DNA of 64,000 nt, from contig CBDBKE010000002.1 in assembly GCA_965206645.1 (NCBI GenBank), positions 416,001 to 480,000 of the forward strand, given 5' to 3'. Made by a program: the position numbers and the translations under genes. Positions 1 to 64,000 of the stretch are shown piece by piece. Position 1 is the stretch's first letter. Each line of letters starts with the position of its first letter. Under the pieces are notes generated by a model, which saw only the letters and a list, made by a program, of their open reading frames with translations, was not told where the DNA came from and did not search any database. Origin of the DNA: Terriglobia bacterium. Lineage in GTDB: Bacteria > Acidobacteriota > Terriglobia > JAJPHL01 > JAPKYU01.

Positions 1-289
1 GGTCCTCGCTGCCGTCGTTAATCACCACCACTTCAAAGTCCGGGTAGGTCAACGACAGCAGCGAGCGGACCGTCTCCACGATGCTGACCTCCTCGTTGTA
101 GGCCGGGACCAACAACGAAATGGGAGGCGTGAAAGGCGAGGAGTAGATCTCCTGAAGCGAGATGTTCCTTATCCGTCGCTGGTGTTGCACGCTGGACCAC
201 AACGAGGCCACCATTAACAGCAGGCAGTGGACCGCGGAATACAGGTAGTAGAGGACAACGAATTGGTTAAACGCGATCAGCCAGCGCAT
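1..289 (-). CDS. Glycosyltransferase family 2, N-terminal part (runs off window start)
   Basis: Manual translation from ATG at 289: MRWLIAFNQFVVLYYLYSAVHCLLLMVASLW...PPISLLVPAYNEEVSIVETVRSLLSLTYPDFEVVVINDGSED. N-terminal TM helix plus GT2 motifs VPAYNEE and VVINDGS. Overlaps the stop of the upstream HEAT gene. Confidence 0.9.
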   Translation of the reverse strand, partial: MRWLIAFNQFVVLYYLYSAVHCLLLMVASLWSSVQHQRRIRNISLQEIYSSPFTPPISLLVPAYNEEVSIVETVRSLLSLTYPDFEVVVINDGSED

Positions 290-1628
290 GGCGACCTCGG
301 GGAGGCTCATAGGCAGCCGGTGCGACCAGGGCCGCTTGTAACTGTTGACTCACCCAGCGCAGCACGCGCTGCTGCCGACCGTCGGTGGCGCGAGCCTGGA
401 TTTGCTCGATGGCTGGAGCAAGAGCCGGGCTAGGGTGTTGAACGAGCAGTCTCGCCACTTTCAAGCGAACCCGAGAATCGGGGTGCGTTTCCAGCGCATA
501 TAGGAACTCTTGGGTAACCCCGGCGCGGAGTGCGGCACGCAACAGGCTGGTGGCTTCCTGGCGCTCCTCGGCTTGTGCGGACCGCAGTAGCGCAATCGTA
601 CGCCACAGCAACCCGCTGCGGCCCAGCAGCGACAGGTACGCCTCCAGGGCGTAGCGGTCTCCTGCATTCATCAAGTAGCGCAGAACGGGTAAGGGTTTGG
701 CGGCCAGGCGCGCCAGGGTCGTGGCAGCGCGCTGCCGTACCTGAAAATGGGAATCGCGCGTCGCATGCAGCACTGCGTCCAGGCACTCTGGACGGTTCAA
801 GTCCCCGATGCCCGCCAGGGCTCGCAGGCGCACGAACCAAGCGAAATCTCTCGCGAGCACGACCAGTATTGGCGCAGCTCGCGGGTCAGCAGTGCGTCCC
901 AGAATTCGGGCTATTTGCGCGCGCACTTCTTCGTCGGGATCAAAAGCAAATTCCTGCACCTGATCGAAGGTGGCTAGTTCAGGCAACTCACTCAGAGCGC
1001 GGGCCGCCAGGGTGCGCACCTGCGCGCGCTGGTCGTGCAGCAGCAAAATCAGAGATCCCCTCGGGATGCGGCAGCCGACCGCCGCGTGCAACCAAATGGT
1101 GGGGTGCAGCGGCAGGGCGGGTTCGGCCACGCACTGGATCAAGGCCGAAGCCGCTAGCGGGTCGCCGATAGCTGCCAGGGCTCGGGCGGCAGCCTGGCGC
1201 AACTCCGGAGAGGGGTCGCGCAGGAGGTCTATCAAAGCCGGCACTGCCACACGAGCGCCGGCTCTGCCCAGCAGGGCAGTCGATTGCAGCTTCTGCCAGT
1301 GCTTGCCGCGCCGCAGCCAGTCCACGTGTCGGTCCGGAAAGCCAGCGCGCTCCAACAGCTTCCTCAGCCGTTGCGCCTCCTGCCCGGTGGCGACTTCCAG
1401 GCGGTCTATAACCAGCGTCTCTAGCGTCTCGCGCCGATCCCGCGTGGCTAGTTCGACCCGGGAAATCTCCACACCCGACAGCAGCACTGGGAGCCGCTCC
1501 ACCCACTGACGCCGCAGGTCATCGCGCCGCGCAAACCGGCGACCTCGCCGCCAGCGCCGCAGCGCCATGAACCCAACCATGACCAGAATGCCGGCCAGGG
1601 GCAACAGCAGGCTCCAGGCCGGGAACAC
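267..1628 (-). CDS. Membrane-anchored HEAT/PBS-lyase repeat protein
   Basis: N-terminal TM helix; repeated HEAT units (LLRDPSPELRQAAARALAAIGD, DPDEEVRAQIARILG, DSHFQVRQRAATTL); coupled to the GT2 gene. Confidence 0.85.
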   Translation of the reverse strand: MFPAWSLLLPLAGILVMVGFMALRRWRRGRRFARRDDLRRQWVERLPVLLSGVEISRVELATRDRRETLETLVIDRLEVATGQEAQRLRKLLERAGFPDRHVDWLRRGKHWQKLQSTALLGRAGARVAVPALIDLLRDPSPELRQAAARALAAIGDPLAASALIQCVAEPALPLHPTIWLHAAVGCRIPRGSLILLLHDQRAQVRTLAARALSELPELATFDQVQEFAFDPDEEVRAQIARILGRTADPRAAPILVVLARDFAWFVRLRALAGIGDLNRPECLDAVLHATRDSHFQVRQRAATTLARLAAKPLPVLRYLMNAGDRYALEAYLSLLGRSGLLWRTIALLRSAQAEERQEATSLLRAALRAGVTQEFLYALETHPDSRVRLKVARLLVQHPSPALAPAIEQIQARATDGRQQRVLRWVSQQLQAALVAPAAYEPPRGRHALADRV

Positions 1629-2093
1629 AGTTCATGCAATGCACGTGGCATGCCAGCCCATTCCCTTTTCTTTCTGGAAGTTAGAAGAAGCGTCGATTCC
1701 CGTTTCGAAACTGTCTCTCAACGGGAAGCTTCACTGCGGCTTTTTAGCGAGGAATGCTACTGACCTGCTTCCCAAAAACTGGACCGGCCTAAATGAGAGT
1801 CCTCCGGCATGTTGACCTGCCCAGTGAAACTGTGGGCTTCCGCGCGCCGCACTGGCAGACTCCAGGCCAACACCAGCGCTGGGGCCTTTGACCACCGGTT
1901 GGTCCAACGGCGAAATCCACAGCTATTCTTGCCCGTTTCGCAGCAGGCCAGCACGACACTGAACTTGTATGCTCAATCAATACCGGAGACCGCCAAGGCG
2001 ACCGTTAAAGCCCTGGACCGAAAACTGTGCGGGGTTCTGAACACAACTGAACATAAGTACGAGATGTGAGAATGTCTAAGCCATTGTAAAAAC

Positions 2094-2170
2094 TGGCGGG
2101 GCCGACGGGACTCGAACCCGCGATCTCCTGCGTGACAGGCAGGCGTGATAACCAGCTTCACTACGGCCCC
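2094..2170 (-). tRNA. tRNA-Asp(GTC)
   Basis: Reverse complement GGGGCCGTAGTGAAGCTGGTTATCACGCCTGCCTGTCACGCAGGAGATCGCGGGTTCGAGTCCCGTCGGCCCCGCCA: cloverleaf, GTC anticodon, TTCGA loop, CCA end. Confidence 0.97.
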
Positions 2171-2541
2171 GCTGCGCAATGGCATCGCCGCCCGACCGGG
2201 CAGCGCGCGGGCAACGGGAAACTCAAACTCTGGTCCCCTCTTGCTAAGCTATCACAGCTTTGTGCTTGAGACCACCCTGGCGTCCTCCATGTATGGCTCT
2301 ACTGCCTCGCGGAGCGCGATGGCCTCGGCGGCATCCGGGCGCAAGCGCTCGGTCCTTTGAAGAAACGGCCAGTTGGCTCCGAATGGTTCGACTTATAATA
2401 CGGTGCTGAGCATAGCGCTAGTGATCACTTCGAGTTCTTCAACAGGGCCGCCAGAGTTTTGTTAGGATAGCCCCTTCGACTACCGAGTGGGAGCCGCCAA
2501 CTGTTGAGTGCCTCGCTAGCCACGCAACAGGAGGATTCTGG

Positions 2542-2880
2542 ATGCCGCAAAAGCTGTACGTGGGAAATCTGCCCCACTCGGTCAACGACCAGGACCTGGT
2601 GGACTGGGTCACCAACGAAGGCTTCAAGGTCGAAACCGGCCGGGTGATCCGAGACCGGGCCACGGGCCAGTCCCGTGGATTTGGTTTTGTTGAGTTGACG
2701 CAAGGGGAAGACATGGCTCAGGCGATCGCCCGCCTGAGCGGAATGCAGTGGGAGGGGCGGACGATTCAGGTGAATGAAGCTCGGCCGGAAGCCGCCCCAC
2801 GGGGAGGCGGCCGTGACTTTTCGGGCGGGCGTGGCGGGCGCGGCGGTTTTTCCGGTGGTGGCGGCAAACGACGCTGGTAA
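2542..2880 (+). CDS. RNA-binding protein (RRM/RNP-1) with Gly-rich tail
   Basis: KLYVGNL (RNP2), SRGFGFVE (RNP1), VNEARP, glycine/arginine tail; GGAGG RBS upstream. Confidence 0.95.
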   Translation: MPQKLYVGNLPHSVNDQDLVDWVTNEGFKVETGRVIRDRATGQSRGFGFVELTQGEDMAQAIARLSGMQWEGRTIQVNEARPEAAPRGGGRDFSGGRGGRGGFSGGGGKRRW

Positions 2881-3049
2881 CTTCTTCGGAGTGACCTTTA
2901 CACGGCGGCCCGTTAACACAGTGCATGACTTCGCTACCGGTCGCCGTCCGACTTTTTACTCGCTACGTTTCGTCTTGTACGGCTACGCCGTTGCCGACGC
3001 GTTCGGCGAGTCAAGCCTAGCTGTCAAATAAGAAGCTGCGACTTGAGAG

Positions 3050-5848
3050 CTAGCTGCAGCCGGAGGTGGAGCCGCAGTTGCCGCATTTATAGCAATTGCC
3101 GTTGCGGGTCATGAGGCTGCCGCAGTCGGCACAGACCGGGGCGTCCTCAAGGTAGGGCTCTCGGGTGATAGGCAGGGCCAGTTGTGGCTCCGGCTCGGTG
3201 GGCTTCAGCGGCGGCACCACTGCATCCGGTTCAGCTTCGCTTTGTTTGTATTCGGGCGAGAGGAACTTGGCTCCCAGCCAGCGGAAGATGTAGTCCATGA
3301 TGGACTTGGCGTAAGGGATTTCCGGGTTGCCGGTCCAGCCGCTGGGCTCAAAGCGCACGTGGCTGAACTTGTCCACCAGCACCTTCAGCGGCACGCCGTA
3401 TTGCAAGGCCAGGGAAATCGCCGTGGCAAAGCTGTCCATCAGGCCGCTGACGGTGGAGCCCTCCTTGGCCATGGTGATGAACACCTCGCCTGGCGTGCCG
3501 TCCTCGTACATGCCGACGGTGATATAGCCCTCGTGGCCGGCGACAGAAAACTTGTGGGTTTTGGAGTCGCGCTCGGCAGCCAGCTTGCGGCGGCGGGGTT
3601 CGGCAACCGCAGCGCCGGCGGGCGTGGCGGCCGGACTTGCTTTCGACTCCATCTCCTTGTTCTCCGTACTGAGCGGCTGGACCTTCTTCGAGCCATCGCG
3701 ATAGATGGCCACCGCCTTCAGGCCTAGTTTCCAGGACTGCAAGTAGGCCTGAATGATCTCCTCGACCGTGGTGTCGCCCGGCACGTTAATGGTCTTGGAG
3801 ATGGCGCCGGAAACGAACGGCTGCACCGCGGCCACCATCTTCAGGTGCCCCATGTAGTGAATGGCGCGCGTCCCCCCGGCCGGCCGGAAGGAGGAATCGA
3901 ACACCGGCAGGTGTTCCGGCTTCAGGTTGGGGGCGCCCTCGATGGTGCCCTCACGGTCAATGTAGCCGACAATCTCGCTCACCTGATCGGGCGCATAGCC
4001 CAGCTTGAGCAGCGCAGCCGGAACGGTCTGGTTGACGATCTTGATCGTGCCGCCGCCCACCATCCGCTTGAACTTCACCAGGGCCAGTTCGGGCTCGATC
4101 CCGGTGGTATCGCAATCCATCATGAAGCCGATGGTGCCGGTGGGGGCGATGACGGTGACCTGCGCGTTGCGATAGCCGAAGCGCCGCCCCGTGTCCAGGC
4201 ACTCGTCCCAAACCTCCTGCGCAGCTCCCAGCATCGCCGGAACCACCAGCCGCGCCGGAATCTGCGCTACTGCGTCGCGGTGCATCCCGATCACCCCGAG
4301 GAACGGCTCCCGGTTCGGCTCGTAGCCGGGGAAGGGGCCGATGGCGGCGGCCAGCCGGGCGCTGGTCAGGTAAGCCTGGCCGTGCATGATGGCGCTGATG
4401 GCGCCGGCCGCCGCCCGGCCCTCCTCGGAATCATAGGGCAGGCTGGTGGCCATCAGCATCGCGCCCAGATTGGCGTAGCCAAGCCCCAGCGGACGGTAGT
4501 CGTGCGAGTTGCGGCCGATCCGCTCGGTGGGGTAGCTGGCGTTGTCCACCATGATCTCCTGGGCCACGATCATCGTGTCCACTGCGTGGCGGAAGGCCTC
4601 GACGTCAAACTGGCCGTTGAGGAACTTCATCAGGTTCAGCGACGCCAGGTTGCAGGCGGAGTCGTCCAGAAACATGTACTCGCTGCAGGGATTGGAGGCG
4701 TTGATCCGGCCGCTGCTCTTGGAGGTGTGCCAGCGGTTCACCGTGGTGTCAAACTGCATGCCGGGATCGCCGCACTGGTGGGTGGCTTCCGCGATCATGC
4801 GCAACAGCTCGCGGGCCTGGTAGCTCTTGACCGGACGGCCGTCCAGCGTCGAACGGGTTTGCCACTCGCCGTCCCGCTCCACCGCCTGCATGAACTCGTC
4901 GGTGACCCGCACCGAGTTGTTGGCGTTCTGGAAGAAGATGGAGCTGTAGGCTTCGCCGTCCAGCGAGCTGTCATAGCCGGACTCGACCAGCCTCCAGGCC
5001 TTACGCTCCTCTTTGGCCTTGCACTGGATGAATTGCACCGCGTCGGGGTGGTCAATGTTGAGCACCACCATCTTGGCAGCCCGGCGTGTGGTCCCGCCGC
5101 TCTTGATGACTCCGGCGAAAGCGTCGAAGCCGCGCATGAAACTCAGCGGGCCGCTTGCCCGGCCGCCCCCGCTCAGCGGCGCGTCCTGCTCGCGCAGCGA
5201 CGACAGGTTTGTGCCGGTGCCGGAGCCGAATTTGAACAGCATGCCCTCGGTCTTGGCCAACGTCAGGATGGAGTCCAGAGAATCGTCAATTGAGTTGATG
5301 AAGCAGGCCGAGCACTGCGGCCGCCGCTCCTGCTTTTCCACCGTGCGCACACCGTCCACTGCCTGGTCCCAAACCCAGCCGTAGCTGTTCTTCGACGTGC
5401 CCACGTTGAACCAGACCGGCGAGTTAAAGCTGGCCTTCTGCTGGATCATCAGGTGGGCCAGCTCGTCGCCGAAGTTCTCCGCATCCTCCGGGCTGGCAAA
5501 GTAGCCGCCAGCGCGACCCCACTGAGTGATGGTGTCCACCACGCGGCGGATCAACTGGCGGGCGCTGGTTTCCCGCTGCGGGCCCTGTGGCTTTCCGTAA
5601 AAATATTTGCTGGCGACGATGTTGGTAGCCGTCTGCGACCAATCTTTCGGCACCTCCACGTCTCGTTGTTCGAAGATGGTCTCGCCCCGCTCATTGGTAA
5701 TCGAGGCGATGCGGAACTCCCACTGCACGTCGTCGTAGGGTGAGACTGTGGCTTTGGTAAAATAGCGGGGGAAGCGAATTCCTTTAGGAAAGCGTTCGCG
5801 GGTTGCCTCTGCGTTGGTCTTCAAGTTCACAGAAAGCTCGCCCATCAT
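3050..5848 (-). CDS. nrdJ: Adenosylcobalamin-dependent class II ribonucleotide reductase
   Basis: PQCSACFI, ASNPCSEY catalytic motif, IAPTGTIG, SGAISKTIN, C-terminal TSCPD-like region and CxxC...CxxC zinc ribbon. Confidence 0.95.
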   Translation of the reverse strand: MMGELSVNLKTNAEATRERFPKGIRFPRYFTKATVSPYDDVQWEFRIASITNERGETIFEQRDVEVPKDWSQTATNIVASKYFYGKPQGPQRETSARQLIRRVVDTITQWGRAGGYFASPEDAENFGDELAHLMIQQKASFNSPVWFNVGTSKNSYGWVWDQAVDGVRTVEKQERRPQCSACFINSIDDSLDSILTLAKTEGMLFKFGSGTGTNLSSLREQDAPLSGGGRASGPLSFMRGFDAFAGVIKSGGTTRRAAKMVVLNIDHPDAVQFIQCKAKEERKAWRLVESGYDSSLDGEAYSSIFFQNANNSVRVTDEFMQAVERDGEWQTRSTLDGRPVKSYQARELLRMIAEATHQCGDPGMQFDTTVNRWHTSKSSGRINASNPCSEYMFLDDSACNLASLNLMKFLNGQFDVEAFRHAVDTMIVAQEIMVDNASYPTERIGRNSHDYRPLGLGYANLGAMLMATSLPYDSEEGRAAAGAISAIMHGQAYLTSARLAAAIGPFPGYEPNREPFLGVIGMHRDAVAQIPARLVVPAMLGAAQEVWDECLDTGRRFGYRNAQVTVIAPTGTIGFMMDCDTTGIEPELALVKFKRMVGGGTIKIVNQTVPAALLKLGYAPDQVSEIVGYIDREGTIEGAPNLKPEHLPVFDSSFRPAGGTRAIHYMGHLKMVAAVQPFVSGAISKTINVPGDTTVEEIIQAYLQSWKLGLKAVAIYRDGSKKVQPLSTENKEMESKASPAATPAGAAVAEPRRRKLAAERDSKTHKFSVAGHEGYITVGMYEDGTPGEVFITMAKEGSTVSGLMDSFATAISLALQYGVPLKVLVDKFSHVRFEPSGWTGNPEIPYAKSIMDYIFRWLGAKFLSPEYKQSEAEPDAVVPPLKPTEPEPQLALPITREPYLEDAPVCADCGSLMTRNGNCYKCGNCGSTSGCS

Positions 5849-5969
5849 GCCTCCTTACGTCGAAGGGACCCCGCCCTGAGCCTCCAGAGGCCATTCGAAG
5901 ATTCATCTAAGTTGTGGGTTACTGGCCTGGGTGCCCCACGTGGTTCCCAACAGGCGCGGACGGATATTT

Positions 5970-6016
5970 GCACTATATCTTGTAGCTTGTCAAGATAAAT
6001 CGTCTACGTATTGTAC
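5970..6016. promoter_or_regulatory. Tandem NrdR boxes upstream of nrdJ
   Basis: GCACTATATCTTGTAG (5970-5985) and CGTCTACGTATTGTAC (6001-6016) match acaCwAtATaTwGtg; starts are 31 bp apart, the usual tandem spacing. Confidence 0.8.
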
Positions 6017-6142
6017 TATTCCCGAATCGTCCGCTAGGTCAATTAGTTAGCGGCCAGCGCTAGGTCCGCGGGCACTATTCAGCTCCACGTTACCGAAACA
6101 GAACTCATCAGTGTTGCCGGCTATGTTGGAGTCATGCTGGCG

Positions 6143-7558
6143 TCAGGCCTCGGGTGGGTGGCGGTGGACCCATTCGGTGGCCTGCTCGTAGGCGTACCCA
6201 ACTCGTAGCACGGTAGACTCGCGAAAGGCTCCACCTACAATCTGCAGGCCGATAGGCAGACCGCTGCGGTCGAGGCCGCAGGGCACCGATAAGGCGGGCG
6301 CGCCGGCAAAGTTCCAGGGGCGCACCAAGCGGGTGCTTGCCAAACGCACGTCCTCGGGCTCTCCGTTGACGAGCACGCTGGTTTCACCGATCGTAGGCGC
6401 AGTGATGGGAGTGGTGGGCGTCACCAGCACCGCCACCTTCTGGAAGACGGCCTCCAGTTCGGCCACGAAGCGGCGGCGGGTGCGCTGCGCGTTCACGTAA
6501 TCAGTAGCAAGGATGCATTCCCCTTGCTCCAGCAGAGCCCGCACGTCGGCGCCGATCTCGTGGCGGTGACTGCGCAGCAGCTTCTGGTGCAGCGCCGCGG
6601 CCTCCCCCAGCAGGATCAGCCGGCCCAGCTCAGTGGCCGCCTCGATGCCGGGCAGCCGCAACGGCTCCAGACGCGCGCCGAGTTCCTCCAGCGTCTTAAG
6701 CGCCGTGCGCACCGCCCGCTCTACGTCCGGGCTGAGGTGGTCAAAGAAGTAGTTCTCGGGAACCCCGACCACCAGGCCGCGAACGCCCTGGCCGATCTCG
6801 CCCAGATAGTCGGACACAGGCGCCGTAGCAGCGGAGTCGTCGCGGGAGCCAGGGCCTGCGATGGCCCCGAGCATCGCCGCGGCGTCCCACACGGTGCGGG
6901 CCAGCGGACCGGCGGTGTCCAGGCTCCAGGCCAGCGGAATCACGCCGTGGAGGCTCACCCGGCCGAAGGTCGGCTTCAATCCCACCACTCCGCAGTACGC
7001 AGCCGGAATGCGGATCGAGCCGCCGGTATCGCTGCCCATCGACGCCGAGCAGAGCGAGGCCGCCACCGCCGCACCGGAGCCGCCGCTGGAGCCGCCGGGG
7101 ATTTGCGTGCGACTCCAGGGATTGCGGGCCGGGCCGAAATGCGGGTTGGTGGTGGTGATCCCGTAGGCCAGCTCGTGCAGGTGTGTCTTGCCCAGCAGCA
7201 CGACGCCAGCGTCGCGCAGGCGTGCCACGACGGTGGCGTCATGATCCGGGACAAAATCAGCGAAAATCGGGGACCCGGCGGTGGTGCGCACGCCCCGGGT
7301 GTAGTACAGATCCTTCACGGAGACAGGAATGCCGTCGAGCGGCCCGCGGTACTGGCCGGCGGCAATGGCGCGCTCCGCCTCGCGCGCCTGCTCCAGAGCG
7401 GTCTCGGGCAGCGCTGTCAGGTAGGCATTCAACACCGGGTTCTGTTTTTCGATTCGGTCCAGCATGGCCTGCGTGAGTTCCACCGGGGAGAGCTTGCGCT
7501 CCCGCAGCAGGCTGGACAGCTTCTCAATGCTGAGCGTGGCCACCGAGGCCGCGCTCAC
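6143..7558 (-). CDS. Amidase signature family protein (GatA/AtzE-like)
   Basis: GIPVSVKD, PGGSSGGS, GSDTGGSIRIPA (Ser-cisSer-Lys triad), GLPIGLQIVG. Confidence 0.92.
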   Translation of the reverse strand: MSAASVATLSIEKLSSLLRERKLSPVELTQAMLDRIEKQNPVLNAYLTALPETALEQAREAERAIAAGQYRGPLDGIPVSVKDLYYTRGVRTTAGSPIFADFVPDHDATVVARLRDAGVVLLGKTHLHELAYGITTTNPHFGPARNPWSRTQIPGGSSGGSGAAVAASLCSASMGSDTGGSIRIPAAYCGVVGLKPTFGRVSLHGVIPLAWSLDTAGPLARTVWDAAAMLGAIAGPGSRDDSAATAPVSDYLGEIGQGVRGLVVGVPENYFFDHLSPDVERAVRTALKTLEELGARLEPLRLPGIEAATELGRLILLGEAAALHQKLLRSHRHEIGADVRALLEQGECILATDYVNAQRTRRRFVAELEAVFQKVAVLVTPTTPITAPTIGETSVLVNGEPEDVRLASTRLVRPWNFAGAPALSVPCGLDRSGLPIGLQIVGGAFRESTVLRVGYAYEQATEWVHRHPPEA

Positions 7559-7764
7559 GACTCCTCTCCCGGGAGCCGGAAGCAGAAGGCAGGGCCCATG
7601 AAGCCCAAGTCGGGCTCCAGCGCCTGACGCGTGGCGGCGGTGATGCGGTCGAGAGTAGGGGTGATCGCTTCGATTTCCTCGTCCGGGATTTCCAGGTCGG
7701 CCGCGGCCGCAAACCGCTTCCAGCGCTCGGCCGCCGAAGTGGTGTCACGCTTTTTCTTTTTCAT
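7555..7764 (-). CDS. Small amidase partner protein (GatC/AtzG-like)
   Basis: About 69 aa from MKKKKRDTTS..., with FAAAADLEIPDEEIEAITPTL and a C-terminal PAFCF; 4-bp overlap with the amidase start. Confidence 0.55.
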   Translation of the reverse strand: MKKKKRDTTSAAERWKRFAAAADLEIPDEEIEAITPTLDRITAATRQALEPDLGFMGPAFCFRLPGEES

Positions 7765-8083
7765 TGAGGATTGACCTATTGATGATCGAACCGGGGCGGC
7801 AGTATAGCACGCGACTCGCACTGCTCATGCCCAACCGCCATGGAAGCCGTCGGGAGATTATCTCCCGGATATCCTTGACTTCCCAAATCCCTGGGGAGCA
7901 GAATTCGCTACAGATAGCCTCGCAGAAAAGCAAGTTCCAGGTGAACGGGGCGTCTTCCAACCTGCGCGAGGCCGTCAGTCGCAGAGGGGCACTTCCAGGG
8001 CGTATGGGGTTAATCGAAACAAGTTGCCGGTAGTTCGCTGAGTTCGCCGGCGGGGTCCACTCGGACCGGGCCACAGCCTTAGC

Positions 8084-10084
8084 ATGGCGGTCACTGTCAT
8101 GGCGTCCAGATTCTTGCTCTCTTCGCTGCTCTTCCTTTGGTTCATTCCGCTAGCCACAGGGGCTGCGCTTGCGAATAAGCCGGCCGATGAGTGGCCGCCG
8201 ATCTCGCCCGAAGAGCTGGCGATGAAGGAGTACCCGGCCAGCCCCGGCGCCCCTGCCATCATCCTCTACCGCGAAATGCACACCGATGGCGTGAAACACT
8301 TCGAGACGCATTGCCGGCGGATCAAAATCTTTACTGAGGAAGGAAAGAAGCATGCCAACGTGGAAATTCCCTATTTGAAAGGCAAAACTCGCATCAAAGA
8401 AATCAAAGCCAGAACAGTCCATCCGGATGGAACGGTAGTCGCTTTTACTGGAGATATCTTTAGAGAAGGTTGTCGTCAAGTATAAAAAACTCAAGATTCT
8501 GGTGAAGAGTTTCACGCTGCCTGACGTCCGGGTAGGAAGCATAATCGAATACAAGTACAGCATCCGTTGGGGTTCAAATTTGCGTTTCCTTCCGACACAG
8601 TGGTTCATCGAGCACGAACTGTTCACCCGGCAGGCACGCTGTTCACCCGGCAGGCACGCTTTTCGCTCAGGCCATACCAGTCAATTCACTTTTCCGCTAT
8701 GTCGACAGGCTTCAGGATCTCGAAGAGCAAACTTCCCAAGCTACAGGCGGACGGCAGTCATCAGATGGAGTTGGAGAACATCCCGGCCTTCCAGGAAGAG
8801 GAGCACATTCCGCCGGAGACTGAGCTGAAGATGTGGGTGCTGTTTTACTATCTCCACAATACGTGGGGGGGATCGCCCGAGGGATTCTGGAAGGAAACGG
8901 GAATGGATTTGCACCAGAAGGTAGAGAAATTCATCGGCAAGCGCAAGGCGATCGCGAAAGAGGCGGCCCGAACCGTCCAACCCAACGATCCCCCAGAAAC
9001 CAAGCTGCGCAAGCTTTACGCGCGGGTGCACCAGATCCGAAATCTGAGTTGCGATCGTAAAAGTACGGAAAGAGACGAGAAACTAAGGAAAAACAAAAAT
9101 GTAAAAGACGTGCTGAAGCGTGGTTATGGCTGCCCCTGGCACATCAACTGGTTGTTCGTAGCTCTGGCCCGCGCGGCTGGTTTTGATGCCACGGCTGTGC
9201 GAGTCGCTTCGCGGAGCAATGGCTTCTTTAAGCGTAAGCTATTCGATGCCAGCCAGCTCAACGCCGATCTGGTGCTCGTTCGCCACGGCGGCAAGGAGTA
9301 CTACCTGGACCCGGCCAACCGCTACTGCCCGTTTAGGCTGCTTTCGTGGGACCAAACGGGAGTCCAAGGCATCCGGCTGGCAGAAGACGGAGGCGAGTTT
9401 GTAACGACACCGCTCCCTTTGAGCTCCCATACAATGACCGGGCGTAAGGCGAACCTGCAACTGGGCACTAACGGAAGTCTCCAAGGCACGGTGGAAGTGA
9501 GCTTCACCGGACAGGAAGCGTTGCGGCGGCGGCTGGATGCCATCGAGACGGACGAGGTCGGGCGGCGCAAGGAGATGGAAGAGGAGGTGAAAGGGTGGCT
9601 GCCCGCGGGTGCCAGCGCTGAGCAGCAGAGCGTTACGGGCTGGGAAGGGACCGAAGAGCCGCTGAAAGCGGAATTCGCCGTGCGAATTCCGAACTTTGGA
9701 ACCTCCACCGGGCGCCGCCTGATCTTGCCCGTGGCCATCTTCCAGGCTAACGAAAAGCATCCCTTCCTGCACGACAAGCGGGTCCATCCGATTTACTTTC
9801 CCTACCCGTGGCAGGAAGTTGATGAGATCACCGTGCAGTTGCCCGAGGGGTACAAGGCGGAGAGCCTCCCGAAAAAGCGGACGAGCAGGCCGAAGTTCGG
9901 CAAGTACGAAATTTCCTATGAAGATCAAGGGCGAACGTTGCGGCTGCAACGCAGCTTTGCCATGGGAGCCATTTGGTTCCCTGTAGAACATTACCCGAGT
10001 CTGCGGCTTTTCTTTGACGCAGTGAGGAGCGGTGATGAACAACAGGTTGTTTTGCAGGCCGTGGAAACTGACTCACAGGATTAG
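8084..10084 (+). pseudogene. DUF3857/transglutaminase-like secreted protein, two frameshifts
   Basis: Signal peptide, then APAIILYRE, IKARTVHPDG, FTLPDVRVGSIIEYKY, YLDP. A +1 insertion at ~8462 breaks GDIF-EKVVVK, and a 20-bp tandem duplication lies at 8619-8658. Confidence 0.85.
8619..8658 (+). repeat. 20-bp perfect tandem duplication CTGTTCACCCGGCAGGCACG x2
   Basis: Directly visible; causes a frameshift in the DUF3857 gene. Confidence 0.95.
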
Positions 10085-11059
10085 GAGCGTCGCTGGGCTG
10101 CTGGTGGCTGCCGCGCTGTTGGTGTGGGCGCCACAAGCTATAGCCGGCGCGCCGGACTGGCTTCGGGCATCGGCCCAAACGGCCTTGCCTGACTATCCGG
10201 AGGATACCGCGGCGGTTGTCTTACTAGACGAGCAGGTGACCACGGTTAAGAAAACCGGCGAGTTCAAGACCCTGCACCGGCGCGCCTACAAGATTCTGCG
10301 GCCTGAAGGAAAAAGATACGGCAGAGTTGTGGTGCACTTCGACAATGAAACCCGCCTTTCTAGGATCAAAGGCTGGAGCATACCCGCCCGCGGCAAACAG
10401 TACGAAGTCAAGGAAAAGGACGCGGTGGAAACCAGCCTGTTTACCGCGACGTTTTACGAGGACACGCGGTACAAGGTGCTGGCAATTCCAGCCGCCGAGC
10501 CGGGAAGCGTGATCGGCTACGAGTACGAACAAAAGCGACGCCCCTGGATATTGCAGGAGATCTGGCGGTTTCAGTCCTCAATTCCGGTGCGAAAGGCACG
10601 ATTCGCGCTGGAGCTGCCTGCTGATTGGGAGTTCCAGGCGCATTGGTTGAACCACCCTGCCCGGGAACCCCAGTCTGCTGGCAAGACCCGGTGGGTATGG
10701 GAAGTGGCAAATGTTCCCGCAGTGGAGCGGGAACCCTCCATGCCGCCTTGGCGGGCAACGGCAGGGTGGTTGGCCGTAAGCTTCTTCCCCCGCCAGGAAC
10801 ACCTGCGTGGGAAGAGCCATGGAAGCTGGCGCGACGTCGGGCGGTGGTATGCGAAACTTACCGCCGGCCGCCGCCGCACAACTCCGGAAATCAAACAGAA
10901 GGTGGAGGAACTGACGGTCGGGAGACCTGCGCGGCTGGATAAGCTGAAGGCATTGGCTGCCTTCGTACAACGACAGGTCCGCTACGTAGCCATTGAGATT
11001 GGGATTGGCGGCTACCAGCCCTGACCAGACCGATTTTTTGTACCAACCGTAGTGAGAGT

Positions 11060-11940
11060 TTACATCGCAGCCTGGGGCTGTGAAACTGGTTTCAGTGGCA
11101 GGGGAGGGCTATAGGCCCCCGGCGCCGGGGGCCTATAGCCGAGCGCCGAGTGCGGCCGCACCGTGTTGTATTGCACCCTCCACTGTTCAATCACCACCTG
11201 TGCCTCCTTCAACGAGTAGAAGATCTCTCCATTCAGGCATTCGTCCCGCAGCTTCCCATTGAAACTCTCGCAGTACCCGTTCTCCCAGGGACTGCCCGGT
11301 TCGATGTACAGTGTCCCGGTCCCTAGATTTGCCAACCACTGGCGCAGTTGTTTGGCGATGAACTCGGGACCATTGTCGGATCGAATCTGTTCCGGTATCC
11401 CTCGCCACAACATCACGTCCGACAACGCCTCAATGATTTGTTGGCTGCCCATTCTCCGCTCCACCCGGATCGCCAGGCATTCCCGCGTGTACTCATCCAG
11501 CAAGGTCAGCAGCCGCAGCGTTCTCCCCTCGTGCGTTCTGGCACTCATGAAGTCGTAGCTCCACACGTGGTTCGGTCGCTCCGGCCTCAGTCGTACACAG
11601 GAACCGTCGTTCAGCCACAGCCGTCCTCGCGGCCTTTGTTTTTGCGGCACTTTCAGCCCTTCCCGCCGCCAAATCCGCTGCACCCGGTCCTTGCCCACTT
11701 CCCAGCCCGCACTCCGCAGCAACGCTGTGATCCTCCGGTAGCCATATCGCCCGTACTTCGCTCCCAGGGCAATGATCGCTCGGGTCAGAGCATCCTCGTC
11801 CACCCGATGAATCGGCTCGTATCGTTGTGTCCCTCGCCATTGCCCCAGCAGCCGGCAGGCATGCCGTTCCGACAACCCGTGTTGCTCCCACGCACGCTCC
11901 ACCGCACAACGCCGCCGCTCAGGGCTCAGAAGTTTCCCTG
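11060..11940 (-). CDS. IS3 transposase OrfB (DDE), overlapping orfA in a shifted frame
   Basis: YGYRRI, NHVWSYDF, RSDNGPEF, PWENGYCESFNGKLRDE, RPHSALGY. The 5' coordinate is approximate. Confidence 0.93.
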
Positions 11941-12204
11941 TGCCACATCCCGCAGCACCTGCTTCTCCAGAGAAAGCTCCGCTACCAACCGCTTCAGCCG
12001 CGTGTTTTCCTTCTCCAACTCCTTTAGCCGTTTTGCCTGCACCACCTTCAGCCCGCCGTATTCCTTCCGCCACCGGTAGTAGGTTTGGGTGTGGATTCCA
12101 GCTTCTTTGCAGGCTTGGGGCGCAGTCTTCCCGTTCCCCATCTGCACTTCTATCTGCCGTAGCACCGCTACAATCTGCTCCGGCTTGTAACTCCTTGTCG
12201 GCAT
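11926..12204 (-). CDS. IS3 transposase OrfA
   Basis: YKPEQIVAVLRQ...HTQTYYRWRKEYGG...LKELEKENTRLKRLVAEL (HTH plus leucine zipper). Confidence 0.93.
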   Translation of the reverse strand: MPTRSYKPEQIVAVLRQIEVQMGNGKTAPQACKEAGIHTQTYYRWRKEYGGLKVVQAKRLKELEKENTRLKRLVAELSLEKQVLRDVAQGNF

Positions 12205-13353
12205 GACCTCACTTCCTCCTCAAGTGGATTCTCTCTCTTTCCACTTGGTACAAAAAGTGCAGGTCAGGTCAGCCCCATGCGGCCCGGGAGGTGTTCGCCA
12301 ACCTGTATGGCGATTGCAAGGACAAAGTCACCTTGCTCAGCGCCATGTTGCGCCAGATTGGGATTGAGTCGCATTACGTGCTGGTTCACAACAGCCGGGG
12401 CGTGGTAGTGCCGCACTTTCCCTCGGCGCTGAGTTTCAACCATGTCATTTTGGCCATCCAATTGCCCGAGGATGTGCCCCCCGACGTATACGCCGTGAAA
12501 AATCATGACCGGCTGGGGCAGATGTTGTTCTTCGACCCGACCGACAGCCTCACCCCTCTGGGCTATCTGCCCCCGACACTCCAGGCCAGCTACGGGTTGC
12601 TGGTCACCAAGGACGGTGGTGAGCTGGTGGAATTGCCCTTGCTAGAACCCGCAACTAATCGGTTGCTCCGAACAGCCAAGATGGAACTGAGCCCCACCGG
12701 CAGGCTGGACGGCGCGGTTAGAGAGGTTCGCTGGGGTGCACCCGCTGCGTCGCGGCGCGCCCATTTACTGGGAGCGCAGGTCTCCGAGCGCAGAAAGGTA
12801 CTGGAGAATTTCCTGAGCAACTTCCTCGGCGGCTTTGCGTTGCAAGATGCAGAAGAAGAAAATCTGGAAGATTTCGACAAGAGCTTGGTGCTCCGCTACC
12901 GTTTTACGGCCACCAACTATGCCCAGGCAGCGGGGGACTTGCTGCTGGTCCGGCCATGCGTCCTGGGTCAAAAGAGTTGGGACTTGCTGGAGGGCGAGGA
13001 ACGGAAGCATCCGGTAGAGTTCTCCAACACGACTCTGGAGAGTGACAGCTACGAGATTGCGCTGCCTGAGGGCTATGAGGTAGACGAGCTGCCCCCTGCC
13101 GTGGAAATTGACTCTCCCCTGGGCGCATACCGGAGCCAGGTGGACGTCGAGGGCAACGTCCTGCGTTACCGCCGCACCTACGAGATTAGGGATGTACTGG
13201 TTGGCAGCGACCGCCTGGATGAGCTGAAAAAGTTCTTCCGGCGGGTTGCTGCCGATGAACGCAACGTCGCCGTCCTGAAGCGCTCCGCACCTTAGATTGT
13301 AGAGGAGCAACGCGCGAAACCGCCGTCGCTTGTGCGAAGAGATCCAGCTGTAC

Positions 13354-14625
13354 TCAGGCGCGGACAAGCTGGAAGTGGCTGATCTCCGGCGGGCACTGGA
13401 CGCGGATCGGCAAGCCTACAAACCCCACGCCTCGGTTCACGTACAGGTAGTGGTGGCCTTCCCGGTAGAGGCCGCTCAGGTAGCGGAACATGGCCGAGCC
13501 CAGCGCCAGAGGGCGCCCGTTGTGCTCGGCGATCACGATTTGTCCGCCGCCGTGCGTGTGGCCGGCCAGCGTCAGGGAAATGCCGAATTCAGGAGCCTCG
13601 TAAAAGACGTGCGGATGATGAACCAGCAGAATACGGGGCGCCTCGCCCTGGTATCCCTCGAGCGTCTGCCGCAGCGCCGCGCGCGCCATCCGACTCAGGT
13701 AGAGGTTGGGATTACCGCGTGGAAAGCCGGTCCAGTCCAGCCCTAGCAGCAACAACTCCTCACCGCCCTGCCGGAGGCCCTCGCGCTGATTGCGGAGCAT
13801 GCGCACCCCCACCGCTTCCATGCCCGCAATGAGGCGCAGGCAGCCCGGATAGGCCGGACGGCGGCGGTCGGCGTAGTAGTCATGGTTGCCCAGGATGCCA
13901 AAAATGCCCAGCGGGGCGCGCAGGCGGCTGAGTTCCTGCTGCGCGACAGGCAACAGGTCAAGGCTGGAATCTAGGATGTCGCCGGTGATGACCACCAGGT
14001 CCGAGCGCAGATTGTTGGCCTCCTCAATTGCGCGACGCAACTCCCGCTCGCGAATGTAGGCACCCGCATGCAGGTCCGAAAGCTGGGTGATAGTCAGCCC
14101 GTCGAAGGCCCGTGGCAAATTCCTCACCGGGATCTTTACCAGTGGCGAGACTTCCAGGTCCTCGGAGCCATAGATCGCTCTGGCGGAGAATGCAAGAAGC
14201 ACTGGCGGGATTACGGCGGCGGCGGAAGCCAGAAAATTTCGCCGGGCCACGACGGTCGCCGGGGCCGGTTGGCTGCGCCGGAACAGCCAGCGGACCCCGT
14301 GAAGGATTCCGCCTACCAGCTCAGCAGGGGAGGCAAGCAGCAGGAAGGCCAACAGCATAGCCACCCAGGCATAGAAGGGGTAAATGAACCAGCGCAGGGC
14401 TGGCTGGGAAAGATGGTGCAGGCCCACGCCCGCTATCCAAAGGATCACCAGGGCCAGATACGGGGCGTTCATCAACAGGAACAGGCTTCGTACTGCCCAG
14501 ATCCAGCGGGTTGCCGCATCCCCCGAGCGCCAGCGCAGCACCAGGCGGCGCGCTTTACAGTAGAGGTAATAGTTCAGTCCGGCTAGAAAGAAACCCAGGA
14601 TGCCGGCAAACAAAACAAACCGCAT
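13354..14625 (-). CDS. Membrane-anchored metallophosphoesterase (YkuE/YaeI-like)
   Basis: N-terminal TM helices; DLH, TGD, GNHD, HHP and GHTHGGG motifs. Confidence 0.92.
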   Translation of the reverse strand: MRFVLFAGILGFFLAGLNYYLYCKARRLVLRWRSGDAATRWIWAVRSLFLLMNAPYLALVILWIAGVGLHHLSQPALRWFIYPFYAWVAMLLAFLLLASPAELVGGILHGVRWLFRRSQPAPATVVARRNFLASAAAVIPPVLLAFSARAIYGSEDLEVSPLVKIPVRNLPRAFDGLTITQLSDLHAGAYIRERELRRAIEEANNLRSDLVVITGDILDSSLDLLPVAQQELSRLRAPLGIFGILGNHDYYADRRRPAYPGCLRLIAGMEAVGVRMLRNQREGLRQGGEELLLLGLDWTGFPRGNPNLYLSRMARAALRQTLEGYQGEAPRILLVHHPHVFYEAPEFGISLTLAGHTHGGGQIVIAEHNGRPLALGSAMFRYLSGLYREGHHYLYVNRGVGFVGLPIRVQCPPEISHFQLVRA

Positions 14626-14685
14626 ACTGAATCAGCATACTTATCTGGGCGCTGGTCTGGCAAGAGCAGAACCAACCGCGTCGCC

Positions 14686-15666
14686 CTACCCGGGCCGATT
14701 CCGTGACGCATGCCAGCGCCAGGCGTGTTCTACAAGAGAATCCAACTCGGGGTAGCGGGGCCGCCACCCTAGCACCTGGGCGGCACGGCTCGCATCGGCC
14801 ACCAGGGCCGGCGGGTCGCCCGGACGCCGGCCGGTTTCCCGCACCGGGAAGTGCCGCCCACTGACTCGCTCGACTGCTTGGATCACTTCCCGCACGGAGT
14901 GCCCTTGGCCCGTGCCCAGGTTCAGCGCCATGCTGCTGCCACCGTTTGCGAGATAGCGTAACGCCCGCACGTGGGCCTCGGCTAAGTCCGTCACGTGGAC
15001 GTAATCGCGGATGGCGGTTCCGTCTGGGGTTGGGTAGTCGGTTCCGAAAATTTCCACAAAAGGCCGCTGGCCCAGTGCGGCCTGGATCACCAGTGGAATC
15101 AGGTGCGTCTCGGGTTCATGCTCTCCGCCGATCTCCCCTTCCGGATCCGCCGCCGCTGCGTTGAAGTAGCGCAGCGATATCCAGTTCAGCCCGTATGCCT
15201 GGCCATACCAGTCGAGCACGCGCTCGACAAACCATTTGGATTCTCCGTAAGGGTTCACCGGGCGCTGTGGATGATCCTCGCGTAGGGGAACGGATTCGGG
15301 AAGCCCGTAGCTCGCACAGCTGGAGGAGAAGACAATGTGCCTGACGCCGTTGTCGAGCATGGCTTCAAGCAGATTCAGCGTATTGGCAACATTGTTGCGG
15401 AAGTATTTTCTGGGGTTGGCGACCGACTCGGACACATCCGCGTGAGCAGCAAAGTGAATCACTGCTTCCACGCGATATTCCTGCAGCAACTCCTGCAGCA
15501 AGCTCGTATTGGCTAGATCCCCGACCACCAGCGGACTCCAGCGCACCGCCCAGCGATGTCCGATCTCCAGGTTATCCAGCACGACCGGTTGGAAGCCGGA
15601 GCGGGCCAACACTTTCGTCGTGTGGCTTCCGATGTAACCCGCCCCGCCTGTGACCAGAATACGCAT
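14686..15666 (-). CDS. galE: UDP-glucose 4-epimerase
   Basis: MRILVTGGAGYIGSH, FSSS, YGESK (YxxxK), LRYFNAA, DGTAIRDYVHV. Confidence 0.95.
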   Translation of the reverse strand: MRILVTGGAGYIGSHTTKVLARSGFQPVVLDNLEIGHRWAVRWSPLVVGDLANTSLLQELLQEYRVEAVIHFAAHADVSESVANPRKYFRNNVANTLNLLEAMLDNGVRHIVFSSSCASYGLPESVPLREDHPQRPVNPYGESKWFVERVLDWYGQAYGLNWISLRYFNAAAADPEGEIGGEHEPETHLIPLVIQAALGQRPFVEIFGTDYPTPDGTAIRDYVHVTDLAEAHVRALRYLANGGSSMALNLGTGQGHSVREVIQAVERVSGRHFPVRETGRRPGDPPALVADASRAAQVLGWRPRYPELDSLVEHAWRWHASRNRPG

Positions 15667-15899
15667 CCAAGCACCTACGAGAGAAGGAGTCCGCACTTTA
15701 CTACAATCCGTTGCTTACGAAGCACCAAGTCCCCCGTCCAGCCCAAATTTTATGAGGTCCCAGTCACATGGACATTCATGATCAATCCTACTTCCTGGGT
15801 TTAACGAAAAGTAGTTAGAGGTCGTGAAAAGTTATTAATTGAGCTTCATCTATGTTTACAAGATTCCGAGGGGGAGAACTCCTCCAAGCTGAAGCGGAC

Positions 15900-16472
15900 T
15901 GACCTGCCCCGGGTTGTTGGTCCACTTTTCATGTTAGTCCATAAGCCGTTGCAGCCGGGTGGAGCGGAGCGGAACCCGGCGGTAACGGCAAGATCGCTTC
16001 CGGGGCTGGCGGCCGGTAGCCCAACGCGCTGTGCGGGCGAACTTTGTTATACTCCCGTCGCCATCCCTCAATCAACACCTTCGCTTCCCGCAAGGTGTAG
16101 AAGATCTCTCCATTGAGAAACTCGTCTCGAAACTTCCCGTTCAACGATTCTACATACCCGTTTTCCCATGGGCTCCCCGGCTCGATGAACAAGGTCTTTA
16201 CCCCTACCCGCTCCAGCCAGTTCCGAACCAACCGTGCTGTGAACTCGGACCCATTGTCCGAGCGAATGTAATCGGGAACTCCTCGCTCCACAAACAAGGC
16301 TGCCAGCCGTTCCAAGACACTCATCGAATCAGCTCGCCGTCCTACGTTGATCGCCAAACATTCTCGCGTGTACTCATCCACCACCGTCAACATCTTCAGG
16401 GGACGACCGTCCCGGGTTCGATCTGCCACAAAATCGTGCGCCCAGACATGATCCCGCCAGCACGGTCTTAAC
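15900..16472 (-). mobile_element. IS3 family right-end fragment (orfB C-terminus), truncated by IS1380
   Basis: Terminus TGACCTGCCCCGG at 15900; HVWAHDF, RSDNGSEF, PWENGYVES, RPHSALGY. Confidence 0.88.
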
Positions 16473-18129
16473 CCGGATTTCCGTTTTAAAACTCCAAAGC
16501 TAACCTTATACTGACCTCCGACGCCAATATTTATGCCGGTTCCAGCGTCAATACAGCTTCCGGAGGTAGAAACCGAGTGGGTGAGAGGCAAAATCAGCCC
16601 TTTCAGTTCTCTTTCAATGCTGCATTGAAGGTCGATTTCCAGGGGTCGCGGGTTACTTCCGACGGCGGCCTGATCCTCGTGCGCGAATCAGACGAACATT
16701 TGGGATTCGGAGAACTCATCAAACAGCACTTGGCCGATCCTCGGAGAAAGAACACACGGTTGCCCTTTGCTGACCTCCTGCGCCAGTCCGTGTACAGCCG
16801 CTTGGCGGGTTACGAAGATATGAATGACGCGGAACGGCTCTCTCAAGATCCGACGTTCCGGCTGATCGGTTCAGAAAAGATCTGGGAGCGAGGAGCCGCG
16901 TTGACTTCCCGGCTGCAATCGTTCGAGACAGAACTACTGACGCAAGATGAGAACCTGGCTGGTTTGGCAGCGATCAACCGGGATTTAATCGCCAGGGCGG
17001 AAGCTATGGATTCCCCGCAACGGGTGGTGCTGGACATGGACTCGACCGAGATTCCGGTCTACGGCCAGCAGGAGCAGAGTGCCTACAACGGGCATTTCGA
17101 GTCGAGCTGCTATCACCCGTTGTTGCTGTTCAATCGCGAGGGTGACTGTCTGGCGGCCAAGCTGCGACCGGGCAACGTGCACAGCGCCGAGGACTGGAAA
17201 GAACTTCTCCTGCCGGAGATCGAGCGGCAGCAGCAGCTGGGCAAGGAAGTGGTGTTTCGTGCCGACGCGGCCTTTGCCAAGCCGGAGATTTACGAGGCTC
17301 TGGAGGAGCGGGAGGTAAAGTACGCCATCCGCATCCCGGCTAACGACAGCCTACAGCGGGACATTGAGGAGTTGCTGACTCGGCCGGTGGGGAGACCCAG
17401 CAAGAAGCCGTTGGTGGAGTTCAAGGGCTTTCTATACCAAGCGGCCAGTTGGAAGACAGCCCGCAGGGTGGTGGCCAAGGTGGAGCATCATCCAGGGGAG
17501 CTGTTCCCGCGAGTAGGGTTTATCGTTACGAACTTGACTCTGCCAAGTCGGGCGGTGATGCGGTTTTACAACAAGCGGGGGACAGCGGAGCAGTGGATCA
17601 AAGAAGGAAAGCAAGCAGTGAAGATGACGCGGCTCAGTTGTCACCGGTTCCGGTCGAACGAGGTCCGGCTGTGGCTCACCATCATTGCCTATAATCTCGG
17701 CAACCTGTGGCGGCGACTGGTGCTGCCACAGAGAATCGGGAACTGGTCCCTGACGAGCTTGCAACAGCGGTTGGTGAAAACGGGAGGACGGCTGGTGAAA
17801 CATGCGCGATATTACTGGCTTTTGCTGGCCGAAGGGCACTTGAGCCGGAGGCTGTTCAGCAGCATGCTGCGAACGATCTCGGCACTGCCGCTGCCAGACG
17901 GCTAGCGAACCGGGAGAGAGGGTAATTTTAGGTGCTCAGAAGTGGTCGGGCCGGATAAGTGTCAGCGGCGCGGCAGGCTGGGCAGGCGAACCCCGCACAG
18001 CGACTCCGAAGAACAGCCAAAATGTGCCGCACTACCACCTCAAAGAGGCCAGAGCTGTTTGCGGTTGACACGACAGGGTACGAGGCATAGCTTTTCGGGT
18101 GAAGAGGAAGCTCAAAATGGAAATTCCGG
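16473..18129 (+). mobile_element. IS1380 family element, ~1657 bp
   Basis: IRs CCGGATTTCCGTTTT / AAAATGGAAATTCCGG. Flanks TTAAC and TTCAC do not match, and both neighbours are truncated. Confidence 0.92.
16577..17905 (+). CDS. IS1380 DDE transposase
   Basis: TSDGGL, AGYEDMND, LDMDSTE, CYHPLL, RADAAF, FYNKRGTAEQWIKEGK. Confidence 0.93.
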   Translation: MGERQNQPFQFSFNAALKVDFQGSRVTSDGGLILVRESDEHLGFGELIKQHLADPRRKNTRLPFADLLRQSVYSRLAGYEDMNDAERLSQDPTFRLIGSEKIWERGAALTSRLQSFETELLTQDENLAGLAAINRDLIARAEAMDSPQRVVLDMDSTEIPVYGQQEQSAYNGHFESSCYHPLLLFNREGDCLAAKLRPGNVHSAEDWKELLLPEIERQQQLGKEVVFRADAAFAKPEIYEALEEREVKYAIRIPANDSLQRDIEELLTRPVGRPSKKPLVEFKGFLYQAASWKTARRVVAKVEHHPGELFPRVGFIVTNLTLPSRAVMRFYNKRGTAEQWIKEGKQAVKMTRLSCHRFRSNEVRLWLTIIAYNLGNLWRRLVLPQRIGNWSLTSLQQRLVKTGGRLVKHARYYWLLLAEGHLSRRLFSSMLRTISALPLPDG

Positions 18130-19675
18130 TTCACCACGTCTTCTTGTACCTCAATCTTGCCGACGTGCGGGATCTGGGGTCGGACGAGGACTCGGTACTT
18201 GAAAGCCGGCTCTCCGAATCGAGCCGTGATATCGCGAATCTGCAAAGTGTAGTCGCCTTCCCGCTCGAAAGTGTACAGCACTCTTGCCTGGATCAGCTTG
18301 ACCCAATCGTCTCCGTCCCCGGCAACTTTTCGGAAATAGTTGGTCAGCATCTCCTCTCCGTTGGCGTCCATAACCGACAAATGCGGGTTGAAGACGGGAG
18401 TCGCCGCTTCGGGGGTCTCGAGCTCGAATGTCAACGTCGCTTTCGCTGGAACTTTGAACTTGAAAGTGTCCACGTCGCCCGGACGCTCGATTGCACCTCA
18501 AGCAGAAACGGAAGGGTTACCTCCGAAGCCTGGTCCGCGGTTTCATTGGGCTCTGTTTCTGTCAAGACGCTGTAATCTGTGGGCACGTGAACGGCATCCG
18601 TGCCCGAGGACGAGTCGCTCGCAGCCACCCTCCCCGTCGCCGCTGAGGACTTCCCCTCGCCCGAGCCGTGTCCCGTTGCGCTCTCGACAACGGTCCTCGC
18701 TTGCAGTGCCTGCAAACGATCGGGCTCAAGTTTTCTCCTAAAGGGGCTCCGCACCTCATCGATACCGTTCGGAGATGGTGGTGTGAGACGCTCTTCTTCC
18801 CTGGGAAAATGCAATGAACCCGGCTGGCCGACACAGAGCCGATAAGAATAGTCCGGCCCACCCAAACCTTGGAATGAGGTGACTGCCACAAAATAGCGGC
18901 CTGGCGTCTCAAATGTGTGGGTCAGACGAGCATCGGGCGCGAATGCGAGACGCAGCGGCCGCTCAGGGTCATACCAGCTTCCGCCTTCTCGGTACAGAGT
19001 GAACTGTGCTGTGTCAGCAGCGTTATGAGTGGTGTTGGAAACAGCGTGGAAGGTCAGCTCCTGACCCACGGCCACGTCGAACGAGTAGAAATCCCGTTCG
19101 GCCATTTCGGAGATCTTCCCGATGACAACGGCCGGAAATTCAAGGTGCTGCGCATCCTGGGTCCTGCTGTGGTCACTGGCAATTTCGAGCGTCACGGGCC
19201 GGGCGTCAACCAGGAACTCTAATGCGTTCGAGAGCCCGTTGGATGTTACCAGCCGGAACGAGTGCTTTCCCCTGTTGGCGTCCGGGTCGACCTCGATTTT
19301 CAAAAACGCCAGATGGCCCAGGACGGGCTTTTTTGCTCCGGTCTTTTCATTTGGTTTGCTGTCGAGCTCGATCTGCTCGACCTTTTCGACCCTGCCAGTC
19401 GCACCCTGAGTTGCGAACCAGACTGCATAGGCGCCTTCGAGGTTTTTCCCCCGGACTTGTGCTTCGAAGACCGAGCCTTGCTGGGCGGCCACAGGAATGA
19501 CGGATATCACCTCTGGAGTCGTCAAGGGCTCTGCTGTCTTTTGAGCCTGTAGCTGGCAATTAAGACAGAGGAAGAACCCAAGAGTCAGGGCACCAAGCGT
19601 ATTGCCCAACCTCGAAACTCGACCGTCTCTGCTCATCTGGACGATCCATTCGCCCTGTGGCTTTGGCTGCGGCAC
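18130..19675 (-). pseudogene. Secreted pre-peptidase C-terminal (PPC) domain protein, frameshifted (~18497) and truncated by IS1380
   Basis: Signal peptide; GKISEMAERDFYSF and ETEPNE motifs; restoring one G gives LEGAIERPGDVDTFKF. Confidence 0.75.
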
Positions 19676-19819
19676 GCACAGGGCCGCCCAGCGACTTCGT
19701 GTTTACAAGTCCCGGCCTAAATGCCTCTTGTGCCAGGCCTTCGGTCCCGTAAGGCTCGCTGCAGAACCTCCGTGCTCCGCTCAGCCCACACGCCCACCCG
19801 GCGTCTGTTAACCAGACTT

Positions 19820-19935
19820 AGGCAGAATCCACAAAATGCCCTCCAGTACCCGTCGGTTGTCGGCTCAAGGCCGGTCCCCCCGGATTCTTCCGTAGCCGAG
19901 GGAGCAACGGCTCGATCTTTTCCCCCAGATTTTCG
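19820..19935 (-). mobile_element. IS5-family (IS427-like) transposase N-terminal remnant
   Basis: Reverse strand reads KIEPLLPRLRKNPGG...ADNRRVLEGILWIL, degraded. Confidence 0.5.
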
Positions 19936-20199
19936 ATTTCAAGTTTCCTGCGGCTCCAGAGTCTATGCTCAGCCGCCTGCCGCGTCAAGCTCGGAGCCCC
20001 AGACCTCTTTGGGGGGGGCGGCAGGGCTCGTTTTGGGACATCCAGCGCACTTGCCCGGGCCGTTTTTCGCCTCTCAACTGCCTCGCTGCCAATACTTTCT
20101 CAAGCTGCAGTAATTCTCTGAAACGGCAAGAGTTGGCTCAGACTTGGCAGATAGGTCCCCACCAGTCGGTTAGCGTCTACCGATGCTGCCACGCCGCCC

Positions 20200-20398
20200 A
20201 CTTGGATGTATAACGCCCTTATCGGAAACTGACCTACTACCCTAGCGGGCGTAGAGGGTCAGTTTCCGGTAAGCCGACTATACGGCCAAGTGAAACCGGG
20301 ATTGATAAACGCTAGGCCCTTGTGGGGACCTATCCGACATCGCTGTTGTAAAAGAGGGACGGTCCTTGGAAGGCAGCGGGGCCACGTTGCGCCTAGCC
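20200..20398 (+). repeat. Modular recombination-site-like repeat, copy 1 (site F - spacer S1 - inverted site R - module M)
   Basis: ACTTGGATGTATAACGCCCTTATCGGAAACT (20200-20230), 30-bp spacer, AGTTTCCGGTAAGCCGACTATACGGCCAAGT (20261-20291); homologous to the copies at 25217, 27865, 61930 and 63524. Confidence 0.85.
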
Positions 20399-20584
20399 CC
20401 CTCATGACACACCACTAGCGCGCCGATCGGCAGCTCGCGGTTCAATGGAAGGATCGCTCGGGGAACACGTTTCGACGTGCAGGCCGACTTCTCTTTCAGT
20501 TCTTCGCTGATCTTACTGGTGCAAGAAATAAGCGTTGTAGTTGTAGCACCGGCGTAGCACCGACAGCCTTTCTGCCAGTAAGAG

Positions 20585-20660
20585 TGGTGAGCACGGCAGG
20601 AGTCGAACCTGCAACCTGAGGATTAAGAGTCCCCTGCTCTGCCAGCTGAGCTACGTGCCC
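20585..20660 (-). tRNA. tRNA-Lys(CTT)
   Basis: Reverse complement GGGCACGTAGCTCAGCTGGCAGAGCAGGGGACTCTTAATCCTCAGGTTGCAGGTTCGACTCCTGCCGTGCTCACCA. Confidence 0.96.
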
Positions 20661-20678
20661 TTCGTCGTTCCTAACATC

Positions 20679-20878
20679 TTACATCAATAATACAATTTGT
20701 TCTGCACGTTCTAGCCCTGCGGGAATCGGCTCGAGAATGCTGGTGTCAGTTTTGGTGTCAGTTGGACCCTCAGGTTTGCCCGCCTGGATAGCCCGATTAA
20801 TCTCCGCCAACCGCTCCACGGCTGCCAGTTGGTAAGTGGGAGTGAGGTGAGCGTACCGGCAGGTCATGGCGATGGTCT
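20679..20878 (-). pseudogene. Tyrosine integrase C-terminal remnant truncated by IS21
   Basis: KTIAMTCRYAHL (catalytic Tyr box) then LAAVERL; arm-type direct repeat ACTGACACCAAAACTGACACCA; ends 19 bp before the tRNA-Lys 5' end. Confidence 0.75.
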
Positions 20879-21014
20879 TGTTATGAACGCCGGAGCAATA
20901 ATAGACCAGGGAGCGCCGCGCAAGCGGCGGTTTCTGGCGGTGCAAAATTAGACCAGCGCAGTTCGATTCCATCAAACATTGTGATTCTGATGTGTTTTGT
21001 GAAACACCGGAGGT

Positions 21015-22514
21015 GTGCACACAGTGGAACTCTATGCGCGTGTTCGACGAGCAGTTCAGGCTGAGGGGATCAGTGAACGGGAGGCGGCGCGGCAGTTCGG
21101 GCTAGCCCGCGAGACGGTCCGCAAGATGCTGCGGTACTCGATCCCTCCGGGCTATCGGCGGCAGCAGCCGGCGCGGCGGCCGAAGCTGGATGCCTGGGTG
21201 GGGATCATCGACCAGATCCTGGAGCAAGATAAGGCCCAGAGCAAGAAGCAACGCCACACGGCCAAGCGGGTTTTTGAGCGGCTGCGGGAGGAGCACGGAT
21301 TCCCGGGCGGCTACACCATCGTGAAGGACTACGTGCGGCTGCGGAAGCTGAGCCAGCGGGAGATGTTCGTGCCGCTGGAGCATCCACCGGGGGAGGCCCA
21401 GGCCGACTTTGGCGAAGCGCAAGTGGTGATCGGCGGGGTGGAGCGCAAGGCGCACTATTTCGTGATGGAGCTGCCGCAATCGGACGACTGCTTCGTGATG
21501 GCGTTTCCGGCTGAGACGACCGAAGCGTTCTTAGAAGGGCACAACCAGGCGTTCGGCTACTTCGGCGGAGTGCCTCGCACGATCCTGTACGACAACACCA
21601 AGCTGGCGGTGAGGCAGATCCTGGGTGACGGAACACGGAACAAGACGCGGGCGTTCTCCGAACTGCAGAGTCACTACCTGTTTGCGGAGAAGTTCGGACG
21701 ACCGGGCAAGGGCAATGACAAAGGGAAAGTGGAAGGACTAGTGGGTTACGTGCGGCGGAACTTCCTGGTGCCGGTGCCGCGGTGTGCCAGCTGGGAGGAG
21801 TTGCACGCGAAGCTGCGGGAACAGTGCACCCGGCGGCGAGAGCGGCGTCTGCGAGGACATCAAGAGACGATCGGCGAGCGGTTCGCGAAGGATCAACAGA
21901 GGCTGCTGCCCCTGCCGGCGACGCCCTATGAGGCCTGCGACAAACGGACCACACGGGTGACGTCACTGTCGCTGGTGCGGTATCGATCCAACGACTATTC
22001 GGTGCCGGTGGCTTGGGGGCACCGGGAGGTGCTGGTGAAGGGATTCGTCGAGGAAGTGGTGATCTGTGCAGCGAGCGAAGTGATCGCACGCCATGTCCGG
22101 AGCTAGGAACGGGAAGAGATGATCTTCGATCCGTTGCACTATCTGGCGCTGCTGGAGCAGAAGCCGAACGCGTTGAACCAGGCCGCCCCCCTGGCCGGCT
22201 GGGAGTTGCCGGAAGGCTTCGCGCAACTGCGGCGGCTGATGGAGGCGCGGTTAGGCAAGAAGGGCAAGCGGGAGTATGTGCAGGTCCTGCGACGGCTGGA
22301 GACGTTCCGTTGGACGGAAGTGTCGCTGGCCGTCGAGGACGCCTTGCGGCTGGGGGCGATCTGGTCTGACGCGGTCAAGCATCTGCTGCTGGGCCGGATC
22401 GAGCAGCGGCCGGCGCGGCTGGACCTGGAGCACTATCCGCACCTGCCGGCAACGCAGGTGGCCACCACAGCCGCCGCCGACTATCTGACCCTGCTCCGGG
22501 AAGGAGTCTGCTGA
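21015..22514 (+). pseudogene. istA: IS21 transposase IstA, in-frame TAG at 22104-22106
   Basis: EAQADFG, LYDNTK, GNDKGKVE; frame continues RS*EREEMIFDPLHYL. Confidence 0.88.
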
Positions 22515-23278
22515 TGGACACGCCCCAGGTGTTGCTGGAACACCATCTGAAGGCCCTGCAATTACCCACCTTTTTGCGTGAGTACGACAAGGTGGCGCAG
22601 CAGTGCGCTGCCGAGGGCGTGGACTTCCCGCGCTACCTGCTGCGGTTGACGGAGCTGGAGCTGCTGGACCGGGAACGGCGCGCCACCGAGCGGCGCATTC
22701 ACCAAGCCAGGTTCGACGTGGTGAAGAGCCTCGACAGTTTCGATTTCCTGGCCCTTCCGTCGCTGAATAAGGCCTTGGTGCTCGAGCTGGCCCGAGGCGA
22801 GTTCATCGAACGCAAGGAGAACATCCTGGCTTTAGGGAACTCGGGCACGGGAAAAACCCACATTGCGTTGGCGCTGGGACTGGCCGCCTGTCAGAAAGGG
22901 TTCCGGGTCCGGTTCACTACGGCGGCCTCCCTGGCGCATGAGCTGATCGAGGCCAAGGACGAGCGGCGCCTGATGCGGTTCCAGAAGATGCTCTCCAGTT
23001 TCGAGCTGTTGATCATTGACGAGCTGGGTTTCGTGCCGCTATCCAAGACTGGGGCGGAGTTGCTGTTTGAGGTCTTCAGCCGGCGCTACGAACGCAGCGC
23101 CACCGTGGTGACCAGCAACCTGCCGTTCAACGAATGGACGGAGGCCTTCGGATCGGAGCGGCTGACCGGAGCCCTGCTGGATCGTCTCACCCACCATGTC
23201 CACATCCTGGAGATGAACGGGGAAAGTTGCCGGCTCAAGGACAGCAAACGAAGGCGTTCCGGAAAGCCTCGCGCCTGA
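22514..23278 (+). CDS. istB: IS21 helper ATPase IstB
   Basis: Walker A GNSGTGKTH, Walker B LLIIDELG, TSNLPF, ALLDRLTHH. Confidence 0.95.
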   Translation: MDTPQVLLEHHLKALQLPTFLREYDKVAQQCAAEGVDFPRYLLRLTELELLDRERRATERRIHQARFDVVKSLDSFDFLALPSLNKALVLELARGEFIERKENILALGNSGTGKTHIALALGLAACQKGFRVRFTTAASLAHELIEAKDERRLMRFQKMLSSFELLIIDELGFVPLSKTGAELLFEVFSRRYERSATVVTSNLPFNEWTEAFGSERLTGALLDRLTHHVHILEMNGESCRLKDSKRRRSGKPRA

Positions 23279-23468
23279 TCTCACCCAATACTGGGCGACG
23301 AGTTGCGAGGGCGGCTTCCACTCCGGCCTAACCGCGCCGCCCTGCGGGCGTCGCAGGCCTCCGCTCCAACCGCCCCCGCAACTCCCTCTCAAATCAAAGC
23401 TTCCACCACCCCTGAACTGGTCTACTTTCTCTCCGCCGGAGTGGTCTAGTTTTACTCCGCCCTTGACA

Positions 23469-24194
23469 ACCGGGCTGGCCCTCGATAATTTCGCGGATAA
23501 TTGCGCAGCGAAAAGCCCCTCCACATCGACGAACGTTAAACGCCCCTTCCTGCGCTCGCTCTACAAGATCATCAACGACCGCAATATCCCCTTGGCTCTT
23601 CTTTATGATTTCCTCCTGGATGGACTGCCGGAACCCCGCTATTTTCTCGTAGGTCTCCAGGGCATCGTTTCCAGAAAAAGTTGTAGCCAGCTTCGCAAGA
23701 GCAGAAACTTTGGCGGGTCCCTCGGATGTGTTGATTCTTTCTTGCAACTGGGTCGGAAGTGAAAGAAGCTGAATGTACTTTCTCACGGTAGATGTTGACC
23801 AAGCCGTCTCCTCAGCCGCCCGTTCGTATGAACCGTAGCGATCATAGAGGGCCTTGAGCGCTCGCGCTTTGTCGAGTGGATGCATATCGGCTCTGTGTAC
23901 ATTTCCAACTAGGGACAGGGCAAGTGCATCAGCATCGTCAATATCGTCCCTGACCAAACAGGGCAACGGATCAAGCCCGACCCGCTGACATGCAAGCAGC
24001 CTTCGCTGGCCGACCAGAACCTCGTACCGGCCATCGGAACACGGGCGGACAATTGGCGGAGACAAAAGTCCTTTCTGGCGAATGCTTGCAGCAAGTTCCA
24101 TGATGCCCGAGTCTTCCTGCCCTGCATGGATATCTTTGCGTGCGTTTGACTCGGAAACGAACAGGCTCTTTAGGGGAATGTTCAGTTGTTGCAT
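23469..24194 (-). pseudogene. ParB/Srx N-terminal domain protein, C-terminus cut by IS21
   Basis: LAASIRQKGLLSPPIVR, YEVLVGQRRLLA, then an HTH-like segment STSTVRKYIQLL. Confidence 0.8.
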
Positions 24195-24217
24195 TCCAGT
24201 ATCGCAGACCCAAATTC

Positions 24218-24244
24218 GGACTATTGTCCGTAGGACTAAAGTCC
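24218..24244. promoter_or_regulatory. C-box-like tandem operator GGACTATTGTCC-GTA-GGACTAAAGTCC
   Basis: Two GACT..(A/T)GTC palindromes just upstream of the HTH gene, as for restriction-modification controller proteins. Confidence 0.7.
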
Positions 24245-24266
24245 ATACCGTACCACCATTTCCCTG

Positions 24267-24554
24267 TTGGCACAATCAAAGAGCAGACATATCCAGCCAC
24301 GTTCCGGTCCAGAGAAGGCGTTTGGCGAAGCGCTTCGGCAAGCCCGCCATGAACGAAGATTTTCCCAAGAGCAGTTGGGATTTGAGACTGGGTTCGACCG
24401 GACTTATATCAGCTTATTGGAACGCGGCCTGCAAAGCCCAACTATCAGAACTGTGGTGAGGCTTGCGGCCGTGTTGAAGGTAGCACCCTCCGACCTAATC
24501 AGACGTATGGAAATGCTTATGTCACCGCGGTCCCGAGAGCGCACGCGCCCGTGA
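24267..24554 (+). CDS. XRE-family HTH regulator (C-protein-like)
   Basis: FGEALRQAR...SQEQLGFETGFDRTYISLLERGLQSPTIRTVVRLA. Confidence 0.88.
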   Translation: MAQSKSRHIQPRSGPEKAFGEALRQARHERRFSQEQLGFETGFDRTYISLLERGLQSPTIRTVVRLAAVLKVAPSDLIRRMEMLMSPRSRERTRP

Positions 24555-24816
24555 CGGGTGGCGCTCCTCGGGGTGGCGGGGGTGTAGCACTTTGCCCCTT
24601 CGTATAGCCTACCCCGTCAATGCGGCAACCTAGCCGGTCGCGCCCGGTGGTCTCCGCCCGCCGCACTGGTGGGGTAGCTCGCCCACTTTTCGGTGCTGAA
24701 AGCCTGCAAGGTGTTTGTGGGATCGGCTTTTATTAACTCAATTGAGTAGAACCCGCGAGCTGGGAGCTGCCTGCGTTCGTTCCCGCGTTTATCGTCGGCG
24801 CTATACTAGGGGGTGT

Positions 24817-25131
24817 TTAAGCAGGGGCTCTGGGCTCGCCAAGGGCCGCCATGTGTTGCTCCCACACCCGGCGCCGTTGCTCCCGGCGCTGAAGGACGAA
24901 ATCCTTCGCTTTCTCAAAGCCCAGAAAGTCATGGCGCTCTTTTAGCCGGTTGCAGGTTCGACAGGCTGCTACCAAATTGCTAGTCTCCTTTGTTCTTCCC
25001 TCGGCGCGGGGAACCACAAAGTCCACCGTCATCATCAAGGCATTATCGAAACCGGCGGTTCCGTCTAAACCGCAATAGTGACAGCGAAAACGGTCCCGCA
25101 TCAGGATTGCGAGGCCCTCTTCCTCCGTCAA
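24817..25131 (-). CDS. HNH endonuclease-fold protein (catalytic His replaced by Phe)
   Basis: RDRFRCHYCG, TVDFVVPRAEG, NLVAACRTCNRLK. Confidence 0.8.
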   Translation of the reverse strand: MTEEEGLAILMRDRFRCHYCGLDGTAGFDNALMMTVDFVVPRAEGRTKETSNLVAACRTCNRLKERHDFLGFEKAKDFVLQRREQRRRVWEQHMAALGEPRAPA

Positions 25132-25216
25132 CGGTGATTCCAGCGAACCAGGACCGGATCTGCTAAGCTATTGAAAGCATTGTCGCGGAGAGGTGTCCGA
25201 GTGGCTGAAGGAGCGC

Positions 25217-25560
25217 GCTTGGATGTATAACGCCCTTATCGGAAACTGACCCACTACCCTGGCGGGCGTAGAGAGTCACTTGTCCGGTTTGCCGACTATA
25301 CGTCCAAGTGACCGCCATCGTCAGGGGAGGAGCCCAAGGCGCTGCGATAGTTTCCGCGTCGGCGAGCACTCGGGAGTTGGCAGCTGGACCGGAAAGAACC
25401 GGGGGGTTAGGGGCAATCTACCCGGCGTTGTTGGTGACAAGGCGGTGTATCTCGTGCCGCTTGGACTCTACTATTGCGGAAGGCGGAAGACCACCGGTGC
25501 GCCTAGCCGCGTCGCCGCGCTGACTTGCCTGGGGGCGGGCGGTAAGATGGCCGCACAGAG
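25217..25560 (+). repeat. Modular repeat copy 2 (F - S1 - R - S2 - degenerate R - tail with promoter)
   Basis: F at 25217-25247, R at 25278-25309, AGTTTCCG at 25349; CTGACT-N17-TAAGAT at 25520-25548. Confidence 0.85.
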
Positions 25561-25623
25561 GGGGCTTTTTCGTGGTTGACGTAGGCTTTCGGGTGAAGGG
25601 GAAGCTCAAAATCGAAATTCCGG
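25561..25623 (+). mobile_element. Orphan IS1380 right end
   Basis: GGTTGAC...GCTTTCGGGTGAAGGGGAAGCTCAAAATCGAAATTCCGG closely matches 18063-18129. Confidence 0.8.
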
Positions 25624-25758
25624 TCCCATGCGCTTGAGCCCTCAGCGCCGCTGGCGTACAATCATGAGCCGTGCGAACTTTGCAATCGACAAGCCCTGCT
25701 GAAATAGCAACTGAGTTGCCTCCTACTCGTCGGGCGGGACACACTTCACCGAGCAACT

Positions 25759-27645
25759 ATGCTTGATCTAATCATCATACTCGCGTTTATCATATACAGT
25801 ATAAGTAATGGGTTTCATAACAGATCTAAGGCTTCTCGCAATCTAGAAGAATATTTTCTAGCGGGTCGGTCAATTAAGGGATGGCGTGCTGGCTTTAGCC
25901 TGGCAGCCACCCAGTTTGCTGCCGATACACCGCTGTTAGTCACAGGACTCATCGCAACCGGCGGAATTTTCATGCTGTGGCGACTGTGGATCTACGGCCT
26001 GGGCTTCTTCATGATCGGCTTTCTCCTGGGACGGGCATGGCGTCGAGCCCGCGTGCTCACCGATGCGGAGCTCACCGAGCTTCGGTATAGTGGTTGCGGC
26101 GTCCTAATGTTACGCGGCCTGAAAGCCATTTATTACGGCACGGTCATGAATTGTACGATAATGGCGATGGTATTGGTTGCCGCCACGCGTATCTGCGAGG
26201 TTTTTCTCCCCTGGCATAAGTGGTTACCTGGTGCTTTCTACCAGTGGATGTACAACCTAGTTGAATGGGTAGGAATTCGTTTGTCGTCCGGCGCTACAGG
26301 GCTCGAACCGTTTGTGGCGACAACCAACAACTTATTCAGTATTCTTCTGATTATCGGATTTACGGCCCTCTATTCCACTACAGGTGGATTACGATCCGTC
26401 ATTGCCACCGACACCGTTCAGTTCAGCATCGCGATGATTGGCACGCTGATCTATGCAATCGTTGTGGTTATAAACTCTGGAGGTATCGGTCAGATCGTTC
26501 AGGGCCTTGTCCGGCATTATGGTGCAACCCAAGCGAGCCAATTCCTTTCGTTCAGCCCGACCACATGGGAAGCATTCATGCCGTTCCTAGTGGTTGTCAG
26601 CCTGCAGTGGTTTTTCGAGCGCAACAGCGATGGTACTGGTTACTTTGCCCAACGAATGATGTCCTGCAGAAGTGATCGGGATGCTCGAATGGCCGCTTTT
26701 ATCTTCACGTGGTTGCAAATTTTGCTGCGAAGTCTCTTCTGGTTGGTGATCGGCGTGGGTTTGTTGGTGATCTATCCATTCGATCCGGCTTCTGTCGGCG
26801 GAGAAACCTTTGTGGCCAGCAGAGAGCTGCTGTTTGCGACAGGAATAAGAGATCTCCTGCCTGCAGGCATCAAGGGCATTATGTTGACCGGGTTGTTGGC
26901 TGCGCTAGCCTCGACCATCGATACTCACTTGACATGGGGAGCCAGTTACTGGAGCAATGACTTATACCTGCGGATTGTGAATCGAGCATGGCTTAAACGA
27001 GAACCCTCCACCCGCGAACAGGTGCTTGTCGCTCGACTGTCGAATGTCGTGATCCTCGTCATTGCCTTGGTCATTATGACAAACCTGGAATCCATCCAGA
27101 CGGCCTGGTATATAACCCTCTTATTTGGAGCGGGAACGGGCGCTGTATTGATACTAAGATGGCTTTGGGAACGAATTAATCTCTACTCTGAGATCTCGGC
27201 CATTGGCGCGTCGCTGGTCTTGGCGCCGATCATCCTTTTTACGGTAGAAGCTGAATGGTTACGGTTATTGCTCATGTCATCGATGTCGACAGCGGTCGTT
27301 ATCACAGTAACTCTGCTTACGCGACCAACGGCGGAAGGCGTTCTGGTGGAATTTTATAAACGTGTGGATCCGCCCGGTTTCTGGAAGCAAACTGCCGAAA
27401 CAGTAGGTGTAGATGCACGGCGTCCGATTGAGGCATTGAAAAAGGGAGCCTATCTAACCGTCGTCACGAGTTTATCGCTCTATTTGCTGCTGGTTGGCTT
27501 CGGTAAGCTCATCTTGCCTAATCCAGCCAGTTCAGTGGTCTATTCATGGTTTTACATCGTGTTGGGAGTTGCGAGTGTAACGTTGTGGTGGCGAAGACTG
27601 TTTCCACCGAAAACTTCTGCGGATTCTGGTGGCGAACAAAGTTAA
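25759..27645 (+). CDS. Sodium:solute symporter family protein (PutP-like)
   Basis: EYFLAGRS, ATQFAADTPL, GGLRSVIATD, YFAQRMMS, LAALASTID; many TM helices; visibly lower GC than the core genes. Confidence 0.92.
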   Translation: MLDLIIILAFIIYSISNGFHNRSKASRNLEEYFLAGRSIKGWRAGFSLAATQFAADTPLLVTGLIATGGIFMLWRLWIYGLGFFMIGFLLGRAWRRARVLTDAELTELRYSGCGVLMLRGLKAIYYGTVMNCTIMAMVLVAATRICEVFLPWHKWLPGAFYQWMYNLVEWVGIRLSSGATGLEPFVATTNNLFSILLIIGFTALYSTTGGLRSVIATDTVQFSIAMIGTLIYAIVVVINSGGIGQIVQGLVRHYGATQASQFLSFSPTTWEAFMPFLVVVSLQWFFERNSDGTGYFAQRMMSCRSDRDARMAAFIFTWLQILLRSLFWLVIGVGLLVIYPFDPASVGGETFVASRELLFATGIRDLLPAGIKGIMLTGLLAALASTIDTHLTWGASYWSNDLYLRIVNRAWLKREPSTREQVLVARLSNVVILVIALVIMTNLESIQTAWYITLLFGAGTGAVLILRWLWERINLYSEISAIGASLVLAPIILFTVEAEWLRLLLMSSMSTAVVITVTLLTRPTAEGVLVEFYKRVDPPGFWKQTAETVGVDARRPIEALKKGAYLTVVTSLSLYLLLVGFGKLILPNPASSVVYSWFYIVLGVASVTLWWRRLFPPKTSADSGGEQS

Positions 27646-27647
27646 AG

Positions 27648-27770
27648 TGTTCTTAGATGGAGATCTCCGGACACCGGGGTAGTCCGGTGGCAGGAGATTT
27701 TAGTTTAGGCCGCGATCTCCTGCGGCATATGATTGACTTCCTCCCAGAAGGCCTGACAGGGAGTGCGTCG
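27648..27770 (-). mobile_element. IS481-like right-end remnant
   Basis: Reverse strand RTPCQAFWEEVNHMPQEIAA* followed by a terminus ending ...ATCTAAGAACA (TGT end on the + strand). Confidence 0.55.
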
Positions 27771-27864
27771 CCTATTAGGCCATCTCATGAGTGCAGGCCG
27801 GGTGCTGTCGGTTCGGGCGGGTCCTGACACCTGCAGCTCTCGGAGCTGCTTCCTGAAAGCATAA

Positions 27865-28210
27865 GTAAACCCTAGCCGACAAGGCGGGACCTATCTACTC
27901 TCAGCTATTAAGTGACGCTGCCTCCAGGTAGGCACTTGTCCGGTAAGCCGACTATACGTCCAAGTGACCGCCGACGTCAGCGGAGGAGCCGCAAGGCGCT
28001 GGGGTACTTTCCGAGAAGCCGACTATTCGCCCAGCTGAACCCGGGATTGGTAAACACTAGCCCGTTTGTGGGGACCTATCCGGCATTGCTCGTGGCAAGG
28101 CAGTGTATCTCGTGCCGCTTGGACTTCCGCCAGTACAGCAGCGGGGACCACGCAACTGGCCGAGTTGCCGGGTTGACTTGCCTGCGGGTGGGGCCTAGGA
28201 TGGTTGTCCA
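27865..28210 (+). repeat. Modular repeat copy 3 (M/X - R - S2 - R - M - tail with promoter)
   Basis: R at 27934-27965 and 28006-28036; motif TAAACnCTAGCC..GGGACCTATC twice; TTGACT-N17-TAGGAT at 28173-28201. Confidence 0.85.
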
Positions 28211-28310
28211 AGAGTAGGTTCCTTTGTCATGATTGACAACACGACATCACTAGTAACTGGAACTGGATGGAAATCGGATTGACCCTCATCTGTGCAAAGG
28301 AGGTTGGGCA

Positions 28311-30017
28311 ATGATCTCTCGGCGCGCATCGTTTTCGCCTGATCTGCGTCTTGCATTTGCCCTCTGCTCGACACTGGTCGTCTGCGGGCTTGGAGTGGCG
28401 GATGCGGGCGGCCAGAAGGATCCGGCGCTCGATGCGAAATCGACGGTTGTGGAAGGCCAGATTGCACCGCGGTTGCAGAATCTGGGGGACCACAAGCATA
28501 GCGTCACGACAAATTCGCCTCGGACACAGCTCTTCTTCAACCAGGGGCTCAACCTCGCCTTCGGCTTCAACCACCGGGAGGCCGGTCGTTCGTTCCGCGA
28601 GGCTGCGCGGCTCGACCCGGACTGCGCCATGGCCTATTGGGGACAAGCGCTTGTCCTGGGTCCGAACATCAACCTACCGATGCCGCCCAAGGCGGAACCG
28701 GAAGCCTACAAGCTGATCCACAAAGCCGTTATGCTCAAAGCGAAGGTCTCGGAGAAGGAGCGAGCTTACATTGACGCGTTGGCAAAGCGGTACTCGAATG
28801 AAGAAAAGCCCGATCGGAAAGCGCTCGACCGCGCTTATGCCGAAGCTATGCGTGATCTTTCCGAGCGCTATCCCGATGATCTGGACGTTGCCACGCTCTA
28901 CGCCGAAGCGGTCATGGATCTGAGGCCATGGAACTATTGGACCCGGGACATGCAACCCTATCCCGAGACGGTTGAGATCCTTCGAGTTCTCGAGTCCGTC
29001 CTGCAGCATAACGCGAACCACCCGGGCGCCATTCACTACTACATCCACACTGTCGAGTTCGCCCGCCCTGAATTGGCCGAAGCCGGAGCTGACCGTTTGG
29101 GCCAGCTCACGCCGGGGGCCGGCCACCTAGTGCATATGCCGTCCCACATCTACAGGAGGGTAGGTCGCTATACCGACGCATCCAAGAGCAACGAACTGGC
29201 CATCCTCGCCGATGAAGATTACATCACCCAGTGCCGCGCCCAAGGGATCTACCCGCTGGCCTACTACCCGCACAACATCCACTTCCTGTGGGACTCGGCC
29301 ACGATGGAGGGGCGAAGTCGGGTAGCGGTTGCAGCCGCACGCAAGGTGGCCTCAAGTATTCCCACCGACGCTTGGCGTGAGATCCCCCTGCTGCACCAGT
29401 TCCTTGTGACTCCCTTGCACGCCCTCACTCGCTTCGGGAAGTGAGAGGAGGTTTTGCAGGAACCGCGGCCGCCTGCCGCCAGTCCGTTCTGGACCGGCAT
29501 CTGGCACTACTCTCGCGGCTTGGCTTTCATCGCCACCAACCGGCTGGAGGAGGCTTCCCAGGAACTACAGGCTCTCCAGGCGATTGCCAATGACAAGTCC
29601 CTAAAGGGCCTGCGGGTGACCTTCTCCGCCAACGGGGCAACCCCCATCCTGGTCATCGCGACTGAGGCTCTGGCGGGAGAGTTAGCCGCCAAGCAGGGTG
29701 ACTTTGAGAAAGCGATTACTCATCTCCACCGGGGTGTCTTGCTCGAAGACAGCCTCATCTACACCGAGCCCCCGGATTGGCACATTCCCGTTCGCCAATC
29801 GTTGGGCGCCGTGCTGCTCGAGGCCGGGCGACCGTTGGAAGCAGAAACGATCTACTGGCAAGACTTGAAGTGGAACCGAGAGAATGGCTGGGCTCTTTAC
29901 GGCCTAATGAAGAGCCTCGAAGCACAAGGAAAGACGGAGCAAGCTGGGGAAATTGAGAAGAGGTTCCGAAAAGCGTGGGCAATGGCGGACGTAAGACTCA
30001 CTGCATCGCGTTTCTGA
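28311..30017 (+). pseudogene. Secreted TPR-like protein, in-frame TGA at 29442-29444
   Basis: FFNQGLNLAFGFNHREA, HPGAIHYYIH, GHLVHMPSHIY, RFGK*EEVL (W expected), NGWALYGL; frame continues to 30017. Confidence 0.85.
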
Positions 30018-30163
30018 GAATTTTCTGCAAGCCTGGAACCGAGCGAGGAGACCCTCGCTTCCAGGACCTGCTACGCCGCATGAACCTCCCGGACTAAGCG
30101 GACCGGCCAAACTTGCCCTTCAGGTGGCACGGTGGTAGCGTCTTCCTAGGAAAGGACGTGGTC

Positions 30164-30531
30164 ATGAGGAGACTTTATTCTGTCGCCTTTTGGGTAGCCC
30201 TTGGGCTGCTGCCGTTCGCAGCTCGGGCTCAGGGGACGCCCAAAATTGTCGTCGTGGGTCTGTCGGCTGCTCAGGTTTCAGAACTGAAGGCTGCTGCCCG
30301 CGCCAGCTTCGTCAGCGTTTTGAGTCCTGCTGAAGCCTTGCAGCAAATCGGCAATGCCGATGGACTGATGGGCATTTGCAATCGGGATCTAGTCCGGGCT
30401 GGAAAGAAGCTCAGATGGATCCAGGTTTACAGTGCAGGAGTTGAGCGATATCGATTTCCCGAACTTCTCAACAGCAACATCACGCTTACCAACGCTAAGA
30501 TCATCCAGGGTCCGGAGATTGCCGACCATGC
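30164..30531 (+). pseudogene. D-2-hydroxyacid dehydrogenase N-terminus with signal-like leader, truncated by IS3
   Basis: KLRWIQVYSAGVE, ITLTNAKIIQGPEIADHA then the IS end. Confidence 0.8.
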
Positions 30532-32147
30532 TGACCAGACCGGTTTTTTGTACCAACCGTAGTGAGAGTTCACATCGCAGCCTGGGGCTGTGAAACTGGT
30601 TTCAGTGGCAGGGGAGGGCTATAGGCCCCCGGCGCCGGGGGCATCCCAGCGACCGCGCCAACTCCACCACCTGTGTGAACAGATCGTTCAGGGCACGGGC
30701 GTGTCCGAAACTGGTTCAGCGTCCAAAAGTCCGGCCCCGCTCCGGCCGCCAGATAACGGAACGCCAGGTCCTCCGCACCCGCTGTTCCAGACGGCGGGCC
30801 GAGGTCACGCCCAGCGCGTAGGCTACAGCCACACCTTCAGCAAAAGCGGCCGGATGATAGGCCGGGCGGCCTTCTTCCACGTAGCCCTGCTCAAACGCAC
30901 TCAGTTCCAGCCGCTCCACGACTTGGTGCACCAGATGTGATAGCCGAGCGCCGAGTGCGGCCGCACCGTGTTGGCGCGGTCCGGCATGGGGCGGCCACGT
31001 GGCATGGACTCGAGCCGAGCGCCGAGTGCGGCCGCACCGTGTTGTATTGCACCCTCCACTGTTCAATCACCACCTGTGCCTCCTTCAACGAGTAGAAGAT
31101 CTCTCCATTCAGGCATTCGTCCCGCAGCTTCCCATTGAAACTCTCGCAGTACCCGTTCTCCCAGGGACTGCCCGGTTCGATGTACAGTGTCCCGGTCCCT
31201 AGATTTGCCAACCACTGGCGCAGTTGTTTGGCGATGAACTCGGGACCATTGTCGGATCGAATCTGTTCCGGTATCCCTCGCCACAACATCACGTCCGACA
31301 ACGCCTCAATGATTTGTTGGCTGCCCATCCTCCGCTCCACCCGGATCGCCAGGCATTCCCGCGTGTACTCATCCAGCAAGGTCAGCAGCCGCAGCGTTCT
31401 CCCCTCGTGCGTTCTGGCACTCATGAAGTCGTAGCTCCACACGTGGTTCGGTCGCTCCGGCCTCAGTCGTACACAGGAACCGTCGTTCAGCCACAGCCGT
31501 CCTCGCGGCCTTTGTTTTTGCGGCACTTTTAGCCCTTCCCGCCGCCAAATCCGCTGCACCCGGTCCTTGCCCACTTCCCAGCCCGCACTCCGCAGCAACG
31601 CTGTGATCCTCCGGTAGCCATATCGCCCGTACTTCGCTCCCAGGGCAATGATCACTCGGGTCAGAGCATCCTCGTCCACCCGATGAATCGGCTCGTATCG
31701 TTGTGTCCCTCGCCATTGCCCCAGCAGCCGGCAGGCAGGCCGTTCCGACAACCCGTGTTGCTCCCACGCACGCTCCACCGCACAACGCCGCCGCTCAGGG
31801 CTCAGAAGTTTCCCTGTGCCACATCCCGCAGTACCTGCTTCTCCAGAGAAAGCTCCGCTACCAACCGCTTCAGCCGCGTGTTTTCCTTCTCCAACTCCTT
31901 TAGCCGTTTTGCCTGCACCACCTTCAGCCCGCCGTATTCCTTCCGCCACCGGTAGTAGGTTTGGGTGTGGATTCCAGCTTCTTTGCAGGCTTGGGGCGCA
32001 GTCTTCCCGTTCCCCATCTGCACTTCTATCTGCCGTAGCACCGCTACAATCTGCTCCGGCTTGTAACTCCTTGTCGGCATGACCTCACTTCCTCCTCAAG
32101 TGGATTCTCTCTCTTTCCACTTGGTACAAAAAGTGCCGGTCAGGTCA
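30532..32147 (-). mobile_element. IS3 copy 2 (near-identical to 11022-12271), orfB 3' end disrupted by IS1182 fragments; no TSD
   Basis: Same IRs and orfA (31802-32080); insert at 30642-31012; flanks ATGC / CTTC. Confidence 0.92.
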
Positions 32148-33492
32148 CTTCGATCCGTTGCACTATCTGGCGCTGCTGGAGCAGAAGCCGAACGCGTTGA
32201 ACCAGGCCGCCCCCCCGGCCGGCTGGGAGTTGCCGGAAGGCTTCGCGCAACTGCGGCGGCTGATGGAGGCGCGGTTAGGCAAGAAGGGCAAGCGGGAGTA
32301 TGTGCAGGTCCTGCGACGGCTGGAGACGTTCCGTTGGACGGAAGTGTCGCTGGCCGTCGAGGACGCCTTGCGGCTGGGGGCGATCTGGTCTGACGCGGTC
32401 AAGCATCTGCTGCTGGGCCGGATCGAGCAGCGGCCGGCGCGGCTGGACCTGGAGCACTATCCGCACCTGCCGGCAACGCAGGTGGCCACCACAGCCGCCG
32501 CCGACTATCTGACCCTGCTCCGGGAAGGAGTCTGCTGATGGACACGCCCCAGGTGTTGCTGGAACACCATCTGAAGGCCCTGCAATTACCCACCTTTTTG
32601 CGTGAGTACGACAAGGTGGCGCAGCAGTGCGCTGCCGAGGGCGTGGACTTCCCGCGCTACCTGCTGCGGTTGACGGAGCTGGAGCTGCTGGACCGGGAAC
32701 GGCGCGCCACCGAGCGGCGCATTCACCAAGCCAGGTTCGACGTGGTGAAGAGCCTCGACAGTTTCGATTTCCTGGCCCTTCCGTCGCTGAATAAGGCCTT
32801 GGTGCTCGAGCTGGCCCGAGGCGAGTTCATCGAACGCAAGGAGAACATCCTGGCTTTAGGGAACTCGGGCACGGGAAAAACCCACATTGCGTTGGCGCTG
32901 GGACTGGCCGCCTGTCAGAAAGGGTTCCGGGTCCGGTTCACTACGGCGGCCTCCCTGGCGCATGAGCTGATCGAGGCCAAGGACGAGCGGCGCCTGATGC
33001 GGTTCCAGAAGATGCTCTCCAGTTTCGAGCTGTTGATCATTGACGAGCTGGGTTTCGTGCCGCTATCCAAGACTGGGGCGGAGTTGCTGTTTGAGGTCTT
33101 CAGCCGGCGCTACGAACGCAGCGCCACCGTGGTGCCCAGCAACCTGCCGTTCAACGAATGGACGGAGGCCTTCGGATCGGAGCGGCTGACCGGAGCCCTG
33201 CTGGATCGTCTCACCCACCATGTCCACATCCTGGAGATGAACGGGGAAAGTTACCGGCTCAAGGACAGCAAACGAAGGCGTTCCGGAAAGCCTCGCGCCT
33301 GATCTCACCCAATACTGGGCGACGAGTTGCGAGGGCGGCTTCCACTCCGGCCTAACCGCGCCGCCCTGCGGGCGTCGCAGGCCTCCGCTCCAACCGCCCC
33401 CGCAACTCCCTCTCAAATCAAAGCTTCCACCACCCCTGAACTGGTCTACTTTCTCTCCGCCGGAGTGGTCTAGTTTTACTCCGCCCTTGACA
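32148..33492 (+). mobile_element. IS21 copy 2, left-truncated (istA 3' end, istB, right end)
   Basis: Near-identical to 22124-23468. Confidence 0.92.
32538..33302 (+). CDS. istB: IstB ATPase copy 2 (TSNLPF changed to PSNLPF)
   Basis: 254 aa, two substitutions relative to the 22514 copy. Confidence 0.9.
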   Translation: MDTPQVLLEHHLKALQLPTFLREYDKVAQQCAAEGVDFPRYLLRLTELELLDRERRATERRIHQARFDVVKSLDSFDFLALPSLNKALVLELARGEFIERKENILALGNSGTGKTHIALALGLAACQKGFRVRFTTAASLAHELIEAKDERRLMRFQKMLSSFELLIIDELGFVPLSKTGAELLFEVFSRRYERSATVVPSNLPFNEWTEAFGSERLTGALLDRLTHHVHILEMNGESYRLKDSKRRRSGKPRA

Positions 33493-34802
33493 ACCGGGCT
33501 GGCAAGCTCATCCACGTGGGCAATGCCGGCAGCGGCTTCACACAGGCGTCCCAACGGGAAGTGTGGGAAAAGCTGAAGCCGCTCAGCACCGACCACAACC
33601 CGTTCGCCGGCCAGCCGGCGACCCTGGAGCCACCCCACTGGGTCCGTCCGGAACTGATGGCCCGCGTCAAGTTCGCCGAATGGACCGCCGAGGAAAAGAT
33701 GCGCGCCCCTGTCGTACTGGAAGTGCGCCCCACCGCAAACCCGGCGTCTTCCCACGTGCGCGATCCCGCTGGCCACGTGCGCGATCCCGCTGGGGAGTTG
33801 GCCGTCCCGGACGAGCCGCCGCCTTCCCTGTTCTCCGGTTCGCAACAGGTGCAGAGGGTTTCGGTCGAAGGCCGCTCGTTCATGATTCAAAACCTGGGCA
33901 AGCTCTTCTTTCCCGAGGAGGGTTACACCAAGCGCGACGTGGTGGAATATTACGACCGCATCGCCGGCTACCTGCTGCCTTACATGCAGGACCGGCCGGT
34001 GGTGATGAAGCGCTATCCCAACGGCATCCACAAGCCTCACTTTTTCCAGAAGGAGGCAGGGGAGGCGATGCCTCAATGGATCCGCACTGCTTCCATCTCG
34101 TCTGATCGCGGCGGCGGCGAGTTCACCAACTTCGTGATCGCCAACGACCGAGCCACCCTGGTCTACCTGGCCAACCTGGGCTGCATCGAGCAGAACTTGT
34201 GGATGAGCCGCCTGCCGTCGCTCGAAACACCGGACTTTGTGCTCTTCGACCTGGACCCCGGCGAGCAAGTCTCCTTCGAGGTGGTGATCGAGGTGGCGCA
34301 GGCGCTGAAGGCACGGCTGGACCTGCTGGGACTGTCCGGGTATCCCAAAACCTCCGGCTCCCGAGGCATGCACGTCTACGTGCCGCTGGCACCGCAGTAC
34401 AGCTATGATCACAGCCGGCACCTGGCCGAGCTGGTCAGTTTACTGGTGGCCCATGACGTCCCGGACCTGGTCACCTGCGAACGCTCGTTACGCAGGCGGC
34501 GGAAGGACCGTGTCTACCTGGATTTCTTACAGAACGGCTGGGGCAAGACCGTGCCCCCGCCCTACAGCCTGCGCGCCCGGCCGGGCGCGCAGGTCTCGGC
34601 TCCCTTGCGCTGGGAAGAAGTCCGGTCCGGCTTGGACCCCAGCCAGTTCCACCTGCGCTCCATCTGGGAACGACTGGAGACGCAGGGTGACCTATTTGCA
34701 GAGACACTGGAGAAGCGGCAGCGGCTGGAGCCGGCGTTGGAACGCTTGCGGGAGGCGCTGGGAGGAGCAACGAGCAGCGCCAGGGGTTCCCGAAAAGTTT
34801 AA
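33493..34802 (+). pseudogene. ligD: NHEJ LigD: ligase C-terminal OB domain plus primase-polymerase domain, 5' part removed by IS21
   Basis: LIHVGNAGSGF, WVRPELMARVKFAEWT, KRYPNGI, FFQKE, DLDP, KTSGSRGMHVYVP, YLDFLQN, PYSLRARP. Confidence 0.88.
33752..33793 (+). repeat. 21-bp in-frame tandem duplication (HVRDPAG x2) in the LigD linker
   Basis: CCACGTGCGCGATCCCGCTGG x2. Confidence 0.92.
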
Positions 34803-34803
34803 A

Positions 34804-34825
34804 GGGGCTCCTTTGCAGGAGCCCC
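34804..34825. terminator. Hairpin between convergent ligD and the phosphoesterase gene
   Basis: GGGGCTCCT-TTGC-AGGAGCCCC, followed by TTTAAACTTT on the minus strand. Confidence 0.6.
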
Positions 34826-35032
34826 GGCGAAGCATAGCCCGAAGTCCGTCCCCCCGGTCGGCCTTCAGCCTTCTTCGACCAAGGCCAATTCTGTCCCAGG
34901 GCACGGCTGCAGCCAATAGACCCACGGTTACATTTTGCTAGGGACCAAAGTACCAAGGCTCGGTTGCTCCAGACGCGGGACGCGCTGAGTCTCCAGCAGT
35001 CCGCACCCCACCGCCGTCGTTGTCGGCCGTCG

Positions 35033-35785
35033 TTACCTGCCAAGGCTGAGGCGCGTGGCCAGCACCTCAGGCAGACCCGCTTCCAGCATTTTTTGTTGGG
35101 TGGCAGCGATGTTGTACGGCACGCGCCAGTATTCGACCTGGCCCAGTTCGCCATCGCGAGAGTAGATGACGCAGGCGGCTCGGTTGTCCCCGTCACGCGG
35201 CTGACCTACCGCGCCGGGGTTCAACAGGTATTGTTCCTTTTCCTCCAGCTCGAGGTTCTTGGAAGCCACACCCATCTGGAAGCTCGGGTAGACCGCACGC
35301 ACTTCTCCACCACCGTGCCGCAGGAAGCCGCCCTGCATGTGGGTGTGGCCGAAGAAGGTCAGTTGGTAGCCAAGTTGGGGGAACTGCGGCCGAGCATCTG
35401 CCACGTTGAATAGGGATTCGTCCTCGTCCTGAACCGACCCGTGGACAATCTGGAAACCGTCCACTTCCAGAGGGCCGACTCGCAAGGCGCGCAGATAGGC
35501 CAGGTTTTCCGCAGCAAGCTGTTGCCGCGTCCACAGCGCGGCAGTCCGCGCTACCTGGTTGAAGTCCTCCGCCTCGGTCACGCCGCAACAGGCCTTATCG
35601 TGGTTGCCACGGATGACCGCCACAGCGTTGGCACGCACCCAGTCCACCACCGGATTTGGGTCCGGACCATATCCGACCAGGTCGCCGCAGCAGACCACCC
35701 GATCGTAGCGGTTCTCAACCGCCGAGAGTACGGCTTGCAGGCTCTCCAGGTTGCCGTGCAGGTCGCTTACGATCAAATATCGCAT
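35033..35785 (-). CDS. Metallophosphoesterase (YfcE/ApaH-like)
   Basis: SDLHGN, GDLVGYG, GNHD, VHGS, GHTH, NPGAVGQPRDG. Confidence 0.92.
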   Translation of the reverse strand: MRYLIVSDLHGNLESLQAVLSAVENRYDRVVCCGDLVGYGPDPNPVVDWVRANAVAVIRGNHDKACCGVTEAEDFNQVARTAALWTRQQLAAENLAYLRALRVGPLEVDGFQIVHGSVQDEDESLFNVADARPQFPQLGYQLTFFGHTHMQGGFLRHGGGEVRAVYPSFQMGVASKNLELEEKEQYLLNPGAVGQPRDGDNRAACVIYSRDGELGQVEYWRVPYNIAATQQKMLEAGLPEVLATRLSLGR

Positions 35786-35916
35786 CGAAAAAGCTTCGGC
35801 CTTCAGCTACCGGATTTCAGCCGGCGATGAGCAAGATTATATGCGAACGGCCGAGCTAGGTGTGAAGGGCCGCGCGGTTGGCCGCTAATGGCTGATTACC
35901 GATCGCTGCCAGCTTC

Positions 35917-36993
35917 TCACATCACCAGCATGCAATCTCCGTAGGAATAGAAACGATAGCGCTCGTGAACTGCATGCTCGTAGGCGCCGAGCACCGCCTC
36001 TCGCCCGGCTAAGGCGCAGGTCAGCATCAGCAATGTGGAACGGGGCAGGTGGAAATTGGTCAGCAGCGCGTCCGTCACCCTGAAAGGGAACCCCGGGTAA
36101 ATGAACAGCGCCGTTTCGCCCGCTCCCCGCGTGATGCTCTCCGATTCGCCCGCGGCGTGCTCCAGGGTGCGGACCGTCGTGGTGCCCACCGCCACCACCC
36201 GGCGCCCTTCCTCCCGTGCCCGGTTGACGGCGACCGCTGCTTCCGGTGGAATTTCGTAGCGCTCCGCGTGCAGGCGGTGTTGCCCGACCTGCTCGACTCG
36301 GACCGGCTGAAAGGTGCCCAGCCCTACATGCAGGGTCAGCTCGGCGATTGCCACTCCGCGCGTCCGCAGCCGGTCCAGCATCTCCCCGGTGAAGTGCAGC
36401 CCGGCGGTGGGCGCAGCGACCGATCCGGCCGAGCGGGCGTAGACCGTCTGGTAGCAGGCAGCGTCCTGCTCCTGGTCGCTGCGCCGGATGTAGGGCGGCA
36501 GCGGCACGTGCCCCAGCCTTTCCAGGTGCTCCCAAAAGTCTCCACTCCAGCGGAAGCGCAGGGTTCGCTCGCCAAACGGACCCCGTCCGACCACCTCCCC
36601 CTCCAGTCCCTCTCCAAAATGAATCCGCTCGCCCACGCTGATTTTGCGTCCGGGACGGACCAGAACTTCCCAGGTTTCTGCATCGAGTTGCTTGGTCAGC
36701 AGCACCTCGACTTGCCGGGTCAGAAACGGGCGTGAGGCTGGATTGCGCGGGCTCAGCCGCTGCGCGCGAACTCCGCTCCGGCTCCCAAATAGGCGCGCTC
36801 GGATCACTCGGCTGTTGTTCAGCACCAGCAGATCACCTGGTCTCAGCAGTTCTGGCAGTTCGGCAAAGGCGTGGTCGGAGAACCTGCCCGAGGCCCGCTC
36901 CAGCACCAGCATGCGCGAAGCCCCACGCTCGGGTAGCGGTTCCTGGGCGATCAGTTCCGGAGGCAGAGTGTAGTCAAAGTCGGTGACGAGCAC
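35917..36993 (-). CDS. queA: SAM:tRNA ribosyltransferase-isomerase
   Basis: [63 protein letters not shown]; GTG start at 36993 preferred. Confidence 0.96.
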
Positions 36994-37235
36994 ACTTGGA
37001 GGGCGGCTGTTGCCAGCCAGGTAGGAGTTTACCATGCCAATTGCCGATGGAACCGATGGTGACGATCAGCCCAGCAGCTCCGCGCGAGGCATCCTTGGAC
37101 TGACGCACGCCCTGCCGAGGGGACTGTCGGGCGGAACTGCCAGCAGAACTGGCGGACAAAGTGAGCAGATGGAACAGTCTTCATCCGATATTTAATATAG
37201 CTTATCTAGCTTAAACTACACGTATTATTTATAAT

Positions 37236-37273
37236 TTGACATTAACACGCTAATAATATATTATTAGTGCTAA
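37236..37273 (+). promoter_or_regulatory. sigma70 promoter of clpB with overlapping palindrome and CIRCE-like half sites
   Basis: TTGACA-N17-TATTAT (37236-37264); perfect palindrome CTAATAATATATTATTAG (37250-37267); TTAACACGC...TAGTGCTAA. Confidence 0.75.
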
Positions 37274-37339
37274 CTAAGAACGTTCAGGCCTGGCGGCGAG
37301 CCGCCCTTAGAGGCCCTCAGAGGGAAGAAGGAGAGATTC

Positions 37340-39991
37340 ATGATTCGCATGGACCGTTTTACGTTGAAGGCGCAGGAGGCCATCGAGCAGGCCCAGCAAG
37401 TGGCCCAGAAGCACGACCACCAGAGCCTGTTGCCGTTGCACATGCTGGTGGCGTTGGTCGCCCAGCCGGACGGCGTGGTGCAGCCGGTGCTAGGAAAACT
37501 GGGCACTTCGCTCGACACCGTGCTGATGGACGCCGATCGAGCTATGAAGGCCATTCCTCAGGTGACCGGCGCCGGTGGCCAGCTCTTATTGTCTCCGCAA
37601 TTGGCCCAGGTCTTCCAGGCCGCTGAGAATGAGGCCGAGCGGTTCAAGGATCAGTACATCTCCACCGAGCATTTGTTGCTGGCCATCGCCGATCTGAAAA
37701 GCGACCCCGCCCAGATGGTGCTGGCGGCCAGCGGGGCCCATCACGAGGCGATCCTGAAGGCACTGGCTGCCATCCGGGGCACCCAGCGGGTGACCTCCCC
37801 GACCCCGGAAACCACCTACCAGGCCCTGGAGCGTTACGCGCGCGACCTGACCGAGCTGGCCCGCAAGGGGCAGCTCGACCCGGTCATTGGCCGCGACGAG
37901 GAAATCCGCCGCGTCATCCAGGTGCTTTCCCGGCGCACGAAGAACAACCCGGTGCTGATCGGTGAGCCGGGCGTGGGCAAAACGGCCATCGCCGAGGGCC
38001 TGGCCCAGCGCATCGTTTCGGGTGATGTCCCCGAGACGCTGAAGTCCAAGCGGCTTGTCGCTCTGGATTTGTCCTCGCTGGTCGCCGGCGCCAAGTTCCG
38101 TGGAGAATTTGAGGAACGGCTGAAGGCGGTGCTAAAGGAAATTAACGATTCACAAGGGCAGGTTGTGCTGTTCATTGACGAACTACACACTCTGGTCGGA
38201 GCCGGGGCGGCCGAGGGGGCCATTGACGCCTCCAACATGCTGAAGCCGGCGCTGGCCCGCGGCGAGCTGCGCGCCATCGGCGCCACCACCCTGAACGAGT
38301 ACAAGAAGAACGTCGAGAAGGACCCCGCGCTGGAGCGCCGCTTCCAGGTGGTTTACGTGGGCGAGCCCACGGTTGAAGACACCATCGCCATCCTACGTGG
38401 ACTGAAGGAGCGCTACGAGACCCACCACCGCGTCCGCATCAAGGACAGCTCCATTGTGGCCGCCGCCACGCTGTCGCACCGCTACATCTCCGACCGCTTC
38501 CTGCCCGACAAGGCCATTGACCTGGTGGATGAGGCGGGCGCCGCCCTCAAGATGCAGATTGACTCGGTGCCGGTGGAGATTGACCAGATCCAGCGTCGCG
38601 CCACCCAACTGGAGATCGAGCGCCAGGCCCTGCTGAAGGAGCAGGACCCGGCCTCGCGCGAGCGGCTGCGCCACCTGGAAGAGGAGCTTGAGCGGTTGCG
38701 CGGCGAGGTCGGCCGGCTGCGCGAGCGCTGGGAGCAGGAGAAGCAGATGATCGGCCGCGTCGGCGAGCTGATGGGGCGGATTGAGCAACTGAAACTGGAA
38801 GAGGAGCAGGCCACCCGCCAGGGTGACCTGACCCGCGCCGCCGAGATTCGCTACGGCCAGCTGGTGGTCCTGGATCGCGAGCTGGGCGAGGCCCAGCTCG
38901 CGATCGAGCAGCAGCAGGCCTCCCTCATGGTCAAGGACGAGGTGGACGACGAAGACATTGCCCGCATTGTGGCCAAGTGGACAGGCATCCCGGTCTCTCG
39001 CATGCTCGAGGGGGAAATCCAAAAGCTGGTGCACATGGAAGAGCGCCTGCGGCTGCGGGTGGTGGGCCAGGAGGAGGCGCTGGCCAAGGTGGCCAACGCC
39101 GTTCGCCGCAGCCGCGCCGGGCTTGCCGACCCGCGCAAGCCCATCGGCTCGTTCATCTTCCTGGGGCCGACCGGGGTGGGCAAGACTGAGCTGGCCCGCG
39201 CCCTGGCCGAATTCCTGTTCGACGACGAGCGCGCCATGGTCCGCCTGGACATGAGCGAGTACATGGAGAAGCATTCGGTGGCCCGCATGATCGGCGCCCC
39301 GCCCGGCTACGTCGGCTACGAGGAGGGCGGCCAGTTGACCGAGCACGTGCGCCGGCGCCCCTACTCGGTGCTGCTGTTCGATGAGGTGGAGAAGGCCCAT
39401 CCGGACGTCTTTAACGCCCTGCTGCAAATCCTGGACGACGGCCGGCTCACCGACGGCAAGGGACGCACCGTGCACTTCAGCAATGCGGTCATCGTCATGA
39501 CCAGCAACGTCGGCTCCAGCCATATCCGCGATGCGCACATCGGCTTCCAGGCGACCAACGGCCGCCGCGAAGCTGCCGAAGCAGAGTTGAGAAAGCGCAT
39601 CCAGGAGGCCCTGCACGCGACCTTCAGGCCGGAGTTCCTGAACCGCATTGACGAGGTGATCACCTTCCGCGTGCTGAGCGAAGGGGAGATTGTCAAGATC
39701 ATCGAGATTCAGCTCGTCGGCCTGCGCAAGATGCTGGCCGAGCGCAAGATCGAGCTCGAGCTGAGCGAGGCGGCCAAGCGCGTGCTGTTTCAGGAGGGCT
39801 ATGACCCGCAGTATGGCGTGCGGCCCTTGCGCCGCGCCATCCAGCGCCTGATCCAAGATCCGCTGGCGATGAAGCTGCTGGAAGGAGAGGTGCTGGCCGG
39901 CGACCGCGTCCGCGTGGACGCCGATGCGGCTGGCGCGCTCGTCTTCGAGCGCCAGCCGGTCCCGCAGCCCGCCGAGGCTCCTGCGGTATAA
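37340..39991 (+). CDS. clpB: ATP-dependent chaperone ClpB
   Basis: Clp N domains, GEPGVGKT, coiled-coil middle domain, [21 protein letters not shown]. Confidence 0.97.
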
Positions 39992-40012
39992 TTTAGAAGG
40001 GAAGATACCGCA

Positions 40013-40861
40013 ATGAACACGTTTAAGACTGCGTTCTTGCTCACGGCTCTGACCCTGTTGTTTCTGGGCATCGGCCGCGCGATCGGCGGCGAACAGGGCA
40101 TGGTCATGGCCCTGGTTTTTGCCGGCGTGATGAACTTTGCTTCCTACTACTGGTCGGACAAGATCGTGCTGGCGATGTACCGGGCCCAGGAAATCACCCC
40201 GCAGTCCGCCCCGCAGGTGTACCGGCGGGTGCATCCCATGCTGGAGCGGCTGACTGGGCGCGGCAACATGCCCATGCCGCGCCTCTACCTGATCTCCAAC
40301 GAGACGCCCAACGCCTTCGCCACCGGGCGCAACCCCCAGCACGCGGCGGTGGCTGTGACCGCCGGCATCCTGCGGCTGCTGAATGATTCGGAGCTGGAAG
40401 GCGTGGTCGCCCACGAACTGGGGCACGTGCTGAACCGTGACATCCTGATCGCCTCGGTGGCGGCCATGATCGCCGGCGCCATCAGCTACCTGGCGTTTAT
40501 CGGCCGCTGGGCCATGATCTTCGGCGGCTACGGGCGCGGCAGCAACGGCAGAGGCGGCGGGCTGGAAGCATTGGTGATGCTGATCGTGGCGCCCATCGCC
40601 GCCCTGCTGATCCAGATGGCAATCTCGCGCTCGCGCGAGTACGGTGCCGATGCCAAAGCTGTGGAGTTGACCGGCAACCCCTACGGGCTGACCGAGGCGC
40701 TCACGAAGCTGGAGGCGCTGAACAAGCGGATGCCGATGAAGGCCTCGCCGGCCACCGCGCACCTGTTCATCGTCAAGCCGTTCTCCGGCGGCGGCCTGTC
40801 AGCGCTGTTCAGCACCCACCCGCCCATGGAGAAGCGCATCGCCCGCCTCCTCGGCCGCTGA
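40013..40861 (+). CDS. htpX: Zinc metalloprotease HtpX
   Basis: [31 protein letters not shown]. Confidence 0.95.
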
Positions 40862-40946
40862 GCACGGCAGTTTGTAGATATGGCAAGGCAATGATTGACT
40901 AGCTCAAGAACAAAACCGGCACGCCACTGGGGGCCGGGCTTTCTTC

Positions 40947-41912
40947 TTAGGGAATGAGATCAGGAAAGTCTTGCTTCCCTTTCGGATACAAATGGTCCAT
41001 TCCAACTATTGGAAAACGCTCTTGGTAGGGGTTTAGAGACATAAACCTTTCGACAAACGCGTCCATCGGCCCGAAAACACCAAAATCTGTCCCGTGAGCA
41101 GCGTGAGGAGTAGCGAAAGGCTTCTTCTCACGTTCCGTGTACCAACCGTTACCGCCCACCTGGTAGTAAATCCAACATTCTCTGGCGGCTTCGCAATCAG
41201 GACAACGTACGTCTACAAAACCAAAGATCCGTTCGCCCTTCTTAAGGGGTTCTACACCTTTGGGGAAGTCAATCTCCAACCACTGCGAACGGACATCTCC
41301 TGCTCTGAGATAGTTTATATCCCAAATCTTGACCGGCACCGCAAACAGCTCGGCTCTCAGGATCGTGAAGAACCCTTTCAGCGTGATATCTCTGGCTACT
41401 TTGGACGAGACGTTTCTCAATGCTACTGATAGGTCGTCTCCACTAAATACCCTATGGACATTAAAGATTCGAACGTCTGGTCTCTTTCTCTCTACTTCGT
41501 ACTGCTCCTGAATGATGGACAACTGCTTCTTAGATGCCCTGACGCTTTCCTCAACCAAGGCTTGTTGCTCCTTCATGGACTGGCCTTGCAGTTTGCTCAT
41601 CGCCAGCATCCCTTCTAAGGTCCCGCTTGAAGCATCCAAAACCTCCTGTTGAGTTTTTGCACTAGAGACCATCGTCTCAAGAACCCGTCGGGACGATTCC
41701 AACGCAATCTGCTGCTCCCTTGCTGACTCGATGTAGTAATGCAACGCAACAATAGCCACTAGGAGGGACGCAGTGGCGATCATGACAGAAGCAATGTTCG
41801 CGACAGCGGGAAGTGCCCCAGGAGCTTTCCTCACGGCAGCCGTTAGCTTCTCCCATAGCCTTCTTATCGCAAGCCTTAGCCATTGTTGGGATGCAGCCCG
41901 CTTGGAAGGCAT
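40947..41912 (-). CDS. Hypothetical membrane-anchored protein with coiled coil and CxxC
   Basis: 321-aa ORF, one TM helix, Q/E-rich helix, CPDC; lower GC than its neighbours. Confidence 0.6.
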   Translation of the reverse strand: MPSKRAASQQWLRLAIRRLWEKLTAAVRKAPGALPAVANIASVMIATASLLVAIVALHYYIESAREQQIALESSRRVLETMVSSAKTQQEVLDASSGTLEGMLAMSKLQGQSMKEQQALVEESVRASKKQLSIIQEQYEVERKRPDVRIFNVHRVFSGDDLSVALRNVSSKVARDITLKGFFTILRAELFAVPVKIWDINYLRAGDVRSQWLEIDFPKGVEPLKKGERIFGFVDVRCPDCEAARECWIYYQVGGNGWYTEREKKPFATPHAAHGTDFGVFGPMDAFVERFMSLNPYQERFPIVGMDHLYPKGKQDFPDLIP

Positions 41913-41993
41913 GGTTCTATTATATGGTGCCCTCCGTAGACAGGCCAGTTTGCCACTCTTCCTGTATTGCTGAGCTTCTGTTGTTTGTTCTCG

Positions 41994-43649
41994 TCAGCCG
42001 GTGATGGCACCGCGGGAGGCGGTTGAGACCAGGTTGGCGTACTTGGCCATAACGCCGCTGGTGTAGCGGGGCGCGGGCGGCTTCCACTTGGCCAGGCGGG
42101 AGCGGAGTTCACGCTTGGGCAGCTCCACGTTGAGCTGCCGCTTGGGGATATCGAAGGTGATCGTGTCGCCGTCGCGCAGGGCGGCGATGGGCCCACCCAC
42201 GACGGCTTCCGGCGCCACGTGGCCAACCATGATGCCGTGGGTGGCGCCGGAGAATCTGCCGTCGGTCATTAGCGCCACTGACTCGCCCAGGCCCTGCCCG
42301 ACCAGGGCGCCGGTCACCCCCAGCATCTCCCGCATTCCTGGCCCGCCCTTGGGGCCCTCGTAGCGGATCACCAACACGTCGCCGGCCTTGATCTGGCGCT
42401 TCTGTACGGCCTGCATGGCGTCCTCCTCGCGGTCAAACACTCGCGCGGTGCCCTGGAAGCCCGTCGCCTTCTTCCCGGCGATCTTCATCACCGCGCCCTC
42501 CGGCGCCAAGTTGCCACGCAGGATGACCAGACCGCCGTTGGGCGCCAGCGGCTTCGCTAGCGGCAGGACCACCTGCTGGCCGGCCGTCTCGGTCGCCTCG
42601 CGCGCTTCCTCGCCGATGGTTTTTCCGGTAACGGTCGGCTCGTCGCCATGGAGAATTCTGGCTTCCAGCAACCGCTTGCCGACCACGCCCACCCCGCCCG
42701 CCAGGTACACGTCATTGGCGACATAGCGGCCCCAGGGCTTCATGTTGGCCAGCAGCGGGGTGCGGGCGCTGATGTGGTCGAAGTCGTCGATGCTGAGCTC
42801 GATCTCCGCCTCCTGCGCCACAGCCAGCAGATGCAGCACAGCGTTGGTGGAGCCGCCCGTGGCCGCCACTGAGGCGATCGCATTTTCGAGCGAGCGCCTG
42901 GTAATCACCTGGCGCGGCAGGATGTTGTTGCGCAGCGCTTCCATCACGAGCTGGCCGCAGCGAAACGCGACCTCGAGCTTTTCCGGGACCACCGCCGGCA
43001 CCATGGCGCTGCCCATTGGAGAGATGCCCATGATTTCAAACGCGGTGGCCATGGTGTTGGCCGTGAACTGGCCGCCGCAGGCGCCCGCGCCCGGGCAGGC
43101 GGTGTTCTCAATGGCGCGAGATTCCTCCTGAGTAATCCTGCCAGCCGCACACGCCCCGACCGCTTCGAAGACGTCCTGAATGGTCAGGTCACGCCCCTCG
43201 TACTTGCCCGGCATGATGGCCCCGCCATAGAGCATCAGCGAGGGGATGTTCAGCCGCGCCAGCGCCATCACGGTCCCTGGGATGGTCTTGTCGCAGCCGG
43301 AGATGGCCACTAGGGCGTCGAACATGTTGCCCCGTGCCACCAGCTCAATGGAGTCGGCGATTAGCTCGCGGCTGATCAGCGAGGTCTTCATTCCTTCGGT
43401 GCCCATGGTGATCCCGTCCGAGACGGTGATGGTGTTGAACTCCATGGGCGTGCCGCCCGCGGCGCGAACGCCTTCTTTGATCTTGGCCGCCAGTTCGCGC
43501 AGGTGGTAGTTGCAGGGGCCGATCTCGGTCCAGGTGTTGGCTACACCGACGATGGGGCGCGAGAGGTCCTCGTCGGTGAATCCCACTGCCTTCAGCATGG
43601 AGCGCGCTGGCGCCCGGTCCGGTCCCTGGGTGATGGTGGAAGAGGGCAT
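41994..43649 (-). CDS. ilvD: Dihydroxy-acid dehydratase
   Basis: [53 protein letters not shown]. Confidence 0.96.
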
Positions 43650-43858
43650 GCGTGTTCTCCGATTAGGAAGTTAGTCGCAGGGAATCATACCATTGCCACG
43701 CGCGTCTTGGCGCCGGGCTATGCGGGGACAGGGCGGTGGAGGCGGCCTTAGGCGGAAGGGGATCCAGAGCCACGCGGTAGAGGCAGCCTTAGCGTATGGC
43801 CAGCAAAGCCGTATTGCTGCGGCGCCTCGACGGTGAGGATTACTCAGGCGCTGGCCGG

Positions 43859-45286
43859 TTACTGAGCGCCCCGCAACCACTCACCAACGGCGCGATCCAT
43901 CTCTGGATAGTCCAGGCGGTAGACAGATTGCAGCGCCGCCTCTACCGGTCGCCCCTCTGCCAGGCGGTTGAGCAGCCGCTCCAGTTCGTGCATGCCGTAG
44001 CGGCGGACCAGGAATTCGACGGCGGCCAGCGACTGGGCGTAGGCCACGGAGGCCATGCCCGGACCCAGGTGGACGAAAGACTCTTCAAGCCCTGGCCATG
44101 GAAGCAGCTGGTGCGCCATCCGCAATTCGGCCAGGCGCCGGTTCTCCCTCACGCTCGCTCCCTCCAGCACCTGCGCCAGGCCCTCATTGAGCCAGGCGGG
44201 ACACTGCCCCTCGGTTTTAGCCCAGACCAGGGAATGCACCAGTTCATGTTTGAGCACCGACGAGAGTTGGGATGTGACACCGGAGAGGCCCTCGACCGGA
44301 ATACGCATTCGTCCGTTGTTCAGAGCGCCTGCCCAGGCGGGGGCGCGGGTCACATCCCGGAATGCCTGGTCGGTATACAAGATGACAACGATGGGTGCGC
44401 GCAAGGAAGCGTCCAGTTGGCGGTCCAGCTCCTGGTAGTGTCGTTCCAGCACTTCCAGGATTTCCCGGCGGAAGGTGGGAGCCACCTGCCGCCCCTCAAA
44501 CCGCAAGGTGAAGTGGCCGCTGGAGGTCTGCTCATAGTGAGTTTCAGCCACAGTTTCGCGCTGGGCGCGCTCCAGCATGCGCTGGACATCGCTGTCCGGG
44601 GCCAGCGACAACGACTTTCGCCATGCGCGAATGGCGTCATCCGTGCGGTCCGAAAAGTACTCGGCAAACCCCAAGAACTTCCAGACCTGTGGAGAGTTGG
44701 GAGCGACCAGGCGGGCCCGCAGCAGCCACTCGCGCGCCGCCTGGTATTGCTGCTTGTGGAGTAACAGGGCACCGTGGGCCACCGTCAGGTGTGGATTCCC
44801 GGGAAATGACGAGACGCCCTGTCGCGCCAGCGCCAGGGCGGCATCGGTGCGGCCGAGGCGCATTTCGTACTCGATGGCTGCCAGGAAAACGGTGGCCAGC
44901 CTGCGCCGACCCGCATCGTCCAGGTTTGGGTCCAGGTTTGACTGGCGGGCGAGCGCCTCCAGGTACTCATGGTCTAGCTCGCCACCGGGCAGCACCGGCG
45001 CCTTGCCAGGCGCCGGAGGGAGCGGTATCGGTGGCAGCGGCGTTGAGGTCGCGCGCCGCGGGGCCGCAGATCTCGCGCGACTGCCTTGTTTTTCAATACG
45101 CGCCACCAACGACCGGGGCAAGGCATAGGTTCCCGCCTCGGTCTCATAGGAAACTCGTGAGCCTTCCTCGCGGACAGAGTTGGCAACGATGCGTCTTCCA
45201 TTCTTCAGGATGATGGTGTCGGCTGCTGTCGGCAGCGCCGCCAGCCCCAACAACAGCCAGACCAACCCTGGTTGCGGTAAACGCAT
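43859..45286 (-). CDS. Secreted TPR plus peptidase MA-like (gluzincin) protein
   Basis: Signal peptide, DTIILKNGRRI, TPR helices, HELVH...WLNEGLA. Confidence 0.85.
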   Translation of the reverse strand: MRLPQPGLVWLLLGLAALPTAADTIILKNGRRIVANSVREEGSRVSYETEAGTYALPRSLVARIEKQGSRARSAAPRRATSTPLPPIPLPPAPGKAPVLPGGELDHEYLEALARQSNLDPNLDDAGRRRLATVFLAAIEYEMRLGRTDAALALARQGVSSFPGNPHLTVAHGALLLHKQQYQAAREWLLRARLVAPNSPQVWKFLGFAEYFSDRTDDAIRAWRKSLSLAPDSDVQRMLERAQRETVAETHYEQTSSGHFTLRFEGRQVAPTFRREILEVLERHYQELDRQLDASLRAPIVVILYTDQAFRDVTRAPAWAGALNNGRMRIPVEGLSGVTSQLSSVLKHELVHSLVWAKTEGQCPAWLNEGLAQVLEGASVRENRRLAELRMAHQLLPWPGLEESFVHLGPGMASVAYAQSLAAVEFLVRRYGMHELERLLNRLAEGRPVEAALQSVYRLDYPEMDRAVGEWLRGAQ

Positions 45287-45390
45287 CCTGCCATTTTACA
45301 CACTGCGGCAGAGGTTCGTGGGTGAGGCGATTGGTCTACTAGTTCCTTATTTGTCAAGTACCTTGACTTGTGTTCAAATAGTCGGCCACG

Positions 45391-45932
45391 ATGAAGCGGG
45401 TTGCTGGTTGGGCCTTTCTTCTGGTTGCCTTCCTGTGTGTTTGCGGTCATGCAGGGAACCGCCCGGCCCTTCAGGTGCTGGGAACGATCCGCAAGGCGCG
45501 CCTAGATCCCACGAAGCTCTATCGGGTTCACGAGGCCGCGATCTACCGCGAAGACCTGCGCATCTACCTGACAGAAGGCGCGTTGGCGTTTCTGCAGCCT
45601 GTCGAGGGGCGGGTGACGGGAGCGGTCTTTTTCGGCGAAGGCGAGCTCCTGTTGATCCCGCCTGACCCGGTCGAGAAGGGAAGCCTGGCGCGCTTTACCG
45701 GGGTACCCTTGCTCAACGAGAAGTTTTCCAGCGCGCTGTTCCGATTCACCGACGACACCCATGAGCGCCTGCTGGAATCCATTGCCCATCAGGATAGTGC
45801 CGAGCCACTGGAGGACCTGCGATTAGCGGAGACGTGGAATCCAGTGGTGGCCAATCTGAACGCCTCATACGAGATGCGCGTGCTAACCGACCTGCTGGCG
45901 GAGGAACCGGTGCCTTTCTTTGCAGGCCGCTT
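45391..45932 (+). pseudogene. Secreted protein N-terminus (M1 aminopeptidase-like), truncated by an IS3 end
   Basis: Signal peptide; YRVHEAAIYREDLRIYLTEG, GRVTGAVFFGEGELLLIPP, FSSALFRFTD. Confidence 0.65.
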
Positions 45933-45994
45933 TGACCAGACCGATTTTTTGTACCAACCGTAGTGAGAGTTCACATCGCAGCCTGGGGCTGTGA
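45933..45994 (-). mobile_element. IS3 right-end stub (same element as 11022)
   Basis: TGACCAGACCGATTTTTTGTACCAACCGTAGTGAGAG... Confidence 0.9.
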
Positions 45995-46863
45995 GACCGC
46001 ATTCTCCGCCACGCTCTGGCGAGTGCAGCCACTCGACTTCCGCCACTCATAACGGCCCTGCGTCCTAATACGCCGGAGATGGGTATCACGCATCGCACGC
46101 CACGGAGGCGGATGAGAGTCTCGGCTGCATCGTGCATTGCGTCGCGGCAAGATCGTCACGATAGCGTCGTGCTGGAGCACGGCCTCGTAGCAGGAACCCG
46201 TGTCGTAGGCCCGGTCTGCGGAGACTTGCCCGATCGAACCAGGAGTCTTAGACAGCAACGAAGAGAGCCTTCGGGCGTCGTGGACGTTGCTCGCAGTCAG
46301 GTCCATCGCAACGATCTCTTTCGTCGTCTCATCGACGCCTAGGTGGAGCTTTCGCCATGTCCTACGGCGGAGGGTTCGGTGTTTTCTGATGTGCCACTCA
46401 CCGGCTCCGTAGATCTTCAGGCCCGTCGAATCGATGACGACATGTCGTGGTCGATCCGTGGGCCGCACACTCAGTCGGACGTCGACGGCGCTTTGCCTTC
46501 GGCTCACCGTGCTGTAGTTGGGCACTGGGAGGTCGAGAGCCATGAGCGCCACGATGGATTGAAGGAACCCTTGAGTGGTCCGTAGGTTGAGGTGAAACAC
46601 CGAATTCAGGACCAGCGCACATTGGATCGCCGCATCTGCGTAGACCTTGGGCCGGCCTCGCCCTTCGAAGGGTCCTGGATGACGCCAGGCAGCGACTGCC
46701 TCCGTGTCGAACCACAGTGTCAGCTGCCTACGTTTCACCAGAGCCCGGTTGTACTCCGGCCAGTTGCGAACCTTATATCGGAAGGTGTAGTCGCTTTTGC
46801 CCATCCCCTAGCCTATCAGGAGGGAGAGCGTTGGGGATGGAGTCAGATTTCTGCAACAACGCC
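45991..46863 (-). mobile_element. IS5 family (IS903 group), 3'-truncated; transposase ORF 45971-46804
   Basis: Left IR GGCGTTGTTGCAGAAATC; VRNWPEYNRALVKR, IDSTGLKIYGAGEW, WRKLHLGVD, ADRAYD. Confidence 0.9.
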
Positions 46864-47069
46864 GCTTGGCGCTTCCATGTGCTCACCTGGTTCGGATGCA
46901 CCTGGTGCTTCGAGGCAATCTCCTGCAGCGTCCGGTCGCCCCGCAGCGCTTCCAGTGCCACCTTCGCTTTCAAATCACCAGAAAACCTGCGTCTCCTCCT
47001 CATCGCATATCCCTCCTCAGTCGGTGGAATACACCTTAAACGTTTGTCCGATTTTCCGGGGCCACCTCA
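46864..47069 (-). mobile_element. IS3-family left-end fragment (orfA N-terminus)
   Basis: Terminus TGAGGTGGCCCCGGAAAATCGGACA; MRRRRRFSGDLKAKVALEALRGDRTLQEIASKHQVHPNQVSTWK. Confidence 0.85.
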
Positions 47070-47097
47070 GATTGCTATTCCCACTCAAGGGCCTATA

Positions 47098-48492
47098 GAG
47101 TCTGTGTGAAAGCCGCTCTTGCGAGTCACGTATAATGCGCCTTAAGGAGGCGCGATGAAATTCTTGACCTACAACCCGGAGCAAGCGTATCTGCTGCCGC
47201 CCAGCGTGCGGGAGGTGCTGGGAGAAGATCACATCTGTTTTTTTTGTGCACCAAGTTGTGGAGCGGCTGGAACTGAGTGCGTTTGAGCAGGGCTAGGTGG
47301 AAGAAGGCCGCCCGGCCTATCATCGGGCGCTGTTGCTGAAGGTGTGGCTGTATGCCTACGCGCTGGGCGTGACCTCGGCCCGCCGTCTGGAACAGCGGGT
47401 GCGGGAGGACCTGGCGTTCCGTTATCTGGCGGCCGGAGCGGGGCCGGACTTTTGGACGCTGAACCAGTTTCGGACGCGGCACGCCCGTGCCCTGAACGAT
47501 CTGTTCACACAGGTGGTGGAGTTGGCGCGGTCGCTGGGAATGGGGCGGCTGGGACACGTGGCCATGGACTCGACGCGGGTGGCGGCCAACGCCTCGCGGG
47601 ACCGGGTGGAGACGGTGGCCAAGTTGCGGGCAGAGCGAGCCAAAATTCGGCGGCAGATTCGTCGCTGGCAGAAACAATGTGACGCGCAGTCCTGCGAGGA
47701 AGCGGCTGGCCGGCAACTGAGCGGCAAGCAGATGGCAGCGCTGGAGAAGCGGCTGGAAGAAATCCCGCGATGCCTGGAGCGGTTGCGCAAAAGCGGGCTG
47801 AAGCGGCGTTCGGAAACCGATCCCGACAGCCGGTTCTTGCGCGACCGCAAGGGATTCACGCTGGGTTACACGGCGGAGGTGGCGGTCAGCGAAGATCATC
47901 TGATTGTCGAGCAGCGCGTGGGGCAAAACGCCACCGACAACGCGACGCTGGTCCCTCTGGTGGAGGCGGTCGAGCGACGCTGCCGGGAACGCCCGCAGAA
48001 GGTCAGCGCCGACAGCGGCTTCTTTTGCTTGGAGACCATCGTGGAACTGGCCCAGCGTGGCCTGGACGTCTATGTGCCCGACTCGAACTTGGCGCGGGAA
48101 CTGAACCGAGGCCAACGCGCGCCCGGAGCACCTGCTGTACGGCATCCGGAACACCGGCGAATGCGACGCAAGCTGCGCGACCCGGCCGGCCGGGCGGTTT
48201 ATCAGCGGCGCAAGGCGATCGTGGAACCAGGGATCGGGGTTTTGAAAGAACAGCGTGGAATGCGGCAGTTCCGGCGGCGGGGCCTGGGGAAGGTCGCGGT
48301 GGAGTTCGCGCTGGCCGCAACGGCCTTCAACCTCACCCGCCTGTGGCGCAACAAACCGAAGCTAGATCAGGAAGGCTAGTTCGGCAGACTCCCGGACCGG
48401 CGACTCGGCGAAGATCGAAACACCAGAATTCTGGAGCGGATCATGATCTCTTTTGATTTCCAGCCAGCTAAACCGAGTTTCCACACAGGCTC
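47098..48492 (+). mobile_element. IS1182 family element with TATA TSD; transposase (47155-48379) is a pseudogene
   Basis: IRs GAGTCTGTGTGAAA / TTTCCACACAGGCTC; TATA at 47094-47097 and 48493-48496; GRPAYH, SARRLE, PDFWTLNQFR, TDPDSR, ADSGF; poly-T frameshift ~47240 and TAG at 47294. Confidence 0.9.
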
Positions 48493-48496
48493 TATA

Positions 48497-48584
48497 GCCC
48501 GTTCCTACTACCAAAACCGGTTTCACGGCCCCAGGCTATGATGTAGACTCTCACTGCTGTTGGTACAAAAAATCGGTCTGGTCA
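48497..48584 (+). mobile_element. Right end of an IS3 isoform (target of the IS1182)
   Basis: ...PKPVSRPQAMM* then TTGGTACAAAAAATCGGTCTGGTCA. Confidence 0.85.
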
Positions 48585-48643
48585 CCCGGTAGGAGGGGAG
48601 GCGCACCCGATTTTGTGCGTAATTGTGCAGCAAACGGGTTCCT

Positions 48644-48877
48644 ATGGCTTTTCGCTTCACTGATCTGATCCGGCGGGACATGATTGTGCGGGACGCCCAT
48701 AACCGCTACCCGCAGACCGAAGAGGTTTTCGAGCGGTTTCGTGTACGCCCGTCCTGCTGGGATTGTTCCATGACTGAGGTTGCCCACCGCAGCGGTGTCA
48801 GCGTCGAGGATTTGCTCGATGCCCGGAATGAAGTTGTCTTTCCGCGGAACTCCGGCGAGCAGGAAAAACAGGGCTAA
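48644..48877 (+). CDS. Small DUF542/DUF1858 (ScdA-N-like) protein
   Basis: VRDAHNRYPQTEEVFERF...CWDCSMTEVAHRSGVSVEDLL. Confidence 0.65.
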   Translation: MAFRFTDLIRRDMIVRDAHNRYPQTEEVFERFRVRPSCWDCSMTEVAHRSGVSVEDLLDARNEVVFPRNSGEQEKQG

Positions 48878-49064
48878 GCCGTGAACTCGGTTTTTGCAAG
48901 GGCAGCCGGCGAAGGCAGCTCGAAGTGGTCTGCGCTTCGAGGGTCAGTATCGGCGCCTACCTGTCGCCGTGTCGTTCTCCCAAACCAGACCGGTTCAATG
49001 TGAGGTTGACGCCAAGAAGGATCCGTACAAGCGCTCACACACCACAACCCCACTAGCGCACGAA

Positions 49065-51386
49065 ATGGCCCAGGACAAACTAGGATTCGATCGATTGACG
49101 CGCCGCGAGTTGTTTTGGAGGCTGAGTTTGCCCGCCAGCGTAGCTCTCGTGGGACCGCTCGCGGGCTGCTCCGGCCTATGGGAGCGCAGGCCTGCCGTTC
49201 CCGTGCACGCTTGGCACAAGGGTGTCTGTCGCTTCTGCGGGACCGGCTGTGGGATCCAAATCGGTGTGCGCGACGGCAAGGTGGTGGATGTCAAGGGCGA
49301 TGAGTATGCCCACAACAAGGGTCGCCTCTGCATCAAGGGCATCCTGAACCGTGACATCCTCTATACCCGGGACCGAGCCCTGTATCCGATGGTGCGGAGG
49401 AACGGCGAGCTACAACGAGTGAGCTGGCAGGAGGCGATGACTCTGGTGGCAGAGCGCTTCCGCCACACAATTGACCGCTTCGGCCCCGACAGCGTCGCGT
49501 TTTATGGGAGCGGGCAACTCTTCACGCAGGAAAGTTACACGGCCAACAAGCTTTTCAAGGCAGGAATCGGTACGAACAACGTAGATGGCAATCCGCGGCT
49601 TTGCATGGCCTCGGCGGCGGCCGGTTACGTATCGGTCTTCGGTAAGGATGAACCCATGGGTTGCTACGAGGACCTGGATGCCGCCGACTGCTTCTTCATC
49701 ACCGGATCCAACATGGCCGAGTGCCATCCGGTTCTTTGGGAGCGGGTCCAGGACCGAAAGCGCAGCCGGCCCGAAACCTTCATCATCGTGGTGGACCCAC
49801 GAAGAACAATCACCGCCAGCCGGGCTGACTTGCACCTCCCTATCCGTCCCGGCACCGACGTGGCTCTTTATAATGCCATGATCCACGAGTTCATTCGCCT
49901 GGGGTTCATCGATGCCGACATGGTTGAGAACTACCTGACCTTCCAGTCTGGAGACGCGAGCCGCAGCTACTCTGACTTGAAGAGGCATGTCGGTCAGTAC
50001 GCGCCTGGACGGGTGGCGAGCATCTGCGGTCTGAGTTCCAAGGACATCAGCGAAGCAGCCTTTCGGTTTGCCTCCTCCAAGGCGACGATGTCTCTATGGA
50101 CCATGGGGCTGAACCAACAGTCGCAAGGGACCGCCGCCAATCGGCTGGTGATGGCGATGCATCTTTTGACCGGACAGATCGGCCGACCGGGCGCAACCCC
50201 TTTCTCGCTAACCGGCCAGCCGAATGCCGGTGGAGGGGTGCGCGATACAGGCACGCTGGCGCATGCGCTGCCGAACGGGCGGGCTGTGACCAACCCCAAG
50301 GACCGGCACGAGATGGAAGATCTCTGGGGTGTTGCACGCGAGCGTATCAGCGCAAAGCCGGGCTATCACGCGGTAGCTCTTTTCGAGGCGATGGAACGGG
50401 GCGATGTAAAGTGCTGCCTGGTGATGGCCACGAATCCTGCGCAGTCGCTCCCCAACGCCGACCGCTATCGCCGGGCCATGCAGAAGACATTCCTCGTGGT
50501 GGCCGATACCTTTCATCCCACCGAGACTACGCAGTTTGCCGACGTGGTCTTGCCGGCAGCGCTGTGGGCGGAAAAGGAGGGCGTCTTCAGTCAATCCGAG
50601 CGCCGCTATCACCTTGTACCGAAGGTGGTGGAGCCGCCGGGAGAGGCACGCAGTGACCTAGAGATATTGGTAGAACTTGCAGACCGCTTGAACCTTGGGG
50701 AGCTAATCTCGGCACGCACGCCCCGGGACGTCTGGGAAGAGTGGCGGGTAATCTCAGCTCACTCAAAGTACAACTTCTCTGGCATCACGTACAAACGTCT
50801 CCAAGAAGAGCGAGGCTTGCGTTGGCCGTGTCCCTCCGAAGCCCATCCCGGCACATGCCGCCGCTACTTGCCCGGCGAAGACCCCCTAGCTCGCCGAGAC
50901 GGGCGCTTCGACTTCTACGGACGACCCGACGGCAGAGCCGTCATCTGGCTGCACCACCAGGAGGAACCGAAGGACCCACCCACGGACGATTTCCCCCTGG
51001 TTCTCACCACGGGGCGGATCTTGGAGCACTGGCACACCATGACCATCACAGGCAGAGTAGCCGCGCTAGACGGTATCCGGCCCAATTTTCTCGAGATTCA
51101 TCCGCAGGACGCTCATCCCCTTGGTATCGAGGAGGGAGCGGAAGTTGTTGTGCGAAGCCGACGAGGACAGGCGGAGTTCGTCGCCCGACTAACAGGCACA
51201 ATTCGCCCGGGTGTTGTCTTTGCTACGTTCCACTCGGCGCGTCACTTGGTAAACGTAGCAACCAACGATGTGTACGATCCCATTTCCAAGCAGCCGGAGT
51301 ACAAGCTATGTGCCGTCTCCGTCCAACGGAAAGTGCCCCGTGGCGCGGGGTATGAAAACGGTGAGGGCCAACCAGAAGCGGGTTGA
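49065..51386 (+). CDS. napA: Periplasmic nitrate reductase catalytic subunit (Mo-bisPGD, 4Fe-4S); Tat signal with lipobox
   Basis: TRRELF twin-Arg, LAGC lipobox, CRFCGTGC...LCIKG, GSGQ, NVDGNPRLCMASA, SLTGQPNA, TTGRILEHWHT, DPISKQPEYKLCAV. Confidence 0.88.
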   Translation: MAQDKLGFDRLTRRELFWRLSLPASVALVGPLAGCSGLWERRPAVPVHAWHKGVCRFCGTGCGIQIGVRDGKVVDVKGDEYAHNKGRLCIKGILNRDILYTRDRALYPMVRRNGELQRVSWQEAMTLVAERFRHTIDRFGPDSVAFYGSGQLFTQESYTANKLFKAGIGTNNVDGNPRLCMASAAAGYVSVFGKDEPMGCYEDLDAADCFFITGSNMAECHPVLWERVQDRKRSRPETFIIVVDPRRTITASRADLHLPIRPGTDVALYNAMIHEFIRLGFIDADMVENYLTFQSGDASRSYSDLKRHVGQYAPGRVASICGLSSKDISEAAFRFASSKATMSLWTMGLNQQSQGTAANRLVMAMHLLTGQIGRPGATPFSLTGQPNAGGGVRDTGTLAHALPNGRAVTNPKDRHEMEDLWGVARERISAKPGYHAVALFEAMERGDVKCCLVMATNPAQSLPNADRYRRAMQKTFLVVADTFHPTETTQFADVVLPAALWAEKEGVFSQSERRYHLVPKVVEPPGEARSDLEILVELADRLNLGELISARTPRDVWEEWRVISAHSKYNFSGITYKRLQEERGLRWPCPSEAHPGTCRRYLPGEDPLARRDGRFDFYGRPDGRAVIWLHHQEEPKDPPTDDFPLVLTTGRILEHWHTMTITGRVAALDGIRPNFLEIHPQDAHPLGIEEGAEVVVRSRRGQAEFVARLTGTIRPGVVFATFHSARHLVNVATNDVYDPISKQPEYKLCAVSVQRKVPRGAGYENGEGQPEAG

Positions 51387-51400
51387 GAGGTAGGGTGGGT

Positions 51401-52075
51401 ATGCGTCTAACCACGTTTGTGGTGTTCGCTTCCGAAAGGGCTAGGGACGCGGAGCAAGCGCTGTCGGCGGGAGAATTCACGCGCGGCCTGGGGCTGGCAG
51501 CTGCTGTGGTCGCGATCGTCGCGCTGGTACTCATTGAGTTCGTCTACCGCAACCGCTTCAGGAGAGCCACATATCACTGGCTGCTGTTCCTGGGACTTTT
51601 GGTGCTTCCTGGCATCACTCTCATGAGCATGACCGCGATGGTTTCCGAGGAGACCAAGAAGGTTGGCGCTTGCGCCACCTGCCACGTCATGGACCCGTTT
51701 ATCAACGACATGAGAGATCCCTTCAGTGCAACTCTGGCGGCCCGCCATTACAAGAACAAGTGGGTCCCCGACCATCAGTGCTACATGTGTCACACGACCT
51801 ATGGAGCGCACGGCACGTTGGCAGCTAAGCGCGACGGCTTTCGCCACTGGTTGCTCTATGTAACAGCCACGTGGGAGGAGCCGATCCAGTACAGCGGCAG
51901 CTATCCGAATTCCAACTGCCTGACTTGTCACGAGGGAACGTCGAAGTTCGACAGGGGCAAGAGCCACCAGGCACTGGCCAAAGATCTGGTCCGCGACCGA
52001 GTGAGCTGCTCTACCTGCCACGGGCCGCCGCACCCTGTCCCAGGCGAACGCCTCTCCACCGCGAGACACCCATGA
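51401..52075 (+). CDS. napC: NapC/NirT-type membrane tetraheme cytochrome c
   Basis: Two TM helices and four CxxCH motifs (CATCH, CYMCH, CLTCH, CSTCH); start could be 51383. Confidence 0.82.
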   Translation: MRLTTFVVFASERARDAEQALSAGEFTRGLGLAAAVVAIVALVLIEFVYRNRFRRATYHWLLFLGLLVLPGITLMSMTAMVSEETKKVGACATCHVMDPFINDMRDPFSATLAARHYKNKWVPDHQCYMCHTTYGAHGTLAAKRDGFRHWLLYVTATWEEPIQYSGSYPNSNCLTCHEGTSKFDRGKSHQALAKDLVRDRVSCSTCHGPPHPVPGERLSTARHP

Positions 52076-52293
52076 TGACCCCTGAGGAGGCAACCGGCGT
52101 CAACACCTTGGTGCGCACAGCAGTGGCATGTGCGCTCATTGGCTTATTGAGTGTCTTGTTATTCCTGTGGAGTGGTTTTGCCCCTTGGAGTGTGGGTATG
52201 GGCGTCTTTTTCGGCGCGCCGCTATTGGTGATTGCCGTGATGCTCTACCTCATCGCCGTGGTGCGTGATCTTCGGCAGCGAGGAGTCTTATGA
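52072..52293 (+). CDS. Small two-TM membrane protein coupled to napC
   Basis: ATGA overlap with the napC stop; MMTPEEATGVNTLVRTAVACALIGLLSVLLFLW... Confidence 0.65.
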   Translation: MMTPEEATGVNTLVRTAVACALIGLLSVLLFLWSGFAPWSVGMGVFFGAPLLVIAVMLYLIAVVRDLRQRGVL

Positions 52294-52583
52294 CTCCTAG
52301 AGAACCGAACTCCCTTAGCACCCACTAGCTTCCAACTGACAGAGGCCAGACAGCACCAAAAGGAACGGGGTTAGTTCCTCAGGAGTCGGTCTGGGCGCCG
52401 CGACGGCGCTCTCGGGGCTACTGGTGCCTCACCTGTGCTTCCTCTACGACTACTCCTGGTTCGTCGGCTTTGCGGTCGCCTTCGCGTCCTACTACACCCT
52501 GATGCAGCGGCGACGGCGGCAGGAGCTGGCTGCGCATCAGTGAGCGTCTTGCAGCCGCTCTCGGCGAAGATGAGAGCGCTTTA

Positions 52584-53019
52584 TCAATCCAAGCGCTTTC
52601 GGAAGTGGAGAGAACTCAGGCCGAGCATGGTGACTCCGAAGACCAGTAGCGCCAGCATCTGCGGCCACAGCACCGCAATCTCGGTTCCTTTCAGGAAGAT
52701 GTTGCGGAAAATTTCCATGAAGTACCGAAGCGGGTCCAGATAGCTGAGTAGTTGCACCGGCACGGGCATGTTCCGGATGGGGAAGGCGAAGCCGCTGAGC
52801 ATAAAGGCGGGCATGAAAAAGAAGAACGAGGCCATCATCGCTTGCTGTTGCGTCTGGGAGATGGTGGAGAGGAACAGTTCGATGCCCAGCGTGGTCAGCA
52901 GGAACAGCATAGCGCTCGCGAGCAGCAGCAGCGGGCTGCCCCGGAAGGGAATGCGAAACAAGACCAGGGCAACCACCGTGACCAGGACAAGATCGAACAG
53001 ACCGACCAGGGCAAAGGGG
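52584..53019 (-). pseudogene. ABC-2 permease (YbhR-like) C-terminus, truncated by IS3
   Basis: LSTISQTQQQAMM, FMLSGFAFPIRNMP, DPLRYFMEIFRNIFLKG. Confidence 0.85.
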
Positions 53020-53684
53020 TGACCTGACCGGCCCTTTTTGTACCAAGTGGAAAGAGAGAGAATCCACTTGAGGAGGAAGTCAGGTCATGCCAACCGGGAA
53101 TTACAAACCAGAGCAGATCGTAACGATCCTACGGCAGATTGAGGTGCAGATGGCGAACGGGAAGACCACGCCGCAGGCCTGCAAGGAAGCGGAGATCCAC
53201 ACGCAGACCTACTACCGGTGGCGGAAGGAATAGGGCGGGTTGAAACGAGAGCAAGCGAAACGGCTGAAGGAGTTGGAGAAGGAAAACGCTCGCCTGAAGC
53301 GGTTGGTGACGCAGTTGTCGCTGGAGAAGCAAGTATTGCAGGAGGTGGCGGAGGAAAACTTCTAAGCCCTGAGCGGCGGCGTTGTGCGGTGGGGCGTGCA
53401 CGGGAGCAGTATGGAATATCGGAACGGCATGGCTGCCGGCTGCTGGGGCAAGGGCGAGGGACACAACGGTATGAGCCGATGGATCGGCCCGACGAGGATG
53501 AGCTGACCCGAGCGGTGATTGAACTGGCGATGCAGTACGGGCGTTATGGCTATCGGCGCATCACAGCGCTGCTGCGGAATGGCGGCTGGCAAGTAGGCAA
53601 GGACCGGGTACAGCGAATCTGGCGGCGGGAAGGGCTGAAAGTGCCGCAAAAACAAGGGCCAAGAAGACGGTTGTGGTTCAACGA
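53020..53684 (+). mobile_element. IS3 isoform left part (orfA from 53087 with TAG at 53231; orfB truncated)
   Basis: IR TGACCTGACCGGCCCTTTTTGTACCAAG; diverged homolog of the 11022 element. Confidence 0.88.
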
Positions 53685-53815
53685 GGTACTGTCAAGTTAA
53701 GCAGTTTGGCAGCATTTTCGCCGCCCGCCGCCACCGCTAAGTCATTGATTATCAGTCTCTGATCCAGCAGAATCCTTCCGCAAAACGCGCAGATTCTGCT
53801 CAACCTGACAGTACC
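53685..53815. mobile_element. 131-bp MITE with IS6-like IRs
   Basis: GGTACTGTCAAGTT...AACCTGACAGTACC; no ORF. Confidence 0.75.
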
Positions 53816-54589
53816 CTCAAGGGTTCCTTCAATCCATCGTGGCGCTCATGGCTCTCGACCTCCCAGTGCCCAACTACAGCACGGTGAGCCGAAGGCAAAG
53901 CGCCGTCGACGTCCGACTGAGTGTAGGGCCCACGGATCGACCACGACATGTCGTCATCGATTCGACGGGCCTGAAGATCTACGGAGCCGGTGAGTGGCAC
54001 ATCAGAAAACACCGAACCCTCCGCCGTAGGACATGGCGAAAGCTCCACCTAGGCGTCGATGAGACGACGAAAGAGATCGTTGCGATGGACCTGACTGCGA
54101 GCAACGTCCACGACGCCCGAAGGCTCTCTTCGTTGCTGTCTAAGACTCCTGGTTCGATCGGGCAAGTCTCCGCAGACCGGGCCTACGACACGGGTTCCTG
54201 CTACGAGGCCGTGCTCCAGCACGACGCTATCGTGACGATCTTGCCGCGACGCAATGCACGATGCAGCCGAGACTCTCATCCGCCTCCGTGGCGTGCGATG
54301 CGTGATACCCATCTCCGGCGTATTAGGACGCAGGGCCGTTATGAGTGGCGGAAGTCGAGTGGCTGCACTCGCCAGAGCGTGGCGGAGAATGCGGTCTCAC
54401 GGTACAAGGCGATACTCGGGGTAAGCCTCTCGGCCCGCACGGTCAAGAACCAAAAAGTCGAAGCCGCGATCAAGTGCGCTGTGCTGAACCGGATGGCGGA
54501 GCTTGGAATGCCACGATCGGAGCGCGTGTACTGAGGCGGATGAGCTTCTCGGCCCAGTTCGCCGCGAGCGCGAATTACGCAACAACGCC
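53816..54589 (+). mobile_element. IS5 (IS903 group) copy 2, 5'-truncated; transposase C-terminus to 54534
   Basis: Near-identical to the 45991-46574 region; right IR GAATTACGCAACAACGCC. Confidence 0.9.
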
Positions 54590-56700
54590 CTGCGAAAAGG
54601 CCCACCGGCGGCGCTGACGCGCCGGAGATGGACATGACATGCAACGTAATGCTCTCGCACGAATCAATGTTCTCCAGCTTGCGATCTGGCCGCTGACCGC
54701 CATCCTGGCGACTTCCGCCTTCGGCTTGCTCTACAAGGCCGCCACGGAGGAGGGAAAGCAGGTCCGCCTTTGGCCCGGCCTTACTGAGCTAGATTACCGT
54801 CCAGATAATAGCCGGAGCCGACCAGGATCGGCAAGCCATAGGCCACGACCCTCTTGATGAAAGTCACCTTCCGCTGCAGTTTCCCGGTCGAGGGATTGCG
54901 CGTCGAGTAGTACAGGAAGGTTTCACCGAACGCGTTGCAGACGCTCACCACATCCCGGCCGCCGAAGGGTCCTTCCGGATAGTCGTTCAACTCGGGAGCA
55001 ATGACGCCATACCACTGGCTGTAGGGATCGCCGCTGAACAGCGTGTAGCCGTAGGTGTCCACGCCGAACAAGTAGATCGAGCCGTTTCTCCAGCGCGGAT
55101 CGCTTGACAGCGCCCGGATGGCGAAGTACCCATGCGATTCCAGCTCCATCGCGGCGCAACGCACAAACTCCTTTAGCCTCTCGCGGGAAGGATCGCCCTC
55201 GAGCCCCAGGGCGTTGACCTCTTCGCTCTCGCAGGTGCCGGGAATGTCGCGGCGGTAGATGCCAGCGCCTATCGCGGCCAGGTTCCCTTCCCAGTCGATG
55301 CGCTTGATATAGGAAGCCTTCGGCTCATCCCTGCCCGTCACTGGATTTGTGAACGAGTAGTAGAGCCATCCGTCACCGAAGCTGCTTACGATACGATGCT
55401 GTTCCTTGTAGTAGTCGTTGCCGAAGGCGTCGATCAGCAGTCCTAGTGATGATCCTTCCCTCGGCCGGGCGGGTGGAAAGACGAAAAGTCGCGCCTGATC
55501 GCTCATCGGTGTCGCTTCGGAGACAAAGACATAGATTGGGCCCCTCTTCCAACGCTCGTCCTCGTTAAAGGCCCTGCGGGCTTCCTCAAATCCTGCCTCC
55601 TGGACGAACTCGTAGGCGCATTGAACGAACGCCTGAACGTCCTCGCGTGTGCGCACCGCGCCAGCGGTGACGGAGCGATCCGCGCAAGACAGCGGTTCGG
55701 CGCCCCCCTGGGCAACGAGAGCCGGCACGGCGAACGTTAAGATTAGGGGAATCAGGAGTGGGAAGAGATTACGTTTCATCATTTGGAATATGACATCAAG
55801 ATCAACCCTCCTTTTTTGATGACATCAGCGGCAGTGAGTAGGTGCGTCTTGGAACACGCCTCTACTCGCACGCCAGGGAGGGTCGCTCCCATCTCGAAAG
55901 TCCCTGCGGGAAGGCTGCGAAAAGGCCCACCGGCGGCGCTGACGCGCCGGAGATGGACATGACATGCAACGTAATGCTCTCGCACGAATCAATGTTCTCC
56001 AGCTTGCGATCTGGCCGCTGACCGCCATCCTGGCGACTTCCGCCTTCGGCTTGCTCTACAAGGCCGCCACGGAGGAGGGAAAGCAGGTCCGCCTTTGGCC
56101 CGGCCTTACTGAGCTAGATTACCGTCCAGATAATAGCCGGAGCCGACCAGGATCGGCAAGCCATAGGCCACGACCCTCTTGATGAAAGTCACCTTCCGCT
56201 GCAGTTTCCCGGTCGAGGGATTGCGCGTCGAGTAGTACAGGAAGGTTTCACCGAACGCGTTGCAGACGCTCACCACATCCCGGCCGCCGAAGGGTCCTTC
56301 CGGATAGTCGTTCAACTCGGGAGCAATGACGCCATACCACTGGCTGTAGGGATCGCCGCTGAACAGCGTGTAGCCGTAGGTGTCCACGCCGAACAAGTAG
56401 ATCGAGCCGTTCCTCCAGCGCGGATCGCTTGACAGCGCCCGGGTGGCGAAGTACCCATGCGATTCCAGCTCCATCGCGGCGCAACGCACAAGCTCCTTCA
56501 GCCTCTCGCGGGAAGGATCCTCATCGAGCGCCAGGGCGTTGACCTCTTCGCTCCCGCAGGTGCCGGGAATGTCGCGGCGGTAGATGCCCGCGCCGATCAC
56601 GGCCGGGTTCCCTTCCCAGTCGATGCGCTTGACGTAGGAAGCCTTCGGCTCCTCCCTGTCGGTCGCTGGGTTTCTGAAGGCGTAGTAGAGCCAGCCGGAA
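54590..56700. repeat. Direct duplication with 1325-bp offset (54590-~55370 vs 55915-~56695)
   Basis: About the first 490 bp appear identical by eye, then the copies diverge. Confidence 0.9.
54781..55782 (-). CDS. Secreted stand-alone tandem Cache-domain protein
   Basis: Signal peptide; two units: DVQAFVQCAYE..EARRAF..IYVFV..GWLYYSFTNP..EPKASYIK..IGAGIY and LKEFVRCAA..IYLFG..YYSTRNP..KVTFIK..VGSGYY. Confidence 0.8.
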   Translation of the reverse strand: MMKRNLFPLLIPLILTFAVPALVAQGGAEPLSCADRSVTAGAVRTREDVQAFVQCAYEFVQEAGFEEARRAFNEDERWKRGPIYVFVSEATPMSDQARLFVFPPARPREGSSLGLLIDAFGNDYYKEQHRIVSSFGDGWLYYSFTNPVTGRDEPKASYIKRIDWEGNLAAIGAGIYRRDIPGTCESEEVNALGLEGDPSRERLKEFVRCAAMELESHGYFAIRALSSDPRWRNGSIYLFGVDTYGYTLFSGDPYSQWYGVIAPELNDYPEGPFGGRDVVSVCNAFGETFLYYSTRNPSTGKLQRKVTFIKRVVAYGLPILVGSGYYLDGNLAQ

Positions 56701-56960
56701 TCAACAGTCGACATGATGCGATCCAGTTCCCGGGAGGGATCGGGCGGGTAGACATACGCTCCCCGGATTTCGCGATTCCGTCGCGATAGATCGGGCCGCT
56801 TCTCCAGCGCTCGTCCTCGTGGAAGGACCGCCGGGCCTCTGCAAAGTGGACGAACTCGTAGGCGCCGAAATTTGACGTCCTCCGTTGTCGATCAGACGTT
56901 CAGCCCCAGGGATTAATGGAATCAGAAATGGAGAGAGACCCTTCCCTCAGACAATGGCTA
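56106..56960 (-). pseudogene. Degenerate second Cache-domain paralog
   Basis: C-terminal 202 aa intact; the 5' part has multiple deletions. Confidence 0.75.
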
Positions 56961-57089
56961 ATCGGGCGGGCCCACAGATTCATGGGCCCGAGAGCGGAGA
57001 CGTCGCAAGCAGCAGTCCAAGCTAGTAGGGCAGGCGAGACGGCCGCCAGCACCAGAAGGTTTCTGCTGGCGAGTTCCTTCGGCCGTCGA

Positions 57090-57401
57090 CGAAGACATAG
57101 ATCGGGCCGCTTCTCCAGCGCTCGTCCTCGTGGAAGGCTCACCCATCCCGGCCGCCGAAGGGTCCTTCCGGGCCTCTGCAAAGCCCACTTCCTGGCCGTT
57201 CCGAATCGCTTGACAGTCGTAGGCGCATTGAACGAACGATTTGACGTCCTCCGTTGTGCGCACGGCACGGGCGGTTTCTGACGGAGCGATCCGCGCAAGA
57301 CAAAGGTTCAGCGGCGCCGAAAGCTCAGCGGCGCCGAAAGCCTGCGGCGCGGCGCACACTATGACTGATAGAATCAGAAATGGAGACAGGCTACACTTCA
57401 T
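57090..57401 (-). pseudogene. Third Cache-domain paralog, N-terminal fragment
   Basis: MKCSLSPFLILSV...AVRTTEDVKSFVQCAYD...EVGFAEARK, fragmented. Confidence 0.65.
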
Positions 57402-58019
57402 TATAACTAAGAATGCTGGCACAGACTCACATAAAGAGTCAAGCATAAAGGCGGTTCTTCAAAAAGCTAGCAATATGAGGAAGTTCCATATGTTTCGAGT
57501 TCCGACTGAACCCAGCTCGTGCTAGCTTGGCAGCCCGATCATTTGCCGCTACCACCTGTCCATTGCGAATTGATATGTTGAGCGATTCTACCCGTGACCG
57601 CTGCCCCAGTGAGGCGAGTGCACACTGGCGGAGTACCCTCGGTAGCAGCGAAACAATCAGATCAGACAACCGCTCCGCGTTGACAAACTCAAACAGCGAA
57701 TGGTTTCGTAGGAAGTGCCCGCCTGCCGATGTCCGCCGGTTACACAGGGAGCACCAGTCTTTGGAGAATCAGGCAGTCATTGGGGTGTGATAGAGGCCTC
57801 TGCAGTGGCGTTGCCATCCATAGGAATGGAGCCTGGCGACTGGTCGTGGTATAGGCGTGACTGGATCAGGCGTTCTCCCCTCCAGTCCAGTGTGCGAGCG
57901 ATACGCATTGAAATATGTCCTGAAATCGAGCAGCTTGTTCTCCAGGTCCGCCGGCGTCCAGAACAACGTGCGATCCAAATACTCGCGTCGAATCGTGCCG
58001 ATCAACCGTTCCACAAAGG

Positions 58020-59299
58020 TGACCTGCCTGGCGATTTCCGGACCAGCTGAGGCCTGAGAGAATGGCGCCCTCGGAGAAACGAGGGAGCCATGAAGAAGAC
58101 CCGGTTTACCGAAGAGCAGATGGTGACGATCCTCCGCGAGGCCGATCAGCGGCCCGTTCCGGAGGTGGCCAAAAAGAACGGCGTCAGCGCCCAGACGCTC
58201 TACGCCTGGCGGAAACACTTCGGCACGTTGGAGCCCGCCGATGTGAAGCGGCTGCGGCAGCTCAAGCAGGAGAACGGCCGGCTGAAAAAGATGGTGGCCG
58301 ATCGAGATCTGGAGATCGACGTGCTCAAGGAGATCACCCGAAAAAAATGGTAGGCGCACGCGTGCGCCGGCCGCAGGTCGCGTATGCACGTGCACGCGGT
58401 CTGTCGGGTCGCCGCGCGTGCGCCTTGCTCTCCGTCGCACGGTCCACGCTGGGCTACCAGTCGCGGCTGGTCGACCGGGATGCCCCGGCGCTGGCCGCGA
58501 TGCGTCGTCTGGCGGCGCAGTATCCGCGGTACGGCTATCGCCGGATTCGGATTTTCCTAAAACGCGAAGGGCACACGATGAGCACGGACCGGACCCATCG
58601 CCTCTGGCGCCAGGCGGGGTTGCAGGTGCCTCGGCGGCGGCCGCGGCGCCGGGTCGCCCTGAGCCGGCCCCGCCCGGTGCCCGCCACTGCGGTCAATCAC
58701 GTCTGGGCGTACGACTTCGTGTTCGACACCTGCGCGAATGGGCAGACGCTCAAGTGCCTCACCGTCGTCGACGAATGGACCCGCGAGTCACTCGCGATCG
58801 ACGTGGCCGGCGGCATTCGGTCCGGGCGCGTTATCGAGGTGCTCACGCAGCTCGTGAGCGTCCACGGAGCCCCACGTTACCTCCGGTCCGACAACGGCCC
58901 CGAGTTTGTCGCGGGTGCGATTCTCCGGTGGCTGCTCCAGGCGCAGATCGAAACCGCGCTCATCGAGCCGGGCAAGCCGTGGCAGAATGCGACCGACGAA
59001 TCGTTCAACGGGAAGTTCCGCGACGAGTATCTGAGCCTGCAGTGGTTTCGGAACCGCGTGGACGCGAAGGTGGGGATCGAGCAATGGCGACGGCACTACA
59101 ACGACGTGCGACCGCACTCGAGCCTTGGCTATCTGACGCCAGCCGAGTTCAAAGCGCAGCTCCGTGCTGGCTCGGATGACGGTGGGCGCTCGCCGGCGAT
59201 GCCGGCTCACGCTGACCAAGAAGAACACGAGAGCGACTTAACCATGCCGACTGGCGCTGTTCTCCAGTAATCGGTGGTCCGAAGAAAGCCGGCAGGTCA
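58020..59299 (+). mobile_element. IS3 family (IS407 group), complete, 1280 bp, TSD AAGG
   Basis: Ends TGACCTGCCTGGCG / GCCGGCAGGTCA; orfA 58090-58353; A7 slippery site CGAAAAAAATGG; orfB to 59270. Confidence 0.95.
58090..59270 (+). CDS. IS3 OrfAB transposase (programmed frameshift)
   Basis: MKKTRFTEEQMVTILRE...; YGYRRI, HVWAYDF, RSDNGPEF, PWQNATDESFNGKFRDE. Confidence 0.9.
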
Positions 59300-60444
59300 A
59301 AGGGATGGGACAGGGGAACATAGGGGACGGTTTTGATTTCGATTACCTCCAGGATCCGCAGATTGGCTTGCCACTGCCCAAACCGATACAGGGGATCATG
59401 GTCGGAGCTGAGGTAGTTGGGCATACAGGGTTGCCATCGAATGGCGCGGTTGAACATGCGGCAAAGTGCCACGCCATTGACGGTTCCGGCGTGGACGCCG
59501 AACCCAATGATCCGGCGGGTGTATTGATCCATGACGACCAAGACCCAGTGGGTCCGCAACGTGGCCGATTCGCACCGGAACAGATCTATACTCCAGAGGC
59601 TGTCCTTCATGTGGCCAATGAAGGTCAGCCAGGATGGACCACCGGAGTCCTTTTTCGGCCGATAGTGGCTGGCGAGAATCCTTCGAACAACGTCTTTGTC
59701 GATGGGGATGTCGAAAGCCAAGGCAATCTACTGAGCGATTCGCGGGCAGCCCCAGGTGGGATTGCGCTGCTTCATCTGGACAACAGCGTCGATGAGTTCT
59801 TTGTTGGGTCCGTTTGGTCCGGGCTTACGCCGGTGCTTGGATGAAAAGAGCAGGCAATATTTTCGGTTCCTCAGAGCCCGGTGGAGGCCCAAAAGAGTCG
59901 AAGGCTTCAGCACGATTGCTGAGCGGATCAGGCGGGCGGGGCGGATGAGGAGAGCACACAGGCCGGCGGCGAGGCGATCTGAAGTGCGTAGATTGGGAGA
60001 TCGCTGTCGCGAACGATTGAGGATCAGGAGTTGTTGCTTGTCAAGAACGGACTCGGCGATCACAGAGCGAATGCCACCCGGACCCAAGAGCCGGGCAAGA
60101 GTAGCCATGACATGGACAACAAGGATAACGAGATTGCGCATCTCAGCATCTTAGCAAGAACCGCTAAACCCAGGAATTAGGCCGCAAACTAGCAATTCGC
60201 CAGGGACAGGTTAGCTGAAGGTTGCCACTGCGTTTTCAAAAAGGAAATCCGGGTTAAGCCAGAAAACGCCTTATTTTCATGCGATTTTCCAGACACTGCT
60301 CCGTTCCCTTACATCATTGATGGGTTTCTCTGCCTGCCGAAAGCGACGCAGGTTATGTCAGAGAACGTCATAGAGGCAGCACTGCATCAGCCAGTTGTTA
60401 CCGTTGAGGGCGAGCGGGCCGCCATTATCCAATTTTCTACAAAT

Positions 60445-61176
60445 TCAAACCTCGTCGAGGGCCTTGTCTCCCCAAGGCCGCCCCTCAGTAACCAATTTAT
60501 ACATTTTGTAGGTGCACCAGGATTCCGTTGCTGCAAACGCTTCATCCAGAGTGTAGGATTTGCCGCTTCTCTCCATGGTTTCTTCTTCCAGCCACTTGTC
60601 CAAATGGTTCTTGCAGCAAAAGAAATTGGTGTTGACGCATACGATGAGATAGTAGGGCGCATTAACCGGCAATCTGTTTTCGATCCAAATGCATATGTCA
60701 TCCGGAGAACGATCCACGATTTGGGTTCCATTTCCCCCGTAGCCTATGGAGATTTCCCGGTCACAATACCTGCAGCATGATTTCACTCTGATGTCCTTGC
60801 CGAAAGTGGGCGGAAGTGTCAGGGCATCCATCGCGCAAGGAGAATAGGAAATACGTCCTCCATCCGGCCTGATCAGCTTGTGTATCGTAGGTATCCCTGC
60901 CACCGGATAGAAAGCGATAACATTCTTGAAGAAAGGATCTCTATAAATGCCATATACGCTTTCAAATGCATCCAGTATTTCCTCGACTGCCGCTACGGGA
61001 AGGTCGGTGTTTTGCGCAACCTCCCCAGGAGATGATCTCCTGCCTTGTTCAAAGAGCGTATTGCTCACGTAGAGGTAGACCTTTCGCATCTCTGGAGAAA
61101 TCATTGAAGGGTCTGGAGGGGGACAACTCTCTGCTTCTTCCATTTTCTTTGCATCCGCATCGTTCTTTTCCGTCAT
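60445..61176 (-). CDS. merB: Organomercurial lyase (MerB)-like protein
   Basis: N-terminal winged helix; YSPCAMDAL (Cys/Asp pair like WCALD), SCCRYC, VCVNTNFFCC; GGAGG RBS before the ATG at 61176. Confidence 0.7.
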   Translation of the reverse strand: MTEKNDADAKKMEEAESCPPPDPSMISPEMRKVYLYVSNTLFEQGRRSSPGEVAQNTDLPVAAVEEILDAFESVYGIYRDPFFKNVIAFYPVAGIPTIHKLIRPDGGRISYSPCAMDALTLPPTFGKDIRVKSCCRYCDREISIGYGGNGTQIVDRSPDDICIWIENRLPVNAPYYLIVCVNTNFFCCKNHLDKWLEEETMERSGKSYTLDEAFAATESWCTYKMYKLVTEGRPWGDKALDEV

Positions 61177-61219
61177 TGCTCGATCCTCCCATGACATTTC
61201 GTCCGAAAGTAATTGTTGG

Positions 61220-61609
61220 GCGTTCCGGCGGTTGAAAGTGTACATCCATTTGCATCCTACCGAGCACAATTTCTCCTCCGAGAGGGCCATCGGCCCCCAG
61301 CCGCCCTTTTCGCGTCCCCGAAACCATCGGCTCGGCTTCCAGAACCGGCTTTTTCAGACACCTCTCCATTCCTGGGGAATAATCGGTGTCGTTTTCTTGT
61401 GTGCCACAGCTTAAGCTATCCCGACGGAAGCGGCAGCCCATCGATCCGCCCCAGCATACTGGCAAACAGCCGTCGGGTGAGATGGCTCTCCGCCAAGAAC
61501 AACCAATAGTAGCGGGCATGCTTGACCAACCTTCCACCCGTCTTCACCAGCCGTTGCTGGAGGCTCGTCAAGGACCAGTTTCCGAGCCTCTGGGGCAATA
61601 CCAAGCGCC
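61220..61609 (-). mobile_element. IS1380 3' fragment
   Basis: RRLVLPQRLGNWSLTSLQQRLVKTGGRLVKHARYYW, homologous to 17710-17905; left boundary approximate. Confidence 0.85.
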
Positions 61610-61728
61610 GGTATTGTCAAGTTGAGGCTGAGGGCTGTTTTTGATGCTTAGCATGGTGGGTTCGAGACGGGCTGGAGCCCAATATCTTGGGGGTCGATCG
61701 ACGAGCTTTTCGTCAACTTGACAATGCC
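61610..61728. mobile_element. 119-bp MITE with IS6-like IRs
   Basis: GGTATTGTCAAGTTGA...TCAACTTGACAATGCC. Confidence 0.75.
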
Positions 61729-61900
61729 TTTCGGTGTGCGCTCCAACCAGGTCCCTAGGGCCTTAAAGTTGACGGCGATGATCTCATTCCGGTCCGGATC
61801 GACGACGAAGATCCCATCATTGGATTTCCCAAAGATCTTGTGAAATGGCTCTTGGCTTCTGCCCGGAGCTTCTCCAGTCCGTTCTCGCTGTTTCTTTAAC
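61729..61900 (-). pseudogene. PAS-domain sensor fragment
   Basis: SQEPFHKIFGKSNDGIFVVDPDRNEIIAVNFKA. Confidence 0.45.
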
Positions 61901-61929
61901 GATTCGAGCGCGGATACTCTCTCGCGACA

Positions 61930-62070
61930 CCGGATAGATCCCCACTAACGGGCTAGTGTTTATCAATCCCGGTTTCACTTGGGCGTGTAGTCGTCTTGCC
62001 GGAAACTTACCCTCTACGCCCGCCAGGGTAGTGGGTCAGTTTCAGGGAAGGGCATTATACATCCAAGTGG
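61930..62070 (-). repeat. Modular repeat copy 4 (F - S1 - R - M), inverted relative to copy 1
   Basis: Sites at 62038-62068 and 61977-62007 with the same 30-bp S1 spacer. Confidence 0.85.
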
Positions 62071-62136
62071 CGACAGGGATGACTTGATACCATTTTTGCG
62101 AAGTCGGGCCCGAGAACGACTTCGAGCCGTCTATGG

Positions 62137-62790
62137 TCAGGCCTCTTCGCCGAGGAACCTGGTCACCACCTGCACCAACTCCTGCGGTTTGTCCATGTGT
62201 ACGTAGTGGCCGGACTTTTCGATTACCTCCAGCTTGGCGTTTGGCAGCTTTTCCGCAATCTCATACGCCAGCTTGACGCTGATGAAGCGATCATACTTGC
62301 CCCATACCACCAGCACGGGTGTTTGAAGCTCGTGTGCGCGCGGCTCAAAGTACTTCTGGCCAATGTGGAAGTTTTGGAAGTACGACAGAAACGCCTCCTG
62401 GTTGCTTTTACTCATAGCGTCGGCCAAGAATTCCTGGCGCACCTCAGCCGGGATGGAGTGCCCCCGGTAAAATCCTTTGAAGTACGTAATTTGGGCTGTG
62501 AGACGCGGAAACCACCACACCAGGGCCTTGGCGAGGATCGAGCCCTTCTTGGCAAAACTCTTAAGCTCCCAGGAGGAGTACTGTGGTCGCGGAAACGGAA
62601 TGCCGTCCGTCACCACCAGCTTAGAGACGCGGCTTGGGTGCTCCAGGCCGACCAGTAGCGCCGGGAGGAGGGCAATGTCTGTGGCCATCAAGATTGTTTG
62701 AGTGATGTGAAAGGAGTCCATGAAGTCTACAATCACCTCCGCAAAGCGGAGTGACGTGTAGTCCTTGCGGGGGTTGGGGTTCTTGCTGCG
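62137..62790 (-). pseudogene. Alpha/beta hydrolase, N-terminally truncated
   Basis: ATDIA nucleophile elbow, RVSKLVV, PVLVVWGKYD, SGHYVHMDKP; the oxyanion-hole N-terminus is missing. Confidence 0.75.
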
Positions 62791-62839
62791 CTTTTTCTGA
62801 TGGCATACGGCGCCAACGGTAGCGGAAAACTGATCCGAC

Positions 62840-63371
62840 GCGGCCGGGGATGGAAACAATTCGGACTGGGTTCTTTCGTAGTGGGGTATTCGATCCTGGC
62901 CGGTGTTAACTCTCGTGCTTCCTCCGAAAAGGAGTCAGTGTTCTCGAACTTACGCTAGGCACATGATGAACGACATTTTGGAGGCCGAAAACAAATTCCA
63001 GTCCGCGGCAACACTGGACACGAACGGAAATGGCGTGGGCGAAATACGGCACGCTCGAGCAACTTCGACAGGCCAGACTCATTCGGTATGACTACGGTTC
63101 GGATAGGTATAATCGTCGCTACATCGTGGTCTTGACGGGAGAGCCAGAAAATGATGAGAAAAGGTTCTTTCTGTATGCGACACCGAAGAGCTATTTCTCC
63201 CGCTCAAGCTGGGAATTCGTGCCCTTCTACTCGCTCTACTGGAGTCTGCACAATATGAGTTCCCGATGTCCGGCTGCAGCTACCTTAGCTGCCACGGAGA
63301 CAGGCGAAATCAAGGTTCGGGACCTGGGTGAGTCGAGACCGGTAACACGGGAAGAAGTGGAGAGTTGGTAA
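62840..63371 (+). pseudogene. Pilin-like/secreted protein remnant, frameshifted near 63044
   Basis: ILEAENKFQSAATLDTNGNGVGE|YGTLEQL...FFLYATP...ATETGEIKVRD. Confidence 0.4.
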
Positions 63372-63523
63372 TACTCAATCCGCAAAGTTGGAAACTTAGC
63401 CGGCGACGCACGGCGCCGCACACCACCGTGGGCAATCTTCACGCCAACCTGGGAGGTCATTGAAAATGGGCCGTAAGTTCTTGATGCCAGGTAGCTTCGT
63501 TGGACTAGTTGGATTGACCAACT

Positions 63524-63673
63524 CAGAAACTGTCGCAGCGCCTTGCGGCTCCTCGTCTAACGTCAGCGGTCACTTGGCCGTATAGTCGGCTTACCGCACA
63601 AGTGCCTACCTTGAGGCAGCGTCACTTTAATAGCTGAGAGTAGATAGGCCCCGCCTAGTCGGGTAGGGTTTAC
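63524..63673 (-). repeat. Modular repeat copy 5 (M/X - R - S2 - degenerate R), inverted relative to copy 3
   Basis: Site ACTTGGCCGTATAGTCGGCTTACCGCACAAGT at 63572-63603; flanks match 27865-28010. Confidence 0.85.
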
Positions 63674-64000
63674 CTATCCTTATCAGGCAGAAACTCTGAG
63701 GGCTGTAAGAGAAAGCCACCGGCGTTCGGTAGTCTGGCTCCTGCCCATCTGCAATAGGTTGCCTCCCAAGTCCTGGGCTTCTCATGCACCTCGGCGGCTT
63801 GGTCCTGACCGGCATAGGTACCCCCTTTCTGGCTACCTTCCAAATACGGACATGCAACAGATTGCATACCGGCGATTTGCACCAGATGGCCCCGATCTTA
63901 CAAGCACTCATGCTTTCCGTCGAGGGGTGGCATGGGTGAGCGGCGACGTGGCATGGCCAGTCGCGGACCTCGGAAAAGGCGATGGCGCAGCCTGTCGCCT

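Follow-up and report, generated by a model that had tools for sequence, protein, structure and literature searches.

The repeats in the 64-kb window (the whole stretch of DNA analysed here, 64,000 nucleotides) belong to a family of extragenic elements that recurs throughout the genome of this acidobacterial, soil-type bacterium and in its genus. The family is built around a core site of two classes that pair with each other by rule, is patchily distributed over the phylum, and is linked in other lineages to a gene for a Xer-like tyrosine recombinase. We propose, tentatively and at somewhat under an even chance, that these elements are non-autonomous relics of a tyrosine-recombinase element which have turned into mosaic intergenic repeats.

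The core site, hereafter R, spans about 31-33 nt (CAGTTTCCGRTAAG-centre-TATACRKCCAAGTG) and, as read from the sequence, consists of two arms of about 12-13 bp with inner TAA/TTA (ATAA/TTAT-like ends) around a centre of 5-6 nt. It looks like a simple tyrosine-recombinase site, as an earlier sequence-only reading of this DNA had recognised from the two arms around a short spacer. That reading took R for a single site type present in both orientations, whereas two classes exist, class A with the centre GGGCGT and class B with the centre GCCGAC. The linker and the variant of module M that accompany R are class-specific, as centre, linker and M together sort 68 R-M units from the window genome and two congeners cleanly into the two classes. 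The basic unit is an inverted A'-spacer-B doublet with its CCG ends pointing inward, which therefore folds back on itself and leaves the central 5-6 nt unable to pair; in the window's genus its interior is S1, L or S2. Pairing of unlike classes is the rule: among 121 loci outside the window genome (other genomes and metagenomes; 205 R-like sites), all 23 inverted doublets join an A with a B (23/23), with spacers of 14-39 nt and at least eight kinds. The probability of such exclusive pairing arising by chance is 0.49^23 = 7e-8, or 1.6e-3 if only the ~9 independent spacer types are counted.

With up to 3 mismatches allowed, a degenerate site pattern, for which shuffles expect 0.00 matches, occurs at 20200(-), 20261(+), 25217(-), 27935(+), 61977(-) and 62038(+), while weaker R copies at 25279, 28008 and 63572 need up to 5 mismatches or a profile, and degenerate ones at about 25349 and 63506 are seen by eye only. 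Pattern and profiles thus place the 31-nt sites and the reusable modules S1, S2 and M where they had been reported, and T ('tail') is equally real; module L was added in the follow-up. The differing module orders proposed earlier are close to those that the profiles give:

20150..20335, plus strand: copy 1, a full foldback element, order M' A' S1 B M, with M' (A-type) 20150-20176, linker, A' 20200-20230, S1 hairpin 20231-20260, B 20261-20291, linker, M (B-type) 20308-20335
25157..25223, plus strand: partial tRNA-Ser(GGA) duplicate, aligning locally with the intact gene over 67 nt
25218..25467, plus strand: copy 2, order A' S1 B S2 ..T, with A' 25218-25247, S1, B 25279-25309, S2, degenerate site near 25347, T 25425-25467
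27865..28125, plus strand: copy 3, order M L B S2 B M T, with M 27865-27895, L 27892-27932, B 27935-27965, S2, B 28008-28038, M 28050-28081, T 28083-28125
28126..28210, plus strand: T-module extension with sigma-70-like hexamers, read from the sequence
61932..62068, minus strand: copy 4, order A' S1 B M, with (minus-strand reading) A' 62068-62038, S1, B 62007-61977, M 61960-61932
63534..63681, minus strand: copy 5, order M L B S2 (by profile 63534-63646, with M' reaching 63681), with (minus-strand reading) M 63681-63650, L, B 63602-63572, S2 63568-63534

Copy 4, downstream of a hydrolase gene (62137-62859, minus strand), matches copy 1 over 124 nt at 89%, and copy 5 has a degenerate site after S2, near 63520. 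The B site of copy 2 is a variant with a CACTTG 5' end, and its T points towards a symporter gene (25759-27645). The tRNA duplicate, which comprises 30 nt of upstream sequence and the 5' half of tRNA-Ser(GGA) (25187-25223, to the anticodon GGA; intact gene at C2:675631-675720(-)), is fused through a common CTTGGA with copy 2, at the outer end of its A' site, and loose ends at 25223 run on as intact tRNA-Ser. The T extension, about 140 nt long and common to at least 8 of 13 aligned T copies, carries TTGACT (28173-28178), 17 nt and TAGGAT (28196-28201) ahead of a TPR gene (28311-29444), and might act as a promoter.

The window had been described as holding a five-copy local array that is restricted to accessory DNA and serves as a cassette platform capturing cargo genes. 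A scan of the genome and its relatives with site and module profiles gives a different picture, that of an extragenic repeat family spread over the whole genome and the genus. When up to 5 mismatches are allowed, the site pattern occurs in 54 places, and the module profiles give 180 matches at 89 loci with about 70 R copies, in both cases on all four contigs; the family is present in 3/3 congeners searched, with 24-45 matches each among the matches listed. Extragenic placement holds for 88/89 loci, with 1/89 lying more than 50% within a predicted gene compared with 0.84 for random placements. Some loci flank a primary-type sigma-70 gene (regions 1.2-4), an RRM protein gene or a Ser/Thr kinase gene, hence not only accessory DNA, and the genes between sites are ordinary and diverse; cargo capture is not supported.

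Another possible reading is that the elements act as RNA, with the A'-spacer-B foldback as a 3' UTR terminator, insulator, mRNA stabiliser or small RNA, a conserved 5x5 internal loop as a protein-binding motif and T as the promoter of the next gene. The strictly extragenic placement and the folding of copy 1 (-96.3 and -101.4 kcal/mol on the two strands; z -6.6 and -7.2) are consistent with such a role, as are an RNA-library contig spanning 25251-25592, one contig with three doublets that each follow co-oriented genes, and the class consensus, paired by hand, in which the A'->B strand forms about 6 G-U-type pairs versus 1-3 A-C mismatches. In the window genome the M-facing side of A units adjoins a gene 3' end in 8/11 cases; however, B units there follow no orientation rule (11 same, 9 opposite), and the wider sample, in which 18/26 cases have the 3' side opposite, is weak. 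Folding is equally strong on either strand, conservation of the arms at the sequence level leaves no covariation to count, and no Rfam family matches the repeats even at E up to 10. The contigs show neither transcript ends nor strand, and RNA libraries may hold DNA. The patchy distribution and near-identical cores across classes fit mobile DNA better. We consider a function as RNA rather improbable.

This distribution is wide and sparse. The exact R core occurs in 42 stretches of genome contigs, 38 of them titled Acidobacteriota and from several classes, and in at least 120 stretches of metagenome contigs, but is absent from viral contigs; the 33-nt core is almost identical between different classes of the phylum. 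In an even sample of the phylum (300 genomes of at least 90% completeness besides the window genome), R with up to 1 mismatch was found in just 4/300 and the linked recombinase in 10/300, two genomes having both (Fisher p 0.006).

The recombinase belongs to a clade of Xer-like tyrosine recombinases whose genes lie beside or between R sites in distant Acidobacteriota relatives. Its full form, in genome G126 (locus L233), has the geometry of a doublet with a 1.7-kb interior and is the only case with both ends around the recombinase:

826-851, minus strand: A'
between A' and the recombinase: two small ORFs of 85 and 80 aa
1501-2499: recombinase, 332 aa
2537-2562, plus strand: B-like site

The G126 protein scores best with XerC (112 bits) and XerD (102 bits), both far under the cut-offs; an integron integrase was ruled out, the score against TIGR02249 (37.8 bits) being far under the cut-off of 265. 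Partial forms include G322, with a B half-site 30 nt past a recombinase fragment, and G333, where A' abuts the recombinase start and a search for a B site found none. Homologues with 62-82% identity lie 0.3-1.9 kb from an exact R on three metagenome contigs (L135, L113 and L160); against our reading, the upstream site in L135 is class B and not A. Going by this adjacency, the clade recombinase may act on R. The earlier proposal of a trans-acting tyrosine recombinase is supported in part, in that a linked clade exists in other Acidobacteriota, but the window has no tyrosine recombinase gene, and the window genome has no member of the clade, its best match (34% identical) being a XerC/D-like gene. 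In the congener G001, a remnant that comprises the first ~62 codons (69% identity) and is joined to another ORF lies 1.2 kb from a truncated A'.

The same adjacency would equally arise if R were merely an integration target. R doublets might thus be preferred targets and not element ends, with the Xer-like unit and IS110-family insertion sequences homing into a pre-existing palindromic repeat that spread by another route, a possibility to which we give a modest but real chance. Phages land in the neisserial dRS3 repeats, which offers a parallel for R as an integration target. In 5/121 loci an IS110-family transposase is found no more than 2.5 kb from R, in one case the boundary of the IS falls in the adjoining module at a distance of about 50 nt from R, and the G126 unit occupies exactly the spacer position of a doublet. 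REPs are stated to serve as IS targets (PMC3733652). In addition, neither R nor a half-site occurs within 1.5 kb of more distant recombinase homologues (44-65% identity; 11 loci in 10 genomes, including G017 from the window's own class). However, the recombinase 3' end and B form one block that is 84% identical between the genera of G325 and G327, whose sequences diverge directly past ..TATACNTCCA; this fits B as part of the unit. Moreover, G126, G333 and L135 agree in the polarity of the site that precedes the recombinase. Integration into a target also leaves the multiplication of the repeats and the A-with-B pairing without account.

A second set of enzymes to be considered is the host's own. 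The inner arm ends, the recurrent B ... genes ... A' layouts and the two XerC/D-like genes of the window genome (C4:609221 and C2:61092) could mean that XerC/XerD use R as dif- or pdif-like sites, with the genes within inverted sites as exchangeable modules. The dif sites and the pdif sites of Acinetobacter plasmids share with R the arm-centre-arm layout with inner TAA/TTA, and in pdif modules inverted sites of two kinds bracket genes and content changes at the sites. Unlike these, R is chromosomal, with ~70 copies, none of them at the GC-skew extremes of the chromosomal contigs, its extragenic repeats have fixed accompanying modules, and its centre (5-6 nt) and arms (12-13 nt) are non-canonical. 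If XerC/D is near-universal in the phylum, the rarity of R in the phylum sample means that R does not track the host Xer system. The recombinase linked to R forms a separate clade. With a primary-type sigma factor among the genes between sites, and the conserved positions described next, we find this use by host enzymes very unlikely.

Comparisons with relatives show how the modules change. Of 71 element groups examined in relatives, 12 could be mapped onto the window genome; for seven of these a congener has identical or almost identical modules at the corresponding position, and five differ or are weak matches. At one orthologous locus, window genome and congener differ by exactly one S2+site unit between two direct sites, which upholds the earlier claim that modules switch at sites; in three further comparisons the break falls at the outer end of a site. 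Such recurrent breaks at the outer end and not the centre do not fit a simple central crossover, although homology inside R may mask the true crossover point. Metagenome joints between copies were rejected as excision products, given repeat cross-mapping and sides of 23-59 nt. Family copies are 86-90% alike over their full length (~10-14% diverged from each other), and neither this divergence nor the mapped groups in the congener give a sign of current activity. One orthologous R has 5 differences in 32 nt versus ~93% identical flanks; that single copies decay while the genus keeps ~70 without the enzyme speaks against our reading.

Among known systems, enterobacterial BIMEs/REP (PU) and Pseudomonas REPINs come close: like the R family they are imperfect palindromes, short and extragenic, that number tens to hundreds of copies, with two types always paired inverted, long foldback doublets and a small vocabulary of linker motifs that yields mosaic arrays. 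REP families are usually species-specific, unlike R, whose 33-nt core is near-identical across classes yet present in ~1% of sampled genomes. This BIME look (two alternating types, few linker motifs), as defined in PMC2817692 and PMC3733652, would suggest spread by a RAYT (HUH Y1 transposase), which is disfavoured and which we regard as the least probable origin. On either side of the two Y1_Tnp genes of the window genome stand hairpin repeats of their own, unrelated to R, the congeners G001 and G003 have the family but no Y1_Tnp match, none of nine Y1 loci from three further genomes with R lies within ~1.5 kb of an R, R ends carry no GTAG or CGTC tag, and the gene linked to R encodes a tyrosine recombinase and not an HUH enzyme.

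Integron attC sites and the folded CTX-type attP used by XerCD have imperfectly complementary halves of two boxes each and an unpairable centre, a geometry that R doublets resemble. As with attC, the loop length is very variable (14 nt to 1.7 kb in R doublets), the enzyme linked to the sites belongs to the Xer-like tyrosine recombinases and module boundaries fall in the outer box. Unlike attC, R lacks RYYYAAC/GTTRRRY boxes and an attI/Pc platform, its recombinase is not an integron integrase, its sites are dispersed genome-wide and not stacked in one array, and R is conserved in sequence and not in structure alone. In Neisseria, NIMEs with dRS3 and Correia elements form intergenic blocks of mosaic composition, delimited by a short conserved inverted repeat; site-specific mobile elements, some with IS110-type enzymes, also land in dRS3, and some of these repeats carry promoters. 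The R family resembles them in its mosaic blocks, possible landing-site role and promoter-like sequence, but is unrelated in sequence, belongs to another phylum and has the two-class rule and a linked Xer-like recombinase. Like MITEs, finally, it has terminal inverted repeats, a short non-coding interior, intergenic placement, many copies and, in G126, a full-length candidate relative that shares these ends; unlike MITEs, no target-site duplication or clean empty site was found, the candidate enzyme is not a DDE transposase and the two ends differ in centre by rule.

Taken as relics of a tyrosine-recombinase element, the doublets would be MITE-like or attC-like non-autonomous derivatives of a small mobile element whose ends are the A' and B sites and whose enzyme is the Xer-like 'simple' tyrosine recombinase; we infer both this derivation and the mode of movement. 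The genome studied here would have lost the recombinase and kept its ~70 R copies, old, diverged and mostly fixed between genes, where recombination between R copies may have reshuffled the modules and the T module might supply promoter-like sequence to the next gene.

Inspection of the five regions and a repeat finder bore out the recombinase-like sites (R) described in the sequence-only reading, together with the modules S1, S2, M and the tail (T) joined to them, and added a further module, L. In the window, matches to a degenerate 31-nt pattern of R with at most three mismatches lie at 20200 (-), 20261 (+), 25217 (-), 27935 (+), 61977 (-) and 62038 (+), where shuffled sequences are expected to give none, and weaker copies at 25279, 28008 and 63572 were recovered with up to five mismatches or with profiles. 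The five copies are, however, a local sample of a dispersed family rather than the array that had been proposed, since the genome (4.41 Mb in four contigs, 61% G+C) holds 54 matches to the pattern at up to five mismatches, spread over all four contigs, 87 merged loci found with three whole copies as BLAST queries, and 180 matches in 89 loci found with seven iterated module profiles. Full copies are 86-90% alike.

In R, two arms of 12-13 bp, with TAA/TTA or TAA/CTA on their inner sides, enclose a centre of 5-6 nt, and the ends are CA(G/C)TT(T/G) and CCAAGTG. Two classes emerge from an alignment of 68 site-plus-M units taken from the window's genome and two congeners:

Class A: centre GGGCGT, linker GGGCKGCGTGGCAGCATMGG, M variant GCTAACCGACTAG, then YGCCGAATCTGAG
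Class B: centre GCCGAC, linker AAACCGGGATTGA, M variant GCTAGCCCGTTAG, then often T

In a full element a reversed A (A') is followed by S1 and then by B, such that the arms of A' and B pair while the 5-6-nt centres and the linkers stay unpaired; copy 1, a 186-nt foldback, has the order M' A' S1 B M. The interior of such inverted A'-spacer-B doublets can also be L or an unnamed stretch of about 31-33 nt, and S2 is placed after a B, usually with another B behind it. In addition, M alone forms palindromes (M', 33 to 44 nt, M) with a linker motif of their own (CCATCCAGGCAGAAC), in either orientation, at five loci of the window's genome, where C2 is the contig that carries the window (at 416001-480000):

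C4:762658-762754, M'-M palindrome
C4:1205225-1205321, M'-M palindrome
C4:1928961-1929066, M'-M palindrome
C4:2196797-2196892, M'-M palindrome
C2:518298-518401, M'-M palindrome

Although such palindromes show a relationship to the sequences flanking the doublets, they do not correspond exactly to a joining of those flanks and are not exact empty sites. The T module reaches about 140 nt in at least 8 of its 13 copies genome-wide (in the window at 28083-28210 and 25425-25560), and at its far end the extension has TTGACT-17-TAGGAT-like hexamers (window 28173-28201) and a ribosome-binding site, after which unrelated genes begin, with a symporter, a TPR protein and two kinases among the genes downstream. 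Judged by these motifs, T looks like a portable promoter. A role of the elements as RNA seems decidedly improbable. Both strands of copy 1 fold equally well, and an Rfam search of the entire window at gathering score returned only tRNAs; with the threshold relaxed to E up to 10 for 20000-28300, the one match beyond tRNAs was a chance hit to Xist_exon1 at 26203-26283, outside the elements. A contig from an RNA library covers 25251-25592, which shows presence only. Self-complementarity of the spacers was rejected as a rule, with z mostly about -1.

The pairing of A with B is kept well beyond the window's genus. In 121 loci from other genomes and metagenomes we counted 205 R-like sites; inverted pairs no more than 90 nt apart numbered 23, and in every one of these the CCG ends face each other and A is paired with B, across spacers of 14-39 nt. 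Although one family with a 37-nt spacer accounts for 15 of these pairs, at least eight kinds of spacer occur in all, besides the S1 and L of the window's genome, and the hetero-pair rule is therefore old and general. It is reminiscent of the Y/Z rule of BIMEs and of attC sites with their two unlike halves.

With genes taken from a home-made gene caller (3,977 genes, 83% coding), only 1 of the 89 loci has more than half of its length within a gene, against a fraction of 0.84 for random placements. Within the window the genes near elements include mobile ones (a DDE transposase, a Mu-like transposase with IstB, ParB and HNH), and the elements had been read as confined to accessory DNA; this does not hold, given that outside the window elements flank a sigma-70 gene (regions 1.2-4) on both sides and also neighbour genes for an RRM protein and a Ser/Thr kinase. 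Rules of gene orientation are weak or absent: in the window's genome the M side of A units adjoins the 3' end of a gene in 8 of 11 cases and B units split 11 to 9, and a wider sample was no clearer. The window is itself rich in IS, with a DDE_Tnp_1_4 transposase and two copies of a Mu-like transposase with IstB among 16577-17905, 21015-23278 and 32148-33302, and it contains a 595-nt inverted pair of 99% identity (45981-46575 and 53816-54410) around 7.2 kb. Between copy 4 and IS-like DNA, at 60445-61290 (-), an ORF encodes an alkylmercury lyase (MerB) domain, and a 43-nt direct repeat of 91% identity, outside the module set, occurs at 18088-18130 and at 25582-25624, the second copy directly preceding the symporter gene.

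Comparison with relatives was possible at 12 of their 71 element groups, which could be mapped onto the window's genome. Seven have the same or nearly the same modules in the same place, with flanks 93-98% identical, and the other five show an extra S2+B unit, a replaced segment, a missing M, a missing block, or weak matches. At C2:95573 an extra S2'+B' (71 nt) lies between two direct B sites relative to the congener G001, and at C2:100748 an A'-S1-B-S2 block present in the congeners G001 and G003 is absent here, the deletion beginning exactly at the outer end of A' (CCCAC/TTGG, the slash marking the breakpoint) and G001 differing downstream, past a degenerate site. In the window, 25157-25223 is a 67-nt duplicate from the tRNA-Ser(GGA) gene, whose intact form is at C2:675631-675720 (-), and comprises the 5' half as far as the anticodon together with the preceding 30 nt. 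The duplicate is fused to an A' site via a shared CTTGGA and may have been left by a recombination with the anticodon loop; in three runs, contigs go on into the intact tRNA. Finally, the contexts of the sites in two other genomes, G126 and G327, diverge at the outer end of B. These four changes at sites indicate that the modules on the two sides of R assort independently, as the shuffled orders had suggested, with the limit that the crossover point within R cannot be placed by such comparisons because R itself is conserved. Among the loci compared we found neither a clean empty site nor a target-site duplication, and one locus has a replaced segment rather than an empty site; in congeners of G126 the repeats alone match, and the flanks are not shared. 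Joints between copies in read-derived contigs were rejected as excision products, their sides being short (23-59 nt) and derived from other loci of the family, and neither stretches without cover nor depth figures are counted as evidence.

The family is present in all three congeners searched (24-45 listed matches each), with three weak matches in one other genus of the same family and five in G017, a genome from another family of the same class. An exact search for the core in one genome per species gave 42 stretches, 38 of them titled Acidobacteriota of several classes, three 'uncultured bacterium' and one a Desulfobacterales MAG, the last of which looks like a chance match; at least 120 stretches of metagenome contigs carry the core. 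When the phylum was sampled evenly (300 other genomes, completeness at least 90%), the core was found at up to one mismatch in only 4, one of them with seven copies. Near-identity of the core in different classes, combined with its presence in about 1% of genomes, is a sign of DNA that moves horizontally and is unlike the pattern of a host site such as dif. A phage origin was rejected, with no exact match to the core in viral_contigs.

The plan of R is similar to that of Xer dif and pdif sites, in which two arms of about 11 bp surround a centre of 6-8 bp, although R with its arms of 12-13 bp and its shorter centre is not canonical. Action of the host XerCD on R, in the manner of pdif, is very improbable in our judgement, even though the window's genome holds two XerC/D-like genes. 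There is one dif per replicon, near the terminus, and pdif sites bound plasmid modules, whereas R makes up tens of loci on four large contigs, none at skew extremes, in a genome whose weak GC skew and unclosed contigs give no fixed terminus. A generic scan for ATAA-N6-TTAT gave 12 places, no R among them and none convincing, and R was thus rejected as a canonical dif.

The R repeats are also like REP/BIME elements, being imperfect palindromes outside genes, of two types that alternate in orientation and are connected by defined linkers. REP palindromes carry a GTAG (or CGTC) tetranucleotide at one end, according to PMC3733652, and this tetranucleotide is absent from R; the same paper describes Y1 transposases flanked by long inverted repeats in Acidobacteria. 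Descent from the RAYT/REP family can hardly be considered probable at all, and a RAYT/Y1 link was rejected: Y1 genes are not flanked by R in any genome checked, none was found in two congeners that carry the R family, and no R lies near nine Y1 loci in three other R-bearing genomes. The two Y1_Tnp genes of the window's genome (C4:709929-710513, 209 aa, and C4:115653-116486, 204 aa) have hairpin repeats of another kind on their flanks, and a 110-130-nt repeat beside one of the two genes has at least 12 copies of 92-95% identity on all contigs; this is a separate REP/RAYT-like family. We found no description of the R family in Rfam or in the full-text literature searched, passages of the text of PMC3733652 included.

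Given their terminal inverted repeats, short non-coding core and multiple intergenic copies, the doublets resemble MITEs, for which an autonomous relative would be expected. Clustering of ORFs within 2.5 kb of R in the 121 loci gave no dominant conserved neighbour, the commonest being Ser/Thr kinases (9), IS110 (5), a PF00589 cluster (4) and MacB/FtsX (4). Three of the four PF00589 loci (L113, L135 and L160) share a tyrosine-recombinase clade with a protein of the genome G126, where locus L233 reads:

826-851, minus strand, A' site
between the sites, an 85-aa ORF, an 80-aa ORF and then a 332-aa recombinase at 1501-2499
2537-2562, plus strand, B-like site

This is the geometry of the doublet with a 1.7-kb interior, and it represents the one full autonomous candidate. 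The two small ORFs have no family match, and the first looks ribbon-helix-helix-like by eye only. The recombinase scores 112 bits against XerC and 102 bits against XerD, far below cut-off, and by these scores it can be classed as Xer-like. Partial candidates come from other genomes: in G325 and G327 the 3' end of the recombinase and B are common at 84% identity, diverging from G126 right after ..TATACNTCCA; in G322 a B half-site lies 30 nt past a recombinase fragment; and in G333 an A' abuts the start of the recombinase, with a second A' 1.3 kb downstream and no B site found at that locus. Homologues 62-82% identical lie 0.3-1.9 kb away from an exact R on the metagenome contigs L135, L113 and L160. 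Against the link stand 11 loci, in G017 among other genomes, whose homologues are 44-65% identical and near which neither R nor a half-site was found. Of the 300 genomes in the phylum sample, 10 have the recombinase and 4 have R, with an overlap of 2 (Fisher p 0.006). The congener G001 has a remnant, a 315-aa ORF at L260 1537-2484 (G001:C2:250934-251881), whose first approximately 62 residues match the N-terminus of the R-linked recombinase at 69% identity and whose remainder is unrelated, making it a putative gene fusion or truncated relic; a truncated A' is found 1.2 kb away, and the interval holds a 346-aa ORF that matched none of the families tested. The suggestion that a tyrosine recombinase acts at the sites is therefore upheld in part, in that an Xer-like clade is linked to them in other lineages, whereas none of the 36 Phage_integrase matches in the window's genome lies within the window; the best match to the linked recombinase in that genome is an XerC/D-like gene, 34% identical.

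It is unlikely, in our view, that R is a mere landing site for recombinase elements and IS110. IS110-family transposase genes do lie within 2.5 kb of R at L028, L035, L049, L118 and L135 (5 of the 121 loci), with the insertion boundary at L049 about 50 nt from R, and R repeats may be a preferred IS110 target; the full candidate in G126, for its part, is bounded by A' and B in the orientation of the doublets. IS110 as the master element was rejected, with no intact transposase found in the window's genome, a single weak broken fragment there, and proximity to R limited to those five other loci, and its genes near R are read as guests.

The reading that we favour, at a little under an even chance, is that the doublets are miniature derivatives of a small element with the ends A' and B that encodes an Xer-like recombinase. 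From such an ancestor the doublets would have been derived as miniature versions, and the window's genus would hold old, inactive copies, nested in M palindromes, whose modules recombination between R copies would reshuffle. Rather unlikely is the reading that the doublets are attC-like recombination sites, acting as folded single strands or as a duplex hetero-pair, of a non-integron Xer-like recombinase; this would be an integron-independent system in Acidobacteriota, with miniature non-coding derivatives, that might move B-to-A' genes as units. The likeness of the A'-B doublet to an integron attC is in geometry only, namely paired boxes, an unpaired centre of 5-6 nt and a spacer of 14-39 nt or more. 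The core boxes of attC, RYYYAAC and GTTRRRY, are absent from R. In an integron an IntI-type integrase stands beside attI and a promoter, whereas the G126 recombinase reaches 37.8 bits against the integron integrase TIGR02249 (cut-off 265) and the R sites are dispersed rather than stacked in a cassette array.

Should the link to the recombinase not hold, the family still stands as a well-defined mosaic repeat of Acidobacteriota. For annotation, it accounts for much of the long, structured intergenic sequence of the genus, and it marks assembly break points as well as sites of module exchange, the promoter-like module included. If the link is true, the repeats of the miniature-derivative reading would be non-autonomous bacterial repeats bred by a simple Xer-like tyrosine recombinase and not by a DDE or HUH transposase, and a phylum almost without genetic tools would provide a compact recombinase together with its defined site (about 33 bp). 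It would also widen the range of effects that tyrosine recombinases have on genomes, with a two-class site rule that recalls attC.
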